From the NCBI GenBank assembly GCA_043803945.1, contig JAZDJN010000010.1, forward strand, positions 20,823 to 84,822: 64,000 nucleotides of DNA, in the 5' to 3' direction. Within the stretch, counting starts at the first letter, position 1, and each line of letters begins with the position of its first letter. Positions 1 to 64,000 of this stretch are shown piece after piece. The notes below the pieces were generated by a model. It was not told where the DNA came from and searched no databases. It was given only the letters and a program-made list of their open reading frames with translations. The position numbers and the translations under genes are program-made. This stretch comes from a bacterium. Lineage in GTDB: Bacteria; Bacteroidota; Ignavibacteria; UBA10030.

Positions 1-292
1 CTTCGCGTCCGGCTCCCGGTCCTTTAATGAATACTTCTACGCGGCGAAGCCCAAGATCGTACGCCTCTTTGGCCGCTGCCTCTGCAGAAACCTGAGCGGC
101 GAACGGCGTGTTTTTCCGTGAACCTTTGAAGCCATTACGTCCCGCGGAAGACCATGAGATCACATTGCCGTAGGTATCCGTCAAGGTTACCTGAACATTG
201 TTAAAGGTCGCTTTGACGAACGCTTTTCCGTTCGCGTCGACATGGACTTTCTTCTTCTTTTTCGTTACGGGAGCAGATGATTGCTTTGCCAA
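1..292 (-). CDS. rpsK: 30S ribosomal protein S11 (3' end runs off window)
   Basis: Hand translation from TTG at 292: [39 protein letters not shown]...[14 protein letters not shown]...KGPGAGRE; GAAGGAG RBS upstream; follows rpsM. Confidence 0.97.
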
Positions 293-340
293 GTACTGTT
301 CTCCTTCCGAAGGTGATCCTTCGGGTTGAATAAATAAGTA

Positions 341-724
341 TTACTTCTTCTCGATTGCCTTCTTCTTACCGGCAACGGTCTTTCTCTTGCCCTTGCGTGT
401 ACGGGAGTTCGTCCGGGTGCGCTGCCCTCGAACCGGAAGCCCTTTACGATGGCGTAAGCCGCGATAGCAGCCGATGTCCATCAATCGCTTCAGGTTCATC
501 TGGGTTTCACTGCGCATCGCACCTTCGACCTTGTAGTCGGCCTGGATGACTGAGCGGATATTGGATACCTCTTCATCCGTCAATTCACCAATCCGTTTTG
601 CCGGATTCACTCCAGCTTTTGCGAGTATTTCAAGCGCTGTCGATCGGCCGATCCCGAAGATATAGGTCAACCCGATATCCGAGCGTTTGTTTTTTGGAAG
701 ATCAACTCCAGCTATACGAGCCAC
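341..724 (-). CDS. rpsM: 30S ribosomal protein S13
   Basis: [10 protein letters not shown]...[20 protein letters not shown]. Confidence 0.99.
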
Positions 725-751
725 GTACTCTCTTCTCCTAGGTTTACGTTA

Positions 752-865
752 TTATCCTTGCCGCTGCTTATGCTTCGGATTCTTACAGATCACCTGAACC
801 ACGCCCTTGCGACGGATGATTTTACATTTATCACAAATCTTTTTCACTGACGATCGAACTTTCAT
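752..865 (-). CDS. rpmJ: 50S ribosomal protein L36 (zinc-binding form, 37 aa)
   Basis: Below ORF-track cutoff; hand translation [37 protein letters not shown]. Confidence 0.98.
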
Positions 866-897
866 TACTCACCTCTCACTCTCGTTATTGCACCAAC

Positions 898-1116
898 TCA
901 CTTGTACCGGTATGTGATTCGTCCCTTTGATAAATCGTACGGCGACATCTCTACAGTCACCTTATCGCCAACAAGGATCTTGATGAAATGCATTCTCATC
1001 TTGCCTGAGATATGCGCCAGGATCTCGTGACCATTATCAAGCTTCACGCGAAACGTTGCGTTGGGCAGCGTTTCCGTTATGACTCCATCAACTTTTATCG
1101 GACCTTGTTTCGCCAT
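898..1116 (-). CDS. infA: Translation initiation factor IF-1
   Basis: [34 protein letters not shown]...[13 protein letters not shown]. Confidence 0.99.
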
Positions 1117-1130
1117 TCAGTGCTCGTGCA

Positions 1131-1889
1131 CTACTCAGTTAGGATTTCTGCTTTGCCGTTGACGATTGCTATCGTGTGCTCAAAATGAGCTGATGGCTGA
1201 CCATCCGTGGTCCTTACCGTCCAGCCATCGGAATCAATCTTTACTTTCCACGTCCCATAGTTAACCATGGGCTCAATGGCCAATGTCATCCCCTCCTGCA
1301 GCTTACCTCCTGTGCCCGACCTGCCATAATTCGGGACAGCGGGTTCCTCGTGTAACTCGACGCCGACACCGTGTCCAACGAGATCCCGAACAACCGAAAA
1401 GCCGTGGCTCTCGATGTGGGTCTGGATCGCAGAGGAGATATCGTGAATCCGATTCCCTGCGACAGCCTGATCGATGCCAAGGTAAAGCGATTCTTCGGTT
1501 GCCTTCAGGAGTTTCTTTTTCTCGCTGGAGACTTCTCCGATTTGAAAAGAATGCGCTCCATCGCCATACCATCCCTCTTTCTTCACACCCACATCGATCG
1601 AGAGTATTTCTCCCTCCTTCAATTCACGCTTCGAAGGGATTCCATGAACAACAACATCGTCAACCGATGTGCAGAGAGTCGCCGGATAAAGATTATCCTG
1701 TGAACGTCCATACCCTTTGAATGCAGGCTCTGCTCCGCAAGACCGAATATACTCTTCCGCGATCCGATCAAGTTCGAGGGTTGTGACACCCGGTTTAGCA
1801 TACGCTCCTATGAGTTTGAGCACTTCAGCAACAATCTTACTGCTGACTCTCATCAGCTCAATTTCGCGTTTCGTCTTGATCCGAATCAT
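1131..1889 (-). CDS. map: Type I methionine aminopeptidase
   Basis: VVHGIP, IDVG, GDGA, GHGVG..LHEEP, AIEPM, AHFEHT metal-site motifs; position after secY. Confidence 0.98.
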   Translation of the reverse strand: MIRIKTKREIELMRVSSKIVAEVLKLIGAYAKPGVTTLELDRIAEEYIRSCGAEPAFKGYGRSQDNLYPATLCTSVDDVVVHGIPSKRELKEGEILSIDVGVKKEGWYGDGAHSFQIGEVSSEKKKLLKATEESLYLGIDQAVAGNRIHDISSAIQTHIESHGFSVVRDLVGHGVGVELHEEPAVPNYGRSGTGGKLQEGMTLAIEPMVNYGTWKVKIDSDGWTVRTTDGQPSAHFEHTIAIVNGKAEILTE

Positions 1890-1905
1890 CGAGAACCGGA
1901 GAGTA

Positions 1906-3246
1906 TTAGCTCCTGCGACCTTTCATCTTACCGCTCTTCATAAAGCCGTCATAATGTCGCATCAGGAGATGCGATTCGACCTGCTGAAGAGTATCGAGCA
2001 CGACGCCAACTGCAATTAATAAGCTGGTTCCGCCAAAGAACTGTGCAAAATTCCCCGACACATTACCGATATGGATCATGACGGTCGGGAGAATTGCTAT
2101 GATTGCCAGGAAGACCGATCCGGGCAACGTAATTTTTGTCAAAATGTTATCAATAAAGTCTGATGTGTGACTGCCTGGACGGATACCGGGAATGAATCCA
2201 CCCTGCTTCTTCATATTATCAGCAACGTCTTTTGGATTGAAGGCGATCGCCGTATAGAAATAGGTGAAGAAGATAATCATCAACGCATAGAGGATCGAAT
2301 AGGTCCATGAATCATAATGAAACCATCCAGCCAGGTTGACGAAGAATTCAGATTCTGGGAACAAGCCGATGACAATACCGGGAATAAACATGATTGCCTG
2401 GGCAAAAATAAGCGGCATAACACCGGCTGTGTTGACACGCAGCGGAATGTACTGGGTGACACCACCATACACTTTTCGACCGATCACTCTCTTTGCATAT
2501 TGCACCGGAATACGCCGCGTTCCCTGAGTAACGAGAATCACACCTGCCACGATAAATCCAAGAACCACCCAAACTACCATCTCAATAATGAGGTTCTTAC
2601 CGCTCATGACCAATTGAATCTCATCAAAGAGTGCCGCCGGGAATCGTGCGATGATGCCGATGAAGATGATAAGTGAGATTCCGTTTCCGATCCCTCGTTC
2701 CGTAATTTGTTCACCCAGCCACATCATGAACATCGTACCAGCAGTCAGCACGATGATGGTGCTTGCATAGTAGAGTGCTCCAGCGTGAGGTACGATCGGA
2801 ACGACTGAGCCGCCGACTTCTGCTGTGACATCCTGCAAACTGATTGCAACACCAATCGCCTGCAATGCTGCTATCAGCACCGTTCCATAACGGGTGTATT
2901 GAGTAATTTTTTTCCGACCATCCTCGCCTTCCTTCTGAAGTTTCTGGAAGTATGGGAAAACAGCGCCCAGCAACTGGATGACGATTGAGGAACTGATGTA
3001 GGGCATAATGCCAAGTGCAAAGATGGCAGCATTGGCAAGGGCACCACCGACGAATGTATCGTAGAGTCCAAAGAGACCGCCTTCGAGCCTCTTTGATGTT
3101 AACGCAACGATTGCTCCATCCACACCCGGAAGTGTGATATGGGCACCGATACGACAGACGATCAGGATAGCCGCAGTAAAGAGCAACCGTTCACGCAGTT
3201 CCTGAATTCTAATGATATTTCCAAAGGTCTCAGTTAATTTACTCAT
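1906..3246 (-). CDS. secY: Preprotein translocase subunit SecY
   Basis: IFALGIMPYISSSI, WLGEQITERGIGNGISLII, GGTSLLI. Confidence 0.99.
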   Translation of the reverse strand: MSKLTETFGNIIRIQELRERLLFTAAILIVCRIGAHITLPGVDGAIVALTSKRLEGGLFGLYDTFVGGALANAAIFALGIMPYISSSIVIQLLGAVFPYFQKLQKEGEDGRKKITQYTRYGTVLIAALQAIGVAISLQDVTAEVGGSVVPIVPHAGALYYASTIIVLTAGTMFMMWLGEQITERGIGNGISLIIFIGIIARFPAALFDEIQLVMSGKNLIIEMVVWVVLGFIVAGVILVTQGTRRIPVQYAKRVIGRKVYGGVTQYIPLRVNTAGVMPLIFAQAIMFIPGIVIGLFPESEFFVNLAGWFHYDSWTYSILYALMIIFFTYFYTAIAFNPKDVADNMKKQGGFIPGIRPGSHTSDFIDNILTKITLPGSVFLAIIAILPTVMIHIGNVSGNFAQFFGGTSLLIAVGVVLDTLQQVESHLLMRHYDGFMKSGKMKGRRS

Positions 3247-3728
3247 TTCTTCGCTTGCTCTTTTGTGAGTACGGTGACTTTCCCACCGGCTGCTTCAATC
3301 TTGGTGACAGCCGACTTGCTGAATGCATGAGCGGTCACTTCCAACTTCGTGTTCAACTCTCCAGTACCCAGTACCTTGACCGGTTCATGTTTTTTCGTGA
3401 TCAAACCGACTTTATACATCACATCGGGGTTGACGATTCCGTCTTCAAACTTCTTTGCCGCGGCTCGCGTTTCAAGATTCTCAACATTGACAACCTGCAC
3501 GTCGACTGCGTTTCTGCTCTTGAAGCCAAACTTCGGCACACGCCGTGAAAGCGGCATCTGCCCGCCTTCGAACCAGAGTTTAAACTTATGACCAGATCGG
3601 GATTTGGCTCCCTTATGACCCTTGGTTGCTGTTCCACCGTGACCCGAACCCTGTCCGCGTCCGATTCTTTTCACTTTTCTTCTCGACCCTTTTGCGGGGG
3701 TGAGATTACTTAAAATATCTTTTCCCAT
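3243..3728 (-). CDS. rplO: 50S ribosomal protein L15
   Basis: GRGQGSGHGGTATKGHKG...FEGGQMPL. Confidence 0.99.
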   Translation of the reverse strand: MGKDILSNLTPAKGSRRKVKRIGRGQGSGHGGTATKGHKGAKSRSGHKFKLWFEGGQMPLSRRVPKFGFKSRNAVDVQVVNVENLETRAAAKKFEDGIVNPDVMYKVGLITKKHEPVKVLGTGELNTKLEVTAHAFSKSAVTKIEAAGGKVTVLTKEQAKK

Positions 3729-3778
3729 TCTAGAAATCCCCTACGTCCGGTTTGTTGACGACCGGAAATCAATTGAAC

Positions 3779-3970
3779 TTATTTTAATTCTTCGACACGA
3801 ACCAGATGACGAACAGCATTAATCATTCCGCGAATTTGCGGCGAATCATTCTTCACCACGAAGTAGTGTGGCCTGCCAAGTCCCAATGCTTTGATGGTCC
3901 GTTTGGCATTCTCTAGTTCATCGATGATGCTGCGTATCTGTGTGATCTTTATTTTCTTTATCTCTGTCAT
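3779..3970 (-). CDS. rpmD: 50S ribosomal protein L30
   Basis: IKITQIRSII...ALGL...IRGMI; position between rpsE and rplO. Confidence 0.96.
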   Translation of the reverse strand: MTEIKKIKITQIRSIIDELENAKRTIKALGLGRPHYFVVKNDSPQIRGMINAVRHLVRVEELK

Positions 3971-3981
3971 GCTTCAACTCA

Positions 3982-4488
3982 TTATTGTTGCTGGAACAAT
4001 TCCGAAAGTGTTATACCGCGGCGTTCTGCCATCATGTGCGGATCAGTAAGCATCGTTAATGCTTTCATGGTCGCCTTCACCACGTTGTGTGGATTGGAAG
4101 ATCCCATCTGTTTCGTTAGAACGTCTTTCACACCGGCCGATTCAAGAACGGCTCGCACTCCGCCGCCAGCGATCAACCCGGTGCCGGGCGACGCGGGTTT
4201 GAGAAGGACTCGACCAGCTCCGAATTTCCCGATCACTTCATGGGGAATCGTTCCCCGAAGCACCGGGACTTTAACGACATTCTTTTTTGCATCGTCGACA
4301 CCTTTGGCGATGGCATCGGCAACTTCGTTTGCTTTTCCAAGGCCGATTCCGACGTGACCGTTACCGTCTCCGACGACAACAATCGCATTGAAACTGAACC
4401 GACGGCCACCCTTCACCACTTTAGCGACGCGGTTGATGTGAACCAATCGTTCCTTGAGCTCCAGCTCTCCTGCTTTAATCTTAGACAT
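3982..4488 (-). CDS. rpsE: 30S ribosomal protein S5
   Basis: [16 protein letters not shown]...GTGLIAGG. Confidence 0.99.
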
Positions 4489-4517
4489 TGAACTCTTCGA
4501 CGTTTAAGTGAAAGTTA

Positions 4518-4886
4518 TTAGAATTTCAAACCGGCTTCACGGGCGCCATCGGCAACTGCCTTGACCCGACCGTGATACAGATATCCATTCCGATCGTAGA
4601 CCGCCTGCGTGATGTTCTTCTCAAGCGCGAGTTTTCCCGCTGCCTTGCCGATGACCTTGCATCGCTCGATCTTGGATTTTGTGGATTTCAGTTCTTCCTG
4701 AAGTTCCTTTGTCCGGCTCGATGTGGAGACGAGTGTTTTCCCCACCGTGTCATCAATGAGCTGGGCATAAATGTGCTTCGCACTGCGATAAATTGTTAAT
4801 CGTGGACGTTCCGGTGTACCGGAAATTTTCTTCCGGATACTAACTTTTTTCTTCTTCCAGCGACCGATCGTATTTTTCTGTATCAT
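4518..4886 (-). CDS. rplR: 50S ribosomal protein L18
   Basis: [13 protein letters not shown]...[25 protein letters not shown]. Confidence 0.99.
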
Positions 4887-4936
4887 AGATTACTTTCCTT
4901 ACTTCACCGCGAATGGTTTTTCACGTACGTCACGCG

Positions 4937-5485
4937 TTACTTTGCTCCCGTTGCTGCTGCTTTACCGGCTTTCCGACGGATGTACTCACCTTCGTACTTG
5001 ATGCCTTTGCCTTTGTACGGTTCGGGCGGACGGAAGGAACGGATTTTCGCTGCAACAAGACCGATCAGTTGTTTGTCGATCCCTGATATGAGAATGCTCG
5101 TTTGTGTTGGTGTTTCCAATTTTATTCCTTCGGGTGCGCCGAAGAGAATCGGGTGGGAGTACCCAATCTGGAGGTGCAACTTAGACCCCTTCATTTCCGC
5201 ACGGTATCCAACGCCGACGATTTCGAGTTTCCGGGAATATCCCTGCGACACTCCAATTACCATGTTTTGAATCAATGCGCGCCAGAGGCCATGGAGAGCA
5301 CGGAATTTTTTCTCATCGGAGTGGCGAAGGACCTGCATTTCACTTTCCTTCACTTCAACCGAGATATTGGGATGCAACTGTGCGGAGAGCTCGCCTTTTG
5401 GACCTTTAACCACCAGCGATCCATCCTTTGCTGAAATATTAATGCCCTTCAGAATCTGAATGGGCTTTCGACCAATTCGTGACAC
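4937..5485 (-). CDS. rplF: 50S ribosomal protein L6
   Basis: Start placed at GTG 5485 (MSRIGRKP) after AGGAG RBS; RPPEPYKGKGIKY. Confidence 0.98.
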   Translation of the reverse strand: MSRIGRKPIQILKGINISAKDGSLVVKGPKGELSAQLHPNISVEVKESEMQVLRHSDEKKFRALHGLWRALIQNMVIGVSQGYSRKLEIVGVGYRAEMKGSKLHLQIGYSHPILFGAPEGIKLETPTQTSILISGIDKQLIGLVAAKIRSFRPPEPYKGKGIKYEGEYIRRKAGKAAATGAK

Positions 5486-5515
5486 GTTCTTGTCTCCTAG
5501 AATCAAATCAATGAA

Positions 5516-5911
5516 TTACCACACGTAGGCGAGCACTTCGCCACCGACATGGAGCTTTCGCGCCTGAACGCCGGTCATGACACCTTTGGATGTGGAAATA
5601 ATGGCAACACCGAGACCGCCAAGTACACGGGGCAGCTCTTCCGACTGATGATACAATCGAAGTCCGGGCCGGCTCACGCGCCGCATGCCGGTAATCACCG
5701 ACTTCCCCTGGTTGTACTTCAATTGAATGCGCAGAATACCCTGCTTTCCATCCTCCAACATTGCAATGCTGGTTATGTACTTTTGATCGAGCAAAATCTG
5801 AGCGATTGCCTTTTTCAGTTTTGACGCCGGAATATCAACACGTTTGTGTTTTGCCTTCGCAGCGTTTCGAACACGAGTTAAAAAATCCGCAATGGGATCT
5901 GTAATCGACAT
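5516..5911 (-). CDS. rpsH: 30S ribosomal protein S8
   Basis: [13 protein letters not shown]...SRPGLR...STSKGVM...GGEVLAYVW. Confidence 0.99.
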
Positions 5912-5950
5912 TACTTCACTTCTCCTAATAAATGAGATCGAACGTACAAC

Positions 5951-6136
5951 TCACCAACTAGCTTTTCGAACACCTGGAATCTTTCCGTCAAGAGCAAGAT
6001 TACGCAGGCAGATCCGGCAGACTCCGAACTTGCGGTAGTAAGCCCGGGGCCTTCCACAAATGTTGCACCGATTATGTTGACGCACTTTATACTTAGGCGT
6101 TCTCTTCGCCTTCACTCGCATTGCTAAGCGTGCCAA
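5951..6136 (-). CDS. rpsN: 30S ribosomal protein S14, zinc-binding type Z
   Basis: 61 aa, RCNICGRPR...CRICLR...IPGVRKASW; TTG start. Confidence 0.98.
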
Positions 6137-6159
6137 AGTAATCCCTTTTCGTTAATGTG

Positions 6160-6840
6160 TTAAACTGCTGTTGATGTTTGAACGACTTCCTGTCGCCTCA
6201 CAAACGGCATTCCGAGCGCTTTCAATAACTCATATGCTTCCTGGTCTGTCAGCGCCGTTGTTACAAACGTAACATCCATTCCCGTAATCTTTGTTACTTT
6301 ATCGACGTCGATTTCCGCAAAGATAATCTGTTCTTTGATGCCAAGCGTGTAATTCCCATGTCCGTCGAAGGACTTATCGGAGACACCGCGGAAGTCACGC
6401 ACTCTCGGCAGGGCAAGATTAATGAGACGATCTACAAACTCGTACATCTTCGCCCGACGGAGTGTAACCCGGCAGCCGATGGCCAACCCTTCACGCAATT
6501 TAAAATTCGAAATTGCTTTCTTTGATTTTGTGATGGCAACCTTTTGCCCGGTGATCGCTTCAAGTTCCTTCACTGCCACATCGAGCAGTTTGGGATCCTG
6601 CGTTGCGTCTCCAACACCGATGTTCACCGAAACCTTTTCGAGTTTCGGTACCTGCATGACACTCTCATACTCGAACCGTTTCATCAGGGCCGGTACAATG
6701 ACGGTGCGATATTGTGTGAAGAGACGGGGCGCAACACCGCGTTCCTGAACACCGGCGACCTGTTTTTTCGATGAAGCTTCCGCACCACCTTTTTCGACTT
6801 TTCCGCCTTTTGCTTTCTTGACTTCCTTTTCTTTCGCCAT
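6160..6840 (-). CDS. rplE: 50S ribosomal protein L5 with Lys-rich N-terminal extension
   Basis: ISNFKLREG...LPRVRDFRG...[10 protein letters not shown]. Confidence 0.99.
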
Positions 6841-6851
6841 GAACTAATTCC

Positions 6852-7175
6852 TTAGAACATCTCGTTACAATTTTTGCAGATACGAACTGTTTTCCGTTTA
6901 CTTGTGGTGACATCCTTCACATGCGCGTGACCAATCCGGGTTGCCTTGCTGCACTTCGGGCAGATCACCATCACGTTGGAAACACTGATTGGAGCTTCCT
7001 TCTGCATAATGCCACCCTGGGGACTTTTTTGCGATGGACGGGTGTGCCGTTTCACCATATTCACATTCTCGACGATCACCCGATTATTGACGGGAAACAC
7101 CTTGAGCACTTTACCCTGTTTGCCACGCGAGTTTCCGGCAATCACAATGACGATATCATTTTTATGTACGTGCAT
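6852..7175 (-). CDS. rplX: 50S ribosomal protein L24
   Basis: KOW motif VIAGNSRGKQGKVLKV; QGGIMQKEAPISVSNV. Confidence 0.99.
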   Translation of the reverse strand: MHVHKNDIVIVIAGNSRGKQGKVLKVFPVNNRVIVENVNMVKRHTRPSQKSPQGGIMQKEAPISVSNVMVICPKCSKATRIGHAHVKDVTTSKRKTVRICKNCNEMF

Positions 7176-7192
7176 AGTCTAATCCTTCTTGC

Positions 7193-7561
7193 TTAAAGCA
7201 CTTCAGGCGCCAATGAAACGATCTTCATGTACTGCTTCTCACGGAGTTCCCGTGCAACGGGTCCGAAGATTCGCGTGCCGCGTGGTTCTCCCTGAGGATT
7301 GAGAAGAACGACGGCATTTTCATCGAATCGGATATAGGAGCCATCCTTCCGGCCCACTTCTTTTTTCGTTCGCACGACAACGGCGCGAGAGACATCTCCC
7401 TTTTTTACCGGTGCTCCGGGGATGGCGCTCTTCACAGCAACCACAACAAGATCTCCAAGCGAGGCGTATCGTTTATCGTGCCCGCCAAGGACGCGAATAC
7501 ACCGAACTTTTTTTGCACCTGAATTATCTGCAACGACCAGATTCGTTTCTTCCTGAATCAT
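7193..7561 (-). CDS. rplN: 50S ribosomal protein L14
   Basis: [17 protein letters not shown]...[13 protein letters not shown]...SLAPEVL. Confidence 0.99.
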
Positions 7562-7585
7562 CGGAAGCTCCTCTTCTTCACAACG

Positions 7586-7867
7586 TTATTTTGCTTTTTC
7601 AACTATCTCAACCAACCGCCACCGTTTCAGCTTACTGATCGGCCGAGTCTCCATTACTTTCACCGTGTCACCCATAGACGCTTCGTTCTTCTCATCATGC
7701 GCCATGAGTTTGCTGGTCGCACGGTAATACTTCTTGTACAGTGGATGCGATACTTTTCGCTCCAGAGCAACAACGATACTCTTATTCATTTTTTGACTGA
7801 CGACTTTCCCGATACGAACTTTTCGTCGGTGTCGTTGTGGTTGTTGAGCGGTTGGTTCCGTAGTCAT
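7586..7867 (-). CDS. rpsQ: 30S ribosomal protein S17
   Basis: [14 protein letters not shown]...HPLYKK...AHDE...[11 protein letters not shown]. Confidence 0.99.
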
Positions 7868-7870
7868 CCG

Positions 7871-8119
7871 TTACACCTTTTTTGCTTGATCTGATTCTGC
7901 CGGCGTTTCTGTGGATTGCTGCTTCTTCGCTTTCAGTTGCCGAGCGCGCAGCACTGTCTGCATCCGTGCAATGTCCCTGCGGAGCAGGCGCAGTTTCATG
8001 GGGTTCTCGAGTTGATTCAGAACCTTTTGGAACCGGAGGTTCGCCAGGCTTTCTTCTTCTTCTTGAATTCTCTTGACCAGTTCAGAGTCAGTGAGATCTC
8101 GTAATTCAAATGCTTTCAT
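7871..8119 (-). CDS. rpmC: 50S ribosomal protein L29
   Basis: LRFQ...LENP...RRDIARMQT; position between rplP and rpsQ. Confidence 0.97.
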   Translation of the reverse strand: MKAFELRDLTDSELVKRIQEEEESLANLRFQKVLNQLENPMKLRLLRRDIARMQTVLRARQLKAKKQQSTETPAESDQAKKV

Positions 8120-8143
8120 GATTTCAATTTCTCCTTACACGCT

Positions 8144-8566
8144 TCAATGCGCTTCGTAATCGAGGCGTGTGACAAGCTTTGTCTTGATCGGCAGCTTATG
8201 AGCTGCGAGCGTACATGCTTCCTGTGCCACTGTCTTGGAAATGCCTCCCAATTCGAAGAGGATCCTTCCAGGCTTAATGACAGCGACCCAGAACTCCGGT
8301 GTTCCCTTTCCGCTTCCCATACGAGTTTCAGCGGGTTTCTTCGACACCGGTTTATCGGGGAAGATGCGAATCCACACTTTTCCTTCGCGTTTCATCATAC
8401 GCGTTACAGCAACGCGGCATGATTCGATCTGACGCTGGGTAATCCAACCGGGTTCCATTGCCTTCAAACCAAAGTCCCCAAAGGCAATTGTTGCACCGCG
8501 GGTTGCTTTTCCCCGCATACGGCCTCGTTGTGCTTTTCTAAATTTTACTCGTTTCGGCATTAACAT
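8144..8566 (-). CDS. rplP: 50S ribosomal protein L16
   Basis: [11 protein letters not shown]...WIRIFPDKP...ETRMGSGKG. Confidence 0.99.
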
Positions 8567-8584
8567 AGAATACTCTCTCCTCGC

Positions 8585-9223
8585 TTACCGGCCTACTGGT
8601 CCAAGAATTTCTCCGCGGCAGATCCACACCTTCACACCGATGGCACCATAAATTGTACGTGCAGTCGATGTTGCATAATCGATGTCCGCACGAATGGTGT
8701 GCAGAGGAATGCGGCCCTCTTTGTATTGCTCACTGCGCGCAATTTCTGCCCCGCCGAGCCTGCCAGCACACATCACCCTGATTCCTTCAGCTCCCATCCG
8801 CATCGCAGCAGTAATCGATTGTTTCATTGCACGGCGGAAGGAAATTCTCCCTTCGAGTTGACCGGCAATAGCGTCTGCAACAAGGAAGGCATCAAGTTCT
8901 GGTCTTTTAATTTCGTGAATCAAAATCTTCACTTCTTTTGAGGTGACTTTCTTCAATTCTTCCTCAAGCTGGGCGATCTCTTTTCCGCTCTTGCCGATCA
9001 CAATCCCAGGACGGGATGTATGAATCGTGATCACGGCGCGCTTTGGTGTCCGCTCAATCTGAATTCGGGATATCCCTGCCTTTTTCAAACGGCTACGGAT
9101 GTAACTCCGCACCATCAAATCTTCCTGCAGTTTTACGGAAAACCCTTTCTCGTCAAACCAATTTGAATCCCAGGTTTTTGTTACGCCGAGACGAAATCCG
9201 ACTGGATGAGTTTTCTGACCCAA
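8585..9223 (-). CDS. rpsC: 30S ribosomal protein S3
   Basis: [13 protein letters not shown]...[12 protein letters not shown]...[11 protein letters not shown]. Confidence 0.99.
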
Positions 9224-9237
9224 AAGATCCTCCTCGT

Positions 9238-9681
9238 TCAGTGTTCTTTAACTTCTTGTTGTGGTTGTTGTTTAGATTTTTCCACTGATTTCTTTTTCTC
9301 TTCACCGGATGGTGCTGCTTTGACCGCTTTCTTCTTCTCCGCTCGTTTTGCGACGACGATTGTCAGATGATGGGAACGTTTTCTCACCCGGAACGCCCGA
9401 CCCATCGGTGCGGGAAGCACTCGTTTCATGGAGGCACCGGCATCGACAAATGCCGTCTTCACAATCAACTGGGTGAGATCGAGCCGACCGCCTTCATCTT
9501 TATTCTGGATATTCGACACGGCAGACCGAAGGACTTTCTCTGCCGTCTTGGCTGCATGTTTTGGAGAAAAGTGTAGGATAGTTAATGCCTCATCAACTTT
9601 GCGACCACGAATGAGGTCGACGACCAGCATCATCTTTCTCGGTGATGTTCCTATAAATTTATTAATCGCTCGTGCTTCCAT
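9238..9681 (-). CDS. rplV: 50S ribosomal protein L22
   Basis: Start likely ATG 9681 (MEARA; ORF extends to 9705); [27 protein letters not shown]. Confidence 0.97.
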
Positions 9682-9736
9682 ATCTCTTTCCTTTAATTCC
9701 GCCATTGCTGATCGGTGGAATTAATCTTCAATTCTA

Positions 9737-10024
9737 TTATGCAGGAGAAGTTGATTTTTCTGATTTCACTCCCGGATGCGCCCGGAAGATCCGCGTTGGT
9801 GCAAATTCACCAAGCTTATGGCCCACCATCGCTTCCTGCACATAGACAGGAATAAATTTATTGCCATTATGGACAGCAAAGGTATGTCCCACAAATTCTG
9901 GGATCACCGTGCACGAACGCGCCCAAGTCTTAATGACCTTTTTCTGATTGGACTTGTTGAGAACTTCAACTTTTTTCAACAACTTTTGATCGATGTAGGG
10001 ACCTTTTTTAAGCGAACGACTCAT
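9737..10024 (-). CDS. rpsS: 30S ribosomal protein S19
   Basis: [10 protein letters not shown]...[13 protein letters not shown]. Confidence 0.99.
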
Positions 10025-10056
10025 GTGCCTTATCTCGTGATCGTTTGATCAATTAG

Positions 10057-10890
10057 TTATTTACGTCGCTTGACAATTAATCTATTCGAAGAATTCTTTC
10101 TCTTTCGCGTCTTTAATCCTTTTGCATACTTGCCCCACGGTGATTCCGGATGTTGGCCACCGCCACCGCTCTTTGAACGGCCTTCACCACCACCCATCGG
10201 ATGATCCACGGGATTCATCGCCATACCGCGTGATTGCGGGCGGATCCCCAGCCAGCGAGACCGGCCGGCTTTTCCCAGACTGATATTTTCATGATCACCG
10301 TTACTCACCACACCAATGGTCGCATGGCAGAGAACCGGGACTTTTCGGACCTCACCAGAGGGAAGCTTAAGCGTTGCCAATAGCCCTTCCTTCGCCATGA
10401 GTTGAAGGGAATTACCGGCACTCCGTCCCAGCTGTCCACCTTTTTGTGGGATGAGTTCGACATTGTGAACAAACGTACCAACCGGAATCTCTACGATCGG
10501 AAGTGAATTTCCCACAGTGACCTCAGCACCCTTGCCGGACATCACTTTCTGTCCGATTTTCAATCCTTCAGGCGAAACGATATATCGTTTCTCGCCGTCA
10601 ATGTATTGAAGCAGGGCGATCCGTGCCGACCTGTTGGGATCGTATTCGATTGCTATGACTGTAGCTTCAACTCCATAGCGATTGCGTTTGAAATCAACGA
10701 GGCGGTACATCCGTTTATGTCCACCCCCCCGGTGACGCGAGGTCACCCGGCCAAGGTTATTCCTTCCTCCGGATTTCTTTAAGGGCGCCAGAAGCGATTT
10801 CTCCGGAGTCTTTTTTGTCACTTCCTCAAACGTCGACACTGAATAGAATCGCGTTGAGGGGGTCATTGGTCGTAATTTTCTAATTGCCAT
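10057..10890 (-). CDS. rplB: 50S ribosomal protein L2
   Basis: [12 protein letters not shown]...[13 protein letters not shown]. Confidence 0.99.
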
Positions 10891-10913
10891 ACAATTCCTG
10901 CCGTACCGTCAGA

Positions 10914-11204
10914 TCAAACGTTTTCAAAGTAATCTATTTTATCGCCTTCTTTCAACGTGACGATTGCTTTTTTCCAGGTATTGGTGTGCCCTTCAAATCG
11001 TCCTCGGCGAGTCAACTGCGTTTTGCGCTTTCCTTTGACGACGATGGTTCGAACACCGATCACCGTCACCTTGAATTTCTTTTCAACTGCCTTTGCAATC
11101 TCGATCTTGTTGGCACCCTCTTCAACTTCAAAAGCATAGTGCCGTTGATCCTGCATTGCAGTAATTTTTTCTGTTACGATCGGTCGTTTGAGAATTCCTG
11201 TCAT
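10914..11204 (-). CDS. rplW: 50S ribosomal protein L23
   Basis: PIVTEK...ANKIEIAKAVE...WKKAIVTL. Confidence 0.99.
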   Translation of the reverse strand: MTGILKRPIVTEKITAMQDQRHYAFEVEEGANKIEIAKAVEKKFKVTVIGVRTIVVKGKRKTQLTRRGRFEGHTNTWKKAIVTLKEGDKIDYFENV

Positions 11205-11214
11205 GACACTTCAC

Positions 11215-11844
11215 CTAGTTCGTCAACGATTTCTGCAGAACTTCGACGGCACTCTTTTGAATCAGGAGCACCTGGTTATTTAAAATATCGAATGTTGACG
11301 CCTTCGCCGCTTCTTGGATATTCAGTGCAGTAATATTCCTTCCGGACTTATACAATATTCCATCCGCCGTATTGGTAAGGAATAATATTTTTTTCTTACT
11401 CAGCGAGAGTGCCTTCAAGACTGCAGCCATTTCTTTCGATCGCGGAGCTTGGAAGGAAAAATCTTCCACAACCACGATCGAATTGTCTTTTGCCTTGTAG
11501 CTCAACGCTGATTTACGTGCGAGGCTTCTCACTTTCGCAGGAAGCTTCACTACATAATCATGCGGGCGAGGTCCGAAGATCGATCCGCCACCGACCCATA
11601 ACGGTGAACGACTTGTCCCTGCACGGGCACGGCCTGTTTTCTTTTGTTTGTACGGTTTCTTCCCACCGCCGCGGACTTCGCTGCGGGTTTTGACTTTGTG
11701 GGTTCCCTGCCGCTTGTTCGCCTGAATCGAACGCACTGCCTGATAGATCGCATGATCGTTCGGTGTGATCTCAAAGATCTCGGGCGCGAGGGTGATCTTT
11801 TCACCGCTCTTTGTTCCGTCTATTTTATATACTTCCAATTCCAT
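11215..11844 (-). CDS. rplD: 50S ribosomal protein L4
   Basis: RQGTHKVKTRSEVRGGGKKPYKQKKTGRARAG. Confidence 0.99.
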   Translation of the reverse strand: MELEVYKIDGTKSGEKITLAPEIFEITPNDHAIYQAVRSIQANKRQGTHKVKTRSEVRGGGKKPYKQKKTGRARAGTSRSPLWVGGGSIFGPRPHDYVVKLPAKVRSLARKSALSYKAKDNSIVVVEDFSFQAPRSKEMAAVLKALSLSKKKILFLTNTADGILYKSGRNITALNIQEAAKASTFDILNNQVLLIQKSAVEVLQKSLTN

Positions 11845-11866
11845 GGATTTTCCTGAGAACTCCCGA

Positions 11867-12493
11867 TTAGCGTTGTTTCACAATTTCTACATAACTATTA
11901 ATCGCACCAGGGATGGATCCCTTCACGATGAGAATATTAGATTCGAGAATAACCTTGAGAACCTGTAAATTTTTCACGGTCACCTGGTCGTTTCCCATCC
12001 GTCCTCCCATTCGTGTTCCCTTGAAGACGCGTGAGGGATACGAACTCGAACCGATCGATCCGGGAGCACGTACTCGATCGGATTGTCCGTGCGTCGTCAT
12101 ACCGACACCACCGAAGTGATGCCGTTTCACGACACCTTGAAAACCACGACCTTTCGAACGTCCGGTAACGTCGACGATATCGCCCTGATGGAAGATATCG
12201 ACTTTCACTTCGTTTCCGAGTTGGAAGCTTGTTCCATTGGTCGTTCGAAATTCCCGCAACAGGCGCATCGGTTTTGATGCGGCTTTTGCGAAATGTCCTT
12301 TTGTGGGTTTATTCACAAGCCGTTCTTTGATTTCGTCGAATCCAAGCTGGACTGCATCATATCCATCTATAACTTTGGTTTTCACCTGCGTCACAAAGCA
12401 TGGACCGGCTTCGATTACAGTGCAGGGGATCATCTGCCCGTTCTCATCAAAGATGCTTGTCATGCCAATCTTTTTACCTAGAATGCTGCTCAC
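11867..12493 (-). CDS. rplC: 50S ribosomal protein L3
   Basis: GKKIGMT...DGYDAVQLG...[13 protein letters not shown]...RAPGSIG. Confidence 0.99.
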
Positions 12494-12585
12494 AGTTCTA
12501 CTCCTGAGTCACTTCCTTGCTGACTCACTAGTGGTGTTCGAACAAGGATTATAACATCATGGTACATTTGTTCAGTCGTCAATCA

Positions 12586-12894
12586 CTAGACTTTTATTTC
12601 TACATCGACTCCAGCGGGTAACTCCAGCTTCATTAGCGAATCAACTGTTTTGCTAGTGGAGTTCAGAATATCAATAAGTCTTTTATGCGAACGTGTTTCG
12701 AATTGTTCGCGCGACTTCTTATCGACGTGCGGAGAACGATTCACTACATAGAGCGACCGTTTTGTAGGCAACGGAATTGGTCCAGACACGACCGCGCCCG
12801 TTGATTTCACTGTCTTGATGATCTTCTCTGCTGATTTATCAATCAGATTGTGATCGTACGACTTCAGCTTAATGCGTATTTTTTGACCAGCCAA
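12586..12894 (-). CDS. rpsJ: 30S ribosomal protein S10
   Basis: [11 protein letters not shown]...GPIPLPT...[13 protein letters not shown]. Confidence 0.99.
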
Positions 12895-12924
12895 TGAACA
12901 CTCCTAGCTGATAAGAGTCCGAAT

Positions 12925-12961
12925 GAAAAACAATGGGTTCTGGCATTTCCGCCAGAACCCA
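12925..12961 (-). terminator. Terminator/attenuator-like hairpin between tuf and rpsJ
   Basis: Minus strand TGGGTTCTGGC-GGAAAT-GCCAGAACCCA followed by TTGTTTTTC. Confidence 0.7.
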
Positions 12962-12969
12962 GTTAATTA

Positions 12970-14181
12970 TTACTCAAGAATCTTTGTCACAACACCAGCA
13001 CCAACCGTGCGTCCGCCTTCGCGGATAGCAAATCGAAGTCCCTCCTCCATAGCAATTTCAGAGATGAGTTCGATATTGATAGCATCAAGGTTGTCGCCGG
13101 GCATCACCATCTCAACGCCACCGGGGAGTGTTGCTACGCCGGTTACGTCGGTGGTGCGGAAATAGAATTGAGGGCGATAGCCATTCAGGAATGGCGTATG
13201 ACGTCCGCCTTCTTCTTTTTTCAAGACGTACACTTGAGCGGTAAATTTCTTGTGCGGCGTGATGGAACCGGGCTTCGAGATAACCATCCCGCGCTCCAAT
13301 TCTGTTTTTTCTACACCGCGCAGCAATAAACCGGCATTATCACCTGCGGTCACCTCATCGAGTTCCTTCCGGAACATCTCGGCACCAGTGATCACTGTCT
13401 TTTTATGCAATCCGAGACCGACAACTTCAACTTCATCGCCAACTTTTGCCTTCCCGCGTTCGACACGGCCAGTACCGACAGTACCACGGCCTGTAATAGA
13501 GAAGACATCTTCCACGGGCATTAGGAACGGTTTATCGACACTCCGCGCGGGCAGGGGAATATAGGAATCAACGGCACCCATAAGATCCATAATGCATTGA
13601 AATGCCGGATCATCAGTCTTCACATCCGGGTGAAGCGCTGCTTCCATTGCCTTTAAGGCGGAGCCGCGGATAATGGGAATCTCGTCGCCGGGGAAATTGT
13701 ATTTCTTGAGCAGATCCCGTACTTCGAGTTCAACGAGATCGAGCAGTTCCGGATCATCAACAGCATCAACCTTGTTTAAGAAAACAACAACCCTTGGAAC
13801 GTTCACTTGATAGGCAAGAAGAATATGCTCACGTGTTTGCGGCATAGGACCATCTGTCGCAGCAACGACAAGGATCGCTCCGTCCATCTGGGCTGCACCG
13901 GTGATCATATTCTTAATATAATCTGCGTGGCCCGGGCAGTCGACGTGTGCATAGTGCCGCTTCTCTGTTGCATATTCGACGTGCGCAGTATTAATCGTAA
14001 TACCACGAGCCTTTTCCTCTGGGGCATTATCGATCGAATCAAATGTTCGAATAGCGGACAAGCCCTTCTTTGCCAACACCATGGTGATCGCTGCAGTCAA
14101 TGTAGTCTTGCCATGGTCAACGTGACCAATAGTGCCGACGTTTACGTGCGGTTTACTACGATCAAATTTTTCCTTTGCCAT
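12970..14181 (-). CDS. tuf: Elongation factor Tu
   Basis: [29 protein letters not shown]. Confidence 0.99.
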
Positions 14182-14232
14182 TGGAATGATCTCCTTTCGT
14201 TGTGTCAGAAGTCTGGATTAAAATTACACTCT

Positions 14233-16337
14233 CTATGATGATACTCTGCTAATGCCTTTTACTTTTTCGATAATCTCATCAGATACTGATTTGGGTGCCT
14301 GTTCGTAATGAGAAAATTGCATCGTGTATAATGCACGCCCCTGGGTCATTGACCGCATGGTTGTTGCATACCCGAACATTTCAGAAAGCGGCACCATAGC
14401 CTTTACGACCTGCGCATCTTTCCGAGTGTTCATTCCTTCAATTTTTCCGCGCCGGGAGCTTAAATCCCCTAAAATGTCTCCCAAATACTCCTCGGGGGTA
14501 ACACCACTTCAACTGCCATAATTGGTTCGAGAATGATCGGGCCTGCTTTCGATGCAGCTTCTTTGAACGCCATCGAGCCAGCTATCTTAAATGCCATTTC
14601 CGAGGAATCAACCGCGTGGAATGAGCCATCGTAGAGCTTAACTTTAACGTCTTCCACCGGATACCCAGCGAGGACACCGTTACGCATCGCTTCAAAGATA
14701 CCATCCTCGACCGGCTTAATATATTCGCGGGGAATGGAACCGCCTATGATGGCATTTTCAAATTCGAATCCCTTGCCTTTTTCATTCGGTTCAAGCTCAA
14801 TCTCAACATGACCATACTGGCCACGGCCGCCGCTTTGCCGGATAAACTTACCCTCTGCAGCCACTTTACGTGTGATTGTCTCCTTGTAGGCCACCTGCGG
14901 TTTGCCCACATTCGCTTCGACCCTAAACTCTCGTTTCATGCGATCAACAATAATCTCAAGATGTAATTCTCCCATACCACTGATGATCGTTTGACCGGTT
15001 TCTTCATTCGAGGAAACACGGAAAGTCGGATCCTCTTCTGCAAGTTTCTGTAGCGCCTCACCAAGCTTTTCCTGGTCCGCCTTGGTTCTCGGCTCAATTG
15101 CCACATCGATGACAGGATCGGGAAAAATCATCCGTTCAAGAATAATTGGATCATCCTCATTGGTAAGTGTATCACCTGTGCGAGTATTTTTCAGTCCGAT
15201 AGCTGCGACGATATCACCAGCATACACTTCGGCAACTTCCTCACGATGGTTTGCATGCATGCGGAGGATACGGGCAATTCTTTCTTTCTTATCAGAAATG
15301 ACATTATAAACGTAGGAGCCAGACTTCAACGTGCCAGCATAAATCCTAAAATAGGTAAGCCGTCCGACAAATGGATCAGTCATAATTTTGAATGCAAGTG
15401 CGGTAAAATGTTCATCATCCTTTACCAGCCTCTTCACGTCATCACTTCGGTGCGGATGATGGCCATGAACCTCGCCACCATTAATATCGATGGGCGATGG
15501 AAGAAAATCGATGACTGCATCGAGCAAATTCTGAACACCCTTATTCTTAAATGAAGAACCGCACAAAACAGGGATAATGCTCACCTTCAATGTTGCACGG
15601 CGGAGAACGGCTCGAATTTCATTCGCCGAGATCTCTTTGCCTTCGAGATATTTCTCGAGGAGTGAATCATCTTCGTCGGCAACAGCCTCGAGCATTTTAA
15701 TTCTAAACTCATTTGCTTTTGGCTTCAACTTCTCCGGAATTTCTATGTCGTCCCAAGATGTTCCTTGCGTACCTTCGTGATACATGCGAGCTTTCATCGT
15801 AATCAAATCGATGATCCCCGCAAACATTTCTCCCTCGCCAACCGGCAAGTGGATCGGTACAGCATTCGTGCTGAGCCGTTGTTTCATCATATCGATGACA
15901 CTCAGAAAATCAGCACCCGCACGATCCATTTTATTGACAAACGCAATTCTCGGGACACCATATTTATCAGCCTGCCGCCATACTGTTTCCGATTGCGGCT
16001 CTACACCGCCTACCGAGCAGAACAATGCAACCGCTCCATCAAGTACCCGTAGCGAGCGTTCGACTTCAATTGTAAAATCAACATGGCCAGGAGTGTCGAT
16101 AATGTTGATACTATGGTCTGCCCAAAAACAGGTAGTTGCAGCACTTGTGATGGTGATGCCGCGTTCCTTTTCCTGTTCCATCCAATCCATCGTTGCAGCG
16201 CCATCATGAACTTCACCCATCCGATGCAACACACCCGTATAGAACAGTATTCGTTCTGTCGTAGTGGTCTTACCAGCATCGATGTGAGCCATGATGCCGA
16301 TATTTCTTATTCTATCTAAAGGGTATTCACGTGGCAT
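14233..16337 (-). CDS. fusA: Elongation factor G, interrupted by an apparent 2-nt frameshift at 14500-14504
   Basis: Start ATG 16337 (MPREYPL). [21 protein letters not shown] lie in ORF 14469-16370; domain V ([18 protein letters not shown]...PLSEMFGY) continues in ORF 14233-14484. Removing 2 nt gives a 700-aa protein. Confidence 0.95.
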
Positions 16338-16419
16338 AACATTTTCAAGAGCGGATCTGAGGGGAAACAAATTCGCTCACATTAGAAAAACACGAATAAT
16401 TCAAGTACAGTTTTTTTTA

Positions 16420-16887
16420 TTACCACTTAAAATGTGCAAAAGCTTTATTTGCTTCTGCCATTCGATGGACATCATCTTTTTTCTTGATTGATCCACCCTC
16501 ACCCGATGCAGCCGACATCAATTCAGATGCGAGTTTTCGAGCCATCGATGTATCCGAGCGTTCGTTGGCGTAGTTAATTAGCCAGCGGATTGCAAGAGCG
16601 GTTCGCCGCTCGGGGCGAACTTCTGTGGGAACTTGATAGGTAGCACCACCAACTCTACGCGCCCGAACCTCAATGAGAGGCGAGGCATTATTTACGGCCT
16701 TTTTAAAGACGTCAATTGCCTTCGTCTTTGTGCGCTCTTCAATAATATTGAATGCGCCATAAAGAATACCTCTGGCAACGTGTTTTTTTCCCTTTTTCAA
16801 GAGGGAATTAATAAACCGAGAAACCAAAATATCCTGGAATATCGGATCGGGTGAAGCTAATCTTTTTGTTGATCTTTTCTTTCTCAT
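16420..16887 (-). CDS. rpsG: 30S ribosomal protein S7
   Basis: RRVGGATYQVP...HRMAEANKAFAHF. Confidence 0.99.
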   Translation of the reverse strand: MRKKRSTKRLASPDPIFQDILVSRFINSLLKKGKKHVARGILYGAFNIIEERTKTKAIDVFKKAVNNASPLIEVRARRVGGATYQVPTEVRPERRTALAIRWLINYANERSDTSMARKLASELMSAASGEGGSIKKKDDVHRMAEANKAFAHFKW

Positions 16888-16899
16888 CAGCGTTTCTGT

Positions 16900-17274
16900 C
16901 TACTGCTTTGGCTTTTTGGCTCCATATTTAGAACGACCTTGTTTGCGATCCTGGACACCCTGAGTATCTAGGGATCCTCGAATAATGTGATATCTGACAC
17001 CAGGGAGATCTTTTACTCTTCCACCGCGTACCAGAACAATGGAATGCTCCTGTAAATTATGCCCTTCTCCCGGAATGTAGGCAGTAACTTCAATACCATT
17101 CTGGAGTCTGACACGAGCCACCTTCCGAAGAGCCGAATTCGGCTTTTTCGGTGTTGTGGTATAAACCCTTGTACAAACCCCTCTTTTTTGAGGATTTGAT
17201 TGAAGCGCAGGAGATTTACTCTTCCAGGAAACCTTCTCTCTGCCATTCCGAACTAACTGATTAATTGTGGGCAA
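16900..17274 (-). CDS. rpsL: 30S ribosomal protein S12
   Basis: [10 protein letters not shown]...[10 protein letters not shown]...[12 protein letters not shown]. Confidence 0.99.
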
Positions 17275-17324
17275 TTCTCGTAATCCTCGAATTTGACTGG
17301 TAGATCTGAGAAAAAAAGTTTATA

Positions 17325-17353
17325 AATATAACAACATCAAAACAAAATGTCAA
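17325..17353 (-). promoter_or_regulatory. Sigma70-type promoter of the str/S10 operon
   Basis: Minus strand TTGACA-N17-TATATT about 50 nt upstream of rpsL. Confidence 0.8.
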
Positions 17354-17367
17354 TACATATAGAATAT

Positions 17368-20300
17368 TTATGTAGTAATTTTTGACTTTCGTTTCCTCTC
17401 CTTAGATTGAACCAATTCAACCACTTCTTCGATGATCTCAAGGGGTTCCGGTGCCGGTGCAACAGCTTCCCTCGAGGACACAAAGATTTCTTTGAACTTT
17501 TTCTGACCTGTGCCTGCAGGAATGAGGTGCCCCATGATCACATTCTCCTTCAAACCGAGGAGATGATCGACCTTCCCTTCGATCGCTGCATCCGTAAGCA
17601 CCTTCGTCGTTTCCTGGAAGGAGGCAGCTGAGATGAAACTATCCGTAGTTAAAGATGCCTGGGTAATACCGAGAAGAATCGGTTCAGAAGTTGCCGGAAT
17701 GGTATCGCGAGCTTCAGCAACTTTCTTTGTTTTCTTCTTCAAGTCGGTGTTGATTTCACGGAGATTTTTCTTGGCAACAATTGCACCGTTTTTCAACTTG
17801 GAGTCACCCTTACTCACAACGCAGACTTTTCCGGAAAGATTCTGATTATCATCATGTAAGCGGGATTTATCAATATTATCACCCTCGAGATACTTAGTGT
17901 CGCCAGCATCAACGATTCGCTCTTTCTGCATCATTTGGCGTACGATAACCTCGATATGCTTGTCGTTGATTTTTACACCCTGCATACGATACACTTCCTG
18001 AATCTCGTTCACGAGGTATTCCTGCACAGAAGTTGTACCCTTAATCCGAAGAATGTCATGGGGATCAATAGAACCGGCAGAAAGACGTTCACCTGCTCTA
18101 ATTGTATCATTGTCCTGGACAAGAATGTGCTTTCCGAGAGGAACGAGATAGGTACGACGATCCTTTCCATCATGACTCTGAACGAACACCTCTCGTGCTC
18201 CGCGCTTCGGTTGACCGATAGTAACGACGCCGTCAATTTCCGTGATAATGGCTGGATCGTTCGGATGACGTGCTTCAAACAATTCTGTTACGCGTGGCAG
18301 ACCTCCGGTAATATCACGGGTCTTGCCGATATCACGTGGAATCTTCACTAGAACTGCACCAGCGTGAATCTCCTCTCCATCATCAACAATCAAGTGCGCC
18401 CGGGTAGGCATCGGGTAGGAAGCAACCTTCTGCCCTTTGGCATTGAGAATAGTTAGCGTAGGGATGAGACTCTTCTCACGACTGTCGATGACCACCTTCT
18501 GAATGTGACCTGTTTGCTCATCCGGTTCTTCGCGAAAGGTGACATTTTCTTTCAGGTCGACATATTTTACTGTTCCAGGATGTTCCGAGACTATCACAGC
18601 ATTGTACGGATCCCACTCATAAATCATCTCACTCCTGTGAACCTTGCCTCCATCCTTTACAGCGAGAACCGCACCATAAGGAACATCATATTTAGTCAGG
18701 ACACGATTATCATCATCAATAATATTAATAACACCACTACGACCAGAAACGATGAGGTGTTTTCCGGCCTCACCCACCGTTTCAATAAATTTGATGCCAT
18801 CATATCTGACACTGCCTTCGAACTTCGATGCAATTTGTGATTGCGAGGCGATTAAACTTGCCGTACCGCCGGTATGAAAGGTTCGGAGGGTCAACTGCGT
18901 CCCGGGTTCACCAATGGACTGAGCGGCGATAACACCGACGGCAGTGCCAGGTTCTACTATTTTTGCGGTGGTCAAATCACGTCCATAGCATTTTGCACAG
19001 ATCCCACGGCGTGCATCGCATGTCAGTGCTGATCGAATTTCCACGATCTCGATAGACGTCTCGGAAATGCTTTGAGCCTTATCCTCGTCTATTATCTCTC
19101 CTGCCTTCACGATCACCGTACCATTGAGCGGATCTGTGACATCATGGACAGAGACTCGCCCAAGAATACGTTCGGATAACGGCTCTTTGACATCCTCTCC
19201 TTCTTTCAGCGCAGATGTTGGTACACCGCGAATCGTACCACAATCCTCTTCGCAAATAATACCATCCTGAGCAACGTCAATAAGACGACGAGTGAGGTAA
19301 CCAGCATCAGCTGTTTTCAACGCAGTGTCAGCAAGACCTTTCCGTGCTCCGTGAGTTGAGATGAAGTATTCCAGAATCGAAAGTCCTTCACGGAAATTCG
19401 CGACGATAGGATTCTCAATTAACTCCCCCGTTGCTCCAGAGAGGCTCTTCTGCGGTTTCGCCATCAGGCCACGCATCCCAGCGAGCTGGCGAACCTGTTC
19501 CTTCGAACCACGCGCGCCAGAATCAACCATCATGTAGAGCGAGTTGAATCCTTCACGGGAGTGTTGTAACGAGTCGAACAGTTTCTCTGCAATTTTGCTT
19601 GTTGCCCTTGTCCAGATATCGATCACTTTATTATAGCGTTCACCATTGGTGATGAAGCCGCGATAGTACTGACTCTCAACGTTCTCAACATCCTTTTGAG
19701 CCTTGGCAACCATCTCGTATTTCTCTTTGGGGATGATAACGTCGCCAATGGAAACCGACAATCCACCACGCGTAGCATATTGGAATCCGAGTGTCTTCAA
19801 TTTATCCAGGAATTGAGCCGTTACCAAGTTACCGCATCGTCTGAACACTGTCGCGACAATTTGAACGAGCCTCTTTTTATTGAGCAATTCGTTGATGAAG
19901 GGAACGTCGCTTGGGAGAATACGATTGAAGATGACGCGACCGGTTGTAGTTTCAACCAGTTTGTTGTCAATGCGCACTTTAATCTTCGCATGCAGAGCGA
20001 GCTTATCCTGATCGTAGGCGATAATAACCTCTTCAGGTGACGAGAAAATCATGCCTTCGCCAAGATCATTGTTTTTTGACTTGGTCAGATAATAACAGCC
20101 AAGAACCTGATCTTGTGTAGGAGTAACAATTGGCGCGCCACTGGCAGGCGAAAGAATATTGTGGCTCGAGAGCATCAGAATGCGAGCCTCAAGCTGCGCC
20201 TCATACGACAACGGCACGTGTACCGCCATCTGGTCACCGTCAAAGTCGGCATTGAACGCCGAGCATACCATCGGATGAATCCGAATCGCCTTTCCCTCCA

Positions 20301-21660
20301 CGAGCACCGGCTGGAATGCCTGGATACCCAACCTGTGCAAGGTCGGGGCACGATTCAGCATGACCGGATGACCATCGATGATATGATCGAGAATATCCCA
20401 AACTTCAGGACCTTTCTTATCAACCATCTTTTTAGCACTCTTGACGGTTTTCACGAGGCCGCGCTCAATGAGTTTTCTTATGATCTGCGGTTTGAACAAC
20501 TCGACAGCCATATCCTTCGGCAATCCGCATTCATGAAGTTTGAGTTCCGGACCAACAACGATAACGGAACGGCCGGAATAATCGACACGTTTTCCAAGAA
20601 GATTTTGACGGAATCTTCCCTGCTTGCCTTTCAACATGTCGGAGAGCGACTTGAGTGCCCGGTTATTGTCGCTGCGAACAGCATTTACGCGTCTCGAGTT
20701 ATCGAGCAACGAGTCGACCGCTTCCTGAAGCATACGTTTCTCATTCCGAAGAATGACTTCTGGAGCCTTGATTTCAATAAGTCTCTTCAATCGATTATTC
20801 CGGATGATAACCCGGCGATAGAGATCGTTCAAGTCGGAAGTCGCAAACCTTCCACCCTCCAAGGGAACGAGCGGGCGAAGCTCTGGGGGAATCACTGGAA
20901 TGACATCAAGCACCATCCACTCGGGGCGATTTTTCGTGCTCTCCTCACTCTTCCGGAATGACTCGAGTATCCGTAACCTTTTCAATGCTTCATTCTTTTT
21001 CTGGACCGATGTTTCCGTCTTGACATCGATGCGGAGGCGGGTCGTAGTTTCCTCAACATTCACTCTCCGCAGGAGATCCTTAATTGCATCGCCGCCCATC
21101 TTCGCAATAAACTTTTTCGGATCGTTATCTTCTAAATCGAAGTTGCTCTCGGGCAATGAGGAGAGAATTTCCAGATACTGATCTTCGGTGATCAGATCCT
21201 GCTTCTGCAGACCTGTGGTACCTGGACTGATAACGACATACGACTCGTAATAAATGATCTTTTCCAGTTCCTTACTTGTTAGTCCAAGCACATGACCGAT
21301 CTTCGTCGGGAGGGAACGGAAGTACCAGATATGGACAACGGGAACCGCGAGCGCAATGTGTCCCATCCGCTCGCGCCTGACACTTTTCTGCGTCACTTCA
21401 ACGCCGCAACGGTCACATGTAATCCCTTTATACCGGATTCTTTTATACTTTCCACAATGACATTCCCAATCTCTCACAGGGCCAAAGATCTTTTCACAGA
21501 ACAGTCCATCCTTCTCCGGCCGGAAGGAACGATAGTTAATCGTCTCCGGTTTCGTGACCTCTCCATGCGAACGGGCGAGGATCATATCGGGAGAAGCGAG
21601 ACCGATCGTGATCTTGGAAAATGTTTTTCGTGGTGTTGCTTCGTGTGTTGTAAAAGGCAT
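17368..21660 (-). CDS. rpoC: RNA polymerase beta' subunit
   Basis: NADFDGD active-site motif, N-terminal zinc finger, [12 protein letters not shown]. Confidence 0.99.
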
Positions 21661-21743
21661 TGCCTACCTCCACATTAAAAATAATATTCTACAGCTCATA
21701 CCAGTGGTTTCAGGATTCAAAGAAAAGCGAACGAGCCGCTTTC

Positions 21744-24700
21744 TCACTCGATTTTTATCTCGAGCCCGAGACCTTGTAACTCACGGACAAGCACATTGAA
21801 TGATTCCGGCACATTCGGTTCAGGGAGATTCTCGCCTTTGACGATCGCTTCGTAAACCTTCGCACGGCCAAGCACGTCATCGGATTTCACGGTGAGTATT
21901 TCCTGGAGCACATTCGCAGCCCCGTAGCCCTCAAGTGCCCACACTTCCATCTCGCCGAACCGTTGCCCGCCAAATTGCGCTTTACCACCCAATGGCTGCT
22001 GGGTAATCAACGAGTATGGTCCGATTGAACGGGCATGAATCTTATCATCCACTAAGTGAGAGAGTTTCATCATATAAATAAATCCGATTGACACTTCCTG
22101 GTCGAATGGTTCGCCTGTCCGGCCATCGATTAATTGCGACTTTGATGTCTCGCTAAGGCCTGCTTTCAGTAGTTGCGCCTGAACATCTTCCCAGGTTGCT
22201 CCATCAAAAATTGGTGAGGCGTATTTTTCACCTAATTTGAATCCGGCCCAGCCAAGAGCAACTTCAAAGAGCTGGCCGAGATTCATACGGGACGGAACAC
22301 CAAGAGGATTGAGCACAAGGTCCACCGATGTGCCATCGGGAAGGAAAGGCATATCCTCCACCGGAACAACCGTGGAAACAACACCCTTGTTACCATGGCG
22401 GCCTGCCATCTTATCTCCCACGGAGAGCTTGCGCTTCTTTGCAACATACACTTTTGCCAGTTGAACGATCCCGGGCGCCAATTCATCGCCGAGCTGGATC
22501 TTGTTCTTCTCGTGACGATAGAGTTCTTCGATTTCACTCAGCTTCTGACGATAGTTCTCAAATATCTTGACCACCATATTATTCTTCCGGCGATCATCGA
22601 TCCAGTCCTGGTTGAAATCGAGTTTATCAATTGTCTCCAGTGTGGCAAAGGTATCCTCCTTCAGCACAGTACTGCTCCGGAACACCATGTTGCCATCGAG
22701 ATCGCGGATACCGATCGATTTCTCGCCTATGAGGAGTTGATCAAGTTTCTTCCCGAGCTTTTCCTGGAGATCTTTAATATCCTTCCGACGTAAACGTTCA
22801 AGCCCTTCAAGTTTCTTCTTATCCTCTTTTTTGCTCTCGGTGTCTTTCTTCTTTCGGCTGAACAGCTTGGTTGAAATGACGATCCCCTTCATTCCTGGAG
22901 GAGCTTTCAGGGATGCATCTTTCACATCGCCGGCTTTCTCTCCGAAGATTGCTTTGAGCAGTTTCTCTTCCGGTGTTGGATCCGTTTCCCCTTTTGGTGT
23001 GATCTTGCCAATGAGGATGTCTCCTTCATTCACTTCGGCCCCAACGCGGATGATTCCATTTTCATCAAGGTCTTTCGTAGCCTCTTCGCTGACATTGGGA
23101 ATTTCCCGTGTCAGCTCCTCTTCACCCCGTTTCGTATCACGGACCTGAAGCTCGAACTCTTCGATATGAATTGAAGTAAAAACATCCTCGGACACAACGC
23201 GTTCACTGACGATGATAGCATCCTCAAAGTTGTACCCTCGCCATGGCATAAATGCAACGAGTACGTTCCGACCCAGTGCAAGCTCACCTTGATCCGTTGC
23301 GCACCCATCCACGAGCACATCGCCCCGTTTGAACTTATCACCGGCATTGACAACGGGTTTTTGGTTGATGCATGTATCCTGGTTCGTACGGAAAAATTTT
23401 GTCAGTTTATATTCAACACGTCGCTTATCATCGAAGCTGATAATCGCTTCGGTACTATTCTCATCGATATCATATTGTACGACAATACTATCGCCGGATA
23501 CAGATTCGACTGCGCCATTCCGTTCTGCAACGATGATCGTGCGGGAATCACGAGCGAGTTTTTCCTCGAGACCGGTACCGACGATCGGAGCTACCGGGGT
23601 GAGGAGTGGTACGGCCTGGCGTTGCATGTTCGATCCCATTAGAGCACGGTTTGCATCATCATGCTCGAGGAAGGGAATTAACGCTGCGGCGGCACTCACA
23701 ATCTGGTTGGGAGCAACATCCATGAAATGAATTTTATCGGGATCGGAAAGCGGATAATCGCTCTGGAACCGGGATTTGATTTTCTCTTCACGGAACTTAC
23801 CCTTGTCATCGATCGGTGCATTCGCCTGTGCGATGACAACTTCATCCTCTTTCTCGGCAGTCAGGAACTCGATCTCCTCAAGGACTTTTCCGCCCTTGAC
23901 ACGCCGGTATGGCGTTTCAATGAATCCAAAATCATTGATGCGTGCATGAATACAGAGTGACGAGATCAGACCGATGTTTGGACCTTCGGGAGTTTCAATG
24001 GGGCATAACCGGCCATAATGTGTGTAATGAACGTCACGAACCTCGAAGCCGGCGCGCTCACGCGTCAACCCGCCCGGTCCAAGCGCAGAGACACGACGTT
24101 TATGCGTCATCTCGGCAAGCGGATTCGTCTGATCCATGAACTGTGATAATTGGTTTGTTCCAAAAAACGCATTGATTACACTCGTGATCGTCCGGGCATT
24201 CACCAGATCCTGCGGTGTGATTGTTTCGGCATCACGCAGGTTCATTCGCTCACGGATGGTTCTGGTCATGCGGGAGAGGCCGACATTAAATTGCTGGCCA
24301 AGTTGTTCACCGACAGTTCGCACGCGGCGATTCCCGAGGTGATCGATGTCGTCGATGGAGCGTTTACCCTGCTGCAGTTCGATGAGGTACTTCACAATGG
24401 CAACGATGTCATCGCGGGTCAGGGTTGTGACATCTTCTTTGATGCTAAGGTTGAGCTTTGCATTCATCCTGTGACGTCCAACATCGCCCAGATCGTACCG
24501 TTTTGGATTGAAGAAGAGGCGATCGATAAGATTCTTTGCTGTATCGAGATCGGGAGCCTCGCCGGAGCGCAATTGTGAATAGATTGTTTCGAGCGCGTCC
24601 TCCTCGGAACGAGCGGCATCACGGAGGATTGTATTGGCAATGACCGAACTCTCTTCGGTTGCTTCTTTCTTCAGAAATCGGATCTTTTTAATATCCGATT

Positions 24701-25529
24701 TCTTGATTTGCTTGAGATGCTCCTCGGCAAGCTTTGCATCTTTATTGATAAAAATTTCACCGGTTTTTTTATCGAACACATCACTGCAGATTGTGCGACC
24801 GACATACTCTTTTAAATTTGCTTTATGCGCATCGACCTCTTCCACCAGATCGAACAAGTCGAGGATTTCATCATCGGACGAATATCCCAGTGCACGAAGC
24901 AAAGTGGTCACGGGGAATTTCTTCTTTCGGTCGATATAGGCATACATCACATTATTGATATCGGTGGAGAACTCCACCCACGAACCGCGGAATGGGATAA
25001 TGCGAGCGGAAAACATGAGTGTGCCATTCGGATGCACTGATTCTCCAAAAAATACACCCGGTGACCGATGCAGCTGGCTTACCACAACTCGTTCGGCACC
25101 ATTGATGATAAACGTGCCGCGCGATGTCATGTACGGAAGGTTTCCTAGATATACTTCCTGTTCTATGGTATCGGTAAACTCATCGCTTCCCTCTTTCTTT
25201 GAAGAGAGGCGGAGTTTTGCCTTGAGAGGAACAGAGTACGTTAATCCCCGTTCCTGACATTCCACGACGGAGTACTTTGGCTTCTCAACATAGTACTCGG
25301 CAAATTCCAGGAGAAAATTTTCACGCGCATCGGTAATCGGAAAATTCATCTCGAAGACTTGCTGCAGCCCGTGTTTTTTCCTTCGATGGGGAGTAATTTC
25401 TGCTTGAAGAAATTTATTATACGAATCGACCTGAATGTTGAGCAGATCTGGTGTTTCGATGACGGAAGGAATCCTTCCGAAAGAAATCCTTCCATTATAA
25501 CCATTGGATTGGTTTTTCAAGTCAACCAC
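21744..25529 (-). CDS. rpoB: RNA polymerase beta subunit
   Basis: [31 protein letters not shown]; true start may be TTG 25520 by RBS spacing. Confidence 0.99.
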
Positions 25530-25618
25530 TCCTTACTTAATAGTGAAATCTCGATCCTCGCCGATCCCCTGCGAGAGTTTCTTAAGCGATGGTACTTCTG
25601 CTTGGTATCTCTCTAAAG

Positions 25619-25677
25619 AAGGCTCAAGCCGATGACATCCTTCCCCTTTTTCAGGGAGGAACCATCGGCTTTGCCTT
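25619..25677 (-). promoter_or_regulatory. Long hairpin in the rplL-rpoB leader (attenuator/processing-site candidate)
   Basis: Minus strand AAGGC-AAAGCCGATG...CCCT-GAAAA-AGGG...CATCGGCTT-GA-GCCTT; position matches the known rplL-rpoB regulatory spacer. Confidence 0.55.
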
Positions 25678-25746
25678 ACAACTGCTGTCTGGATTGACCG
25701 TTTTTTATCATGAACGCAATTGATCATGAAAACAGACAATCGTGAA

Positions 25747-26124
25747 CTACTTCAACTCGACGGTAGCACCTGCTTCTTCGAGTTCCTTTTTCAGCTTCTC
25801 AGCTTCCTCTTTGTTCAGCGATTCCTTGACAACCTTGGGAGCACCGTCAACGAGATCTTTTGCTTCTTTGAGACCGAGGCCGGTTGCTGCGCGAACAACT
25901 TTGATTACGTTGATCTTCTGGGCGCCAGTGCTCTTCAGTTCGACATTAAACTCCGTCTTCTCTTCAACTATGGCAGGAGCGGCAGCGGCGGGCAGTGCAC
26001 CGGCCATCATCATCGGGGATGCTGCAGTGACGCCAAACTTCTCTTCGAGGGCCTTCTTGAGCTCTGATGCTTCGAGCAGCGTTAACTTTTCAATTTTTTC
26101 AACAAGTTCTTGTACGACTGACAT
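25747..26124 (-). CDS. rplL: 50S ribosomal protein L7/L12
   Basis: EEKTEFNV...[15 protein letters not shown]...AGATVELK. Confidence 0.99.
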
Positions 26125-26169
26125 GAGAATTCTCCTTAATAAATGTTTTCAACAATCTGTGTTCAATGA

Positions 26170-26691
26170 TCACGCCGCTTTTTTCTGGGCAATCTGATCG
26201 ACGACGCTGACAAGATCGCGCATGACGGCATTGAGTGCACCAACGATTCCAGAAGCAGGTGCTTGTAGCGTTCCTACAATCCCGGCCATAAGATCGGTGC
26301 GTGTCGGTAGTTTCGAAAGTTGATCGAGTTGGGAGCCATCGAAGACTTGTTTTTCGAGGACAGCGGCTTTTAATGTCAACTTGCCTGTTTTCTCGTTAAA
26401 CTTCTTGATCACTCGTGCAGGGGCAACCGCATCTTCAAATGCGAAAGCGATTCCTGTTGGACCGACCAACTTCTCGTAAACGCGATCATATCCTGTAACC
26501 TGTTCCAGCGCTTTGCGAGCCAGCGTATTCTTCACAACCCGGTATTCAATGCCAGACTTTCTGAATTCCCGCCGCAGCTCGGTTTCTTGGGCAACGGTCA
26601 TCTTCGAAAAATCGGCAAAATACAGGGCAGATGCCTGCAAAACTTTCTCAACAAGTTCAGCGACTATCGCCTCTTTTTCTTGTCGGTTCAT
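26170..26691 (-). CDS. rplJ: 50S ribosomal protein L10
   Basis: ELRREFR...YRVVKNTLARKA...GPTGIAF; position between rplA and rplL. Confidence 0.98.
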   Translation of the reverse strand: MNRQEKEAIVAELVEKVLQASALYFADFSKMTVAQETELRREFRKSGIEYRVVKNTLARKALEQVTGYDRVYEKLVGPTGIAFAFEDAVAPARVIKKFNEKTGKLTLKAAVLEKQVFDGSQLDQLSKLPTRTDLMAGIVGTLQAPASGIVGALNAVMRDLVSVVDQIAQKKAA

Positions 26692-26807
26692 TGTAATCCT
26701 TTTAATTAGGGTATGTGAATCCTGATGAGAAGCCCTCTTCGAGAGGCATCAGAATTCCCATCGTGTAATGTATCAGTGAGTGCGTAATTTCATTGTAGAG
26801 CGATGTC

Positions 26808-27506
26808 CTACTGATGGACAGCGACCTCTGTCCGATCGATGTGAACACCAGGGCCCATCGTTGTCGAGATAGCAATGCTCTTGATATAGGTACCTTTCGC
26901 CGTTGCCGGTTTCATCCGAACGACCGTACTCAGGAATGACTGGATATTTTCGACCAGTTTTTCCTTTTCAAAATTTGCTTTGCCGATCGTTGCATGAACG
27001 ATTCCCGCTTTGTCGACACGGAATTCAATCTTTCCTGCTTTTACTTCTTTCACGGCTTTGCCGATTTCCGGCGTGACTGTTCCGCTTTTTGGATTTGGCA
27101 TCAACCCGCGGGGCCCGAGAATTTTTCCGAGCTTTCCCAATTCGCCCATTACATCAGGTGTCGCGATGATAACATCGACATCCGCCCAACCATGCTGAAT
27201 TTTCTCAAGATATTCCTGGAATCCGACATAATCGGCACCGGCAGCTTTTGCCTCTTCGTCTTTCGGAGGCTTTGCGATCGCCAGAACTCTTACTTCTTTG
27301 CCTATCCCATGCGGCAAAGAAACAGTCCCGCGAATTGCCTGATCGGCTTTTTTTGGATCAACACCCAATCGTACGGCGATATCAACAGCTTCGGAAAATT
27401 TTGCGGTTGCGGTTTCTTTTACTTTTTGTACGGCATCAGCAATTGTATACTCTTTTTTCTGTACTATTGCAGCCGTCTTTTTGTATCGTTTGCTTCGTTG
27501 TCTCAT
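26808..27506 (-). CDS. rplA: 50S ribosomal protein L1
   Basis: Start likely ATG 27506; RGTVSLPHGIGK, LGPRGLMPNPKSGTVT, STTMGPG. Confidence 0.99.
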   Translation of the reverse strand: MRQRSKRYKKTAAIVQKKEYTIADAVQKVKETATAKFSEAVDIAVRLGVDPKKADQAIRGTVSLPHGIGKEVRVLAIAKPPKDEEAKAAGADYVGFQEYLEKIQHGWADVDVIIATPDVMGELGKLGKILGPRGLMPNPKSGTVTPEIGKAVKEVKAGKIEFRVDKAGIVHATIGKANFEKEKLVENIQSFLSTVVRMKPATAKGTYIKSIAISTTMGPGVHIDRTEVAVHQ

Positions 27507-27545
27507 AGTCTTACAACTCACTCTAATAAAATGTGGAACAGTCGT

Positions 27546-27971
27546 TTACTCTTCAACGGTAATACCCATGCTGCGCGCAGTACCGGCAACCATACTCATC
27601 GCGGTCTCGATCGTCGCGGCATTGAGGTCTGGCATTTTGAGTTCAGCAATCTCACGGACTTGCTTGCTCGTTACCCTCCCCACTTTATTTCGATTCGGTT
27701 CACCGGAACCTTTTTCCAACTTTGCTGCCTTCAGCAACAGTGTCGCCGCTGGAGGGGTCTTGGTAATGAAGGTGAATGATTTGTCGCTGAAGACTGTGAT
27801 GACCACAGGGATAATTAATCCCATCTGATCTTTGGTCCTCGCGTTGAACTGTTTGCAGAACTCCATGATGTTCACGCCCTTTTGACCGAGAGCGGGACCA
27901 ACAGGAGGAGCAGGATTTGCCTGACCGGCAGGGATCTGAAGCTTGATGAAGCCGGTAATTTTTTTTGCCAT
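27546..27971 (-). CDS. rplK: 50S ribosomal protein L11
   Basis: [30 protein letters not shown]. Confidence 0.99.
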
Positions 27972-28004
27972 ACACTTTATCCTTCACCTAACTCAACGAG
28001 ATAA

Positions 28005-28538
28005 TTACTTTTCTAATTCAACTTGTGTAAAATCCAATTCGATAGGAGTTTTCCGGCCGAAAATACTCACCATCACTTTCACTTTCATCTTTTCGCCATT
28101 GACTTCTTGAACAAAGCCGGAGAAATTATTGAACGGGCCGTCGACCACCTTCACGGGATCGCCCATGCGAAATGGAATTTCAACCAGTTCCATCTCACCC
28201 TTCGCTTCAAGCTTGCCAACAAGCCGACGCACCTCTTCAGGATGCAATGGCGAGGGATTATTCTTATCAGGAACGAATCCGAGAACCGAAGGAGCTTCGA
28301 GGATAAGATGCGTTGTCTCTCTGTCGAGAATCGCTTCCACGAGAACGTAACCAGGGAAGAAGTTCTTCACCTTGGCTTTTTTCTTACCATCTTTTACTTC
28401 GATCACTTTCTCGGAAGGAATCAACACATTGGAAATTTTCTCAACCAAATTTGTCCGAGCGATTTCCGAATCAAGATAGGTCTTAACTTTTGCTTCGTGA
28501 CCCGAGTATGTGCGGACGACGTACCAGCGTTTGTTCAA
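28005..28538 (-). CDS. nusG: Transcription termination/antitermination factor NusG
   Basis: WYVVRTYSGHE...FFPGYVLVE...KOW DGPF...SIFGRKTPIEL. Confidence 0.99.
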   Translation of the reverse strand: MNKRWYVVRTYSGHEAKVKTYLDSEIARTNLVEKISNVLIPSEKVIEVKDGKKKAKVKNFFPGYVLVEAILDRETTHLILEAPSVLGFVPDKNNPSPLHPEEVRRLVGKLEAKGEMELVEIPFRMGDPVKVVDGPFNNFSGFVQEVNGEKMKVKVMVSIFGRKTPIELDFTQVELEK

Positions 28539-28562
28539 CTGAGACTCTCTGATTAGTGATGA

Positions 28563-28757
28563 CTACGCAAGATATTCAAATACCGCCTGCAGAATTCCAC
28601 CGACGATCCTATCCACACCCCATGCAAAAAACGCAATAAAGAGGGAAACGACAATAACCACTTTTGTCGATTCAGCAAGTTCTTCACGCGTCGGCCACGT
28701 GACTTTCCCCATCTCTTTTACTACATCATTGAAGAAGTTGATTATCTTTTCTTTCAT
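28563..28757 (-). CDS. secE: Preprotein translocase subunit SecE
   Basis: EMGKVTWPTREE followed by one TM helix; upstream of nusG. Confidence 0.97.
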   Translation of the reverse strand: MKEKIINFFNDVVKEMGKVTWPTREELAESTKVVIVVSLFIAFFAWGVDRIVGGILQAVFEYLA

Positions 28758-28811
28758 GGTCTTCTCTAGGGTCTCACACCCTGTTGGTTATTGATGCCTA
28801 CTATTGAGCAG

Positions 28812-28884
28812 CACGTCAGGAGGGACTCGAACCCCCAACCTGCGGTTTTGGAGACCGCTGCTCTACCAATTGAGCCACTGACGT
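28812..28884 (-). tRNA. tRNA-Trp (CCA)
   Basis: ACGTCAG-TG-GCTCAATTGGTAGAGC-A-GCGGT-CTCCAAA-ACCGC...GGTTCGAGTCC-CTCCTGACGT-G cloverleaf. Confidence 0.97.
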
Positions 28885-28951
28885 ATTGGAATAATACCTT
28901 TTGGCGGGCGATGATCCCCCGCGTAGGTTCCTCAGCCTTGGCGGTGAGGAT

Positions 28952-29101
28952 TTACTTAGTCTCCTTGTGTGGAGTACGCTTGTTACACCATGGGCAAAAC
29001 TTTTTGTACTCGACACGTCCGGTCTGCTTCTTTTTATTCTTCGTCGTGCTATAGTTGCGACGTTTACAGGATGAGCATTCAAGGGTAATGATATCTCTCA
29101 C
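28952..29101 (-). CDS. rpmG: 50S ribosomal protein L33 (zinc-binding form, 49 aa)
   Basis: Hand translation from GTG: [49 protein letters not shown]. Confidence 0.98.
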
Positions 29102-29137
29102 GGCTTATCTCTCCAACATAATTGTATTTTTCTCTCG

Positions 29138-29210
<73 letters not shown>

Positions 29211-29226
29211 AACAGTTGACTCATCG

Positions 29227-29302
29227 TGGAGCGGGAGACGGGACTCGAACCCGCGACCAACAGCTTGGAAGGCTGTGACTCTACCAACTGAGTTACTCCC
29301 GC
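29227..29302 (-). tRNA. tRNA-Gly (TCC), CCA encoded
   Basis: GCGGGAG-TA-ACTCAGTTGGTAGAGT...CAGC-CTTCCAA-GCTG...GGTTCGAGTCC...CTCCCGC-T-CCA. Confidence 0.97.
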
Positions 29303-29460
29303 AGAGTGCAAAATCAAGCTATTCCAATACTTATCGTCACATCATCAGGTTGAAAAACGTTTGGTTTTGAGTGTCCCTGGTTACAATTGGGTAACATTTA
29401 CGATCTGTTTACACATTCTACCATTCATTTAGGGCGCATTATCGTAGTTTCAAGAGTATA

Positions 29461-29489
29461 AATATAAGATTCACAAAATTAAATGTCAA
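29461..29489 (-). promoter_or_regulatory. Sigma70-type promoter of the tRNA-rpmG-secE-nusG transcript
   Basis: Minus strand TTGACA-N17-TATATT; same extended -10 (TATATTTATA) as the rpsL promoter. Confidence 0.8.
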
Positions 29490-29786
29490 CTACTTTATTT
29501 CAAAGAACAATAATAAGGTATGAACAGATACAAATATCTACTAATCTTAAAACAACTTTTCAAATATTACGGTGCATTAGCTTCCTTGACCTTTCCTTCC
29601 GGGCAGGCCCTTCGGCTAGATTTTTCCCTTTTGCGTTCGATCTCCAGACCTTTACCTTCTTTGCCTCCTTCGCATGAAGGGTATCATCTGGACTGCCACC
29701 AGCCAACCACTCGTCTAATTTCGGTGGTTCCGCATCAGTAGGCTGATTGCTAAACTAACTGGATCGACGGATAATGCTCTGTCGAG

Positions 29787-29933
29787 TCAGAGTCGCGTGC
29801 CACAACAGCGGCACAGCAGGCTACCTTTCAGCCCGCTGCGATTAGTGTCAGCAGCAACGCAGTTGAAGCACACTGGGTTCCCGCACGCGTCGCAGCCACG
29901 CTGCCGAGCGAGGATTGCCAACCTAACGTCCAT
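29787..29933 (-). CDS. Possible small Cys-rich (zinc-finger-like) protein, 48 aa
   Basis: Hand translation MDVRLAILARQRGCDACGNPVCFNCVAADTNRSGLKGSLLCRCCGTRL; three CxxC; weak GAGG RBS. Confidence 0.3.
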   Translation of the reverse strand: MDVRLAILARQRGCDACGNPVCFNCVAADTNRSGLKGSLLCRCCGTRL

Positions 29934-30097
29934 TCCGCCTCGGTTGTTCCTGCTTGGAGCACTCTCAAGGGAGAAAAGATCATAATGTACATCATACAGA
30001 AGAACGGCTAAGGAATAAACTCTATCTTGACATTATCTACGAATATACTGAAGGGAGAGAATCGGGAAGTTTAATTGTCGTTGAAGGGAAATAATAG

Positions 30098-30126
30098 TTG
30101 ACGTTAATCATGCTGCTCCTTATAAG
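30098..30126 (+). promoter_or_regulatory. Candidate sigma70 promoter with no convincing downstream gene
   Basis: TTGACG-N17-TATAAG on the + strand. Confidence 0.35.
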
Positions 30127-31366
30127 GTGTTGAATAGAGTCGACTACTTTAAACAATTACAAAGGTCTGCTGAAACTCAGAATACTCAATTCGAATTGGA
30201 AGTCATAGAAAAGCCACTTCACGATAATTCCGCAAAGAGGAAGAACACGCTGGAGAGGATTGCACCTTGCCAGCCCCATCAAATCTATCCAAGGATGCAA
30301 TTGGCAAGTATGGGATGCGCACACACAGCAGTGAAACATCTCATGGTACGATCTTCGGATCGGCATATAGCGCCTTATTCTGCTCCAACTTCAAGTTGCG
30401 GGTTCAACTCGGGGCTAGAGAAAAAACGGGCCAATTCTTTCCAGATTAGGCCTTTCTCATAACGCTTGTCCGAGAATTTTTGTTGTGGATGGGAATGTCA
30501 TTGATACGATCGAAAAAAAATATCTGAAGAACTTATGCTCTATCCTTACACTTATTGATCTAAGATAAACATGGCAAACATTATCACTTTTTCCCGACAA
30601 CAATAGAAAATGGGAGATTACGATCCCATTGTGTGTTGTTGCGTGAGGGATGCTGGTTCGAACGTGTTTCACGATAGGGAGATGATTGGTAAGTGATTAC
30701 TTCGTTTCATAGAGACGAACTCCATTCCACAAGCGGCAACTCTTGAGTCTTAAGAAATTTCGAATTTCTTATACATTTCACAGGTCTGTTGAAGACCGGG
30801 ATTTCTTGGGGGTCTAATACTTTGAGAGATAGGGATATTCACCCTATTTATAGAATACCCTTTCTCAAGTATCTAGCGAATTGACCTTCTCCACTTCGTG
30901 GGAAATCGGGAATATTGTGTGAGCCTCTTTTCTTCGAAAGATTGGTACTGAAGAATTATCTCGGGAGGTTTCCGAGACGAGATGATACTGATGATCTGTT
31001 TCTGGGAAACACTTTTCCACTCCCCTCTCCCAACGATCATCATCACCACACTGCACTACTACTCCCTATTAATATCGACAGTTAGAGAGCGTAGCTTCCC
31101 TCCCGTATACCTATCTCTTTCTTCCTTCTCTTACACTACATTGAATTGATCCCGTAGCGGAAAACTCCATATTAATTTAGATGCTAGGATATTCTCAATT
31201 GAGAATCAATCCCCAAACTACCATACTTTTCTCTCTCCCCGTCTTCCACTCTTCTCTGCTCATACTCTCATACTCTCTCACAAGGCGTCTCGCCGAGCAT
31301 TCGATGTATGTATTTTCCAACACTTGACTCTTCACCCGCCAGACGGTGTTTACTCCCCACACCTCT

Positions 31367-32560
31367 TTAGGCGTTGGCCCTAAGCCCACCAAACCGTTTC
31401 AATTTCCCTCGCACAGTGGCTAAGAGCATCTCCTCTGAAAATGGTTTCGTAATATAATCATCCACCCCAAGCTCTTTTCCGGTTTTAATTAAAACGGAAT
31501 CTGTCAGACCACTTAAGAATACAAATGGAACAGAACGGTATTTATCCAGCTCCATAATTTTTTGATAGAAACTGAAACCACCCATTGTTGATGTTTCAAG
31601 ATTTATGTCAGAAATAATCATATCGGCTGATTCTGTTTTCAAATATTTGAAGGCATCGTCGGATGTTAGAAATGGTTTGACTTCATAGCCTTGCTCGCGG
31701 AGGAGACCAGATACAATACTGAGTATCTGTTCGTCATCATCAATGAGGGCTAGTTTTGCTTTATTTTTCTGGAAACGAACATCACGCAGAAGCTCCATCT
31801 GAATCCGATCATATTCTTCCTCAGTGATCTCATACTCTTTCCGTGTTTTTGAAAGAATCGAGGGATCCTTCGATACTTCCGTAGTGTTGAGGACTCTTTT
31901 CAATACTGCAAGACATGCCCGACATCGAATATCACTCTCTAGTTTGCGATGATGGTCCTGACTGATTCGGTATTGACTTTGAAGCTCTTTAACAATTGCA
32001 TATTGTTGCGGTGTCGGTTTTCCGTGGCACCACAAGCGCGTCAGAACTTGTTGATACTCTCGAATCTCCGTTTCCGTGGGTGGTGTGACAACCGGAGATT
32101 TCTCAATCTGCTTCGTTTGTTGAGAGGGCAACGGAGGAACAGACGGGATGCTCAATCCAGTCTGCTTACTCGGAGTGGAATTTATCACCTTTCTTCCTCC
32201 ATCAGATGCGATCTGAGGCGGAACAGGAGGTAATGAAGTTTTTAGAGTCGCTTGCACTTTCTGGAAATATGGTACGGGGGATGTAGCTTTCTTCCGAAGC
32301 TCTTCATCGCGGCGTCGTGCCGCTTCAACAACTGCTAAACGAGATCGTTCATTCGCAAGGTGTTTCTCATGCTCCGATCGCAGGTGCTCAATTCTTTCTT
32401 CATATGCAAGAATATAGAAATTATGAGGATCGAGCTCTTTTGCCTGGATGACTTCACGGATCGCTTGGTCAATTTCAGCAGCTCTGAGTAACACATCAAC
32501 TCGTTTCAGTATCTCACTCACCTGTTTTTTTATATCGTCTCGAATTGTCAAGCCAGACAT
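31367..32560 (-). CDS. Response regulator: helical N-terminus, Pro-rich linker, C-terminal receiver domain
   Basis: Start likely ATG 32560 (GGAGGA RBS); REC motifs LIDDD, IISDINL, FLSG, YITKPF. Confidence 0.88.
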   Translation of the reverse strand: MSGLTIRDDIKKQVSEILKRVDVLLRAAEIDQAIREVIQAKELDPHNFYILAYEERIEHLRSEHEKHLANERSRLAVVEAARRRDEELRKKATSPVPYFQKVQATLKTSLPPVPPQIASDGGRKVINSTPSKQTGLSIPSVPPLPSQQTKQIEKSPVVTPPTETEIREYQQVLTRLWCHGKPTPQQYAIVKELQSQYRISQDHHRKLESDIRCRACLAVLKRVLNTTEVSKDPSILSKTRKEYEITEEEYDRIQMELLRDVRFQKNKAKLALIDDDEQILSIVSGLLREQGYEVKPFLTSDDAFKYLKTESADMIISDINLETSTMGGFSFYQKIMELDKYRSVPFVFLSGLTDSVLIKTGKELGVDDYITKPFSEEMLLATVRGKLKRFGGLRANA

Positions 32561-32608
32561 ATGCAATTCCTCCAATTCCTGGGTGAAGGCAAAACGAACA
32601 CATCATCA

Positions 32609-33718
32609 TTATTGTTCAATTCCATGAGATGTGTTTTGAAAAGTAATAACGATTTCGGTACCCTCTCCGATCTCACTAATAATTGTTAGTTTCCCCCCAT
32701 TGATCTCAGCAATACGCTGAGCAATAATTAATCCAAGCCCCATACCTTGTTGTTCATAGTGCTCTCGTTCAAATTGCATGAATGCACCGATGAAATTTAT
32801 CTGGGCTTTAGACATCCCTCGACCCAAATCCTTTATCCTTAAAATTCTACTCTCTCCTTCACTATGGGTAGAGAGAGTGATGGGTTGGCCCGACTTCGAA
32901 AATTTTGCAGCATTATCCAGTAATTCTTCAATCAATATCTGAAGATCATCTATTCTTATCTGACCGTTGATCTCCTCGAGCTGCAGGATAAGATCATTCT
33001 CTCGATGCATTGACATCATTTTATGCTCGGCAACACTCTTTATCGCTTCTATTAAAGCTATAGTATTCCTCGGCAACTGTTTTAATGATCGAGGATCCTG
33101 GGTTTTTCTCAATTCTAATTGAGTGTATAACCAGAACTTTTCTAATGTGGCTTTAATGCGATTAGAAGATTTAAAGATAAAATCGCCATATTCAGTTAGC
33201 TCCTCTATTGTGAGGTGTGCTGCGTCGTCTTTTAAAAGTTGCGCAAAACCAAGTAAACCTGTTAACGGAGTGCGTAGTTCGTGCGGCAGCGCCCGGCTGA
33301 TATTTGCCCGTAATGCTCTCACCTGCTTCGTGGAATACTCGTCATACTGCTGTTTCAGTGAGAGACGGCTTTCGACTGCTTTGAGCAGTTCCTCTTCAGT
33401 AAAAGGTTTCGTCAAATAATCGCTTGCACCCAGTACCATCCCTTTGCGAATATCTTCCTTTTGATGTTTTCCTGTCAGGAAGATAAAAGGAATAATCGCA
33501 GTAGATTCCTCTGAATGCAATTGTTCAAGCGTGGTATAGCCATCGATGCCAGGCATTTGAACATCACAGATAATCAAATCAGGCTGATTCCTTTTTGCGC
33601 ATTCTACACCACGGTAACCATTCTCTGCTTCTACCACATGGTAGTTATTTAATTGCAGTAGTAATTTTGTGGCTAACCGTAAATCGTCGTCGTCGTCAAT
33701 AAGAAGTATCGTTTTCAT
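32609..33718 (-). CDS. Hybrid response regulator/histidine kinase (REC-HisKA-HATPase)
   Basis: LIDDD, CDVQMPGIDG, KPF; H-box PHELRTPL; N-box LLDNAAKFS; DLGRGM; GMGLGL. Confidence 0.95.
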   Translation of the reverse strand: MKTILLIDDDDDLRLATKLLLQLNNYHVVEAENGYRGVECAKRNQPDLIICDVQMPGIDGYTTLEQLHSEESTAIIPFIFLTGKHQKEDIRKGMVLGASDYLTKPFTEEELLKAVESRLSLKQQYDEYSTKQVRALRANISRALPHELRTPLTGLLGFAQLLKDDAAHLTIEELTEYGDFIFKSSNRIKATLEKFWLYTQLELRKTQDPRSLKQLPRNTIALIEAIKSVAEHKMMSMHRENDLILQLEEINGQIRIDDLQILIEELLDNAAKFSKSGQPITLSTHSEGESRILRIKDLGRGMSKAQINFIGAFMQFEREHYEQQGMGLGLIIAQRIAEINGGKLTIISEIGEGTEIVITFQNTSHGIEQ

Positions 33719-33727
33719 AGGTCGATA

Positions 33728-34354
33728 TCATCGCTCTCTGTTGGCTTCAATTAATATCGTTAATGCCTCAAGAACAACCCGGTCGATGGACTGCACTGTC
33801 TCATTTATCTTGGGATCATTCAGAATCAAAGGATTTGTTTTCATCGATTGTAGGAGAAATCGTGCCGCTGCGAGAGGGTTCCCTATCCGATCGGCAACCG
33901 TGCATGCCAACTCCATTCGGGCATTCCTTCGTACCTGCTCGGCAAGTTCGCTCTGAATGTGAAGAAACCGCATTCCTGCTCTGATCCGTGCAAAAAGCTC
34001 CTCATACGAAAATGGTTTTACGATATAATCATCTGCTCCTGAATCTATTCCAAAGATTTTATCGTCTGTTGTATCGCAGCCGGAAATCATAATAATATAC
34101 CGATGCTTGTGCTCCGGAGTGGATTTTATCCAATGAGAAAGATCGGTCCCGGTTCGGATTGGAATCTGCTTATCAATAATCAGCAGGTCTGGGTCATACT
34201 CGCTGACGATCTCCTCAAACAGTATCGCGTTGCTCGTACTCTGCACATTGTATCCTTCTTTCTCAAGAATCGCAACGAAGGGATTCAGAAAGTCAACGTC
34301 ATCGTCAATGACCAGTATCTTTGTTTTCTTATTCTCCACATTCATCTCTTTCAT
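33728..34354 (-). CDS. Receiver-domain protein with degenerate HisKA-like tail
   Basis: VIDDD...IIDKQIP...GADDYIVKPF; tail VADRIGNPLAA. Confidence 0.88.
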   Translation of the reverse strand: MKEMNVENKKTKILVIDDDVDFLNPFVAILEKEGYNVQSTSNAILFEEIVSEYDPDLLIIDKQIPIRTGTDLSHWIKSTPEHKHRYIIMISGCDTTDDKIFGIDSGADDYIVKPFSYEELFARIRAGMRFLHIQSELAEQVRRNARMELACTVADRIGNPLAAARFLLQSMKTNPLILNDPKINETVQSIDRVVLEALTILIEANRER

Positions 34355-34371
34355 ATACTATGATCGTCTAT

Positions 34372-35058
34372 TCACAAATTTAATACTGAGTACGTGATAG
34401 GACCCTGTAGCGAATTCTGATGAGAGGCCGGGCGAATATAATTAAGTTTTCTTATAACATCCGCGATACGATGTGCCCCTTGTTGAATCATTCCTAATAA
34501 TTTCTGACGTTCTTCACTGCCAACCTCTCGACGAACCATAACTTCAACAGCGAGGTTGACAATCGCCAGGGGATTATTTATCTCGTGATGGACGGTATGA
34601 ATAAGCGTTTCAATCGCTTCAAGTTGAATCTCTGTGCGCTGCAATTCTTTATCACTTTTTCGTTGGCAGCTCTTCTCCATCACAAACTGCAACTCTCGTT
34701 CGAGAACAGATTTTTTCAGCAATTCTATTTTATTCACAAAATTATCAGCTCCCATCCTTAGGAAATTCTGCACAACGCGGTAATCTTCGATGGAAGACAT
34801 ACACAGAATTGCTACATCAGCATCCAATTCCCGTATTTTCCCTACCAATTCCGCACCATTGATGCCTGGCAGATGGAAATCGAGTATGATAGCGTCATAC
34901 CGAATGCCGTTGAGCAGCATCTCTTCTCCCTCTTCAGCAGTTTCGAATGAATCGACGAGCCTTACATTCGGCAGAACGTTTTTTATTCTGACAGTCAATG
35001 CCGCTCGGAACGCTGGATCATCCTCGATGACAAGAATTCTTAATAGTTCGTTACGCAT
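34372..35058 (-). CDS. Receiver-domain protein with HisKA dimerisation tail, no ATPase domain
   Basis: VIEDD...LDFHLPGING; tail VHHEINNPLAIV. Confidence 0.88.
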   Translation of the reverse strand: MRNELLRILVIEDDPAFRAALTVRIKNVLPNVRLVDSFETAEEGEEMLLNGIRYDAIILDFHLPGINGAELVGKIRELDADVAILCMSSIEDYRVVQNFLRMGADNFVNKIELLKKSVLERELQFVMEKSCQRKSDKELQRTEIQLEAIETLIHTVHHEINNPLAIVNLAVEVMVRREVGSEERQKLLGMIQQGAHRIADVIRKLNYIRPASHQNSLQGPITYSVLNL

Positions 35059-35110
35059 GAGTAATTACCCTTTTCCGACGATCCTGAAACTTTGGTTTAT
35101 TCTATTACCG

Positions 35111-35128
35111 CTACAGGTAGGATGCCAG
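35111..35128 (-). promoter_or_regulatory. Putative sigma54 (-24/-12) promoter of the four-gene receiver operon
   Basis: CTGGCAT-CCTAC-CTGTAG; one of four matching sites; palindrome AATGTA-AATTC-TACATT at 35229-35245. Confidence 0.6.
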
Positions 35129-35367
35129 CATATCTCTCCACCCAAGCACGAATAGCCGTTGAAAACATTGATTATTAATTGATTTTAAAAGGAAAAACCT
35201 TTGTGTGTGCATTAAAGCATTATTCTAAAATGTAAATTCTACATTGAGGAAGTGTCGCAGATCGAGAGGTGTTAGTTTCACTTTACCGGAATAAACGTAA
35301 TCACTCAGTATGCTATTTGCGATTTTTTTATGAAAGATATTCAATTGATGAATCACCGTTATCTTCT

Positions 35368-35427
35368 GACTCATCCCCCCATCCCCCTTCTCTATTCTTA
35401 GAGAAGGGGGAGAAAGGGGGTTGAGTC
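35368..35427. repeat. REP-like palindrome H1 (uninterrupted copy)
   Basis: GACTCATCCCCCC-A-TCCCCCTTCTCTA-TTCT-TAGAGAAGGGGGA-GAAA-GGGGGTTGAGTC; related copies at 45084 and 53021. Confidence 0.9.
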
Positions 35428-35594
35428 CGAAAAACGGCTTTTCAATCATCCCAATAGTTATTACGTAAACAACTGAAAAGTACGCTGAGCAGTTACGAAT
35501 AAACAATGACTTTCGTTGAGTGAATTCCATTACGTCCCTTAATAATCGAGACGAAGTTGCGCCGACTTTCTATCTGCTCCAAATCGCTTACTGG

Positions 35595-38500
35595 TTATCC
35601 ATTGTCGAGCACGTTGCGTATCGCGCGGAGAACTACATTTGGATTATATGGTTTCTGTATGAATCCTTTCACCCCTTCTTTCAATATCTGTTCCTTCATC
35701 CCGGGTTCAATAAATCCGCTGGCGAGAATCATAGGAAGACCGGGATTCAACGCCTTCAGCTTTCGATACAGTTCATCACCGCTAAACTTCGGCAATCCAA
35801 GATCGGAGATCACCAACGCAATTTCTTTCTGATGTCGCTGATATGCGCCCAATCCTTCCTCACCATCCCCCGCTGTCAACACCGTGTACCCTTCCGATGC
35901 GAGAATTACTTTCACTAGTTCTCTCAGCAACTCTTCATCTTCGACCACGAGGATGGTCTCGCTGCCGCCGGGAATTTCCTCAGTCGTACGTTCTTGCACC
36001 TGTGTGAGCTCCAGTGTCTTGTATGGCACGGGAAAGCAACATTGGAATGTCGTTCCTTTGCCGAGATCACTCTTGACGGAGACAAATCCGTTATGGCTCT
36101 CCATGATCCCAAAGACTAACGAGAGACCCAATCCGGTTCCCTTGCCGCGCTCTTTTGTTGTAAAGAATGGCTCAAAGATGCGGCGCTGCGTCTCTTCGTC
36201 TATTCCCGTACCGGAATCAGCCACGCTGAGAACAACGTATTCCTGGTCGGTGGCTCTTGGATATTTGTCACGCAATGCCTCGCCCGATTCGGTATGTGTG
36301 GAGATCGTGAGCGTTCCACCGCTCGGCATGGCATCGCGCGCGTTCACACAAAGATTCAGCAAAACCTGATGGACTTGTGTTGCATCCGCTTCAATCAACG
36401 GTGAGTCGTTCTCAAGTTGAAGATCAATAGTAATCGTCCTGGGAAATGTTTCGTGGAGGAGTTTGATAACCTCGTTGACAACATTATTGAGTGTGACGGA
36501 CTCGATGAGTACATCAGTCTTTCTCGCGAAGGTAAGCATTTGTTTCACCAGATTGGCTCCCCTCATGGCTGCCTTCCTTATGGCTTCGACATTCTGTTGA
36601 ATGGTTGAACAATCAGCAGGAAGTCGTTCAAGTAATGCCGCATGACCGATGATGATGCCGAGGATGTTGTTGAAATCGTGTGCAATACCGCTGGCAAGTG
36701 TCCCCAGGCTTTCAAGTTTCTGGGCTTGCTGGAGCTGCGCCTCCAGGTATTTCTTTTGGTTTTCATTCACTTTTCGCTCAGTGATATCGCGCAGAGTGCC
36801 TATAATTTTTTTCGGATGCCCTTGAGCATCGAACTGGATCTTCGATGAAATAGAACATGGGATCTGTGAATCATCGCGGTTTTTGAGCGTGATCTCAAAA
36901 TCCGTAACTCTGCCGCGTTCCTGCAAAACCGCCAGGAGAGCTTCCCGCTCGCCGGGATTTGAATAAAAATCGTACATCGACTTTCCAAAGAGATCATTCC
37001 TATGATACTGTCCTTTCGACATGACCTCAATGGAAGGACTGACTTCGAGGATCGTTCCATCAATAGCTGCCTCGTAGAACACATCCTGCACATTTTCAAA
37101 GATGCCCCGATATTTTTCTTCGCTCTTCCTCAGCGCTTCCTCAACCCGCTTGCGCTCGGTTACGTCATGGATAACGCCAAGTATATATTTACCATCCTGG
37201 AGTTCGATGATCTCGCCGGATATCAGAGTATCCCGGATCTCGCCTGACTTGACGCGAAACTTCACCTCCAGGTTACGCACGCGTCCGTCACGCATCAGGA
37301 TGTTAATATACTGGTCGCGTGCCGCCGGGTCAGCCCAGAATTGCAATTCGTTTGTTCTCTTTCCAATAATTTCATCCTGAGTATAGCCAGTTGCCTCATA
37401 CAATTTTTCGTTTACCTCGACAAGCCGTCCTTCAGCTAGCGAAGTCAATACGATGATATCCGGGCTGCTTCGAAACGCCTTAGCAAATTTCTCCTCGGAT
37501 ATATGCAGCGCCTCCTCTGCGCGCTTGCTCGCCTGTTCGGCGAGCTTGCGTTCGGTGATGTCAATAATTACACCTTTCAGTTGAACAATTTTATCGTCTT
37601 CAACAACCGGAACCACATTGGTTTGAATCCATTTAATCGTCCCATCGGTTAGAATTAACCGTACTTCAAGACTGAAAGATTTTCTATTCTTGAATAGGTG
37701 TGCATGATTTTCGTCGAGAATATGAACATCCTCCGGATGAATTTTACTTCTGAAATACTCGAAGGATGGTTCAATTTCAAAGGGCTGTAATCCAAGAATG
37801 TTATAATAATTGTTGGACCATCTGTTCTCCTGAGTAACCATGTCCCATTCCCAACTACCCATTTTGCCAATGCGTTGTGCCTCGTTCAAGCGCACATCGC
37901 TCTCACGTAACGCTTCTACCGCTTCTTGTCGTTTTTTTTCCGTTTCGATTGTTTCTAATGCAAACGAAATATCGTTTATTACTTCATCCAGCAATTCAAT
38001 TTCTTCCTGATCAAAGAAAAGCGATGTGGGTGCGTAAAGACTGAAAGCGCCGATGACTTTTCCAAACAATTTTATCGGTAATGCAATCGAAGAACGATAG
38101 CCGCGCTTTAGTGCTTCATCTTTCCAGGGCGCCATCTTTGGGTCATTCTCTATGTCATTGCATACATAATGATTTCCTTCGCGGATTGCGGCACCTGTTG
38201 ATCCTCGTCCTTCGGGCGTATCGCAGACAGAAATCTTTTTGATCTTGGAAAGATAACCATCCTCAATTCCTGCAAAAGTGAACGTGTTCACAAGTTTAGT
38301 TTCTTCATCAACTAATCCAATCCACGACATCTGGAATTTCCCATGCTCGACTGCAATACGACATGCTTCTTGGAAGAGTCTCTCTTTGTCTCGAACCCTG
38401 ACAATCGCTTGATTAATCTGACTGATAACTGCATAGATACGACTCGCCTTGAGGATTTTTTCCTCCGCCCGCTTGCGCTCGGTGATGTCACGTATGAAAA

Positions 38501-39371
38501 CTGTCACTCCAACAATTTCTTCATGTTGATAGATCGGATTCCAACTGAACTCATAATAAATATCGGAATCTGGTTGATGTTGTGTTTCCGAAAATGCTTC
38601 TCCGTGTAACGCACGATCTATGCTTTGTTTTGCCAGTGCTCGAAACTCCGGCAATTGCATGCAATCAAGCAGATTCATTCCGATGTTGATATCAGCGTTC
38701 CATACTCGTTTCATTTCCTCCCGATGCTTTTCATTAAATATGGTATAGCAGTAATTTATATCCAGGGAGAAGATTATGATATCGCTTGCGCTATTGATCA
38801 AAGCGGTAAGCAATGCGTATTGGGATTCTAATACTTGTTCTGCGCGTTTCTGCTTTGCAAGTTCTGCATCGAGCTTTATAATCGTCTGCTCCGATTGAAG
38901 CATTTTGTCTTCCAACTTGCGGATCAAGGCTTCATTATACACCTGGTAGAATGTTGCATCTTCTTCTATCGATGGCGGAATCGCTGGTGTCCTGGGTATC
39001 TTTTTCTCCTTAAGGACTTCTTGCACGGTGGCAACGAGCTCTGAATGCTCTATCGGCTTTATCATAAACCTCGTTGCTCCAAGGCTCATCGCAAAATCCT
39101 CGTCTTCTTGTCTTGTGTAAGTCGCGGTGAAGAAGATAAACGGAATCTTGCGCAATCGCTCGTCCTTCATCCATTCGCGGCAAAGAGCGAAACCGTCCAT
39201 TTTCGGCATCAGAATGTCGGAGACGATAATATCCGGCGGATTTTCCCGCGCGCACACCAACGCCTCCACACCATTGGCAGCTTCCACAACGTTGAATCCG
39301 CTCTTCTCAAAAATGGTAGCGAGGAGATACAGATTTTGCTTATTGTCGTCAACAATCAATATGTTTATCAT
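35595..39371 (-). CDS. Hybrid sensor kinase REC-PAS-GAF-3xPAS-HisKA-HATPase-REC
   Basis: N-terminal REC (IVDD, SDILMPKMDG); DITERK PAC motifs; [10 protein letters not shown]; [10 protein letters not shown]; [16 protein letters not shown]; C-terminal REC. Confidence 0.96.
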   Translation of the reverse strand: MINILIVDDNKQNLYLLATIFEKSGFNVVEAANGVEALVCARENPPDIIVSDILMPKMDGFALCREWMKDERLRKIPFIFFTATYTRQEDEDFAMSLGATRFMIKPIEHSELVATVQEVLKEKKIPRTPAIPPSIEEDATFYQVYNEALIRKLEDKMLQSEQTIIKLDAELAKQKRAEQVLESQYALLTALINSASDIIIFSLDINYCYTIFNEKHREEMKRVWNADINIGMNLLDCMQLPEFRALAKQSIDRALHGEAFSETQHQPDSDIYYEFSWNPIYQHEEIVGVTVFIRDITERKRAEEKILKASRIYAVISQINQAIVRVRDKERLFQEACRIAVEHGKFQMSWIGLVDEETKLVNTFTFAGIEDGYLSKIKKISVCDTPEGRGSTGAAIREGNHYVCNDIENDPKMAPWKDEALKRGYRSSIALPIKLFGKVIGAFSLYAPTSLFFDQEEIELLDEVINDISFALETIETEKKRQEAVEALRESDVRLNEAQRIGKMGSWEWDMVTQENRWSNNYYNILGLQPFEIEPSFEYFRSKIHPEDVHILDENHAHLFKNRKSFSLEVRLILTDGTIKWIQTNVVPVVEDDKIVQLKGVIIDITERKLAEQASKRAEEALHISEEKFAKAFRSSPDIIVLTSLAEGRLVEVNEKLYEATGYTQDEIIGKRTNELQFWADPAARDQYINILMRDGRVRNLEVKFRVKSGEIRDTLISGEIIELQDGKYILGVIHDVTERKRVEEALRKSEEKYRGIFENVQDVFYEAAIDGTILEVSPSIEVMSKGQYHRNDLFGKSMYDFYSNPGEREALLAVLQERGRVTDFEITLKNRDDSQIPCSISSKIQFDAQGHPKKIIGTLRDITERKVNENQKKYLEAQLQQAQKLESLGTLASGIAHDFNNILGIIIGHAALLERLPADCSTIQQNVEAIRKAAMRGANLVKQMLTFARKTDVLIESVTLNNVVNEVIKLLHETFPRTITIDLQLENDSPLIEADATQVHQVLLNLCVNARDAMPSGGTLTISTHTESGEALRDKYPRATDQEYVVLSVADSGTGIDEETQRRIFEPFFTTKERGKGTGLGLSLVFGIMESHNGFVSVKSDLGKGTTFQCCFPVPYKTLELTQVQERTTEEIPGGSETILVVEDEELLRELVKVILASEGYTVLTAGDGEEGLGAYQRHQKEIALVISDLGLPKFSGDELYRKLKALNPGLPMILASGFIEPGMKEQILKEGVKGFIQKPYNPNVVLRAIRNVLDNG

Positions 39372-39513
39372 CCTTATCCTCGCAATTTGAATGTGGTCAT
39401 AGAAAGCTGGAGCAAAAGCTTCAGAACGAAGTCATGAAGTCCGGCGAATTCTAGATGTATTTTTGTGTCTTCGGATTTCTTTGAGGCAAAATAAAAGGAT
39501 TCCTTCCGAGTTT

Positions 39514-39876
39514 CTACCTCAAATATTTCTTGATATCTGTAATGAACGTTTCCGGATTTATCGGTTTTTCGATGTAGCCGGTGCAGCCTTCAGCAAGTCC
39601 ACGCTCTCGATCCCCGGCCATTGCATAGGAAGTTACGGCTATGATGGGAACGTTGTCTAACGCCCTGTTCTTTCGTAACTCCGCGGCAACGGTATACCCA
39701 TCCACGCCGGGCAATTGTATATCGAGCAAAATCAGAGCCGGTTCGATCTGGCTGGCAAGTTCGATTCCCCGCATTCCATCCACTGCCGAAACGACTTTGA
39801 AACCATTGCTTTCCAGAATGTACGTGACAAGATATCGATTTTGTTCGTTGTCTTCGATAAGAAGTATTTTCTTCAT
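39514..39876 (-). CDS. Single-domain response regulator (DivK/CheY-like)
   Basis: LIEDNEQN...LLDIQLPGVDG...AVTSYAMAGDRE...YIEKPI; overlaps the stop of the upstream kinase. Confidence 0.95.
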   Translation of the reverse strand: MKKILLIEDNEQNRYLVTYILESNGFKVVSAVDGMRGIELASQIEPALILLDIQLPGVDGYTVAAELRKNRALDNVPIIAVTSYAMAGDRERGLAEGCTGYIEKPINPETFITDIKKYLR

Positions 39877-42800
39877 TTTATCTCCTTTGCTAAGGGCAAT
39901 GTGAACGTAAAGGTGCTTCCCATGCCATACTCGCTTTCCACGGTGATTGTCCCACCCAAAAGTTCTAATAAGTTTTTGCAGATGGAAAGTCCTAAGCCCG
40001 TCCCTTCGTAGCTTCGAGTCAGACCGGTTTCCATCTGCTGGAACGGCTGGAACAATTTATCTATGTTTTCCGCGCGAATGCCGATTCCTGTGTCGCGCAC
40101 GCTCGTTTCGATCCAACCGTCACGTCCCCGGCAAGTGATATGGATTTCTCCCCGCTCAGTGAACTTGATCGCGTTATTGATCAGGTTGATGAGAATCTGT
40201 TCCACCCGGCGCTGATCGCTGACGATCACTCCGACATCCAATCCAATCTCCATTCTGAGCGAGATACCTTTTTTTTCAGCGGCGGGCAGCGACGTCTCCA
40301 CGACGGTTAAGAATATCATTCGAAGATCAAACGGTTTCTTGCTGATCTGAAGTTGTCCGGCTTCAATTTTGGAAATGTCGAGCACGTCATTAATCAGTTC
40401 AAGCAAATGGTGTGCGCTTCCGCTGACCATCGTAAGCTGTTTCGATTGCTCTTCGTTCAACGGTCCCGCCATTCTCTGGAGAAGGACACTGGAGAATCCG
40501 ATAATGGAGTTGAGCGGCGTGCGCAATTCGTGTGACATAGCAGCAAGAAACTCCGACTTTATACGGTCGGCATCCTGCGCATTCTCCATTGCAAGTGTGA
40601 GTTCTCTCGTCCGCTCGGCCACGCGCTGTTCGAGCTCTGCATTGAGCCGCTTGAGTCCTTCCTCAGCCTGCTTGCGCTCGGTGATCACATCAAACACAGC
40701 GATAAAATATTCTTTTTGATTACTGTATACAGCGATTGAAAACCACATATCGAGTGTAGGCAAATAACTTTCAAATCGTTCCGGCTTACCTGTTAAAGCA
40801 ACTCTACCGTAAAGCTCTAACAATTCCGGGTTAGATTCTTTTATACCGGGAATTACTTCTGAAACTTTTTTTCCGGTAACATTTATTAATCCTGTTAGTT
40901 CTTCAAATTTGTGGTTGACATCAAGGTAAACAAAATCTTGTGGATGTCCGTCTTCGAATAACATTTTGCAATAGGCAAAACCTTCCAGCATGTTCTCGAA
41001 CAGTGAATGGTATTTTTCTTCACTTTCACGAATTGCTTCTTCTGCTTTTTTACGTTCGGTGACATCTTGAAGAACTCCAAGACTTCCGATAATTTTTCCT
41101 TCCTGGTCTTTGATCTGAGACGCGGTATCATTTATCCAACGAATTTCACCGTTTCGTGTCTTAATCTTATAATCAGCAAGCCAATGTGAACGTTTACCTT
41201 CCCTTACTAATTGTCCTGCTTCTTCGATAGTTAATCCCGCACATTCCTCCAACATTATTACTTCCTGTCGAAGTTCCTTCCATAGCGATGGAATGAATTC
41301 TTCGACAGAATACCCTGTGTAATTGATGATATCTTCTCCAATAAAATTATAGAAATCTTCATGATAATATCGAATATAGGGAACTGCTTTAGCTTGTATA
41401 AGAGCCTGCCGGTATTGTTTGTGGGTCTCATCTAAAACTTCTTCCGCCCGCTTGCGCTCGGTGATATCGCGTGCCATTGCAAAGATCAGCTTTTCATCAA
41501 CCAATGGATAGGAGCTCCAGGATATCCATTTGTAAGAGCCATCTTTGCAAAGATAACGGTTATCAAAGGTCATGACTGTTTTACCTTCGGAAAGACCACT
41601 TGCAGCGTTTATAGTCGGTTCACGGTCATCAGGATGAACAAACTCAATGTATGGCTTCGACTTGAGTTCTTCATTTTTCCAGCCAAGAGTCTTTTCCCAC
41701 GCAGGATTGAGCTGTTTGAAGTACCCGTCAAAACCAGAAATGCTCAGCATATCGATCGAAAGGTTGAACATACGGTCGCGGTCCATCTCTATCTTCCTAC
41801 GCTCGGTGATGACTTCTGAGAAGAGAATAATTCCGCTGATTTCATTATTGTGTTCGTACCACGGACGAATTTCCCAGCGAACCCAGTCTAACTTTCCACT
41901 CATACGCGGGAAGGGATCTGCATCAGCTCTTTCCGTTTCTCCCGCCAGACAACGCTTGTGGATTTCTTTCCATCGTTCGGGAATCTCCGGGAAGATTTCG
42001 TAATGAGAACGGCCGACTACGTCCTGTTCGCCTAAGTCATAGTCGATGAGGTAGCGGCGGCTTGCAACAATATACTTCATCTCGCTATCAAACATGGCAA
42101 TAGCTGCCGGTGAATGCTCAACAAAAAGTCTAAGCACAGCCTCGTTTCTTTGAATCGTTTCTTCCGCGCGCTTACGCTCGGTGATGTCAATGAACGTTGC
42201 CAGAAAGTTGTCATCTATTGTGATACCGGAAATAATGATTTCACGAACATTGCCATCCCGACAGGTAACATGATATTCTTCAGATTCGATATCCGTGCCC
42301 GTTTCCGCAGCGCGTTGGACGGCTGACTCCCAATTTTGGACAACCCATTGCCTGTATTGTACTTCGGGATAGGCATTCGTCCACCATTCGGCGAGGGTTG
42401 GAACATCATCATTCGTATAACCGAAAACTTTTATAAACCGCTCGTTTCTGAAAGTAATCACTCCGTCTTTGTTCACATAGCAAAGAGGTAATGGTGTACT
42501 TTCCAGGAGCTTCCGAAACTTCCCTTCGCTTTCACGTAGCGCTTCTACCGCTTGTTGCCGTTTCTTTTCCGTTTCGATTGTTTCAAGTGCAAACGAAATA
42601 TCGTTGGTTACTTCATCCAACAATTTAATTTCTTCCTGATCGAAGAAATGCGGTGTATGTGCGTAAATACTAAAAGCACCAATTACTTTTCCAAAGAGTT
42701 TTATCGGTAATGCAATCGAAGAACGATACCCCCGCTTTAATGCTTCATCTTTCCATGGTGCCATACGCTGGTCGTTTTCAATATCTTCGCATACAAAATG

Positions 42801-44075
42801 TTTTCCTTCTCTTATTGCTGTTCCTGTTGGTCCGCGTCCTTCAGGAACATCGCTAATGGAAATCTTCCTAATCTTTGTGAGATAACCATCTTCAACTCCA
42901 GCGAACGTTACGGGGTAAACATATTTTGTCCCTTCATCAACTAAACCGAGCCATGCCATCTGGAATTTTCCGTATTCAATAGCTATTCGGCAAGTTTCCT
43001 CGAAAAGTTTATCTCTATCGCGTATTCGAACAATCGCTTGGTTGATCTGACTGATAACTGCATACACACGATTGGCTTTAAGGATTTTTTCTTCGGCTTG
43101 ATTGAGTTCGATTACACGTTGTTCCAGATCGGCGGCGTAGCGCTGAGTGGATTCGTACAGCCGAGCATTCTCGATTGCCAGCGCCGCCAGATTGGCAAGG
43201 GTGCTGCACAGGCTGATCTCTGGCTCGGAGAGCACTCGCGGCTCTTCGGCGGTGGACACGATGATCGTACCCAGCACTTTAGTTCCGGCAATAAGCGGCA
43301 GGTAGAGTATCGAGCGCAAATCCCGTATCTCGGTGACGGCTCGTTCCGCCGGAGTGAGGTCGGCGGTTGCAGTGTCGGGCAGGAAGACAGGCAAGCCGGT
43401 GGTGATTGCTATGCAAATGTGGGGGTGGTCGGCAAGCGGCGCATTGCGCAATTCTTCGGGGAAGTGTGGGGGTAGCGGAGGTGTGGTCGCCCACAGACGC
43501 AACGTTTCTCCCTCGAGTAGATAAATAGCGGAGCTTTTCAGTTCCGTCAGTTCGGCTACACGATCGGTGGTTGTCTGAAGGATGGTACTGAGGTTCAGCG
43601 TGGCAGCAAGCTCCTGACTAATCTTTAACAGTGTAGACAGTTCCACTGAGTGCCGGTGATTTTTTTCTTCCGAAAGCTTGCGCTCGGTGATATTTTGGGC
43701 GATTACCAATGCTGCCTCGCGTTTTTTGTGCTCCACTGAGTGAGATGTGAACTCCACATTAATGATGTGACCGTCTTTCAACTTGAGGCGCCATTCACCT
43801 GAATGCTGCAACTCTGGCCCTTCCTTTGCAGCATCATCGAGCAAGCGTGCAACATCTTCCGCAGGTAGAATGTCTTTCAGTGTCATCTTGAGGAATTCTT
43901 CAAGGGTGTAGCCGTATTTGTCTATAGCGGCACCGTTCACATCGAGAAAGGCAAGTGTCTTGAGATCGTACACCCACATAGGGAGGGGGTGATGGTGGAA
44001 CAGAAGGTGGAAGGTTTCCTCGCTCGACTTAGATTGGGGGGGACGCGTTCTTCGGAGAGATTTTTTGGTTTTCAT
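39873..44075 (-). CDS. Sensor histidine kinase PAS-2xGAF-5xPAS-HisKA-HATPase
   Basis: MSHELRTPLNSIIGF; NLINNAIKFT; DTGIGI; GTGLGL; no TM segment seen. Confidence 0.96.
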   Translation of the reverse strand: MKTKKSLRRTRPPQSKSSEETFHLLFHHHPLPMWVYDLKTLAFLDVNGAAIDKYGYTLEEFLKMTLKDILPAEDVARLLDDAAKEGPELQHSGEWRLKLKDGHIINVEFTSHSVEHKKREAALVIAQNITERKLSEEKNHRHSVELSTLLKISQELAATLNLSTILQTTTDRVAELTELKSSAIYLLEGETLRLWATTPPLPPHFPEELRNAPLADHPHICIAITTGLPVFLPDTATADLTPAERAVTEIRDLRSILYLPLIAGTKVLGTIIVSTAEEPRVLSEPEISLCSTLANLAALAIENARLYESTQRYAADLEQRVIELNQAEEKILKANRVYAVISQINQAIVRIRDRDKLFEETCRIAIEYGKFQMAWLGLVDEGTKYVYPVTFAGVEDGYLTKIRKISISDVPEGRGPTGTAIREGKHFVCEDIENDQRMAPWKDEALKRGYRSSIALPIKLFGKVIGAFSIYAHTPHFFDQEEIKLLDEVTNDISFALETIETEKKRQQAVEALRESEGKFRKLLESTPLPLCYVNKDGVITFRNERFIKVFGYTNDDVPTLAEWWTNAYPEVQYRQWVVQNWESAVQRAAETGTDIESEEYHVTCRDGNVREIIISGITIDDNFLATFIDITERKRAEETIQRNEAVLRLFVEHSPAAIAMFDSEMKYIVASRRYLIDYDLGEQDVVGRSHYEIFPEIPERWKEIHKRCLAGETERADADPFPRMSGKLDWVRWEIRPWYEHNNEISGIILFSEVITERRKIEMDRDRMFNLSIDMLSISGFDGYFKQLNPAWEKTLGWKNEELKSKPYIEFVHPDDREPTINAASGLSEGKTVMTFDNRYLCKDGSYKWISWSSYPLVDEKLIFAMARDITERKRAEEVLDETHKQYRQALIQAKAVPYIRYYHEDFYNFIGEDIINYTGYSVEEFIPSLWKELRQEVIMLEECAGLTIEEAGQLVREGKRSHWLADYKIKTRNGEIRWINDTASQIKDQEGKIIGSLGVLQDVTERKKAEEAIRESEEKYHSLFENMLEGFAYCKMLFEDGHPQDFVYLDVNHKFEELTGLINVTGKKVSEVIPGIKESNPELLELYGRVALTGKPERFESYLPTLDMWFSIAVYSNQKEYFIAVFDVITERKQAEEGLKRLNAELEQRVAERTRELTLAMENAQDADRIKSEFLAAMSHELRTPLNSIIGFSSVLLQRMAGPLNEEQSKQLTMVSGSAHHLLELINDVLDISKIEAGQLQISKKPFDLRMIFLTVVETSLPAAEKKGISLRMEIGLDVGVIVSDQRRVEQILINLINNAIKFTERGEIHITCRGRDGWIETSVRDTGIGIRAENIDKLFQPFQQMETGLTRSYEGTGLGLSICKNLLELLGGTITVESEYGMGSTFTFTLPLAKEIK

Positions 44076-44452
44076 GGCTCATCTCCAAGTGTGCATAAGT
44101 GGGGCGCAATTTCACCTAATGTTTCATAGTTGCATTGTGTGTTCGTTACAAAATGATCTATGTAAATACATGGCTATTCCGCTTCTTCTACTTAAACACA
44201 AAAACCTCTTTCATTGTTGTAAACAATTCCAGAGGTTTCCTAACAAAATAGTACGGGAGTTGCACTGTTCACTCCATTGATAAAACCGAATACCCCTCCA
44301 CCCTAATCTCCATCAGAGCATTATCATACTACATAATGTAGTGATCGTTGAAGCCACTATCAATACAATCAATACTCAGATGATTTATAACGTTGGGTAG
44401 GATGTAAGGGCAGATAAGCGGAACGACCGGGTGTAATCGTTGCCGGATTTAT

Positions 44453-44779
44453 TTATGTCCCCAGGCAAACAAGGCGAATAAGTCGAATAGACTCTGTATT
44501 GCGGAGATGAACCAACTCGGTAGACCGTGTTGTCATCGCGATAATCTCCTTATCTTCACGATGAATTTCAATCAACATAGCGCTCGAAGACTGTACCTCT
44601 ATTCCATCTGGTTTGATTTCTGGACTTCTCATCGCCGATCTCACTGTATCGCTTCTACTAAAAACCGTGTTAAATCCAGAGACCACTTGAACTGTCACAA
44701 GTGCATCAGCCCTCGCTCTGTTCTGGGCATAAGACTCGATTGCAAGCAGCAGCAGAATACTAACGATAATTGTCTTCAT
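44453..44779 (-). CDS. Small secreted hypothetical protein
   Basis: Start likely ATG 44779 (GGAG RBS); signal peptide MKTIIVSILLLLAIESYA-Q. Confidence 0.7.
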   Translation of the reverse strand: MKTIIVSILLLLAIESYAQNRARADALVTVQVVSGFNTVFSRSDTVRSAMRSPEIKPDGIEVQSSSAMLIEIHREDKEIIAMTTRSTELVHLRNTESIRLIRLVCLGT

Positions 44780-44802
44780 GATGATCTCCGTTTCCTGAAG
44801 AC

Positions 44803-44820
44803 CTTCACGATCAGTGCCAG
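44803..44820 (-). promoter_or_regulatory. Putative sigma54 promoter
   Basis: CTGGCAC-TGATC-GTGAAG; upstream site TGAAGGTTCTACA at 44922-44934. Confidence 0.5.
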
Positions 44821-45083
44821 TATTCCTCAAACGATAGAAGGAAAAAAGTGAGGAGGTGCCAATAGAATAAGAGATTTCTGAATGTGCTACTGACTATAGT
44901 TAGTCGAGCTGGTGTTTTCCTTGAAGGTTCTACAATCGGTGAATGGGGGTGTAAGGGATGAGTCAGATAAGAAGAATTAACAATGCTCTAGGACCTTTTC
45001 GAGAAGCTTCTTCTCGCACAATGCTCGCAAAGAAGCGCAACGCTCGCTACAATGATGTAACTTTTTAATACGCTGTGAGACTT

Positions 45084-45205
45084 ACTCAACCCCCTTAATC
45101 CCCCTTCTCTAAGTTTTAGAGAAGGGGGTATGCCTGCTCGCCGACTTGTCCACCGAAGTTCGAAGAACGGAGGTGGAAGCGGGAGCGTAGGCGAGGGGGA
45201 TGAGT
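45084..45205. repeat. REP-like palindrome H2 carrying two nested micro-insertions (45133-45195 outer, 45145-45177 inner)
   Basis: Same arms as H1/H3; the 30-nt insert of H3 is present but split by an extra 33 nt. Confidence 0.9.
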
Positions 45206-45256
45206 CAGATAAGCAGAAATATTTAACCTTTACGTGACACTCTATCACGTTCTCTC

Positions 45257-47245
45257 TTACTCCAAATGAAGTTCCGATTTAATGAATCGTTCAAATTGAT
45301 CGGGCGAGACTGGTTTAACAAGTACATCCACTGCACCACTGAGCATAAGCGCCTCCCGGCTCGAAGCAGAATCCTCCCCCGTGACGACAAGAACAGGAAT
45401 ATCCTTTGTTGCCTGCTCCTGCTTCAATCGTGTTAGAAAATCAAATCCGTTGACTTCAGGCATCGCATAATCAGTAATAATCAGTTTAGGCCGGTACTTC
45501 AACGCATAGAGAAATCCTTCCTTGCCATTATTCGCGTGAATCAGTGTAGCGTTTGGAAAAAGTCTGGAAATGTATTTACTATGAAGCACTCGGATACCAG
45601 GCTCATCATCAATAACCAATATTTTTAATTCTCCCTCGCCGACACTTTTTTGAAACCATAGAGCAAATTCGGTTCCTTTACCAACTTCACTCGCAACAAT
45701 GATCGATCCATGGTGTTTCTTGACAATCTCATGCACAACTGATAAACCAAGCCCGGTACCCTCTTCACCGGCAAGCCCGCGCCGGGTATATTTTTCCTCA
45801 ACTTTATAAAGTTTACCCAGATCTGTTGCAGGGATACCGATACCCGAATCTTTAATCGTCACAACCCACGTTGCTTCATCTTCCCCGGTGTATTCAACCT
45901 GAATGACCCCCTGTGCCGGTGTAAACTTCAACGCATTCCCGATGAGGTTATTGAATACCTGTAGAAGAAGCGCACGATCTCCCTTAATACACATTCTCGG
46001 TTTTAGGCTAGAATAAAGGAGAATATTTTTCTGTTTGGCAATTCCTAAGAGCGATGAGATGCTCGACTTCACCACATCATAGAGATCAACCTCGGTCATT
46101 TCTACTCGCATTCGCCCGGATTCCAGTCGGGTCCAATCGAGCAGTTTCGATACCAGTCCCAGTTGTTGTTGAGTCGATTCTTTAATATAGCCAAGGTATT
46201 CCGTAATCTCTGCCTCAGTGAGAGTCTTCCGATCCTCTGTCAATATCTCACAGAATCCCATAATGCTCGCAAGCGGAGATCTCAGGTCGTGAGATAAGAT
46301 TGAGACAAATTTATCTTTTTGTTTATTGATGGCATCTAATGCTTCGCGTGATGCTTTGAGTGCTTTCACATGCTCATGTAAACGTTCTTCGAGCGCCTTC
46401 CGGATAGTGATATCCTCGAGCATCCCTTCAAAATACAACATGGTCCCCTTTTCGTCACGAATGGCTCGAGAATGCTCGAGAACAACAATTTCCTGACCAT
46501 TCTTTTTCTTGAGCCTTTGCTCATAATTTGTGCATTGTCCCTTTTCAGTTAATTCTCTCACAAGATCTTTTCGATCTTCCGGGTGAACATAGATATCGGC
46601 AAGATTGATGGCTGCCAGTTCCTCGAAGGAAGAATATCCCAGCATCGTGAGAAGAGATCGGTTCGCCATAATTAAGTACCCTTCCGGTGTACTCTGAAAC
46701 ATTCCCTGTAAGGCTTGTTCAAACATATTCTGATATTTTTTTGTCGCCTCGGCGATAATCGCACCGACCTGTTTTGTGTGGGTTCGATTGTGAGCGGAGA
46801 CAAGAAAACCCTCAATCCTTTCAGAACGAATCACCGGGGTTAATATCACTTCGGCTCGTTGTGCAGGCCGCTCGTATCCTTTGATCGCCACCTCCATCGT
46901 AACCGATGACCTCGTCAGAACACTTCGCTTTACCATCGCGGTTACGTGTTGGCGATCCTCAGCAGAAACAAAAAACAAATACTCCTTTCCGCTCGCTTGT
47001 TCAGAACTCAAACCCATAGCCTTTTCAAACGAAGGATTTACCATGCAAAGTAATCCATTCCTCGAAAAGAGCAGTTGCATCACCGGCGAAGAGGTGAACA
47101 GGTGTTCGTACAGCATTTTTGATTCCTCAGGTTGACTAAACTGGTTCATCATCGGCCAAGGTGATGTGGTCGATTTTAACAATCCAGTTTGTGTTGAGGC
47201 TTCAAAAGAATGATGAGTATCTGCATTCGGAGTGATGGCTGCCAT
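45257..47245 (-). CDS. Hybrid sensor kinase 2xPAS-HisKA-HATPase-REC
   Basis: LSHDLRSPL; NLIGNALKFT; DSGIGI; GTGLGL; REC VIDDE...TDYAMPEVNG...KP. Confidence 0.95.
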   Translation of the reverse strand: MAAITPNADTHHSFEASTQTGLLKSTTSPWPMMNQFSQPEESKMLYEHLFTSSPVMQLLFSRNGLLCMVNPSFEKAMGLSSEQASGKEYLFFVSAEDRQHVTAMVKRSVLTRSSVTMEVAIKGYERPAQRAEVILTPVIRSERIEGFLVSAHNRTHTKQVGAIIAEATKKYQNMFEQALQGMFQSTPEGYLIMANRSLLTMLGYSSFEELAAINLADIYVHPEDRKDLVRELTEKGQCTNYEQRLKKKNGQEIVVLEHSRAIRDEKGTMLYFEGMLEDITIRKALEERLHEHVKALKASREALDAINKQKDKFVSILSHDLRSPLASIMGFCEILTEDRKTLTEAEITEYLGYIKESTQQQLGLVSKLLDWTRLESGRMRVEMTEVDLYDVVKSSISSLLGIAKQKNILLYSSLKPRMCIKGDRALLLQVFNNLIGNALKFTPAQGVIQVEYTGEDEATWVVTIKDSGIGIPATDLGKLYKVEEKYTRRGLAGEEGTGLGLSVVHEIVKKHHGSIIVASEVGKGTEFALWFQKSVGEGELKILVIDDEPGIRVLHSKYISRLFPNATLIHANNGKEGFLYALKYRPKLIITDYAMPEVNGFDFLTRLKQEQATKDIPVLVVTGEDSASSREALMLSGAVDVLVKPVSPDQFERFIKSELHLE

Positions 47246-47301
47246 AATGTATCCCCTTAGTGTATAATGAAAATAATTCTCTGTGGCATTGATTCTTACC
47301 G

Positions 47302-49734
47302 TTACTTTACGTGAATGAGTCGTTGTATTAGCACGCGCTGGCCATACTGTAATCGTGCGAAATATATTCCACTCGCCATGTTCTTTGCATCCCAGACTTT
47401 ACTGTAATTCCCTGCCGGTTTTTGCTCGTCCACAAAGGTGTCCACTTCTCTTCCAATGGAATCGTAGATCTTGAGAACAACACGCCCGGCAGCGGGAAGA
47501 TGATATCGAATGGTTGTGCTGCTGTTGAAAGGATTTGGATAGTTTTGATCGAGAACCAGCGAGTCTGGAATTATAAATTGCTGTTCAACCGGGGTTGTAG
47601 CCTGGGGAACGGTGAGAAGACCGTACTCGCGTGTTCGGTCTGAAGAATCACGTTCTCGAATGATATATTCAATTCTCGAAGACGAAGGTGAAAAATTATC
47701 TGTAAATCGAGTGAGTGAATCGGTCGAGATTATTGAGGACACCATGGGAGAAAACACTCCCAATCGTCTGACAATGGAGGAGCCCGCATCCTTTGCCAGT
47801 ATTTCCACAGCAGCAAGCGAATATGAATTACGCTTTTTCCATTGAATTTCATTTTTTGAACTCGTCAATGCAGAGATTGATGCCGATAAATAGGAGGGCG
47901 AGAAATAAGCAGAACCGGTAAGAGAACGCAGGAACGTGAGTCCATCAGCCGACGGCCGCGTCCCAACCCCCGATTGGATAAGGCGTGTTTTCAAATCAGC
48001 ACTGTGTGCCTGCGGTTGAAGCTGAAATGCAAGAGCAAGAAGCCCTGTGATTTGTGGCGCCGCGAAACTTGTGCCGAACCGGAGGATGTAACCATTGTAC
48101 TCAGCATTCGGCGAAGGGGTCAATACGCCGCCACCCGCCGCTAAAATTTCTGGTTTCTGCCGCTCATCGAGAGTTGGTCCTTCACTACTAAATGAACTGA
48201 CCTGGCCTAGTTGAAGAGACGCATCGATGGAGCCGACGGTAATGGCTTCCTTCGCATTCCCTGGGGAACTGACGAGATATCGGCGTGTTACCTGGCTGTT
48301 TTTATCATCAAACCAGGCAGTTCCCCCGCGTAAATTTGAGTCCACCAGCCAGAGATGAAAACGGCCTGATTCACGCGATCGGAGATTCTTCACGATGATA
48401 TTCCATCGGCCGGGCTGAATCTTTGATTGCCCCATGCTTGCCAACTGAATGGAAGCGAGATACAATCGAGTCAGCGGCGATATTCCACGGGAAGCATTAT
48501 CGATAAAACCCACACCATCGGACGTTTGGCTGAATCCATAATTTCCACGCGTCACTGCCTGAATTCTTTTTCCCGACGGTGTAACAATACTAATTTGCAC
48601 ACTGTCATCAGGTGAATACCAGGTTTCTATTCCAACCGATGAGCTTGATTGATCGAAGGATCCGATGCTCGACGGGATATCCATACCGATGGAAATTGAA
48701 TCCCCCTGGTAATGCAAAACACCCTCAGCGTGAATTGGATTTTCCCTATCATTCCCCGCGGCAACAACGACCGCAACTCCCGGACTTGCCGCAATTGCAT
48801 CTATGGCCAGCTCATACAGCCTCGATCCATTATGAGCACCGTACCGGCTGCCAAGGCTCAGATTAATAACGAGTGGCTTTCGCAGGGAATCGGCTATTCT
48901 TTTTGCATAGAGCATCCCATCAATTATTCTCGCTTCGCTGAAGCAATCATCCCCTCCTTTGATAATGATCAAATCAGACTTTGGTGCAATTCCACACAAC
49001 TCACCTTTCGATAGCAAACCATTTCCCGCTGCAATCCCTGCTACCGCTGTTCCATGGCCAGTGAAATCACGCTCACGAACATAGCTGGTTCTCTCTTGTT
49101 TTAGTTCACTGACAATGTCGTTTCGTGAGTACTGAACCCCATAAGAGTATCCACCGGGGGTATGATGTGTTACATCTGGCTGATCTGTTTGGTCCCACAG
49201 AAACAATATGCGACTCTGAGTGACAGCATTATTTGCCGAGAAATCTGGATGTCTCCAATCGATTCCTGAATCATAGATCGCAATGAGTACGCCTTCACCG
49301 GTAATCGGTTGGTTTTTAAGTATACCCAGATGTGCATCTTTTACATTTGTCAAATAGGTATTGGGTAATTCACTTGGGCGCTCGACGTGCGATTCTTGGA
49401 CATAAGTCACATCTTCACATTGAAGAAGAGTTTTGAGCTCTTCGAGTGTCGCTTCGATAGTGGCGATGGAATGAATTCTCGATCGAACCCGGAATCCTTG
49501 TTTGATCAACTCATCGATCTTCTCGGACTGCAGAATGAGTTCCAGCGTATCGTTGGAATTGATTGCACTTCGCTTTGCCAGCGATGTTTCGAACAATGTT
49601 TGATAGCGCATGCGAAGTGTGGGCGATAATTTATGTTCATCCTGTGCATAAACGGCTGACGTGAACGAGAGCGCCAGAATTGAAGCGAAGTAAATGCAGT
49701 AGATTCGAAAGGTGGATGACATTGAATTTCTCAT
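47302..49734 (-). CDS. Secreted S8 (subtilisin/CspA-like) serine peptidase with T9SS type A C-terminal domain
   Basis: Triad YDSGID / GHGTAVAG / GTSFAAP; AAGN; CTD LDQNYPNPFNSSTTIRY...ASGIYF; signal peptide ending SAVYA-Q; start 49734 or 49722. Confidence 0.92.
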   Translation of the reverse strand: MRNSMSSTFRIYCIYFASILALSFTSAVYAQDEHKLSPTLRMRYQTLFETSLAKRSAINSNDTLELILQSEKIDELIKQGFRVRSRIHSIATIEATLEELKTLLQCEDVTYVQESHVERPSELPNTYLTNVKDAHLGILKNQPITGEGVLIAIYDSGIDWRHPDFSANNAVTQSRILFLWDQTDQPDVTHHTPGGYSYGVQYSRNDIVSELKQERTSYVRERDFTGHGTAVAGIAAGNGLLSKGELCGIAPKSDLIIIKGGDDCFSEARIIDGMLYAKRIADSLRKPLVINLSLGSRYGAHNGSRLYELAIDAIAASPGVAVVVAAGNDRENPIHAEGVLHYQGDSISIGMDIPSSIGSFDQSSSSVGIETWYSPDDSVQISIVTPSGKRIQAVTRGNYGFSQTSDGVGFIDNASRGISPLTRLYLASIQLASMGQSKIQPGRWNIIVKNLRSRESGRFHLWLVDSNLRGGTAWFDDKNSQVTRRYLVSSPGNAKEAITVGSIDASLQLGQVSSFSSEGPTLDERQKPEILAAGGGVLTPSPNAEYNGYILRFGTSFAAPQITGLLALAFQLQPQAHSADLKTRLIQSGVGTRPSADGLTFLRSLTGSAYFSPSYLSASISALTSSKNEIQWKKRNSYSLAAVEILAKDAGSSIVRRLGVFSPMVSSIISTDSLTRFTDNFSPSSSRIEYIIRERDSSDRTREYGLLTVPQATTPVEQQFIIPDSLVLDQNYPNPFNSSTTIRYHLPAAGRVVLKIYDSIGREVDTFVDEQKPAGNYSKVWDAKNMASGIYFARLQYGQRVLIQRLIHVK

Positions 49735-49747
49735 GATGACTGAATTT

Positions 49748-49765
49748 CTACAAGTGGTATGCCAG
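49748..49765 (-). promoter_or_regulatory. Putative sigma54 promoter
   Basis: CTGGCAT-ACCAC-TTGTAG; upstream site TGTAGATTCTATA at 49837-49849. Confidence 0.6.
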
Positions 49766-49882
49766 CGGGATATTCCATTTAGCATTGATTTATGCGGAAA
49801 TACAGAAGGACAATTCGAGGCCAGACGATGCGCGATTGTAGATTCTATAAATTCAGATCCAGCATTCTCTGATACTTGCTCT

Positions 49883-50062
49883 GCCACAAAGACACTAAGG
49901 CGCCAAGGAATCTGGTCGAAAAGTGACTTTGCCACTGAGTCACAGAGAGCACAGAGATAGTCTTTTTGAAATATTGAGGATAGAACCAACATTTATCAAT
50001 CTCTGTGACCTCCCCGCCTGCCGCTATAGTATCTAAACTGGCGGGCAGGTGTGTCTCCGTGG
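49883..50062. repeat. CACAGAG/CACAAAG-type short repeats with a 37-nt palindromic micro-insertion (50013-50049)
   Basis: GCCACAAAGACACTAAG, GCCACTGAGTCACAGAGAGCACAGAG, and inverted CTCTGTGACCTC^TGTGTCTCCGTGG split by CCCGCC...GGCGGGCAGG. Confidence 0.75.
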
Positions 50063-50085
50063 CGGACTTTTCGACCGGATTACCC

Positions 50086-50120
50086 AAAAAAAAGCGCCGA
50101 AGAATATTTTCTTCGACGCT
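50086..50120 (-). terminator. Intrinsic terminator after the 50148 gene
   Basis: Minus strand AGCGTCGAAGAA-AATA-TTCTTCGGCGCT-TTTTTTT. Confidence 0.85.
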
Positions 50121-50147
50121 CCGTTCTTCCTCTACTGCACCGTGCAG

Positions 50148-50915
50148 CTATTTTAGCAAGATCATTCTACGGGCTGTCATAGATGATGCGGTCTGCACCC
50201 TGATAATATACATTCCTGAAGGCAGGGCCGATCCAGACCGATCCATTGCATTCCATGCCAATGTATGCTCCCCAGTTAGTTGGTTTCCCTCATAGAGGCG
50301 GTCGATTACTCTTCCAGCCACATCATAGATTGCTATAGAGACATACTCTGGCTTCAACAGTCGGTAAGAAATCGTGGTAGAAAGGTTGAAGGGATTGGGA
50401 TAGTTTTGAGCTAACTGAATTGTATTCTTAAGATTAGCGAGAATGAAATCATTATAGGGGTAATAGGGAGCCGCTGTTATCGGCAGCATCTTCACCTGAT
50501 CGACTAACTCCAATCTGCTGATGAAGATCACGGAGGAATCCGATATTTCACGTTCTGCAAATTTTAACGTCACGCTGCCGATTTCCCGATTCCCTGCTGG
50601 TAAATTATTATAGACCGGGGTTAGAAAGAGAAAGTTCAACGTCGTATCATCTTTAAGATAGTGATGAACCTCAACTCCAGAACTGCTAAATTGAGAGGCA
50701 ACTTGCATTTCCGAGAACCGAACCCCGTTACGCGCATTCAGATAAACAAGTGCTCCGCCGACCGGGTCACTGTGTTGCAGCACGATGGTAATTGTATTCG
50801 GTTCTTTCCCTTTTTTTATCAGAATTGTATTTTCCGAATGGAGTGTAACAGGAATTATTATGAACATTGAGGTAACTATAATCCAAACGACCTTACTTAT
50901 ATTTCGATAACACAT
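50148..50915 (-). CDS. Secreted protein with T9SS type A/FlgD-Ig C-terminal domain
   Basis: Start likely ATG 50915 (AGGAG RBS); signal peptide; LAQNYPNPFNLSTTISY...WNAMDRSGSALPSGMY. Confidence 0.88.
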   Translation of the reverse strand: MCYRNISKVVWIIVTSMFIIIPVTLHSENTILIKKGKEPNTITIVLQHSDPVGGALVYLNARNGVRFSEMQVASQFSSSGVEVHHYLKDDTTLNFLFLTPVYNNLPAGNREIGSVTLKFAEREISDSSVIFISRLELVDQVKMLPITAAPYYPYNDFILANLKNTIQLAQNYPNPFNLSTTISYRLLKPEYVSIAIYDVAGRVIDRLYEGNQLTGEHTLAWNAMDRSGSALPSGMYIIRVQTASSMTARRMILLK

Positions 50916-50951
50916 TGACGTTCTCCTGAGATCATATCGACACGAGCTATA

Positions 50952-50969
50952 CTCCAACGATTGTGCCAG
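50952..50969 (-). promoter_or_regulatory. Putative sigma54 promoter
   Basis: CTGGCAC-AATCG-TTGGAG; weaker upstream site TTACAAATCTACA at 51067-51079. Confidence 0.55.
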
Positions 50970-51162
50970 TGCTATCTCAGAAGAGTCTGGGTATAATCAC
51001 ATCATAATATCTAAGAAACTGGAAGGAAATATTGGTCCACCGCAATGAGTATGCAGAGTTATTTTATTACAAATCTACAAATCGTGAAAGGAAACCTTCG
51101 CGGCATGCTTTTATTGGTTACACGAAGGTACACGAAGGAAAGAAGTCTCACATTTGGAAGGC

Positions 51163-51487
51163 AGGTGACTGGCACCTTCCGATTGATTAGTTGCATTCAG
51201 AATTGCATCTAACCGTTCGCTAAAATAAGGATCTCTACGAAGCGAACGGTTAGCTCCATTGAGGCAGATGACCGTCACCTCGTCTAGGATTAGCCTCGTT
51301 CAGGTGACGGTCATCTCACAAGCTCGGTCGGGCGGGGTTGAGGGCACAGAAACACAGATGATCGGCACCAAATAGGGTCGGGAGCAGAACTCCCTCCCAG
51401 CTTGAATAGGCGATGGCCATCTCACAAATGGAAAGCGGATGACCGGCACCTCGTCTTGGATTAGCCGCGTTTAGGTGACGGTCATCT
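51163..51487. repeat. Cluster of AGGTGACNGTCAYCT REP-like inverted repeats
   Basis: Perfect 15-bp IR 51266-51280/51302-51316; near-identical 51-nt copy 51437-51487; degenerate half copies near 51163, 51356 and 51408; separate 13-bp IR 51209-51253. Confidence 0.85.
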
Positions 51488-52869
51488 CATTCCGGTTGGG
51501 TAATTTGGAATGCCTGTATTTTTGAGTAAAGAGTCTTAACACTGATCCCCAATATTTTTGCTGCCAGTGGTTTATTCCAACGAACAGAATCTAACACTGC
51601 AGCAATATGGAGTTTTTGAATCTCATCTAATTTCAGCGTACCGCCAATCCGCGGCACCGTGTTCGATAGTTCTACCTTACCCTCAAACATCGATGGCATA
51701 CCAAACGGCAGCGCCAAATCTTCGGGCAGTATAACATTCCCTTCACAAAGAATCGACGCACGTTCGATGACATTTTCCAATTCTCGTATGTTCCCGGGCC
51801 AACTATACTTCAGCAATATTTCCAATGCCTTCTCATCGATACGTTTAGGTGTGGTTGTCTTATTTTTTGCAGTAATAAAATGTTCAATCAACTGTGGGAT
51901 GTCATTCCTGCGCTCTCGTAACGGAGGTAACTTCAGGGTAAAGACATTCAATCGGTAAAATAGGTCTTCACGAAATCGTCCTTCTTGAACCTCGCGATGG
52001 AGATCTCTATTCGTTGCCGACAGGATTCTGACATCGGATCGAAATATCCTGTTCCCTCCGACCCGGCGATATTCACCCGTTTGGAGAAACCGAAGCAATT
52101 TTGGCTGGAGCACTCTGGGAATCTCCGCTATCTCATCGAGAAAAACAGTACCTCCATTTGCCACCTCCATCAACCCCTGCTTTGATGTAACTGCATCGGT
52201 AAAGGCACCTTTCTCATGGCCAAAGAGTTCACTTTCAATAAGCGCATCGGGAAAGGAGGAACAATTCAGAGCAAGAAATGGGTGCTCTTTCCGCAGGCTG
52301 TTCGCATGAATAAAATTCGCAATCAGCTCTTTCCCTGTGCCACTCGATCCTTGTATTAGGACGCTGGAATCTGTTGGAGCCACGCGGGAGGCAACAGACA
52401 AGAGTTCTATTAATGTTTTATCCTGGCCGATAATCAACGCGTGCATCGCTTTCGCTGCCAGCTCATTCCGAAAGCCGATATTATGTGCGAGTAGCCTTTT
52501 TCGCTCCAGTGCACGATCAATCAGCGAAAGCAATTCGGCAGGTTGATAAGGTTTCGTCACATAATGGAATGCACCCATCTTCATACAATTGACCGCAATA
52601 CTCAGGTCATCTACTCCTGTTAACATAATGACCTGCAGCTCAGGGAATCGATCTTTGATAAATTTCAGAACTTCAATACCACTAATTTGCGGCATTTCGA
52701 TATCGAGCAATACCAGGTCGTAAGGCACTATCTGGAGTTCATTGATTGCGGTGAGTCCATCCTTGGAGGTGGCGACAAAATATCCTTCCAATTCCAGTAA
52801 ATTCTTCGCCGTTTCCAGAAACGCCGGTTCATCATCGACAATTAAAATGGATATAGGTACTTTTGGCAT
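51487..52869 (-). CDS. Sigma54-dependent response regulator (NtrC/AtoC family: REC-AAA+-Fis HTH)
   Basis: GSSGTGKE; ESELFGHEKGAFTDA; FLDEI; FREDLFYRLNV; WPGNIRELEN; AAKILGISVKTLYSKI. Confidence 0.97.
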   Translation of the reverse strand: MPKVPISILIVDDEPAFLETAKNLLELEGYFVATSKDGLTAINELQIVPYDLVLLDIEMPQISGIEVLKFIKDRFPELQVIMLTGVDDLSIAVNCMKMGAFHYVTKPYQPAELLSLIDRALERKRLLAHNIGFRNELAAKAMHALIIGQDKTLIELLSVASRVAPTDSSVLIQGSSGTGKELIANFIHANSLRKEHPFLALNCSSFPDALIESELFGHEKGAFTDAVTSKQGLMEVANGGTVFLDEIAEIPRVLQPKLLRFLQTGEYRRVGGNRIFRSDVRILSATNRDLHREVQEGRFREDLFYRLNVFTLKLPPLRERRNDIPQLIEHFITAKNKTTTPKRIDEKALEILLKYSWPGNIRELENVIERASILCEGNVILPEDLALPFGMPSMFEGKVELSNTVPRIGGTLKLDEIQKLHIAAVLDSVRWNKPLAAKILGISVKTLYSKIQAFQITQPE

Positions 52870-52924
52870 ACAACTTCTCTCCGAAATTATTTGTTATACG
52901 AAGATACACAAAAGGAAGAAAATA

Positions 52925-53310
52925 GCGTTTGCGTGAGACTGTTTATTGTTTCTCGCTCGCCACCTGAGAGTCTAATGAGGCGGGCAGGCAGAACACGCAA
53001 CGGACGCAAAGGAGTTGTTTTTACTCATCCCCCTCGCCTACGCTCCCGCTTCGGCGAGCAGGCATACCCCCTTCTCTAAAAAATAGAGAAGGGGGATTGA
53101 GGGGGTTGAGTAAGACAAACAGCTTTTTCAAAAAATAAAGATGTTACACGAAGAGCACTCCGCCATAGGCGGATCAGCCTTCCACCAAAAAGACGGCGGA
53201 CAGGTCGGCTGAGAAGAAGGCACGAAGAGAAATATACATCGTGGTTCTTCGTGGTGCAACTTCCCTGCCCGCCGGAATACGAAGTATGTAGGCGGGGTGT
53301 TCCTTCGTGA
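52925..53310. repeat. Compound repeat region: REP-like palindrome H3 (53021-53113) plus CGCAAA- and CACGAA-type repeats, with five micro-insertions
   Basis: Inserts at 52956-52988, 53033-53062, 53159-53212 (containing 53181-53204) and 53264-53296. Confidence 0.88.
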
Positions 53311-53326
53311 AATGTTTTTGATACTG

Positions 53327-56300
53327 TTACGGTTTTCCTTCATCAAGGACTTCACGTAATTTTTTCAGAACATCCTCCGGATCGTAAGGTTTTTGAATAA
53401 ACTCTTTCGCTCCTTTCACGAAAAGTTCCGATTTGAAACCCGGCTCCATATATCCGCTTGCCATGATCACCTTTGCAGTCGATTGTTTCTCCAGTATAGC
53501 TTGCAGCATCGCTGTGCCTTTCATTCTGGGCAATCCGACATCGGAAATCACAGCGTCAATGTTGTCTTTTTCACGTTCGAATAGTTGCAAACCCTCCACA
53601 CCATCTCGCGCAATCAATACGGTATATCCAGCGTCTTTAAGAACGATGCCAATAATCTTTGCCAGCACCTCCTCATCTTCAACGATAAGAATTGTCTCTG
53701 AACCACCCGGGAGTTGATATACTCCTTTTGTATCTATTCGATCCTGAATGATCCCTTCGGGTACTGGAAAATAGAGGATGATACTTGTACCACGACCTGG
53801 ACTGCTGTCGACGTCGATGAAACCATGATGTGCGGTCACGACTCCATACACAACAGAAAGCCCTAATCCCGTCCCCTTCCCAAGTTCTTTTGTTGTAAAG
53901 AACGGTTCAAAAATACGGTTTTTAATTGACTCATCCATCCCGCTTCCGGTATCCTTCACCTCAATGCACACATAGTGCGTCGCAGCAGCGTCGGGATGAG
54001 TCTGTACCATTTTTTCGAGAGGGAGCAGCCCCGTGCGGATCGTCAATTCGCCGCTCTCCTCCATGGCATCGCGAGCATTGACACAGAGATTCAGTATCGC
54101 TTGATGAAGTTGATTATGATCCATCATCACTATCGGTACCGATTTTTCAAGATTAAGATTGAAGATGACCGTCTTGGGGAAGGTCTCAGTGAGCATCCCT
54201 ACCAGTTCTTTCACGACTAAATTTACACTCACCGGTTCGAGTGCCGTCTCACTTTTCCTGGCAAACGTTAGAATTTGCCGGACCAGCGCTGCTCCACGAT
54301 CGGTAGCTTTCTGAATTCCTTCGATACTTGAATGCAGAAGCTCAAAGCGCTCTTTCCCGGGAAGCTTTAAAAGAATATGGGTATAGGCCATAATGATACC
54401 GAGGATGTTATTAAAATCGTGAGCAATCCCCCCCGCCAGAGTTCCTATACTATCCATCTTCTGAACTTGATTCATTTGGCTCAGCAATCTCTTTTGCTCT
54501 GTGACATCCTGAAATACTTCGAGCATCGTATTCTTACCTTCATATATTATTCCGATATGAGTAATCTGAAATGTCTTTCCCCCAAGAACTCCATGAACCT
54601 CTAACGTTTCCGGTTTGCCAAATTCTATTCCCTTATGGAGAGGACAGCCTCGACATTGCTCCTTATCATCCCTATACACCTTCCAGCAACGTTCTCCAGT
54701 CATATTTGTTCCAGCGAATGCTTTCATAGTGTCGTTAGCGAAGATGATCTTTCCTTGCTCATCGACAATATCCAATCCAAAAGGAATCGTTTTTAACAGA
54801 AGCTCATTGAAAGCATTGCTTTGTTCAAGCTCTCTCTCTGCCTCTTTTCGCTTGGTGATATCTTGTAGGATGGTTCTTATTCCCTCGATGGTGCCATCTG
54901 AGTCTTTTATAAAACGATCTTCGACAAGAACCGGGAATGTCGATCCATCCTTTCTTCGGGAAGCAGTTTCTAAATTTATCATTTGATCACTCGAGCCCGA
55001 AAGTTTAGCCAGCACTCGTTGTTTGAACGACTCTTCATCAGCGACAAATTTCCAGGCATACTGTCCTACCATCTCTTCTTCTGTGTAATCCAACATTTCT
55101 CGTTCCGTCTTATTGACACGGACAATACGCCCTTCAGTATCGACCTCATGATATCCGACAGGAGCGCTATCGAAGAGGTCTTTAAATCGCAGATCGCTCT
55201 CACGTAGTTCTTCCTCAGCCCGCTTGCTCGCCAGTTCGGCTAACTTGCGCTCGGTGATGTCGCGCAGACTGCCCTGGAGTTTTTCGGGACGTCCTTGAGC
55301 ATCGAACCAGATCTTTGTGGCAATAGAGCAGAGAATCGATGAACCATCACGATTCTTCAATGTTATTTCATAATCAGTAACACTACCTCGTTCCTTCAAC
55401 ATTGCTAAGAGGGCCTGTCGTTCTCCGGGATCAGCATAGAAATCAAGCATCGACTTTCCTATCAGGTCATCCCGACGAAACTGGCCTTTTGACAAAATCT
55501 CGATAGAAGGACTGACTTCGATGATCACACCATCGACAGATGTTTCATAGTAGACATCCTGTACGTTTTCGAAGATGCCGCGGTATTTTTCTTCGCTCAC
55601 CAGCAGCGCCTCCTCCGCCTTCTTGCGCTCGGTGATGTCCCGGTTGATTATCAAAATACCGATCTTTTTGCCGGTGTGATCTTTGACAGAGACCTTTGTT
55701 GACAAGTGACATCTATCGATCTTGCCCGTCGCTGGATCCTGACGGATTTTCTCTTGACTAATCAGCGGCTCACCCGATTCGAGAATTGCATCCTCCTCCG
55801 CAAAATGTTCTTGTGCCAACTCGGGGCGAGTGAAATCAAAATCGGTTTTCCCCAACAGTTCGTTCATCGACTTGGCACCGATGGCATTCATCGTCGCACG
55901 GTTAGCCACGAGGAACCGGTGCTTTAGATCTTTCAGGCACACTTCATCGGGAATGCTCTCAATGAGGGTGAGCAGCAACGTGCGCTCTTTTTCCAGCATT
56001 TCTTCTGATTGCATGAGCTTGGTGATATCACGATTGATACTCACGAGGCCGATGATCTTGCCTTCGTGGTCCTTCAGCGGGATCTTTGAAATCAGCAGGC
56101 TCCGCTCAATTGCTCCGGTCTCAGGATCGACCTTAGTTGCGACTCTGTCCCTGGAATGGTCGCCAACTGCCAGAACAGTGTTCTCTTCCTCCCTCGCATC
56201 TTTCACGAGATGCTCGGGAACCAGATCTTCATCCTTCTTCCCGATGATTTCATCTGCCGAGGCCCGCTTGAGAGCGTTTATAGTTCCCGTGTTCACAAGA

Positions 56301-59300
56301 ACGAATCTTCTCTCGGTGTCTTTTACTGTAATCTCGTCTGGAATCGCATCGATGATCGTGCGCAAGAGATTTCGTTCTTCCTCCAAGCGTTCCTCTGCCT
56401 TATTCCGTTCCGTGACATCACGGAACAGGCTGAGAAGCAATCTCTCCTGACCGGCTGTTTCGATGAATGAATGGGAAATATGAAGGTCGACGATTTCACC
56501 ATTCCACAGTGTCACTGAGTCGATAAGATCGGAGATAGTCTCTCCCGCGGCAAAGCGCTTATGATACAAACTGAGATCATCATCCGGTCCTTGCCTTTGG
56601 TAGGCAACCGAGAGGACTTTTCCGAGCAACTCTTCACGAGGCATTCTCATCAGTCTGCAAAATGCTGCGTTGACGTCGGTAATCCGACCTTCCCTATCCG
56701 TCAGTCGCATTCCGTCCGCCGAATTATCCCACACCGAACGAAAACGCTCTTCCGACAGGCGAAGATCGTGTTCGGCTTTCTTGCGCTCGGTGATATCCTG
56801 GTTCACACCATACGTCTTCACGGTACGACCCTGTGCATCTTTTTTAATACGAATATGGACAGTGAAGCAGCCTTCCACACCATCTGCGCAAATGGTGCGA
56901 TGATCCAACCTGGCATAGTAGCCTGGGTCGGTCGTTTCCATGGCTTTCTGAGTTTCCACACCGACCACAGCCATGTCATCCGGGTATACAAATTTTTGGG
57001 CGTAGTGCGCGGAGGACATGATGTACCCGCCTTCTCTTTCCGCCGACGTGTGTAAGAGTGCATAGAACTGATCGTTGAACGTAAACTGATCGTGGAAGAT
57101 ATCGTACTCCCAAGTGCCGAGCCTGGCGATCTTCATGGCCTCGGCGAGCTTGGCTTCGCTTTCGTGCAGAGCTCCCTCCGCTCGCTTGCGCTCGGTGATA
57201 TCTTCAAGCGTTGTCTGCACAGACGAAACACTCTTTTGCTCATCCAATGTCACAAAATCGCTGACCATAAACGTCTTGATCGAGCCATCTTTTGCCACAT
57301 AGTTGCGCTCGTTTCTACCCGTCATAAGCGCTTTGTCCAGCTTTTTCCTCTCCCATCGGGCCTTCGAAATTGATCGTTCACCTTCAAGAATCAAATCGAA
57401 AATTGGCTTACCGAGCACTTCGTCCCTGGAATAACCGAGAGACTCGCACCACCGAACATTAACGTTCGTAATGATGCCTTCCGGCGTAAGAACATGGTAC
57501 GCTACAGGTGCGTAATCAAAAAGCCACTTGAATTTCTTTTCCGAATCAGCTAACGCACCTTCCACCCGTTTCCGCTCGGTGATGTCACGATCAATGCCTA
57601 ATATCAGCTCGCGTCCTTCGGAGATGATGATCGATGTGGAGACCTCAATGGGAAAGATATGACCGTCACGATGGCGGTGGAAGGTTTCCAGATGCAGCAC
57701 ACCTTCGTGTTTCACTCGTGTCAGGTAGGCGGCGCGTTCTTCAAGTGTTGCCGCTGAAATGTTGAGAATGTCGATCGACTTGCCGATAAGTTCCTCACGC
57801 GTGTATCCATTCAACTGGCAAGCGATTTCGTTGCAATCCACAATTGGCCAGCTACTGGTGGAAGCATGAGGGTCGATTAACACAATTGCATCAGGCGAGG
57901 CCGTAAACAAGCGACGGAATCGCTGTTCACTTTCTTTTAGCGCCATCTCTGCCAGTTTACTATCGGTAATATCTCGCGCTGTAGAAATTACGCCTATCGT
58001 ATTTCCATTTACGTCTTTCAATACACGGCACCACCATGCAAGTAATCGCTTCTCCCCATCTTTGCGACGCTGCCAGCTTTCTATGTAGATTACATTTTCA
58101 ATGCCGCCGAAGAGAGGCTGAACAACATCATAAGTATTCTGATCACCTTCAAAGTAGAAATTCGCTTCTTTGCCAATCAAATCGTTACCGAAGAATTCAC
58201 GACCTGCTTGATTTGCCCAGGTGTATATTTTATTGTTATCCACTTCCATAATAATATCTGGTACAGCAGTTAGAATAGCTTGCTGGCGTACTGAGAGTGC
58301 GCGCAATGCATCCTCTGTGCGCTTTTGCTCCGTAATTTCCCGGCTAACACCGACAAGACCTATAATCTGACCTTGCATATCCCGCAATGGTATTTTGGAG
58401 GTGGAGAAAATGTGTTTTTGACCCTCTTTGTCGAGGAGGAACTCCTCCTTGTTGAGCACCGGTGTGCCGGTTCGAATAACCGATTGGTCGTCAGCATAGT
58501 AAGCAGCCGCAATGGTCTCTGGATAAAAATCAAAAGCAGTCTTATTCAGGACCTCTGCCTCGAATTGCTGCCCCATCCATCGAACATCTGATGCATTGGC
58601 AATAGTCTTGCGACAGGCACTATCTTTAACATAGATTGCATCGGGCAGATTATCAATCAATGTGCGAAGGAGACCGCGCTCGTGCTGGAGAGCATCTTCC
58701 GCCCGTTTTCGCTCGGTGATGTCCTTAATGATATGGACGAACGAATTAACGTTATCGTATTCATCCCTTATTGGCCAAGCGTGGAGTGCATAGTATCGTC
58801 CGTCCTGCTCAACCTCGCCGAATCCTCCTTCGCCACTACTCAGGGTCACTTTGCACGGGCACTGGGCGATGGGTCCTTTGGTTCCGTGAACTAACTCAAA
58901 GCATTTCCGGCCAACGATTTCTTCTCGGGAGAGTCCTATCGACCGGACTCCAGCCTGATTGATCGATAGGAACTCGTGATTGTGCGAGATCACACAGACG
59001 ATGTCTGAGATAGCGTCAAAGGTACTCTGCCATCGTTGAGCAGCGAGAAATCGCTCGCTTTCCGCACGTTTACGCTCGGTAATGTCGCGGAATATCCCCA
59101 GCAACAAAGGTGGTTGTCCCTCAAATTCCAAGAATGAGTTCGTTACTTCAATCCACATTTTCCTGTCGTTCCAGAGAGTGATTTCACGGTTAACATGAGT
59201 TTCAACAGTTCGTGACGTGAACCGCTCACTATGACGACGGGCTACCTGCTCTTGACGTTCCTTTCCGTAGATGACAGCAAGGGATTTCCCTTCTAATTCG

Positions 59301-60982
59301 GAATGTCCTTTTCCGACCAAGCGGCAGAAGGCTTCATTGACCAGCAGGACTTTTCCTTCTTCATTCGTTAGGCGCATGCCGTCCCCGGAATTTTCCCATA
59401 CTAATCGAAATTGTTGCTCAGCCTTGCGAATCGCTTCCTCCGCTCGCTTTCGCTCGGTAATATCTTGAGCGGTGCCGGACATATGAGTTGGTCTGCCAAC
59501 AGTATCGCATATCAGTACGCCGCGACCACTGATAATACGGATAGTACCGTCGGGAAGAATCGTGCGAAACTCCAATTCGCCGGACTTTTCTCCTGCAGTA
59601 CAGGCACGTATCCATTCCTGCATTGCCAACCGGTCATCGGGATGAATAAGGTTGATGAAGGACTCGGCATTCGGGGTAAACGTTTCCGGCGAGACCCCGT
59701 AAATCCGATACATCTCGTCTGACCACGATAACCTGCCTGACAGGTCGTAAACCCAACTACCCAGATTTGCTGTTTCCTGCGCTCTTTTCAGATTCGTTTC
59801 GCTTTCGCGTAGCGCATCCTCCATCCGCTTGCGCTCGGTGATATCTCTGGAGATGCCAAAAGTTCCGATGATTTGACCTTTGATATCACGGAGAGGCATC
59901 TTAGTTGTTGAAACCCACGTCTTATGGCCGTCGGGCCACGTTTCCTTTTCTTCCAAATTTACTAACGGGCGGCCGGTTTTCGTGATCTCTCGTTCATTCT
60001 CGAATGCTAGACGGGCATGTTCCTGCGTGAAGAAGTCAAAGTCCGTCTTCCCTATGCCTTGTGCAGGTTCGCTAATACCAAATCTATCGGCCAGAGCTTT
60101 GCTCATTCTAATAAAGCGGCTGTCGATATCTTTGAAGTAGATGTGGTCAGGGATGTTATCCATGAGTGCCATCAGGAGGTTCTGTTCATATGTCAGTTTC
60201 TCCTCCGCCCGTTTGCGCTCGGTGATATCTTCAACACTTCCATCATAATAGAGAGTGTTACCGTTAGGATCGCGGATTGCGCGAGCACTCTCTCTTATAT
60301 ATACAATTGATCCATCACGACGAGTCCAGGCCGACTCCAGGCCTTTTACTTCTCCTGTGATTTCGACTTGTTCAATAAATTGTTTCCGCTCATAGGAAGG
60401 TTCGAAGCCCTCTTTTTCAAGATTCCTTGAAGCAAGCTCTTCAAACGATGAATAACCAAGTATCTTAATTAACGTGGGATTGGTTAAAATAATTTTCCCA
60501 TCGGGAGTGGTTCTGTATAGACCGATTGTGGAATTTTCGTAGAGTGAGCGGAAGCGTTCTTCACTTTCCTTTAATGCTGTCTCTGCTTCAATTTTTCTTT
60601 TCTGTGTGTCAGCAGACTCCAATGCGGAGGTTACCGCAAAGCTCAAGCGCGAGAGATGCTCTTTGATGACATAATCGTTTGCCCCTGCCTTCATACAATC
60701 GACAGCGGTTATTTCATTCATCGATCCTGTGACGACAATAAATGGGATCAGAGGGTTCACTGCACGGGTAATCAGCAGGGCTTCCATACCGTTAAAGAGA
60801 GGCAGGAAATAATCAGAGAGAATAATATCAGGGTGAAAAGATTGGAGTCTCTCCCGGAAATCTTCTTCTGTCTCGACACATACGGCTTCAAAAGATATTC
60901 CTGCGGTTCGTAATTCTCGTTTTGTAAGTTCTGCGTCCAAAGGAACATCCTCAACAATCAAAACACGCAATATCTCTTTCAT
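53327..60982 (-). CDS. Giant hybrid sensor kinase REC-16xPAS-HisKA-HATPase-REC (2551 aa)
   Basis: 16 PAS/PAC units counted by DITERK-like ends; [10 protein letters not shown]; [10 protein letters not shown]; GKGTGLGL; REC at both ends. Confidence 0.96.
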
Positions 60983-61078
60983 CGCTCTCCTCTCTCATTA
61001 AATCGTGTGAATTCCCCAACGCTGTTCAATGTGTGATCGTAACAACTCAGCGATGGAAAAAATATTTAACCATTTATT

Positions 61079-61158
61079 TGACCCCCTCTTTAATCTCCCC
61101 CTAAAAGGGGGAGTTAGATAAATCCCTCCCCTCTTAGGGGAGGTGAAGGTGGGGTTTG
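61079..61158. repeat. Poly-C/poly-G double hairpin related to the REP-like H family
   Basis: CTCCCCCT-AAA-AGGGGGAG and CCTCCCCT-CTT-AGGGGAGG inside ACCCC...GGGGT. Confidence 0.75.
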
Positions 61159-61248
61159 GTTTCAAGATGTACTATATTTCATTTTGTGTATGCCTTAATG
61201 AAACCACAAATCATGCTGAGTTATTATGTGTGATCTTAATATGCTCTC

Positions 61249-63561
61249 TTACTGGATCTTCTTACCCTCATCGAGAACTCTCCGAAGTTTTCTCAGGACA
61301 TCATCAGGATTATAAGGTTTTTGAACAAACTCTCCTGCTCCCTGTGCGAGAATACCTTTCATTAAGTCCGGTTCCTGAGATCCACTTGCCAATAAACCTT
61401 TCACCGAGGGTTTCAGCTTTACAATCGCTTCCAGCATTGCCCTGCCATTCAATTTGGGCAATCCGATATCTGAAATGACTGCATCGATCTTCTCCTGCCC
61501 GCGTTCAAATTTCTGCAATCCTTCGATCCCGTCGCGTGCTGTGATGACACTATAGCCGGCGTCTTCAAGGACCATTTTGAGGACGTTCATCAGCACCTCT
61601 TCATCTTCGACAAGAAGAACTGTTTCAGTACCACCTGGAAGTTTTTCCAGCGTCCGCTCATCGTAATGTTCCTGAATAATCCCTTCTGGCACGGGGAAGG
61701 AGAGGTAAAACGTTGCCCCTTGTCCGGGCTGACTTTCCACATCGATAAAACCGTGCTGTGCCAAAACGGCACCATAGACGACAGAAAGTCCAAGTCCCGT
61801 GCCTTTGCCCTTTTCCTTCGTCGTGAAGAATGGCTCAAAGATACAGTGTTTGATCGATTCAGGAATCCCTGCCCCTGTATCGGCAATCGTGATTTGAACG
61901 TAATATTCCGCTGAAGCATCCGGATGGGATGTGATTATGTTCTGCCGCGAAAGGAGGCGCGTCCGGAGTGTTAATTCTCCGTTCCCTTCCATAGCATCGC
62001 GTGCGTTGACGCAGAGATTAAGCAGCGTTTGATGCAATTGATTATGATCCATGATCACAATGGGTACCGTTTTTTCGAGATCAAGTCTGAAGATGATCGT
62101 CTTCGGGAACGTTTCGGTAAGCATACCAGCCAATTCTTTGATCGTCAGATTGATACTCACCGGCTCGAGTGCCGAATCACTCTTTCGCGCAAACGTGAGG
62201 ATCTGTCTCACAAGAGCCGTCCCTCGATCAGTCGCTATTCGAATTCCTTCAACACTCGAGCGCAAGAGTTTTTGATTCTCGTTGCCGCTCAGCTTCGAGA
62301 GAACATGGGTGTATGCCATAATGATGCCAAGGATATTATTGAAGTCGTGAGCGATGCCGCCGGCAAGGGTCCCAAGACTATCCATCTTCTGGATCTGTCC
62401 CAACTGGTTCTCGAGTTTCTTATGCTCCGTAATATCTTCTTTCAATCCCACCAGATGTTCGATGATTCCCTGTTCATTTCTGATGGTTGAAATTCGAGCA
62501 TACTCCCAGAACAATTCACCGTTCTTTTTCCTGTTTAGAAGCTCACCACGCCACTCTCCACCGGCGAGTATTGTTTTCCATAATTGTTCGTATAATTGTG
62601 AAGGATTCTTACCGGATTTCAATATACGTGTATTCTTTCCCAAAACTTCAGTGATCGTATATTCGGTCACTTTCTCGAATGCCGGATTCACGTACTCGAT
62701 ATTCCCTTTCGAGTCGGTAATAATAATTGATGTGGGGCTTTGATGAATGACGCGGGATAATTTCCGTAACTCAGCTTCTGTGCGTTGTTGTTCACTCATG
62801 TCTTGAATGATGGTACGAATTCCACAGATTTCACCATGTTCATCATAGATCAAACGCTCTTCAGTCAGAACCGGCAATTCTGTCCCATCCTTCCGTGTGT
62901 ACCGCCGGATGACATTCCTCGAAGGTGACTCGCTTCCCGCTAACTTCGCTCTCACCCGTTCACGTGATGCATCAGAATCAGGTACGAACTCCCATACCGG
63001 TCTCCCGATCATCTCCTCCCTCAGATAACCAAGCATCTCCAGCTCTGTACGATTCACATTGGACATGCAACCGTGAATATCCAGTTCATGATACCCCACT
63101 GGAGCAGAATCAAAGAGCTCTCTGAATTTTTGTTCGCTTTTACGCACTGCCACCTCTGCTTCCAATTTCTTCTGTCTCATCGATGCTTTCTCGAGAGCAG
63201 ATTTTAGTGCAAACGGAAGCCGGGAGATGTGCTCTTTAATGATATAATCGTCTGCGCCCGCCTTCATACATTCTACAGCAGTATCTTCATTCAGTGATCC
63301 CGTGACAAGGATAAAGGGAAGGTGGGGCTTTAACGTCTGTAGTAACCGTAGCGCCTGCATCCCATTTAATGTCGGAAGAGAATAATCAGAGAGGATAATA
63401 TCCGGCCGAAAGGATTGAAGTTTCTCACGAAAATCCTTTTCTGTTTCGACACATTCGGCAACAAATGAAATCCCCGCCGATCGTAACTCTCGCTTCGTAA
63501 GCTCTGCATCCGATTGGCTATCTTCTACGAGCAAAACACGCAATGCATCTTTCATCATCAT
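61249..63561 (-). CDS. Hybrid sensor kinase REC-2xPAS-HisKA-HATPase-REC, paralog of the adjacent giant kinase
   Basis: REC and kinase core closely similar to 53327-60982 ([27 protein letters not shown]); second PAS NifL/Aer-like. Confidence 0.96.
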
Positions 63562-63740
63562 CTCCTCCCAAAAACTTATTCGAGAATCATATCCTATCGT
63601 ATTCTCCCAGCCAACGAGATCGCTACAGAGACTCGAAGGATAAAGATATATAATTTTAATTATTTTCTTCTATAAAAGCACAATGTTCTCCGGGTGCTTA
63701 GCGGTAAATCTTCACCGAAAAGCTTCAAACTCTTTGCTTT

Positions 63741-64000
63741 TTGTGTCCTTTGTGCTTTTCCCTTGTGCCCTTCGTGGTAATATTTTCACCACAAGGAACA
63801 CTAAGTCATTCTTTTTTTTGTGTCCTTTGTGCTTTTCCCTTGTGCCCCTTGTGGTAATACTCTAACCACAAGGAACACTAAGTCATTCTTTCTTTGTGCC
63901 CTTTGTGCTTTTCCCTTGTGCCCTTCGTGGTAATATTCTAACCACAAGGAACACTAAGTCATTCTTTTTTTTGTGCCCTTTGTGCTTTTCCCTTGTGCCC
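63741..64000. repeat. Tandem array of a 76-77 nt hairpin-containing unit (3 full copies plus a partial, runs off window)
   Basis: Units start at 63741, 63818, 63894 and 63971: TTGTGYCCTTTGTGCTTTTCCCTTGTGCCCYTYGTGGTAATA...ACCACAAGGAACACTAAGTCATTCTTT. Confidence 0.95.

Follow-up and report, generated by a model that had tools for sequence, protein, structure and literature searches.

How does one palindrome come to exist in a short, a longer and a longest form within a single stretch of DNA? Three such palindromes, H1, H2 and H3 (Table 1), lie in the window, by which we mean the whole 64,000-nucleotide stretch that was analysed. Judging from sequence comparison, we consider it probable (roughly 0.65) that they are copies of an order-wide palindrome into which REP-like hairpins inserted one after another, putatively moved as single-stranded DNA by a RAYT.

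The host is a nested palindrome of 58 nt, in which outer 11-nt inverted arms enclose an inner hairpin. In H1 the arm sequences are ACTCATCCCCCC (5') and GGGGGTTGAGT (3'), and the outer arms ACTCATCCCC and GGGGTTGAGT pair with a conserved T.T mismatch. The inner-hairpin pattern has three matches in the window, compared with 0.00 expected from 100 shuffles, which excludes chance. H1 is predicted to fold at -46 kcal/mol (z -8.1), and in the predicted folds every passenger contributes a stem of its own while the host stems stay intact. All host copies examined are intergenic.

The sequence-only reading of this locus had described one REP-like hairpin caught in an empty, a singly invaded and a doubly invaded state. 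The three states are real: the parts of H1 lie where they had been placed, with nothing inserted among them, H3 carries the 30-mer (the first 19 nt of which have two matches in the window, against 0.01 expected), and H2, in inverted orientation, carries the same 30-mer, identical at 30 of 30 positions, split by a further 33 nt. The half copy reported near 44945 also exists; it lacks the inner hairpin, and the flank that comes after it is shared with H2 (repeat D18). As had been noted, no target-site duplication is visible at any H1, H2 or H3 junction. The idea of one REP-like hairpin needs qualification. The REP-like character lies with the passengers and not with the host, and by comparison of the copies H1 belongs to another host subfamily than H2 and H3 and is not their direct empty ancestor. 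Once stripped of passengers, H2, H3 and two further filled copies, C15 and C81, share 95-100% identity among themselves and 80-85% with H1; the nearest empty copy to the H2/H3 shells is G000:C5:5497-5554 (91-97%).

Table 1. Host palindromes, passengers and related hairpins in the window (plus-strand numbering).
Feature	Position	Strand	Remarks
H1, empty type-1 host palindrome	35369..35426	+	Inner hairpin 35383-35410; insert-free
Half copy of host	44945..44966	-	5' arm, linker and C-run, without inner hairpin
H2, type-1 host with both passengers	45084..45205	-	Shell as in H1; 3' arm 45084-45094, inner hairpin 45100-45128, 5' arm 45196-45205
H2 30-mer, split	45133..45195	-	5' part 45178-45195, 3' part 45133-45144
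33-nt second-level passenger	45145..45177	-	Inside H2 30-mer; superfamily pattern match
Superfamily member, 37 nt, CCCGCC...GGCGGGCAGG	50013..50049	+	Inserted in a different repeat
Superfamily member, 33 nt, CTCGCC...GGCGGGCAGG	52956..52988	+	Directly upstream of H3
H3, type-1 host with one passenger	53023..53111	+	Shell as in H1; 5' arm 53023-53033, inner hairpin 53067-53095, 3' arm 53101-53111
30-nt passenger in H3	53033..53062	+	CTCGCC...GAGCAGG; superfamily pattern match
24-nt passenger, TCCACC...GGCGGACAGG	53181..53204	+	At CCT^TCGG
Superfamily member, 33 nt, CCCGCC...GGCGGGCAGG	53264..53296	-	

From its copies, the host appears to be an old, order-wide nested palindromic repeat. Ten other genomes of the order have it in empty form, and all 36 host cores examined in them lack both the 30-mer and the 33-mer; one of the 36 carries other cargo, of 77 nt, at the same junction. 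A 30-mer-type insert was found in none of the 44 other genomes of the same family, and the 30-mer-type pattern occurs in 3 of 201 genomes of the order, this genome counted. Since relatives hold empty hosts and those 44 genomes lack the insert, the long form would be derived rather than ancestral. A scan of the genome contigs for the 30-mer core returned 33 stretches; among the 14 inspected, L047 and L049 were relevant, and most were rejected as chance, being single matches in high-GC, coding-looking DNA. Doubly filled hosts are also found at separate places: over 128 nt H2 matches C81 at 96.9% identity, the flanks of the two are unrelated and the similarity stops at the element edges. In the type-2 host, 7 of 13 right-hand modules carry an insert and none of 12 left-hand modules does (the latter read by eye), and this restriction to the right-hand modules suggests few insertions followed by spread of the composite, not many independent events.

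Both passengers belong to a superfamily of hairpins of 24-37 nt in total, in which a 6-bp GC stem (YYCRCC/GGYGRR) closes a loop and is followed by a constant 3' CARG tail. The 30-mer has the stem CTCGCC/GGCGAG, a 14-nt loop and the tail CAGG, and the 33-mer reads TCCACC - TCC - GTTC TTC GAAC - TTC - GGTGGA - CAAG, with the 6-bp stem TCCACC/GGTGGA. The superfamily pattern has 146 matches in the genome, both passengers among them, compared with 10 for a backward control; 116 of the 146 fall outside ORFs of at least 150 aa, which make up 83.7% of the genome. At stem position 1/6 the pair is C-G in 76 matches, T-A in 52 and mismatched in 18, a covariation whose significance is overstated by Fisher tests on the 146-match set because the copies are related. 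Within the 33-mer family one pair has changed on both sides (G-C to A-T), and for this family alone covariation does not exceed that of shuffles, as 143 of 500 score at least as high. The CCCGCC...GGCGGGCAGG form occurs in 31 of 41 related genomes, this one included. Members of the superfamily are dispersed in many unrelated contexts. In the window itself, the repeat that hosts the 37-nt member has five empty partner copies elsewhere in the genome, and the 24-nt passenger sits in the loop of a small hairpin, TCAGCC...GGCTGA (53174-53212). A TCCGCC hairpin (53159-53173) adjoins this small hairpin.

Unbiased self-BLAST of the genome yielded 56 filled sites (128 HSP pairs), where a piece present in one repeat copy is missing from another. 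The pieces measure 21-88 nt and are mostly GC-rich hairpins, with exact junctions and no target duplication. Nesting goes up to three to four levels (C95:35508, C101:1914, C16:77814 and, in the window, H2). Landing at T^TCG is seen for 23 of 59 TCCRCC-type members, in at least five different host hairpins, and at C101:1914 a sibling 29-mer has been invaded at the same ACT^TCG position; for the CYCRCC type we found no landing-site consensus. The 33-mer enters the loop of the 30-mer at GCT^TCGG, a position explained by the frequent T^TCG landing of its subfamily at the tips of GC hairpins. Insertion points lie in predicted hairpin loops in 24 of 57 cases against a background of 25.6%, a modest enrichment among events that are not independent.

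Could the passengers instead have been copied by recombination, gene conversion or template switching among palindromes, as a BIME-like mosaic with no dedicated enzyme? C15 and C81 lie within a 611-nt duplication that is 82.8% identical and differ by a clean extra 50-nt passenger; their composite is 96-97% identical, compared with 83% for the flanks, which fits homogenisation. Subfamilies also tend to recur in the same host context, one of them with nine copies at GGCTGA^TGCG, and neither the 30-mer nor the 33-mer has a linked enzyme. However, conversion needs homology on both sides, and the same passenger type sits in hosts with unrelated flanks. A site-specific single-strand enzyme would, moreover, be expected to leave base-exact junctions and to produce the constant 3' CARG end and the repeatedly used T^TCG site seen here, and we regard copying by conversion as unlikely.

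The reverse history, in which the doubly filled form came first and the shorter ones lost hairpin modules precisely, by slippage of replication at the palindromes, is in our judgement highly improbable. Palindromes are prone to deletion, the 33-mer junctions share 2-4 nt (TC in H2 and C16, TCGG in C5) at which slippage is possible, and every 33-mer-type copy seen in this genome lies in a 30-mer-type loop (five of five cases: C10, C15, C81, C16 and C5). Against this, the 33-mer family was found in seven metagenome stretches (six distinct), none of them within the 30-mer: it stands alone in six distinct contexts, in one of the stretches inside a sibling REP at GCT^TCGG. The empty hosts of the 10 other genomes and their 36 passenger-free cores do not bear out an ancestral long form either, and the many unrelated hosts that hold the same passenger families would all need a filled origin. 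Simple direct-repeat deletion was rejected as the source of H2's short form: the repeats present give another product, as deletion between the two CTTC words of H2 does not yield the short form observed.

A structured non-coding RNA family, with the entire unit as a functional RNA and the variable modules as its expansion segments (optional stems gained and lost), is the reading we find least credible. The predicted folds are very stable (z -7.4 to -10.1 on both strands), the loop of the 30-mer includes CTTCGG, known to form a stable tetraloop in RNA, and the copies examined are intergenic. Both strands fold equally well, however, and orientation to flanking genes is inconstant: H2 lies in sense to the upstream minus-strand genes, while H1 and H3 lie in antisense. 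Many unrelated hosts contain the modules, and no Rfam family reaches threshold. Across the whole window only three tRNAs do so, and between 35000 and 53500 Rfam returned nothing beyond generic hairpin matches to models of microRNA precursors, far below gathering scores. A terminator role was rejected because the transcribed strand shows no T-run after the hairpins.

The reading of successive insertions places the events in the following order. A CTCGCC-type 30-mer would have entered the host between its outer stem and inner hairpin, and the composite of host and 30-mer would have been copied to other loci. A TCCACC-type 33-mer would then have inserted at T^TCGG, in the tip of the 30-mer, and the double composite would have been copied again, to C81 and C15, with a further CCCGCC-type element probably inserted into the 3' side of C15. 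That a passenger was acquired, that the composite spread and that it was re-invaded had been proposed by the sequence-only reading; this remains the most parsimonious course of events, and we infer mobility from the comparison of copies rather than from polymorphism. The two sequencing runs listed contain next to none of the window's sequence words, and in the genome set the genus is represented by this genome alone. Transfer may have been carried out on single-stranded DNA by one of the REP-associated tyrosine (HUH/Y1) transposases that the genome encodes, with the elements landing, it would seem, in single-stranded tips or junctions of extruded hairpins.

There are 12 Y1_Tnp matches in the genome, and the REP-associated tyrosine transposase model is the best NCBIfam match for six of the seven Y1 proteins tested, one of them above the cut-off. 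Within 800 nt of the Y1 gene at C72:16442-17035 lie four distinct superfamily hairpins (five pattern matches), where genome density would predict about 0.08. These hairpins are embedded in another tandem repeat, and this repeat may be the real partner of that enzyme. The exact 30-mer, 33-mer or host was found within 1.2 kb of none of the 12 Y1 genes, and the genome's one IS200-type gene (C31) shows no association with the passengers. A host hairpin lies near one of the 16 IS200-type genes examined (15 in relatives, one in this genome), at G010:C455, a single case that we took as coincidence.

The passengers resemble the repeats of REP/RAYT systems: they are GC palindromes, imperfect and no longer than 24-37 nt, and one foot bears a fixed tetranucleotide. 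The lengths of 30 and 33 nt fall within the 20-40 nt of REP palindromes, and the superfamily is multicopy and mostly extragenic. The genome has the 12 Y1/RAYT-like genes, of which C72 is flanked by superfamily members lying in the other tandem repeat. The passengers differ in the foot, a 3' CARG (CYTG when read on the opposite strand) instead of GT[AG]G or CGTC, and in that the window's 30-mer and 33-mer are linked to no enzyme. Other REP families of the same genome do have GTAG. Atypical REP feet have been described for subclass 2.6 and class 3, and the C72 protein, with its HuH motif NHLH and Y motif YIHNNP, fits the printed signature of subclass 2.6, with WE in place of the third signature WQ. 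Unlike REPINs, the passengers are single hairpins with exact ends, as seen from the filled/empty pairs, and not inverted REP doublets.

Atypical REP-like elements nested in a palindromic repeat are of a kind already known. REPs within palindromes are given, in the sections cited here of Di Nocera et al. 2013 (PMC3733652), for Anabaena variabilis (GTAG-15 dimers), Thermomicrobium roseum (GTAG-23) and Halothiobacillus neapolitanus (CGTC-1), with empty target palindromes also present in the T. roseum genome. There, as here, the REP lies mid-way inside a larger palindromic repeat; unlike the cases in those sections, ours reach three to four nesting levels, hold superfamily members inside one another, carry a different tag and, for one subfamily, have a defined T^TCG landing site. 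The host itself recalls MITEs in being short, non-coding and intergenic, with 11-nt terminal inverted arms and variable cargo between them, but it is only 58 nt long and keeps the T.T mismatch in its arms; none of the copies with flanks read has a target-site duplication, and no matching transposase for the host palindrome was found.

Small nested repeats are also said to exist in Nostoc punctiforme, where Elhai et al. reportedly described, in 2008, the dispersed SDR1-8 of 21-27 nt with a conserved hairpin, nested inside other repeats and copies of themselves; an RNA intermediate has reportedly been proposed for them. By this description the passengers are similar in being very small and nested in other repeats and one another, to three or four levels. 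SDRs are reported, in the part of PMC5861425 cited here, to be confined to Nostocaceae. The present genome, in contrast, is not cyanobacterial: HIP1 is not enriched (107 copies in 5.5 Mb, close to chance by an arithmetic estimate), and T9SS sorting domains are present. IS200/IS605 elements and PATEs, their derivatives lacking a transposase, insert 3' of a fixed tetranucleotide and need two different subterminal hairpins, left and right, and at least 100 nt, whereas each passenger is one hairpin of 24-37 nt. The passengers share with them the lack of target duplication and the position next to a short word, although the word T^TCG holds only for the 23 of 59 TCCRCC-type members. Hairpin recognition, absence of target duplication, insertion beside a short specific word and single-stranded DNA chemistry are attributed to IS200/IS605 in the cited portion of PMC6006769.

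It is conceivable, though doubtful, that the single 24-37-nt CARG-tailed hairpin is itself the transposed unit, excised as a single strand by a RAYT-like HUH enzyme and pasted without duplication into GC-hairpin tips at T^TCG(G). If so, such hairpins would be among the smallest mobile DNAs known, and the layers of these Russian-doll repeats would record the order of events. The view of REPIN doublets as the sole movers and of REP singlets as dead remnants would be contradicted, and the 56 natural filled/empty pairs would define both the element ends and the target. To our knowledge, most evidence on REP spread comes from GTAG-tagged REPs and REPIN doublets of Proteobacteria, and the abstract of PMC8266576 still calls this spread poorly understood. 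H1, H2 and H3 provide a clean natural record of mini-repeat spread. The genome offers an atypical CARG-tailed family in an Ignavibacteria-like bacterium, with dozens of exact filled/empty pairs, a recurrent hairpin-tip landing site, a relative order based on nesting and 12 candidate enzymes. Whether a single hairpin is sufficient to move, into which target and by which enzyme can be tested in vitro. For annotation, length variants of intergenic palindromes in such genomes would be layered insertions and not assembly noise or distinct RNA genes.

The three type-1 host palindromes H1, H2 and H3 lie where the sequence-only reading had placed them, and the sequence agrees with their contents: H1 is empty, H3 carries a 30-mer and H2 carries the identical 30-mer split by a 33-mer. 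A half copy of the host, expected near 44945-44975, is also present, and no target-site duplication is visible at any junction, as had been claimed. Read from the sequence, the shell of all three copies consists of the 5' arm ACTCATCCCC(C), a linker of 3-5 nt, the inner hairpin CCCCCTTCTCT-loop-AGAGAAGGGGG, a 5-nt linker and the 3' arm GGGGGTTGAGT. The 30-mer passenger is built as CTCGCC, a 14-nt loop, GGCGAG and CAGG, and the 33-mer as TCCACC + TCC + GTTC-TTC-GAAC + TTC + GGTGGA + CAAG. Chance expectation for the inner hairpin in the window is 0.00 matches and three are found; for the start of the 30-mer it is 0.01, with two found. In the predicted fold every passenger forms a new branch or extends an earlier one, leaving the host stems intact, and folding is predicted to be equally good on either strand.

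Coordinates of the features discussed (C, contig of the window's own genome, G000, in which the window spans C10:20823-84822; ^, insertion point)
Feature	Location	Strand	Remarks
H1	window 35369-35426		shell only, no insert
H2	window 45084-45205	minus	30-mer identical to that of H3, broken after ...CCCGCT
33-mer of H2	window 45145-45177		T^TCG junction
H3	window 53023-53111
30-mer of H3	window 53033-53062		between 5' arm and linker
Half copy of host	window 44945-44966		repeat D18
T.T mismatch, H1	window 35374/35421
T.T mismatch, H2	window 45200/45089
T.T mismatch, H3	window 53028/53106
Flank of H2 3' arm	window 45003-45083		~80 nt
Relatives of H2 flank	C2:13128-13210, C19:45349-45396, C38:17951-18002
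24-mer	window 53181-53204		T^TCG junction, in small hairpin TCAGCC...GGCTGA
55-nt direct repeats	window 51264-51318, 51435-51489		also 51408-51427
Sigma-54 activator gene	window 51487-52869	minus
269-aa gene	window 50148-50957	minus
~170-nt repeat	C98:50246-50445, C98:59249-59441, C16:77700-77900, C58:51700
Type-2 element	C40:23007-23130, C106:2813-2969, C87:327736-327892		~10 more
Nested locus	C95:35508		repeat > twin hairpin > TCCGCC element > 19-20-nt hairpin
Nested locus	C16:77814
Nested locus	C101:1914		TCCGCC 29-mer holding a TCCACC-type 29-mer at ACT^TCG
Y1 gene	C72:16442-17035
tRNA-Met gene	C102:55000-56084 (L117), positions 614-688		tandem array follows to contig end (1085)
Recurrence of tRNA array	C60:18800-19786 (L118)		end of contig

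The outer stem of the host contains a T.T mismatch (ACTCAT vs TTGAGT), which is retained in most copies, both in the own genome and in relatives and other genera (L069, L074, L076, L077); this mismatch fixes the polarity of the host palindrome. In H2, H3 and the copies on C21 and C81, every passenger is located 5', on the side of the T-arm. The DNA adjoining the H2 3' arm is conserved at 74-81% beside three other host copies, so that the repeated unit sometimes exceeds the hairpin. The window also holds two 55-nt direct repeats, 91% identical and each internally palindromic (…GATGACCGTCACC…GGTGACGGTCATC…), in the intergenic space 3' of the stop codon of a sigma-54 activator gene and 5' of the start of a 269-aa gene; they are unrelated to the host and passenger families.

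A census of the own genome (5.54 Mb in 118 contigs, G+C 46.5%, with T9SS sorting domains) for arm pairs at most 420 nt apart returned 23 candidates, 17 of which are real by content and six chance. Seven are simple empty hosts (H1 and the copies on C2, C5, C19, C38, C69 and C95), two hold a 30-mer-type insert (H3, C21), three hold both inserts (H2, C81, C15) and two are compound loci (C16, C84). The remaining three, all on C98, have other cargo between the arms, in one case of ~170 nt. This ~170-nt repeat (ends ...GGCTGTCTAAAAAGAAA / TTTCTTTTTGGAC...) replaces the usual inner hairpin between type-1 arms, has an inner hairpin of its own, CACCGGAAT..ATCCGGTG, and itself often harbours twin-hairpin inserts of 30 and 47 nt. 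All 24 loci checked of host types 1 and 2 (the latter described below) are intergenic, and the window hosts lie 52-214 nt downstream of minus-strand PAS/histidine-kinase genes.

Of 41 related genomes, the own included, 10 have the exact inner hairpin. We inspected 36 host cores from 10 relatives: most have a host arm within 15 nt, and neither the 30-mer nor the 33-mer is found in any of the 36, so the empty host is old and widespread. The filled forms are confined to the G000 lineage. One core (G014, L067) carries other GC-rich hairpins, 77 nt in all, at the passengers' junction, and in G010 the shell often surrounds a second hairpin. The G010 loci (L085-L095) have host arms around two hairpins, TCCCTCTCTT.. 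and CCCCTTCTCT.., the pair being bracketed by another inverted repeat, GTGTGAAAA / TTTTCACAC, to give a larger compound host.

The sequence-only reading held that the host acquired its passenger, spread and was then re-invaded, and copy identities fit this. Compared without passengers, H2, H3, C15 and C81 share 95-100% identity among themselves. Their identity to the empty C5 copy is 91-97%, but to H1, which clusters with C95 and C69, it is only 80-85%. H2 and C81 agree at 96.9% over 128 nt, and the likeness ends at the element edges. C15 and C81 lie inside a 611-nt duplicated segment (82.8% identical) and differ in that the C15 copy has a clean extra insertion of 50 nt on its 3' side. On these comparisons the 30-mer would have entered the host and spread with it, the 33-mer would have entered next and spread in turn, and the C15 copy would have taken up its additional insertion last.

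Both passengers belong to a larger superfamily. The pattern YYCRCC, 6-32 nt, GGYGRR, CARG has 146 matches in the genome vs 10 for the same pattern reversed, and narrower patterns give 61 vs 1 and 82 vs 0; the matches include both window passengers and four other window sites. Among the 146, stem position 1/6 is C-G in 76, T-A in 52 and mismatched in 18, and position 2/5 is C-G in 118, T-A in 12 and other in 16. The stem thus covaries, with p-values that overstate significance because the copies are related. ORFs of at least 150 aa make up 83.7% of the genome, and 116 of the 146 matches lie outside them. The CCCGCC...GGCGGGCAGG form is present in 31 of 41 related genomes, its reversed control having one match overall. 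The passengers have the properties of REPs apart from the foot, where CARG takes the place of GT[AG]G or CGTC.

A variant of the 30-mer type (…CTCCCGCTTCGGCGGAGCGGGCC) is also inserted in a second, type-2 host of ~270 nt with two inverted hairpin modules. These modules, AAATCCCCC-nnn-CCCCCTTT..AAAGGGGG, are inverted around a ~60-nt spacer, with direct GCTGAGTAAAT words at the borders. The insert occupies 7 of 13 right-hand modules (that on C5 doubly filled) and 0 of 12 left-hand ones, and in the near-identical filled C106 and empty C40 copies it is the sole difference. At up to three mismatches the variant has 10 copies in the genome and occurs in two others among 200 of the order, neither in the own family: G167 (L049) has two copies in quite different contexts and G101 a single, coding-looking match. 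The 33-mer type is found five times in the own genome, always inside a 30-mer-type loop; the copies represent three host/insert lineages (H2/C15/C81, C16 and C5) and three diverged versions. Nine aligned copies of the element share 24 invariant columns, with a mean column identity of 93%. Seven metagenome stretches, six of them distinct, also carry it, none within a 30-mer; in L123 it sits inside a sibling TCCGCC-type REP, at GCT^TCGG. The inserts thus do occur in other contexts, in the type-2 host and in these metagenome stretches, contrary to the outcome that would have spoken against the sequence-only reading.

Junctions of the TCCRCC-type subfamily (59 matches) have T directly before the insert in 37 and directly after it in 49, and 23 of the 59 read T^TCG. 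The commonest, CCT^TCGG (8), GCT^TCGG (5), ACT^TCGG (5), ACT^TCGT (3) and TGA^TGCG (9), are distributed over at least five different host hairpins. This preference explains why the 33-mer always occupies one spot of the 30-mer, and common descent is unneeded. For the CYCRCC type no landing-site consensus is apparent in the junction survey.

Comparing the genome with itself for repeat copies collinear save for an 18-90-nt piece in one of them yielded 56 filled sites from 128 HSP pairs. Most of the extra pieces are small GC hairpins or twin hairpins that fall into a few recurring families; the junctions are exact, with no target duplication at the filled sites, and nesting reaches three to four levels. 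Of 57 events, 24 have their insertion point within a hairpin loop predicted for the empty copy (background 25.6%), and in 43 it touches bases predicted to be unpaired (background 56.6%), a modest enrichment over events that are not independent. On C102 a tRNA-Met gene is followed by a tandem array with a period of 99 nt, its units being copies of the tRNA 3' part; every unit has in its T-loop, at GGTTC^GAGCC, a composite passenger of 54 nt made up of a twin hairpin and a TCCGCC element, and the array recurs on C60.

Twelve genes of the own genome match Y1_Tnp (on C31, C66, C56, C18, C65, C85, C73 and C72, with two each on C62 and C16) and differ in their HuH/Y motifs. The best NCBIfam model is 'REP-associated tyrosine transposase' for six of seven proteins tested, one scoring above the cut-off (121 bits) and five below it (62-70 bits vs 80); one of the seven is IS200-type. 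Several of the genes have classical GTAG REPs of their own on their flanks, with 40-70 genome-wide BLAST matches each, and the host, 30-mer or 33-mer lies beside none of the 12. Within 800 nt of the C72 gene are four distinct CCCGCC-type hairpins (five pattern matches), embedded in a different palindromic unit that is repeated in tandem, with filled as well as empty copies. The C72 protein, with NHLH as its HuH motif and YIHNNP as its Y motif, fits the printed signature of Y1 subclass 2.6 (Bacteroidetes), which is described in PMC6006769 as having flanking 'atypical secondary structures' that recur at other places in the genome. We infer that Y1/RAYT-like enzymes may be linked to the passengers.

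We file the nested passengers as atypical REP-like elements. Very small nested repeats, the SDRs, have reportedly been found in Nostoc. REPs within larger palindromes are described for three species (PMC3733652). Our literature search for REPs in Ignavibacteria returned just an unrelated 18-nt motif of Caldithrix, and the titles and abstract openings searched describe no landing site for REPIN/RAYT insertion. As far as this literature goes, four features are undescribed: a foot of CARG, insertion as singlets, landing at T^TCG and nesting to this depth.

What the first reader, a model, noticed from the sequence alone, without database searches (positions are those of the whole stretch)
45133..53296. 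Family of 24-37 nt nested palindromic micro-elements, C(C/T)TGY(C/T)CRCC-Nn-GGYGR(G/A), with no transposase in view
Seen: copies at 45133-45195, 45145-45177, 50013-50049, 52956-52988, 53033-53062, 53181-53204 and 53264-53296 share a CCTG/CTTG tail plus a 6-bp GC stem but have mostly unrelated loops. A second type (TCCGCCATAGGCGGATCAGCCTTCGGCTGA) spans 53159-53212. Removing each insert restores a recognisable host repeat. Targets recur: two innermost inserts sit at CT^TCGG inside another element's loop, and two sit at CAC^GAA/TTC^GTG. Net lengths are 30, 33, 37, 33, 30, 24, 33 and 30, so all but one are multiples of 3. Established: HUH tyrosine transposases (IS200/IS605 TnpA, RAYT) recognise hairpins with short guide tetranucleotides and leave no duplication. 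Inference: an apparently undescribed tier of hairpin-targeting micro-mobile elements, smaller than typical MITEs and mobilised in trans. This is my best candidate for a novel system here.
Basis: partly seen in the sequence, partly recalled or inferred. Interest (0 to 1): 0.82.

Follow-up and report, generated by a model that had tools for sequence, protein, structure and literature searches.

The report
Nested tagged-hairpin micro-repeats in Ignavibacteria
This bacterial genome is peppered with tiny (19-45 base) DNA hairpins carrying a four-letter tag that were inserted precisely into other repeats and into each other; they are a new branch of the known REP-like selfish hairpin repeats, and what moves them is still unknown.

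Summary
All seven copies and the 30-nt "second type" are at the stated coordinates. Five of the seven, plus the second type, have exact "empty" paralogous sites.

Genome-wide there are 190 non-redundant elements on 69 of 118 contigs: C(C/T)TG tag, 6-bp GC stem, 3-30-nt loop. 117 of 190 have empty sites. Boundaries are exact to about 1 nt: 110 of 212 loci match with true boundaries, 2-24 when one boundary is shifted. A 24-nt form sits in 15 host contexts and 19-20-nt palindromes in 9-13.

The family occurs in 47 of 61 related Ignavibacteria-type genomes, own genome included, against at most 1 hit per strand for a reversed control.

The "undescribed tier" reading is overstated. The architecture is that of REPs (tag plus hairpin) and recalls cyanobacterial SDRs, but the tag is new. 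It fails the RAYT-flanking, REPIN-doublet and Ssn-motif tests. Multiples of 3 and in-gene insertion are not supported.

The mover is unidentified: HUH Y1 chemistry fits best, while neighbourhood and co-occurrence lean towards small GIY-YIG nuclease genes.

That is a different family. No look-alike of this stretch was on record.

The parts
45133..45195 (+). E1, a 30-nt element (CCTG-CTCGCC-loop-GGCGAG), interrupted after CCGA by E2. Its own bases are 45133-45144 and 45178-45195.
   Evidence: Removing 45145-45177 gives exactly the reverse complement of 53033-53062. There are 5 paralogous empty sites for the whole composite.
45145..45177 (+). E2, a 33-nt element (CTTG-TCCACC-loop-GGTGGA), nested 2 nt past the 5' stem arm of E1 (CCGA^AG).
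   Evidence: The same nested pair is present on contigs C15 and C81. Its empty site is the E5 copy.
50013..50049 (-). E3, a 37-nt element (CCTG-CCCGCC-21 nt-GGCGGG) of the 36/37-nt class.
   Evidence: 28 paralogous empty sites. It lies inside a palindromic host repeat of about 170 nt (arms 49909-49924 / 66-50081).
52956..52988 (-). E4, a 33-nt element (CCTG-CCCGCC-loop-GGCGAG) with one stem mismatch.
   Evidence: No empty paralogue was found, so insertion is not shown for this copy.
53033..53062 (-). E5, an intact 30-nt copy of E1.
   Evidence: (I3: 30 nt, 100% complementary). 5 empty sites.
53159..53212 (+).
   Evidence: 3 empty sites, one with 0 mismatches. The unbiased indel survey recovered this 30-nt type as a discrete insert in several contexts.
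53181..53204 (-). E6, the 24-nt element (CCTG-TCCGCC-GTCTTTTT-GGTGGA, one G.T pair), nested at CCGA^AG in the second hairpin's loop.
   Evidence: 28 empty sites. It belongs to the 24-nt cluster of 33 copies in 15 host contexts.
53264..53296 (+). E7, a 33-nt element (CCTG-CCCGCC-17 nt-GGCGGG), ending 30 nt before the stop codon (53327-53329) of the 2551-aa ORF on the minus strand, i.e. just downstream of that gene.
   Evidence: No empty paralogue. One related copy on C79. Covered by an RNA-library contig spanning 53251-53403.
45062..45132 (.). Host repeat carrying E1/E2. An inverted copy at 53051-53133 carries E5.
   Evidence: I1, 83-nt arms, 89% complementary.

Best explanation
These are REP/SDR-type selfish hairpin repeats of a new tag class. 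Each unit has a single-sided 4-nt tag (CCTG, CTTG, sometimes CCAG), a 6-bp GC-rich stem (YCCGCC, CCTGCC, YCCCGA, CTCGCC, TCCACC) and a 3-30-nt loop.

Shown:
- Units have been inserted precisely, with at most 1-2 nt of junction identity.
- Hosts are many different repeats: REP-like hairpins next to RAYT genes, NTS/SRM-like hairpins, a partial tRNA-Asp copy, and other members of their own family.
- Composites were then amplified together with their hosts.

Inferred, and my single best mechanism at about 0.35: the unit moves as a folded single strand in trans. An HUH Y1 (RAYT or IS200-type) enzyme reads tag plus hairpin, cuts 5' of the tag and 3' of the stem, and joins the piece into exposed single-stranded DNA after a purine. 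The TCCGCC class targets GA^AG just past a hairpin's 5' arm.

That these are, or were, mobile tagged hairpins at all I put at about 0.85.
For: Precise insertion:
- 117 of 190 elements have paralogous empty sites.
- 30 of 190 have a 0-mismatch junction of 24 nt or more.
- Boundary-shift controls support exact ends.

Independent insertion:
- The 24-nt form has 33 copies in 15 host contexts, the 19-nt form 20 copies in 9, and the 20-nt form 14 copies in 13.

REP-like architecture:
- The one-sided tag is specific.
- E. coli TnpA-REP needs the 5' tetranucleotide plus the hairpin. It acts only on ssDNA, cuts at a dinucleotide on either side of the REP, and performs strand exchange (passages).

Junction rule:
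- The base before the insert equals the element's last base in 58 of 106 non-redundant contexts (permutation mean 45.4, p = 0.0003).
- A-ending elements sit at GA^ in 8 of 21 contexts and are followed by AG in 7 of 21.
- In 8 same-orientation nestings the insert lies exactly 2 nt past the host's 5' arm.

Enzymes on hand:
- The genome has 12 Y1_Tnp matches, about 9 of them intact RAYT-like ORFs, each flanked by its own palindromes.
- The repeats around the C72 RAYT gene carry CCAG-CCCGCC hairpins.
- In relative G060, a RAYT-like gene is bracketed by two identical 29-nt CCTG-TCCGCC elements.

The family is old and conserved: 47 of 61 genomes (60 relatives plus the own genome) hold it, with the same size classes.
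Against: - No RAYT gene in this genome is flanked by cognate CYTG hairpins. Only 2 of 12 Y1 loci have any within 1.2 kb.
- 0 tagged hairpins lie in 10 Y1_Tnp loci (29 kb) of four relatives.
- Relative G011 (97% complete) has 6 elements and no Y1 match. G006 and G028 each have a single Y1 match.
- C72-type RAYT homologues occur in 24 of 61 genomes and are missing from several element-rich ones: G013, G023, G021, G044.
- Strand orientation shows no replication bias: 72 of 148 tags lie on the G-rich strand, although skew tracks ORF strand (rho 0.76). For IS200/IS605-type insertion I recall that a lagging-strand bias is known.
- Once GIY-YIG counts are controlled for, element load no longer tracks Y1 counts (partial r 0.16).
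- No orthologous empty site or population polymorphism was seen.
Confidence: 0.35

Rival explanations
1. The tagged hairpins are the cognate single-strand sites of small Ssn-like GIY-YIG nucleases, as NTS/SRM hairpins are for SsnA. They would spread by nuclease nicking followed by repair or copy synthesis, not by a transposase.
For: - Around small GIY-YIG genes of five relatives there are 21 tagged hairpins in 14 of 31 loci (49.1 kb, 0.43 per kb). That compares with 0 in 10 Y1 loci (29 kb; four of the five genomes, none from G011) and 0.051 per kb over the whole own genome.
- 6 of 46 such genes have a tagged hairpin within 100 nt upstream of the GIY-YIG domain match.
- The C101 GIY-YIG gene is flanked on both sides by triple-nested CYTG-YCCCGA hairpins.
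- Across 61 genomes, element load correlates with GIY-YIG matches (Spearman 0.60; partial 0.41 given Y1). The 14 element-free genomes have a median of 2.5 matches; the 25 genomes with 10 or more elements have a median of 9.
- Precedent: CGTC-tagged hairpins, for which no transposase was known, turned out to be Ssn sites.
Against: - 0 of 190 elements fit the published SRM search motif.
- The association is spread over at least three GIY-YIG subtypes rather than one clade.
- It may be indirect. These genes sit beside tRNA genes, followed by a decayed tRNA copy or preceded by a partial one, and those copies collect hairpin inserts.
- The intergenic baseline density is far higher than the whole-genome figure.
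- A GIY-YIG nuclease cuts but is not known to join DNA.
- Kin are not independent, so the p-values are overstated.
Confidence: 0.25
2. No dedicated enzyme is involved. Units are copied between hairpins by replication template switching or short-tract gene conversion at stalled, hairpin-rich DNA, and selection or drive keeps the foldable ones.
For: - Inserts lie in or beside palindromes more often than control positions (19 of 56 against 23%).
- There is 1-2 nt of junction identity.
- There is no strand bias.
- No cognate gene was found next to the elements in this genome: the ORFs flanked on both sides that were read are ordinary genes.
Against: - One or two nt of microhomology is very little for template switching.
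- The strictly one-sided tag and exact ends in up to 15 unrelated contexts look like sequence-specific recognition.
- The same units persist across genera and families.
Confidence: 0.15
3. The hairpins are conserved functional sites, such as terminators, mRNA-stabilising structures or protein-binding sites. The filled/empty differences would then reflect deletions, or hitch-hiking inside larger mobile repeats, not mobility of the small unit.
For: - Window copies lie just downstream of stop codons, and RNA-library contigs cover two of them.
- Many copies were clearly amplified together with their host repeat, keeping the same loop variant within one host family.
- Stems and tag are kept while loops vary.
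Against: - Near-identical units (3 or fewer differences) occur in 9-15 unrelated host contexts.
- Precise loss without flanking direct repeats is unlikely.
- There is no orientation bias relative to neighbouring genes: 46 same against 60 opposite.
- No Rfam family matches.
Confidence: 0.08
4. The units move through an RNA intermediate and reverse transcription. As I recall its abstract, this was proposed for cyanobacterial SDRs.
For: The genome has 4 RVT_1 matches. The elements lie in transcribed 3' regions.
Against: Element-rich G013 (52 hits) and G011 show no RVT_1 match. There is no orientation bias relative to transcription.
Confidence: 0.03

Closest known systems
REP / BIME / REPIN elements with RAYT (TnpA-REP) Y1 transposases; GTAG- and CGTC-tagged palindromes of Di Nocera et al. 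2013 (PMC3733652: abstract and passages seen; Ton-Hoang et al. 2012, PMC3333891: passages seen)
   Same: - A 20-40-nt GC-rich imperfect palindrome with a conserved unpaired tetranucleotide on one side.
- Extragenic, with tens to hundreds of copies.
- Several families per genome.
- Some REPs are already reported inside other palindromes.
- The genome encodes many RAYT-like genes.
   Different: - The tag is C(C/T)TG or CCAG, not GTAG or CGTC.
- There is no REPIN-like inverted doublet: 6 of 15 neighbour pairs within 200 nt are inverted.
- No RAYT gene is shown to be flanked by cognate units.
- Self-nesting is extensive.
- Units go down to 19-20 nt.
Small dispersed repeats (SDR1-8) of Nostoc and relatives, Elhai et al. 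2008, Genome Res 18:1484. The full text is not held. I saw only citing passages; the rest is recalled from its abstract.
   Same: - Very small (about 21-27 nt) repeats with a shared hairpin fold.
- Found inside other repeats and inside copies of themselves.
- Precise insertion points (SDR5 inside HIP1).
- The mover is unknown.
   Different: - A different phylum.
- HIP1 is not enriched here (107 found against 63 expected).
- The range of sizes is wider (19-45 nt).
- Sequence relatedness could not be compared.
NTS/SRM hairpins and Ssn GIY-YIG single-strand nucleases (Chenal et al. 2025, PMC11893778: abstract and sections 6, 7, 8, 10, 17 read)
   Same: - Tagged hairpin repeats enriched around small single-domain GIY-YIG genes.
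- This genome also holds classical SRM-like hairpins, some of which host CYTG inserts.
   Different: - The motif fails the SRM search pattern: 0 of 190 match.
- The association is not tied to one nuclease clade.
- In the sections of the paper that I read, no nesting or insertion behaviour is described for NTS.
IS200/IS605 elements and their hairpin-ended derivatives (PATEs). The mechanism is summarised in passages of PMC3333891; PATE is recalled.
   Same: Single-strand hairpin recognition with a short guide 5' of the hairpin foot, insertion without duplication, and a short target word.
   Different: These units have one hairpin and no gene, are ten-fold smaller, and show no replication-strand bias.

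Membership tests
REP (tagged extragenic palindrome) | 20-40-nt GC-rich palindrome with a conserved one-sided tetranucleotide | tested here: met
   The tag is CCTG, CTTG or CCAG, not the GTAG or CGTC consensus of the two described super-families.
REP (tagged extragenic palindrome) | High copy number and extragenic location | tested here: met
   190 strict copies on 69 of 118 contigs. 183 of 190 are not deep inside an ORF of 200 aa or more.
REPIN / BIME | Units mostly paired as inverted doublets at a set spacing | tested here: not met
   Only 15 neighbour pairs lie within 200 nt. 9 are direct and 6 inverted, with no common spacing.
REPtron (REP with its RAYT) | RAYT gene flanked by the cognate REP | tested here: not met
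   - 2 of 12 Y1 loci have any CYTG hairpin within 1.2 kb, and each RAYT has other flanking palindromes.
- 0 tagged hairpins in 10 Y1 loci of relatives.
- One exception-like case in G060.
Ssn-related motif (SRM/NTS) | Fits the published degenerate SRM pattern (5' GTC ... hairpin ... CY) | tested here: not met
   0 of 190 elements match, with or without 8-nt flanks. The pattern itself finds 50 other sites in the genome (pattern).
Ssn-related motif (SRM/NTS) | Enriched in the flanks of small GIY-YIG (cd10448-type) genes | tested here: inconclusive
   14 of 31 loci hold tagged hairpins, but across several GIY-YIG subtypes and possibly via neighbouring pseudo-tRNA copies. CDD assignment was not run.
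Cyanobacterial SDR | Sequence or fold identity with SDR1-8 | not testable with these tools
   The paper is not held, so no SDR sequences are available to compare.
Cyanobacterial SDR | Nested in own copies and in other repeats, about 20-30 nt | tested here: met
   (behaviour only).
Rickettsia-type RPE | In-frame insertion within functional ORFs | tested here: not met
   7 of 190 lie inside long ORFs and none was verified. Lengths mod 3 are 79/62/49.
MITE / PATE | Terminal inverted repeats or two subterminal hairpins, 70-500 nt, often with a target duplication | tested here: not met
   Single hairpin of 19-45 nt, with junction identity of at most 1-2 nt.

The most novel reading that the evidence does not exclude
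A third class of tagged single-strand hairpin parasites (CYTG tag), alongside GTAG/RAYT and CGTC/Ssn. It would have its own, still unidentified partner enzyme, possibly one of the small GIY-YIG nucleases working with host repair. Its 19-24-nt members would be the smallest independently inserting DNA units known in bacteria. They would act as hyperparasites, landing in the loops of REP, SRM, pseudo-tRNA and sister hairpins at a defined position (stem-GA^AG).
Probability: 0.3. Interest if true: 0.8.

Novelty: new variant of a known kind. Interest (0 to 1): 0.58.

Why it matters
How REP-like hairpins spread is still only partly understood. For the CGTC class the partner protein was found only in 2025, and for cyanobacterial SDRs, as far as I recall, none is known.

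This genome offers an unusually clean record:
- more than 100 filled/empty pairs;
- defined ends and a defined target word for one class;
- up to three levels of nesting;
- the same units across dozens of genera.

That makes the insertion rule directly testable with oligonucleotides and the candidate Y1 and GIY-YIG proteins of a harmless environmental bacterium. If a specific enzyme is found, it would be a compact ssDNA cut-and-paste or site-specific nicking tool. It would also explain a large share of intergenic repeat growth in Ignavibacteria.

Tried and rejected
Population and orthologous-site evidence
- One metatranscriptome study held 53% of the sampled words. Its contigs showed no gain or loss of an insert. 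Contigs cannot show absence.
- A metagenome scan for the filled or empty E6 site found nothing.
- A viral-contig scan for the 24-nt unit found nothing.

Structure and function
- No Rfam family matches 44000-54000.
- The multiples-of-3 and in-frame idea is rejected.
- A cyanobacterial origin is rejected: HIP1 is not enriched.
- I did not build a covariance model, because loops of the 36/37-nt class show no stable inner helix.

Search for a cognate gene
- Of the 16 ORFs flanked on both sides by elements, the ones I read encode a YccF-like membrane protein, a lipoprotein, a response regulator, a cytidylyltransferase-like protein and an unnamed helix-rich membrane protein. These labels are my reading of the sequences; Pfam was not run. 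I took an overlapping-frame ORF for a RelE/ParE-like toxin. None of those read looks like a nuclease or transposase; the largest two, of 698 and 512 aa, were not read.
- The C72-type RAYT as the mover is rejected on distribution.
- IS200-type TnpA flanks carry other hairpins. One has a CTTG tag on an unrelated stem.

Technical failures
- My first motif-based extraction of GIY-YIG ORFs missed most genes. I replaced it with coordinates from the family search.
- The Elhai 2008 text could not be fetched.
- A review I expected to describe SDRs does not.

Literature searches for a described Ignavibacteria family
- 'Ignavibacteri' + 'RAYT' gave 4 unrelated papers.
- 'Ignavibacteri' + palindromic + repeat + intergenic gave 2 unrelated papers.
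- Nested insertion, palindromic, REP, hairpin, miniature.
- GIY-YIG and Ssn since 2025.
- None describes this family. The library lacks most subscription journals.

Full report
**What is there**

Each is a 4-nt tag (CCTG or CTTG), a 6-bp GC-rich stem, a loop of 8-21 nt and the complementary arm.
- E2 (45145-45177) splits E1 after CCGA. Taking E2 out gives the exact reverse complement of E5 at 53033-53062 (pair I3).
- E4 has one stem mismatch and E6 one G.T pair.
- The neighbouring ORFs are ordinary: a hybrid histidine kinase, an S8 peptidase and a small protein with T9SS sorting tails, and a sigma-54 activator. The giant 2551-aa ORF was not scanned. All copies are intergenic.

**Is it more than chance?**

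The window lies on contig C10 of a 5.54-Mb draft of 118 contigs with 46.5% GC.
- A generic scan for tag + any 6-mer + loop + exact complement gave 1040 hits. Five stems account for 221 of them (CCTGCC 91, CCCGCC 54, TCCGCC 41, TCCCGA 20, CCCCGA 15); every other stem has 6 or fewer.
- The tag is one-sided and specific. About 99 hairpins have a CCCGCC stem; their one-sided tags number CCTG 37, CTTG 15 and CCAG 12.
- After removing alternative ends and palindromic double counts, 190 elements remain on 69 of 118 contigs. Tags are CCTG 151 and CTTG 39. At least one catalogue entry is an artefact of stem pairing, C10 53159-53204.

**They are insertions with exact ends**

- Joining the 14 nt on each side of an element and searching the genome finds an uninterrupted paralogue for 117 of 190 elements.
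- 30 have a perfect junction of 24 nt or more, and 15 are perfect over 28 of 28 nt.
- Among 212 loci, 110 match with the true boundaries, but only 2-24 when one boundary is moved by 1-4 nt.
- Exact 18-mer junctions peak at shift 0 (38) and -1 (30), and are 0-2 for one-sided shifts.
- In the window, E1/E5, E2, E3, E6 and the second type have such empty sites. E4 and E7 do not.
- An unbiased survey of all 12-70-nt indels between paralogous 12+12-mers gave 933 groups after removing tandem duplications. It recovered the same family at 19, 20, 23-25, 29, 30, 33 and 35-37 nt.
- That survey also found further mini-insert types: the 30-nt double hairpins, a 33-nt two-hairpin unit inside the 24-nt unit's loop, and CCAG- and CTTG-tagged variants.

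**They inserted independently, then rode along**

Clustering (same length, 3 or fewer differences) gives these groups:

| Unit | Copies | Distinct host contexts |
|---|---|---|
| 24 nt | 33 | 15 |
| 19-nt palindrome | 20 | 9 |
| 20-nt palindrome | 14 | 13 |

Longer classes (35-37 nt) mostly keep one loop variant per host family. This shows one insertion followed by amplification of the composite.

Hosts include:
- REP-like hairpins that flank RAYT-like genes;
- NTS/SRM-like hairpins (ATTCCCGCGA^AAGCGGGAAT);
- the loops of sister elements;
- a partial tRNA-Asp copy, whose empty state is the intact tRNA-Asp 5' end.

**Target**

- The junction falls in a predicted hairpin loop in 19 of 56 non-redundant host contexts, against 23% of control positions. 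This is a weak enrichment.
- Sequence rules are clearer. The base before the insert equals the element's last base in 58 of 106 contexts (permutation mean 45.4, p = 0.0003).
- For elements ending in A, the left flank ends in GA in 8 of 21 contexts and the right flank starts with AG in 7 of 21.
- In 8 same-orientation nestings the insert lies exactly 2 nt past the host's 5' arm.
- Lengths are not biased to multiples of 3 (79/62/49). Only 7 of 190 lie deep in long ORFs. Orientation relative to co-directional neighbouring genes is 46 same and 60 opposite.

**Distribution**

- Earlier notes call the genome Ignavibacteria-type.
- The strict pattern CCTG-YCCGCC-N8-21-GGCGGR has 66 hits in the own genome. 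It is found in 47 of 61 genomes (own plus 60 relatives), including 31 of 36 in the same family. A reversed-pattern control gives at most 1 per strand per genome.
- The same size classes and near-identical loops recur in different genera: 24, 29, 30, 33 and 36 nt.
- In an even sample of 300 further genomes of the phylum, loads of 5 or more are confined to the own family, some same-order and same-class families, and a few others. Most genomes have 0-2.
- The exact 24-nt unit occurs in 54 stretches of species-representative genomes. Nearly all are MAGs labelled Ignavibacteria or Bacteroidota.
- A MAG labelled KSB1 holds nine such stretches, and 19 pattern hits in the whole genome. MAGs labelled Phycisphaerales, Pirellulales, Chloroflexi and Omnitrophota have single hits, which could be bin contamination.

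**What moves them?**

HUH Y1 enzymes are the textbook fit. TnpA-REP needs a 5' tetranucleotide plus hairpin, works only on ssDNA, cuts at a dinucleotide on either side and exchanges strands (passages). The genome has 12 Y1_Tnp matches. Each RAYT-like gene has its own flanking palindromes, none of them the CYTG type.

Evidence against a Y1 mover:
- Only 2 of 12 Y1 loci have a CYTG hairpin nearby.
- 10 Y1 loci in four relatives have none.
- G011 has elements but no Y1 match.
- C72-type RAYTs do not track element load.
- There is no replication-strand bias (72 of 148).

Points in favour:
- The junction rule.
- CCAG-tagged hairpins in the repeats around the C72 RAYT.
- One RAYT-like gene in G060 bracketed by identical 29-nt units.

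**The GIY-YIG lead**

The paper shows that CGTC-tagged NTS/SRM hairpins are ssDNA sites of small GIY-YIG nucleases, and are enriched around their genes.
- This genome has 16 GIY-YIG matches, about 11 of them tiny ORFs.
- Around 31 small GIY-YIG genes of five relatives I found 21 tagged hairpins in 14 loci (0.43 per kb). That compares with 0 in the Y1 loci (10 loci from four of those five genomes), 6 in 5 of 11 C72-like RAYT loci, and 0.051 per kb genome-wide in the own genome. A narrower definition gave 14 hairpins in 11 of 31 loci.
- Element load across 61 genomes correlates with GIY-YIG matches (rho 0.60; partial 0.41) better than with Y1 (0.50; partial 0.16). Kin are not independent.

Cautions:
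- The elements fail the published SRM pattern (0 of 190).
- The link spans several GIY-YIG subtypes.
- An alignment of two such loci from different genera shows an intact tRNA-Leu (my reading of the anticodon; no tRNA scan was run on these loci), then the nuclease gene, then a decayed second tRNA copy studded with CTTG-tagged mini hairpins. The link may therefore be through neutral, hairpin-rich landing pads.
- The proper baseline is intergenic density, which is roughly ten-fold above the genome-wide figure.

**Comparison with what is known**

- The architecture is that of REPs, and REPs inside other palindromes have been noted before.
- As far as I can recall its abstract, the behaviour (tiny, self-nesting, mover unknown) is that of cyanobacterial SDRs. 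I could see only citing passages.
- The tag, the degree of nesting, the 19-20-nt members and the lineage are new in the literature I could search.
- It is not a member of the RAYT-REP, REPIN or SRM families by their defining tests.

**Verdict**

This is a real, widespread and well-delimited family. It is best filed as a new variant of the tagged-hairpin (REP/SDR) kind, with an open mechanism.

Noticed in passing
Own genome C109:3132-3527, C99:20836-21151, C98:16617-17084; loci L109 and L095: - Tiny GIY-YIG nuclease genes sit directly beside tRNA genes (Asp, Pro, Ser; I read the fourth as Leu from its anticodon), with a duplicated or decayed piece of the same tRNA on the other side.
- In two genera the gene starts right at the tRNA-Leu 3' end.
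- This looks like a tRNA-targeting selfish gene cassette.
   Followed up: partly
window 51204-51258 and 51264-51489: - 51204-51258 holds an inverted pair with the same CTAACCGTTCGCT / AGCGAACGGTTAG hairpin as the repeats flanking the RAYT-like gene on contig C66.
- 51264-51489 holds two 55-nt direct copies of a different palindrome.
   Followed up: no
window 45062-45144 and 53051-53133: Two 83-nt copies of one host repeat, 89% complementary, lie in inverted orientation around an 8-kb block of four genes (kinase, peptidase, T9SS-tail protein, sigma-54 activator). This may be coincidence.
   Followed up: no
Relatives G016:C2:365054-369130 and G004:C9:1492217-1494256: Tandem arrays of 14 (G016) and 7 (G004) listed, near-identical ~100-aa GIY-YIG ORFs at a period of about 300 nt.
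   Followed up: no
Own genome C80:92949-93000, C101:3552-3600: Heptamer tandem repeats (units such as AAGGTTT) give indels in multiples of 7. As I recall, tandem heptamers also accompany the cyanobacterial SDRs.
   Followed up: no
L076 (G060:C12) 1162-1190 and 2304-2332: A RAYT-like gene is bracketed by two identical 29-nt CCTG-TCCGCC units, each nested in a GGAGT...ACTCC host hairpin. This is the only REPtron-like layout seen for this family.
   Followed up: partly
Either the label is off or the unit has crossed phyla.
   Followed up: partly
window 45091-45524: An RNA-library contig from a groundwater metatranscriptome covers the nested E1/E2 hairpins downstream of the kinase gene. It stops at 45091 with adapter-like letters, next to the CCCCCTTCTCTA...TAGAGAAGGGGG hairpin, so this may be a 3' end.
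   Followed up: no
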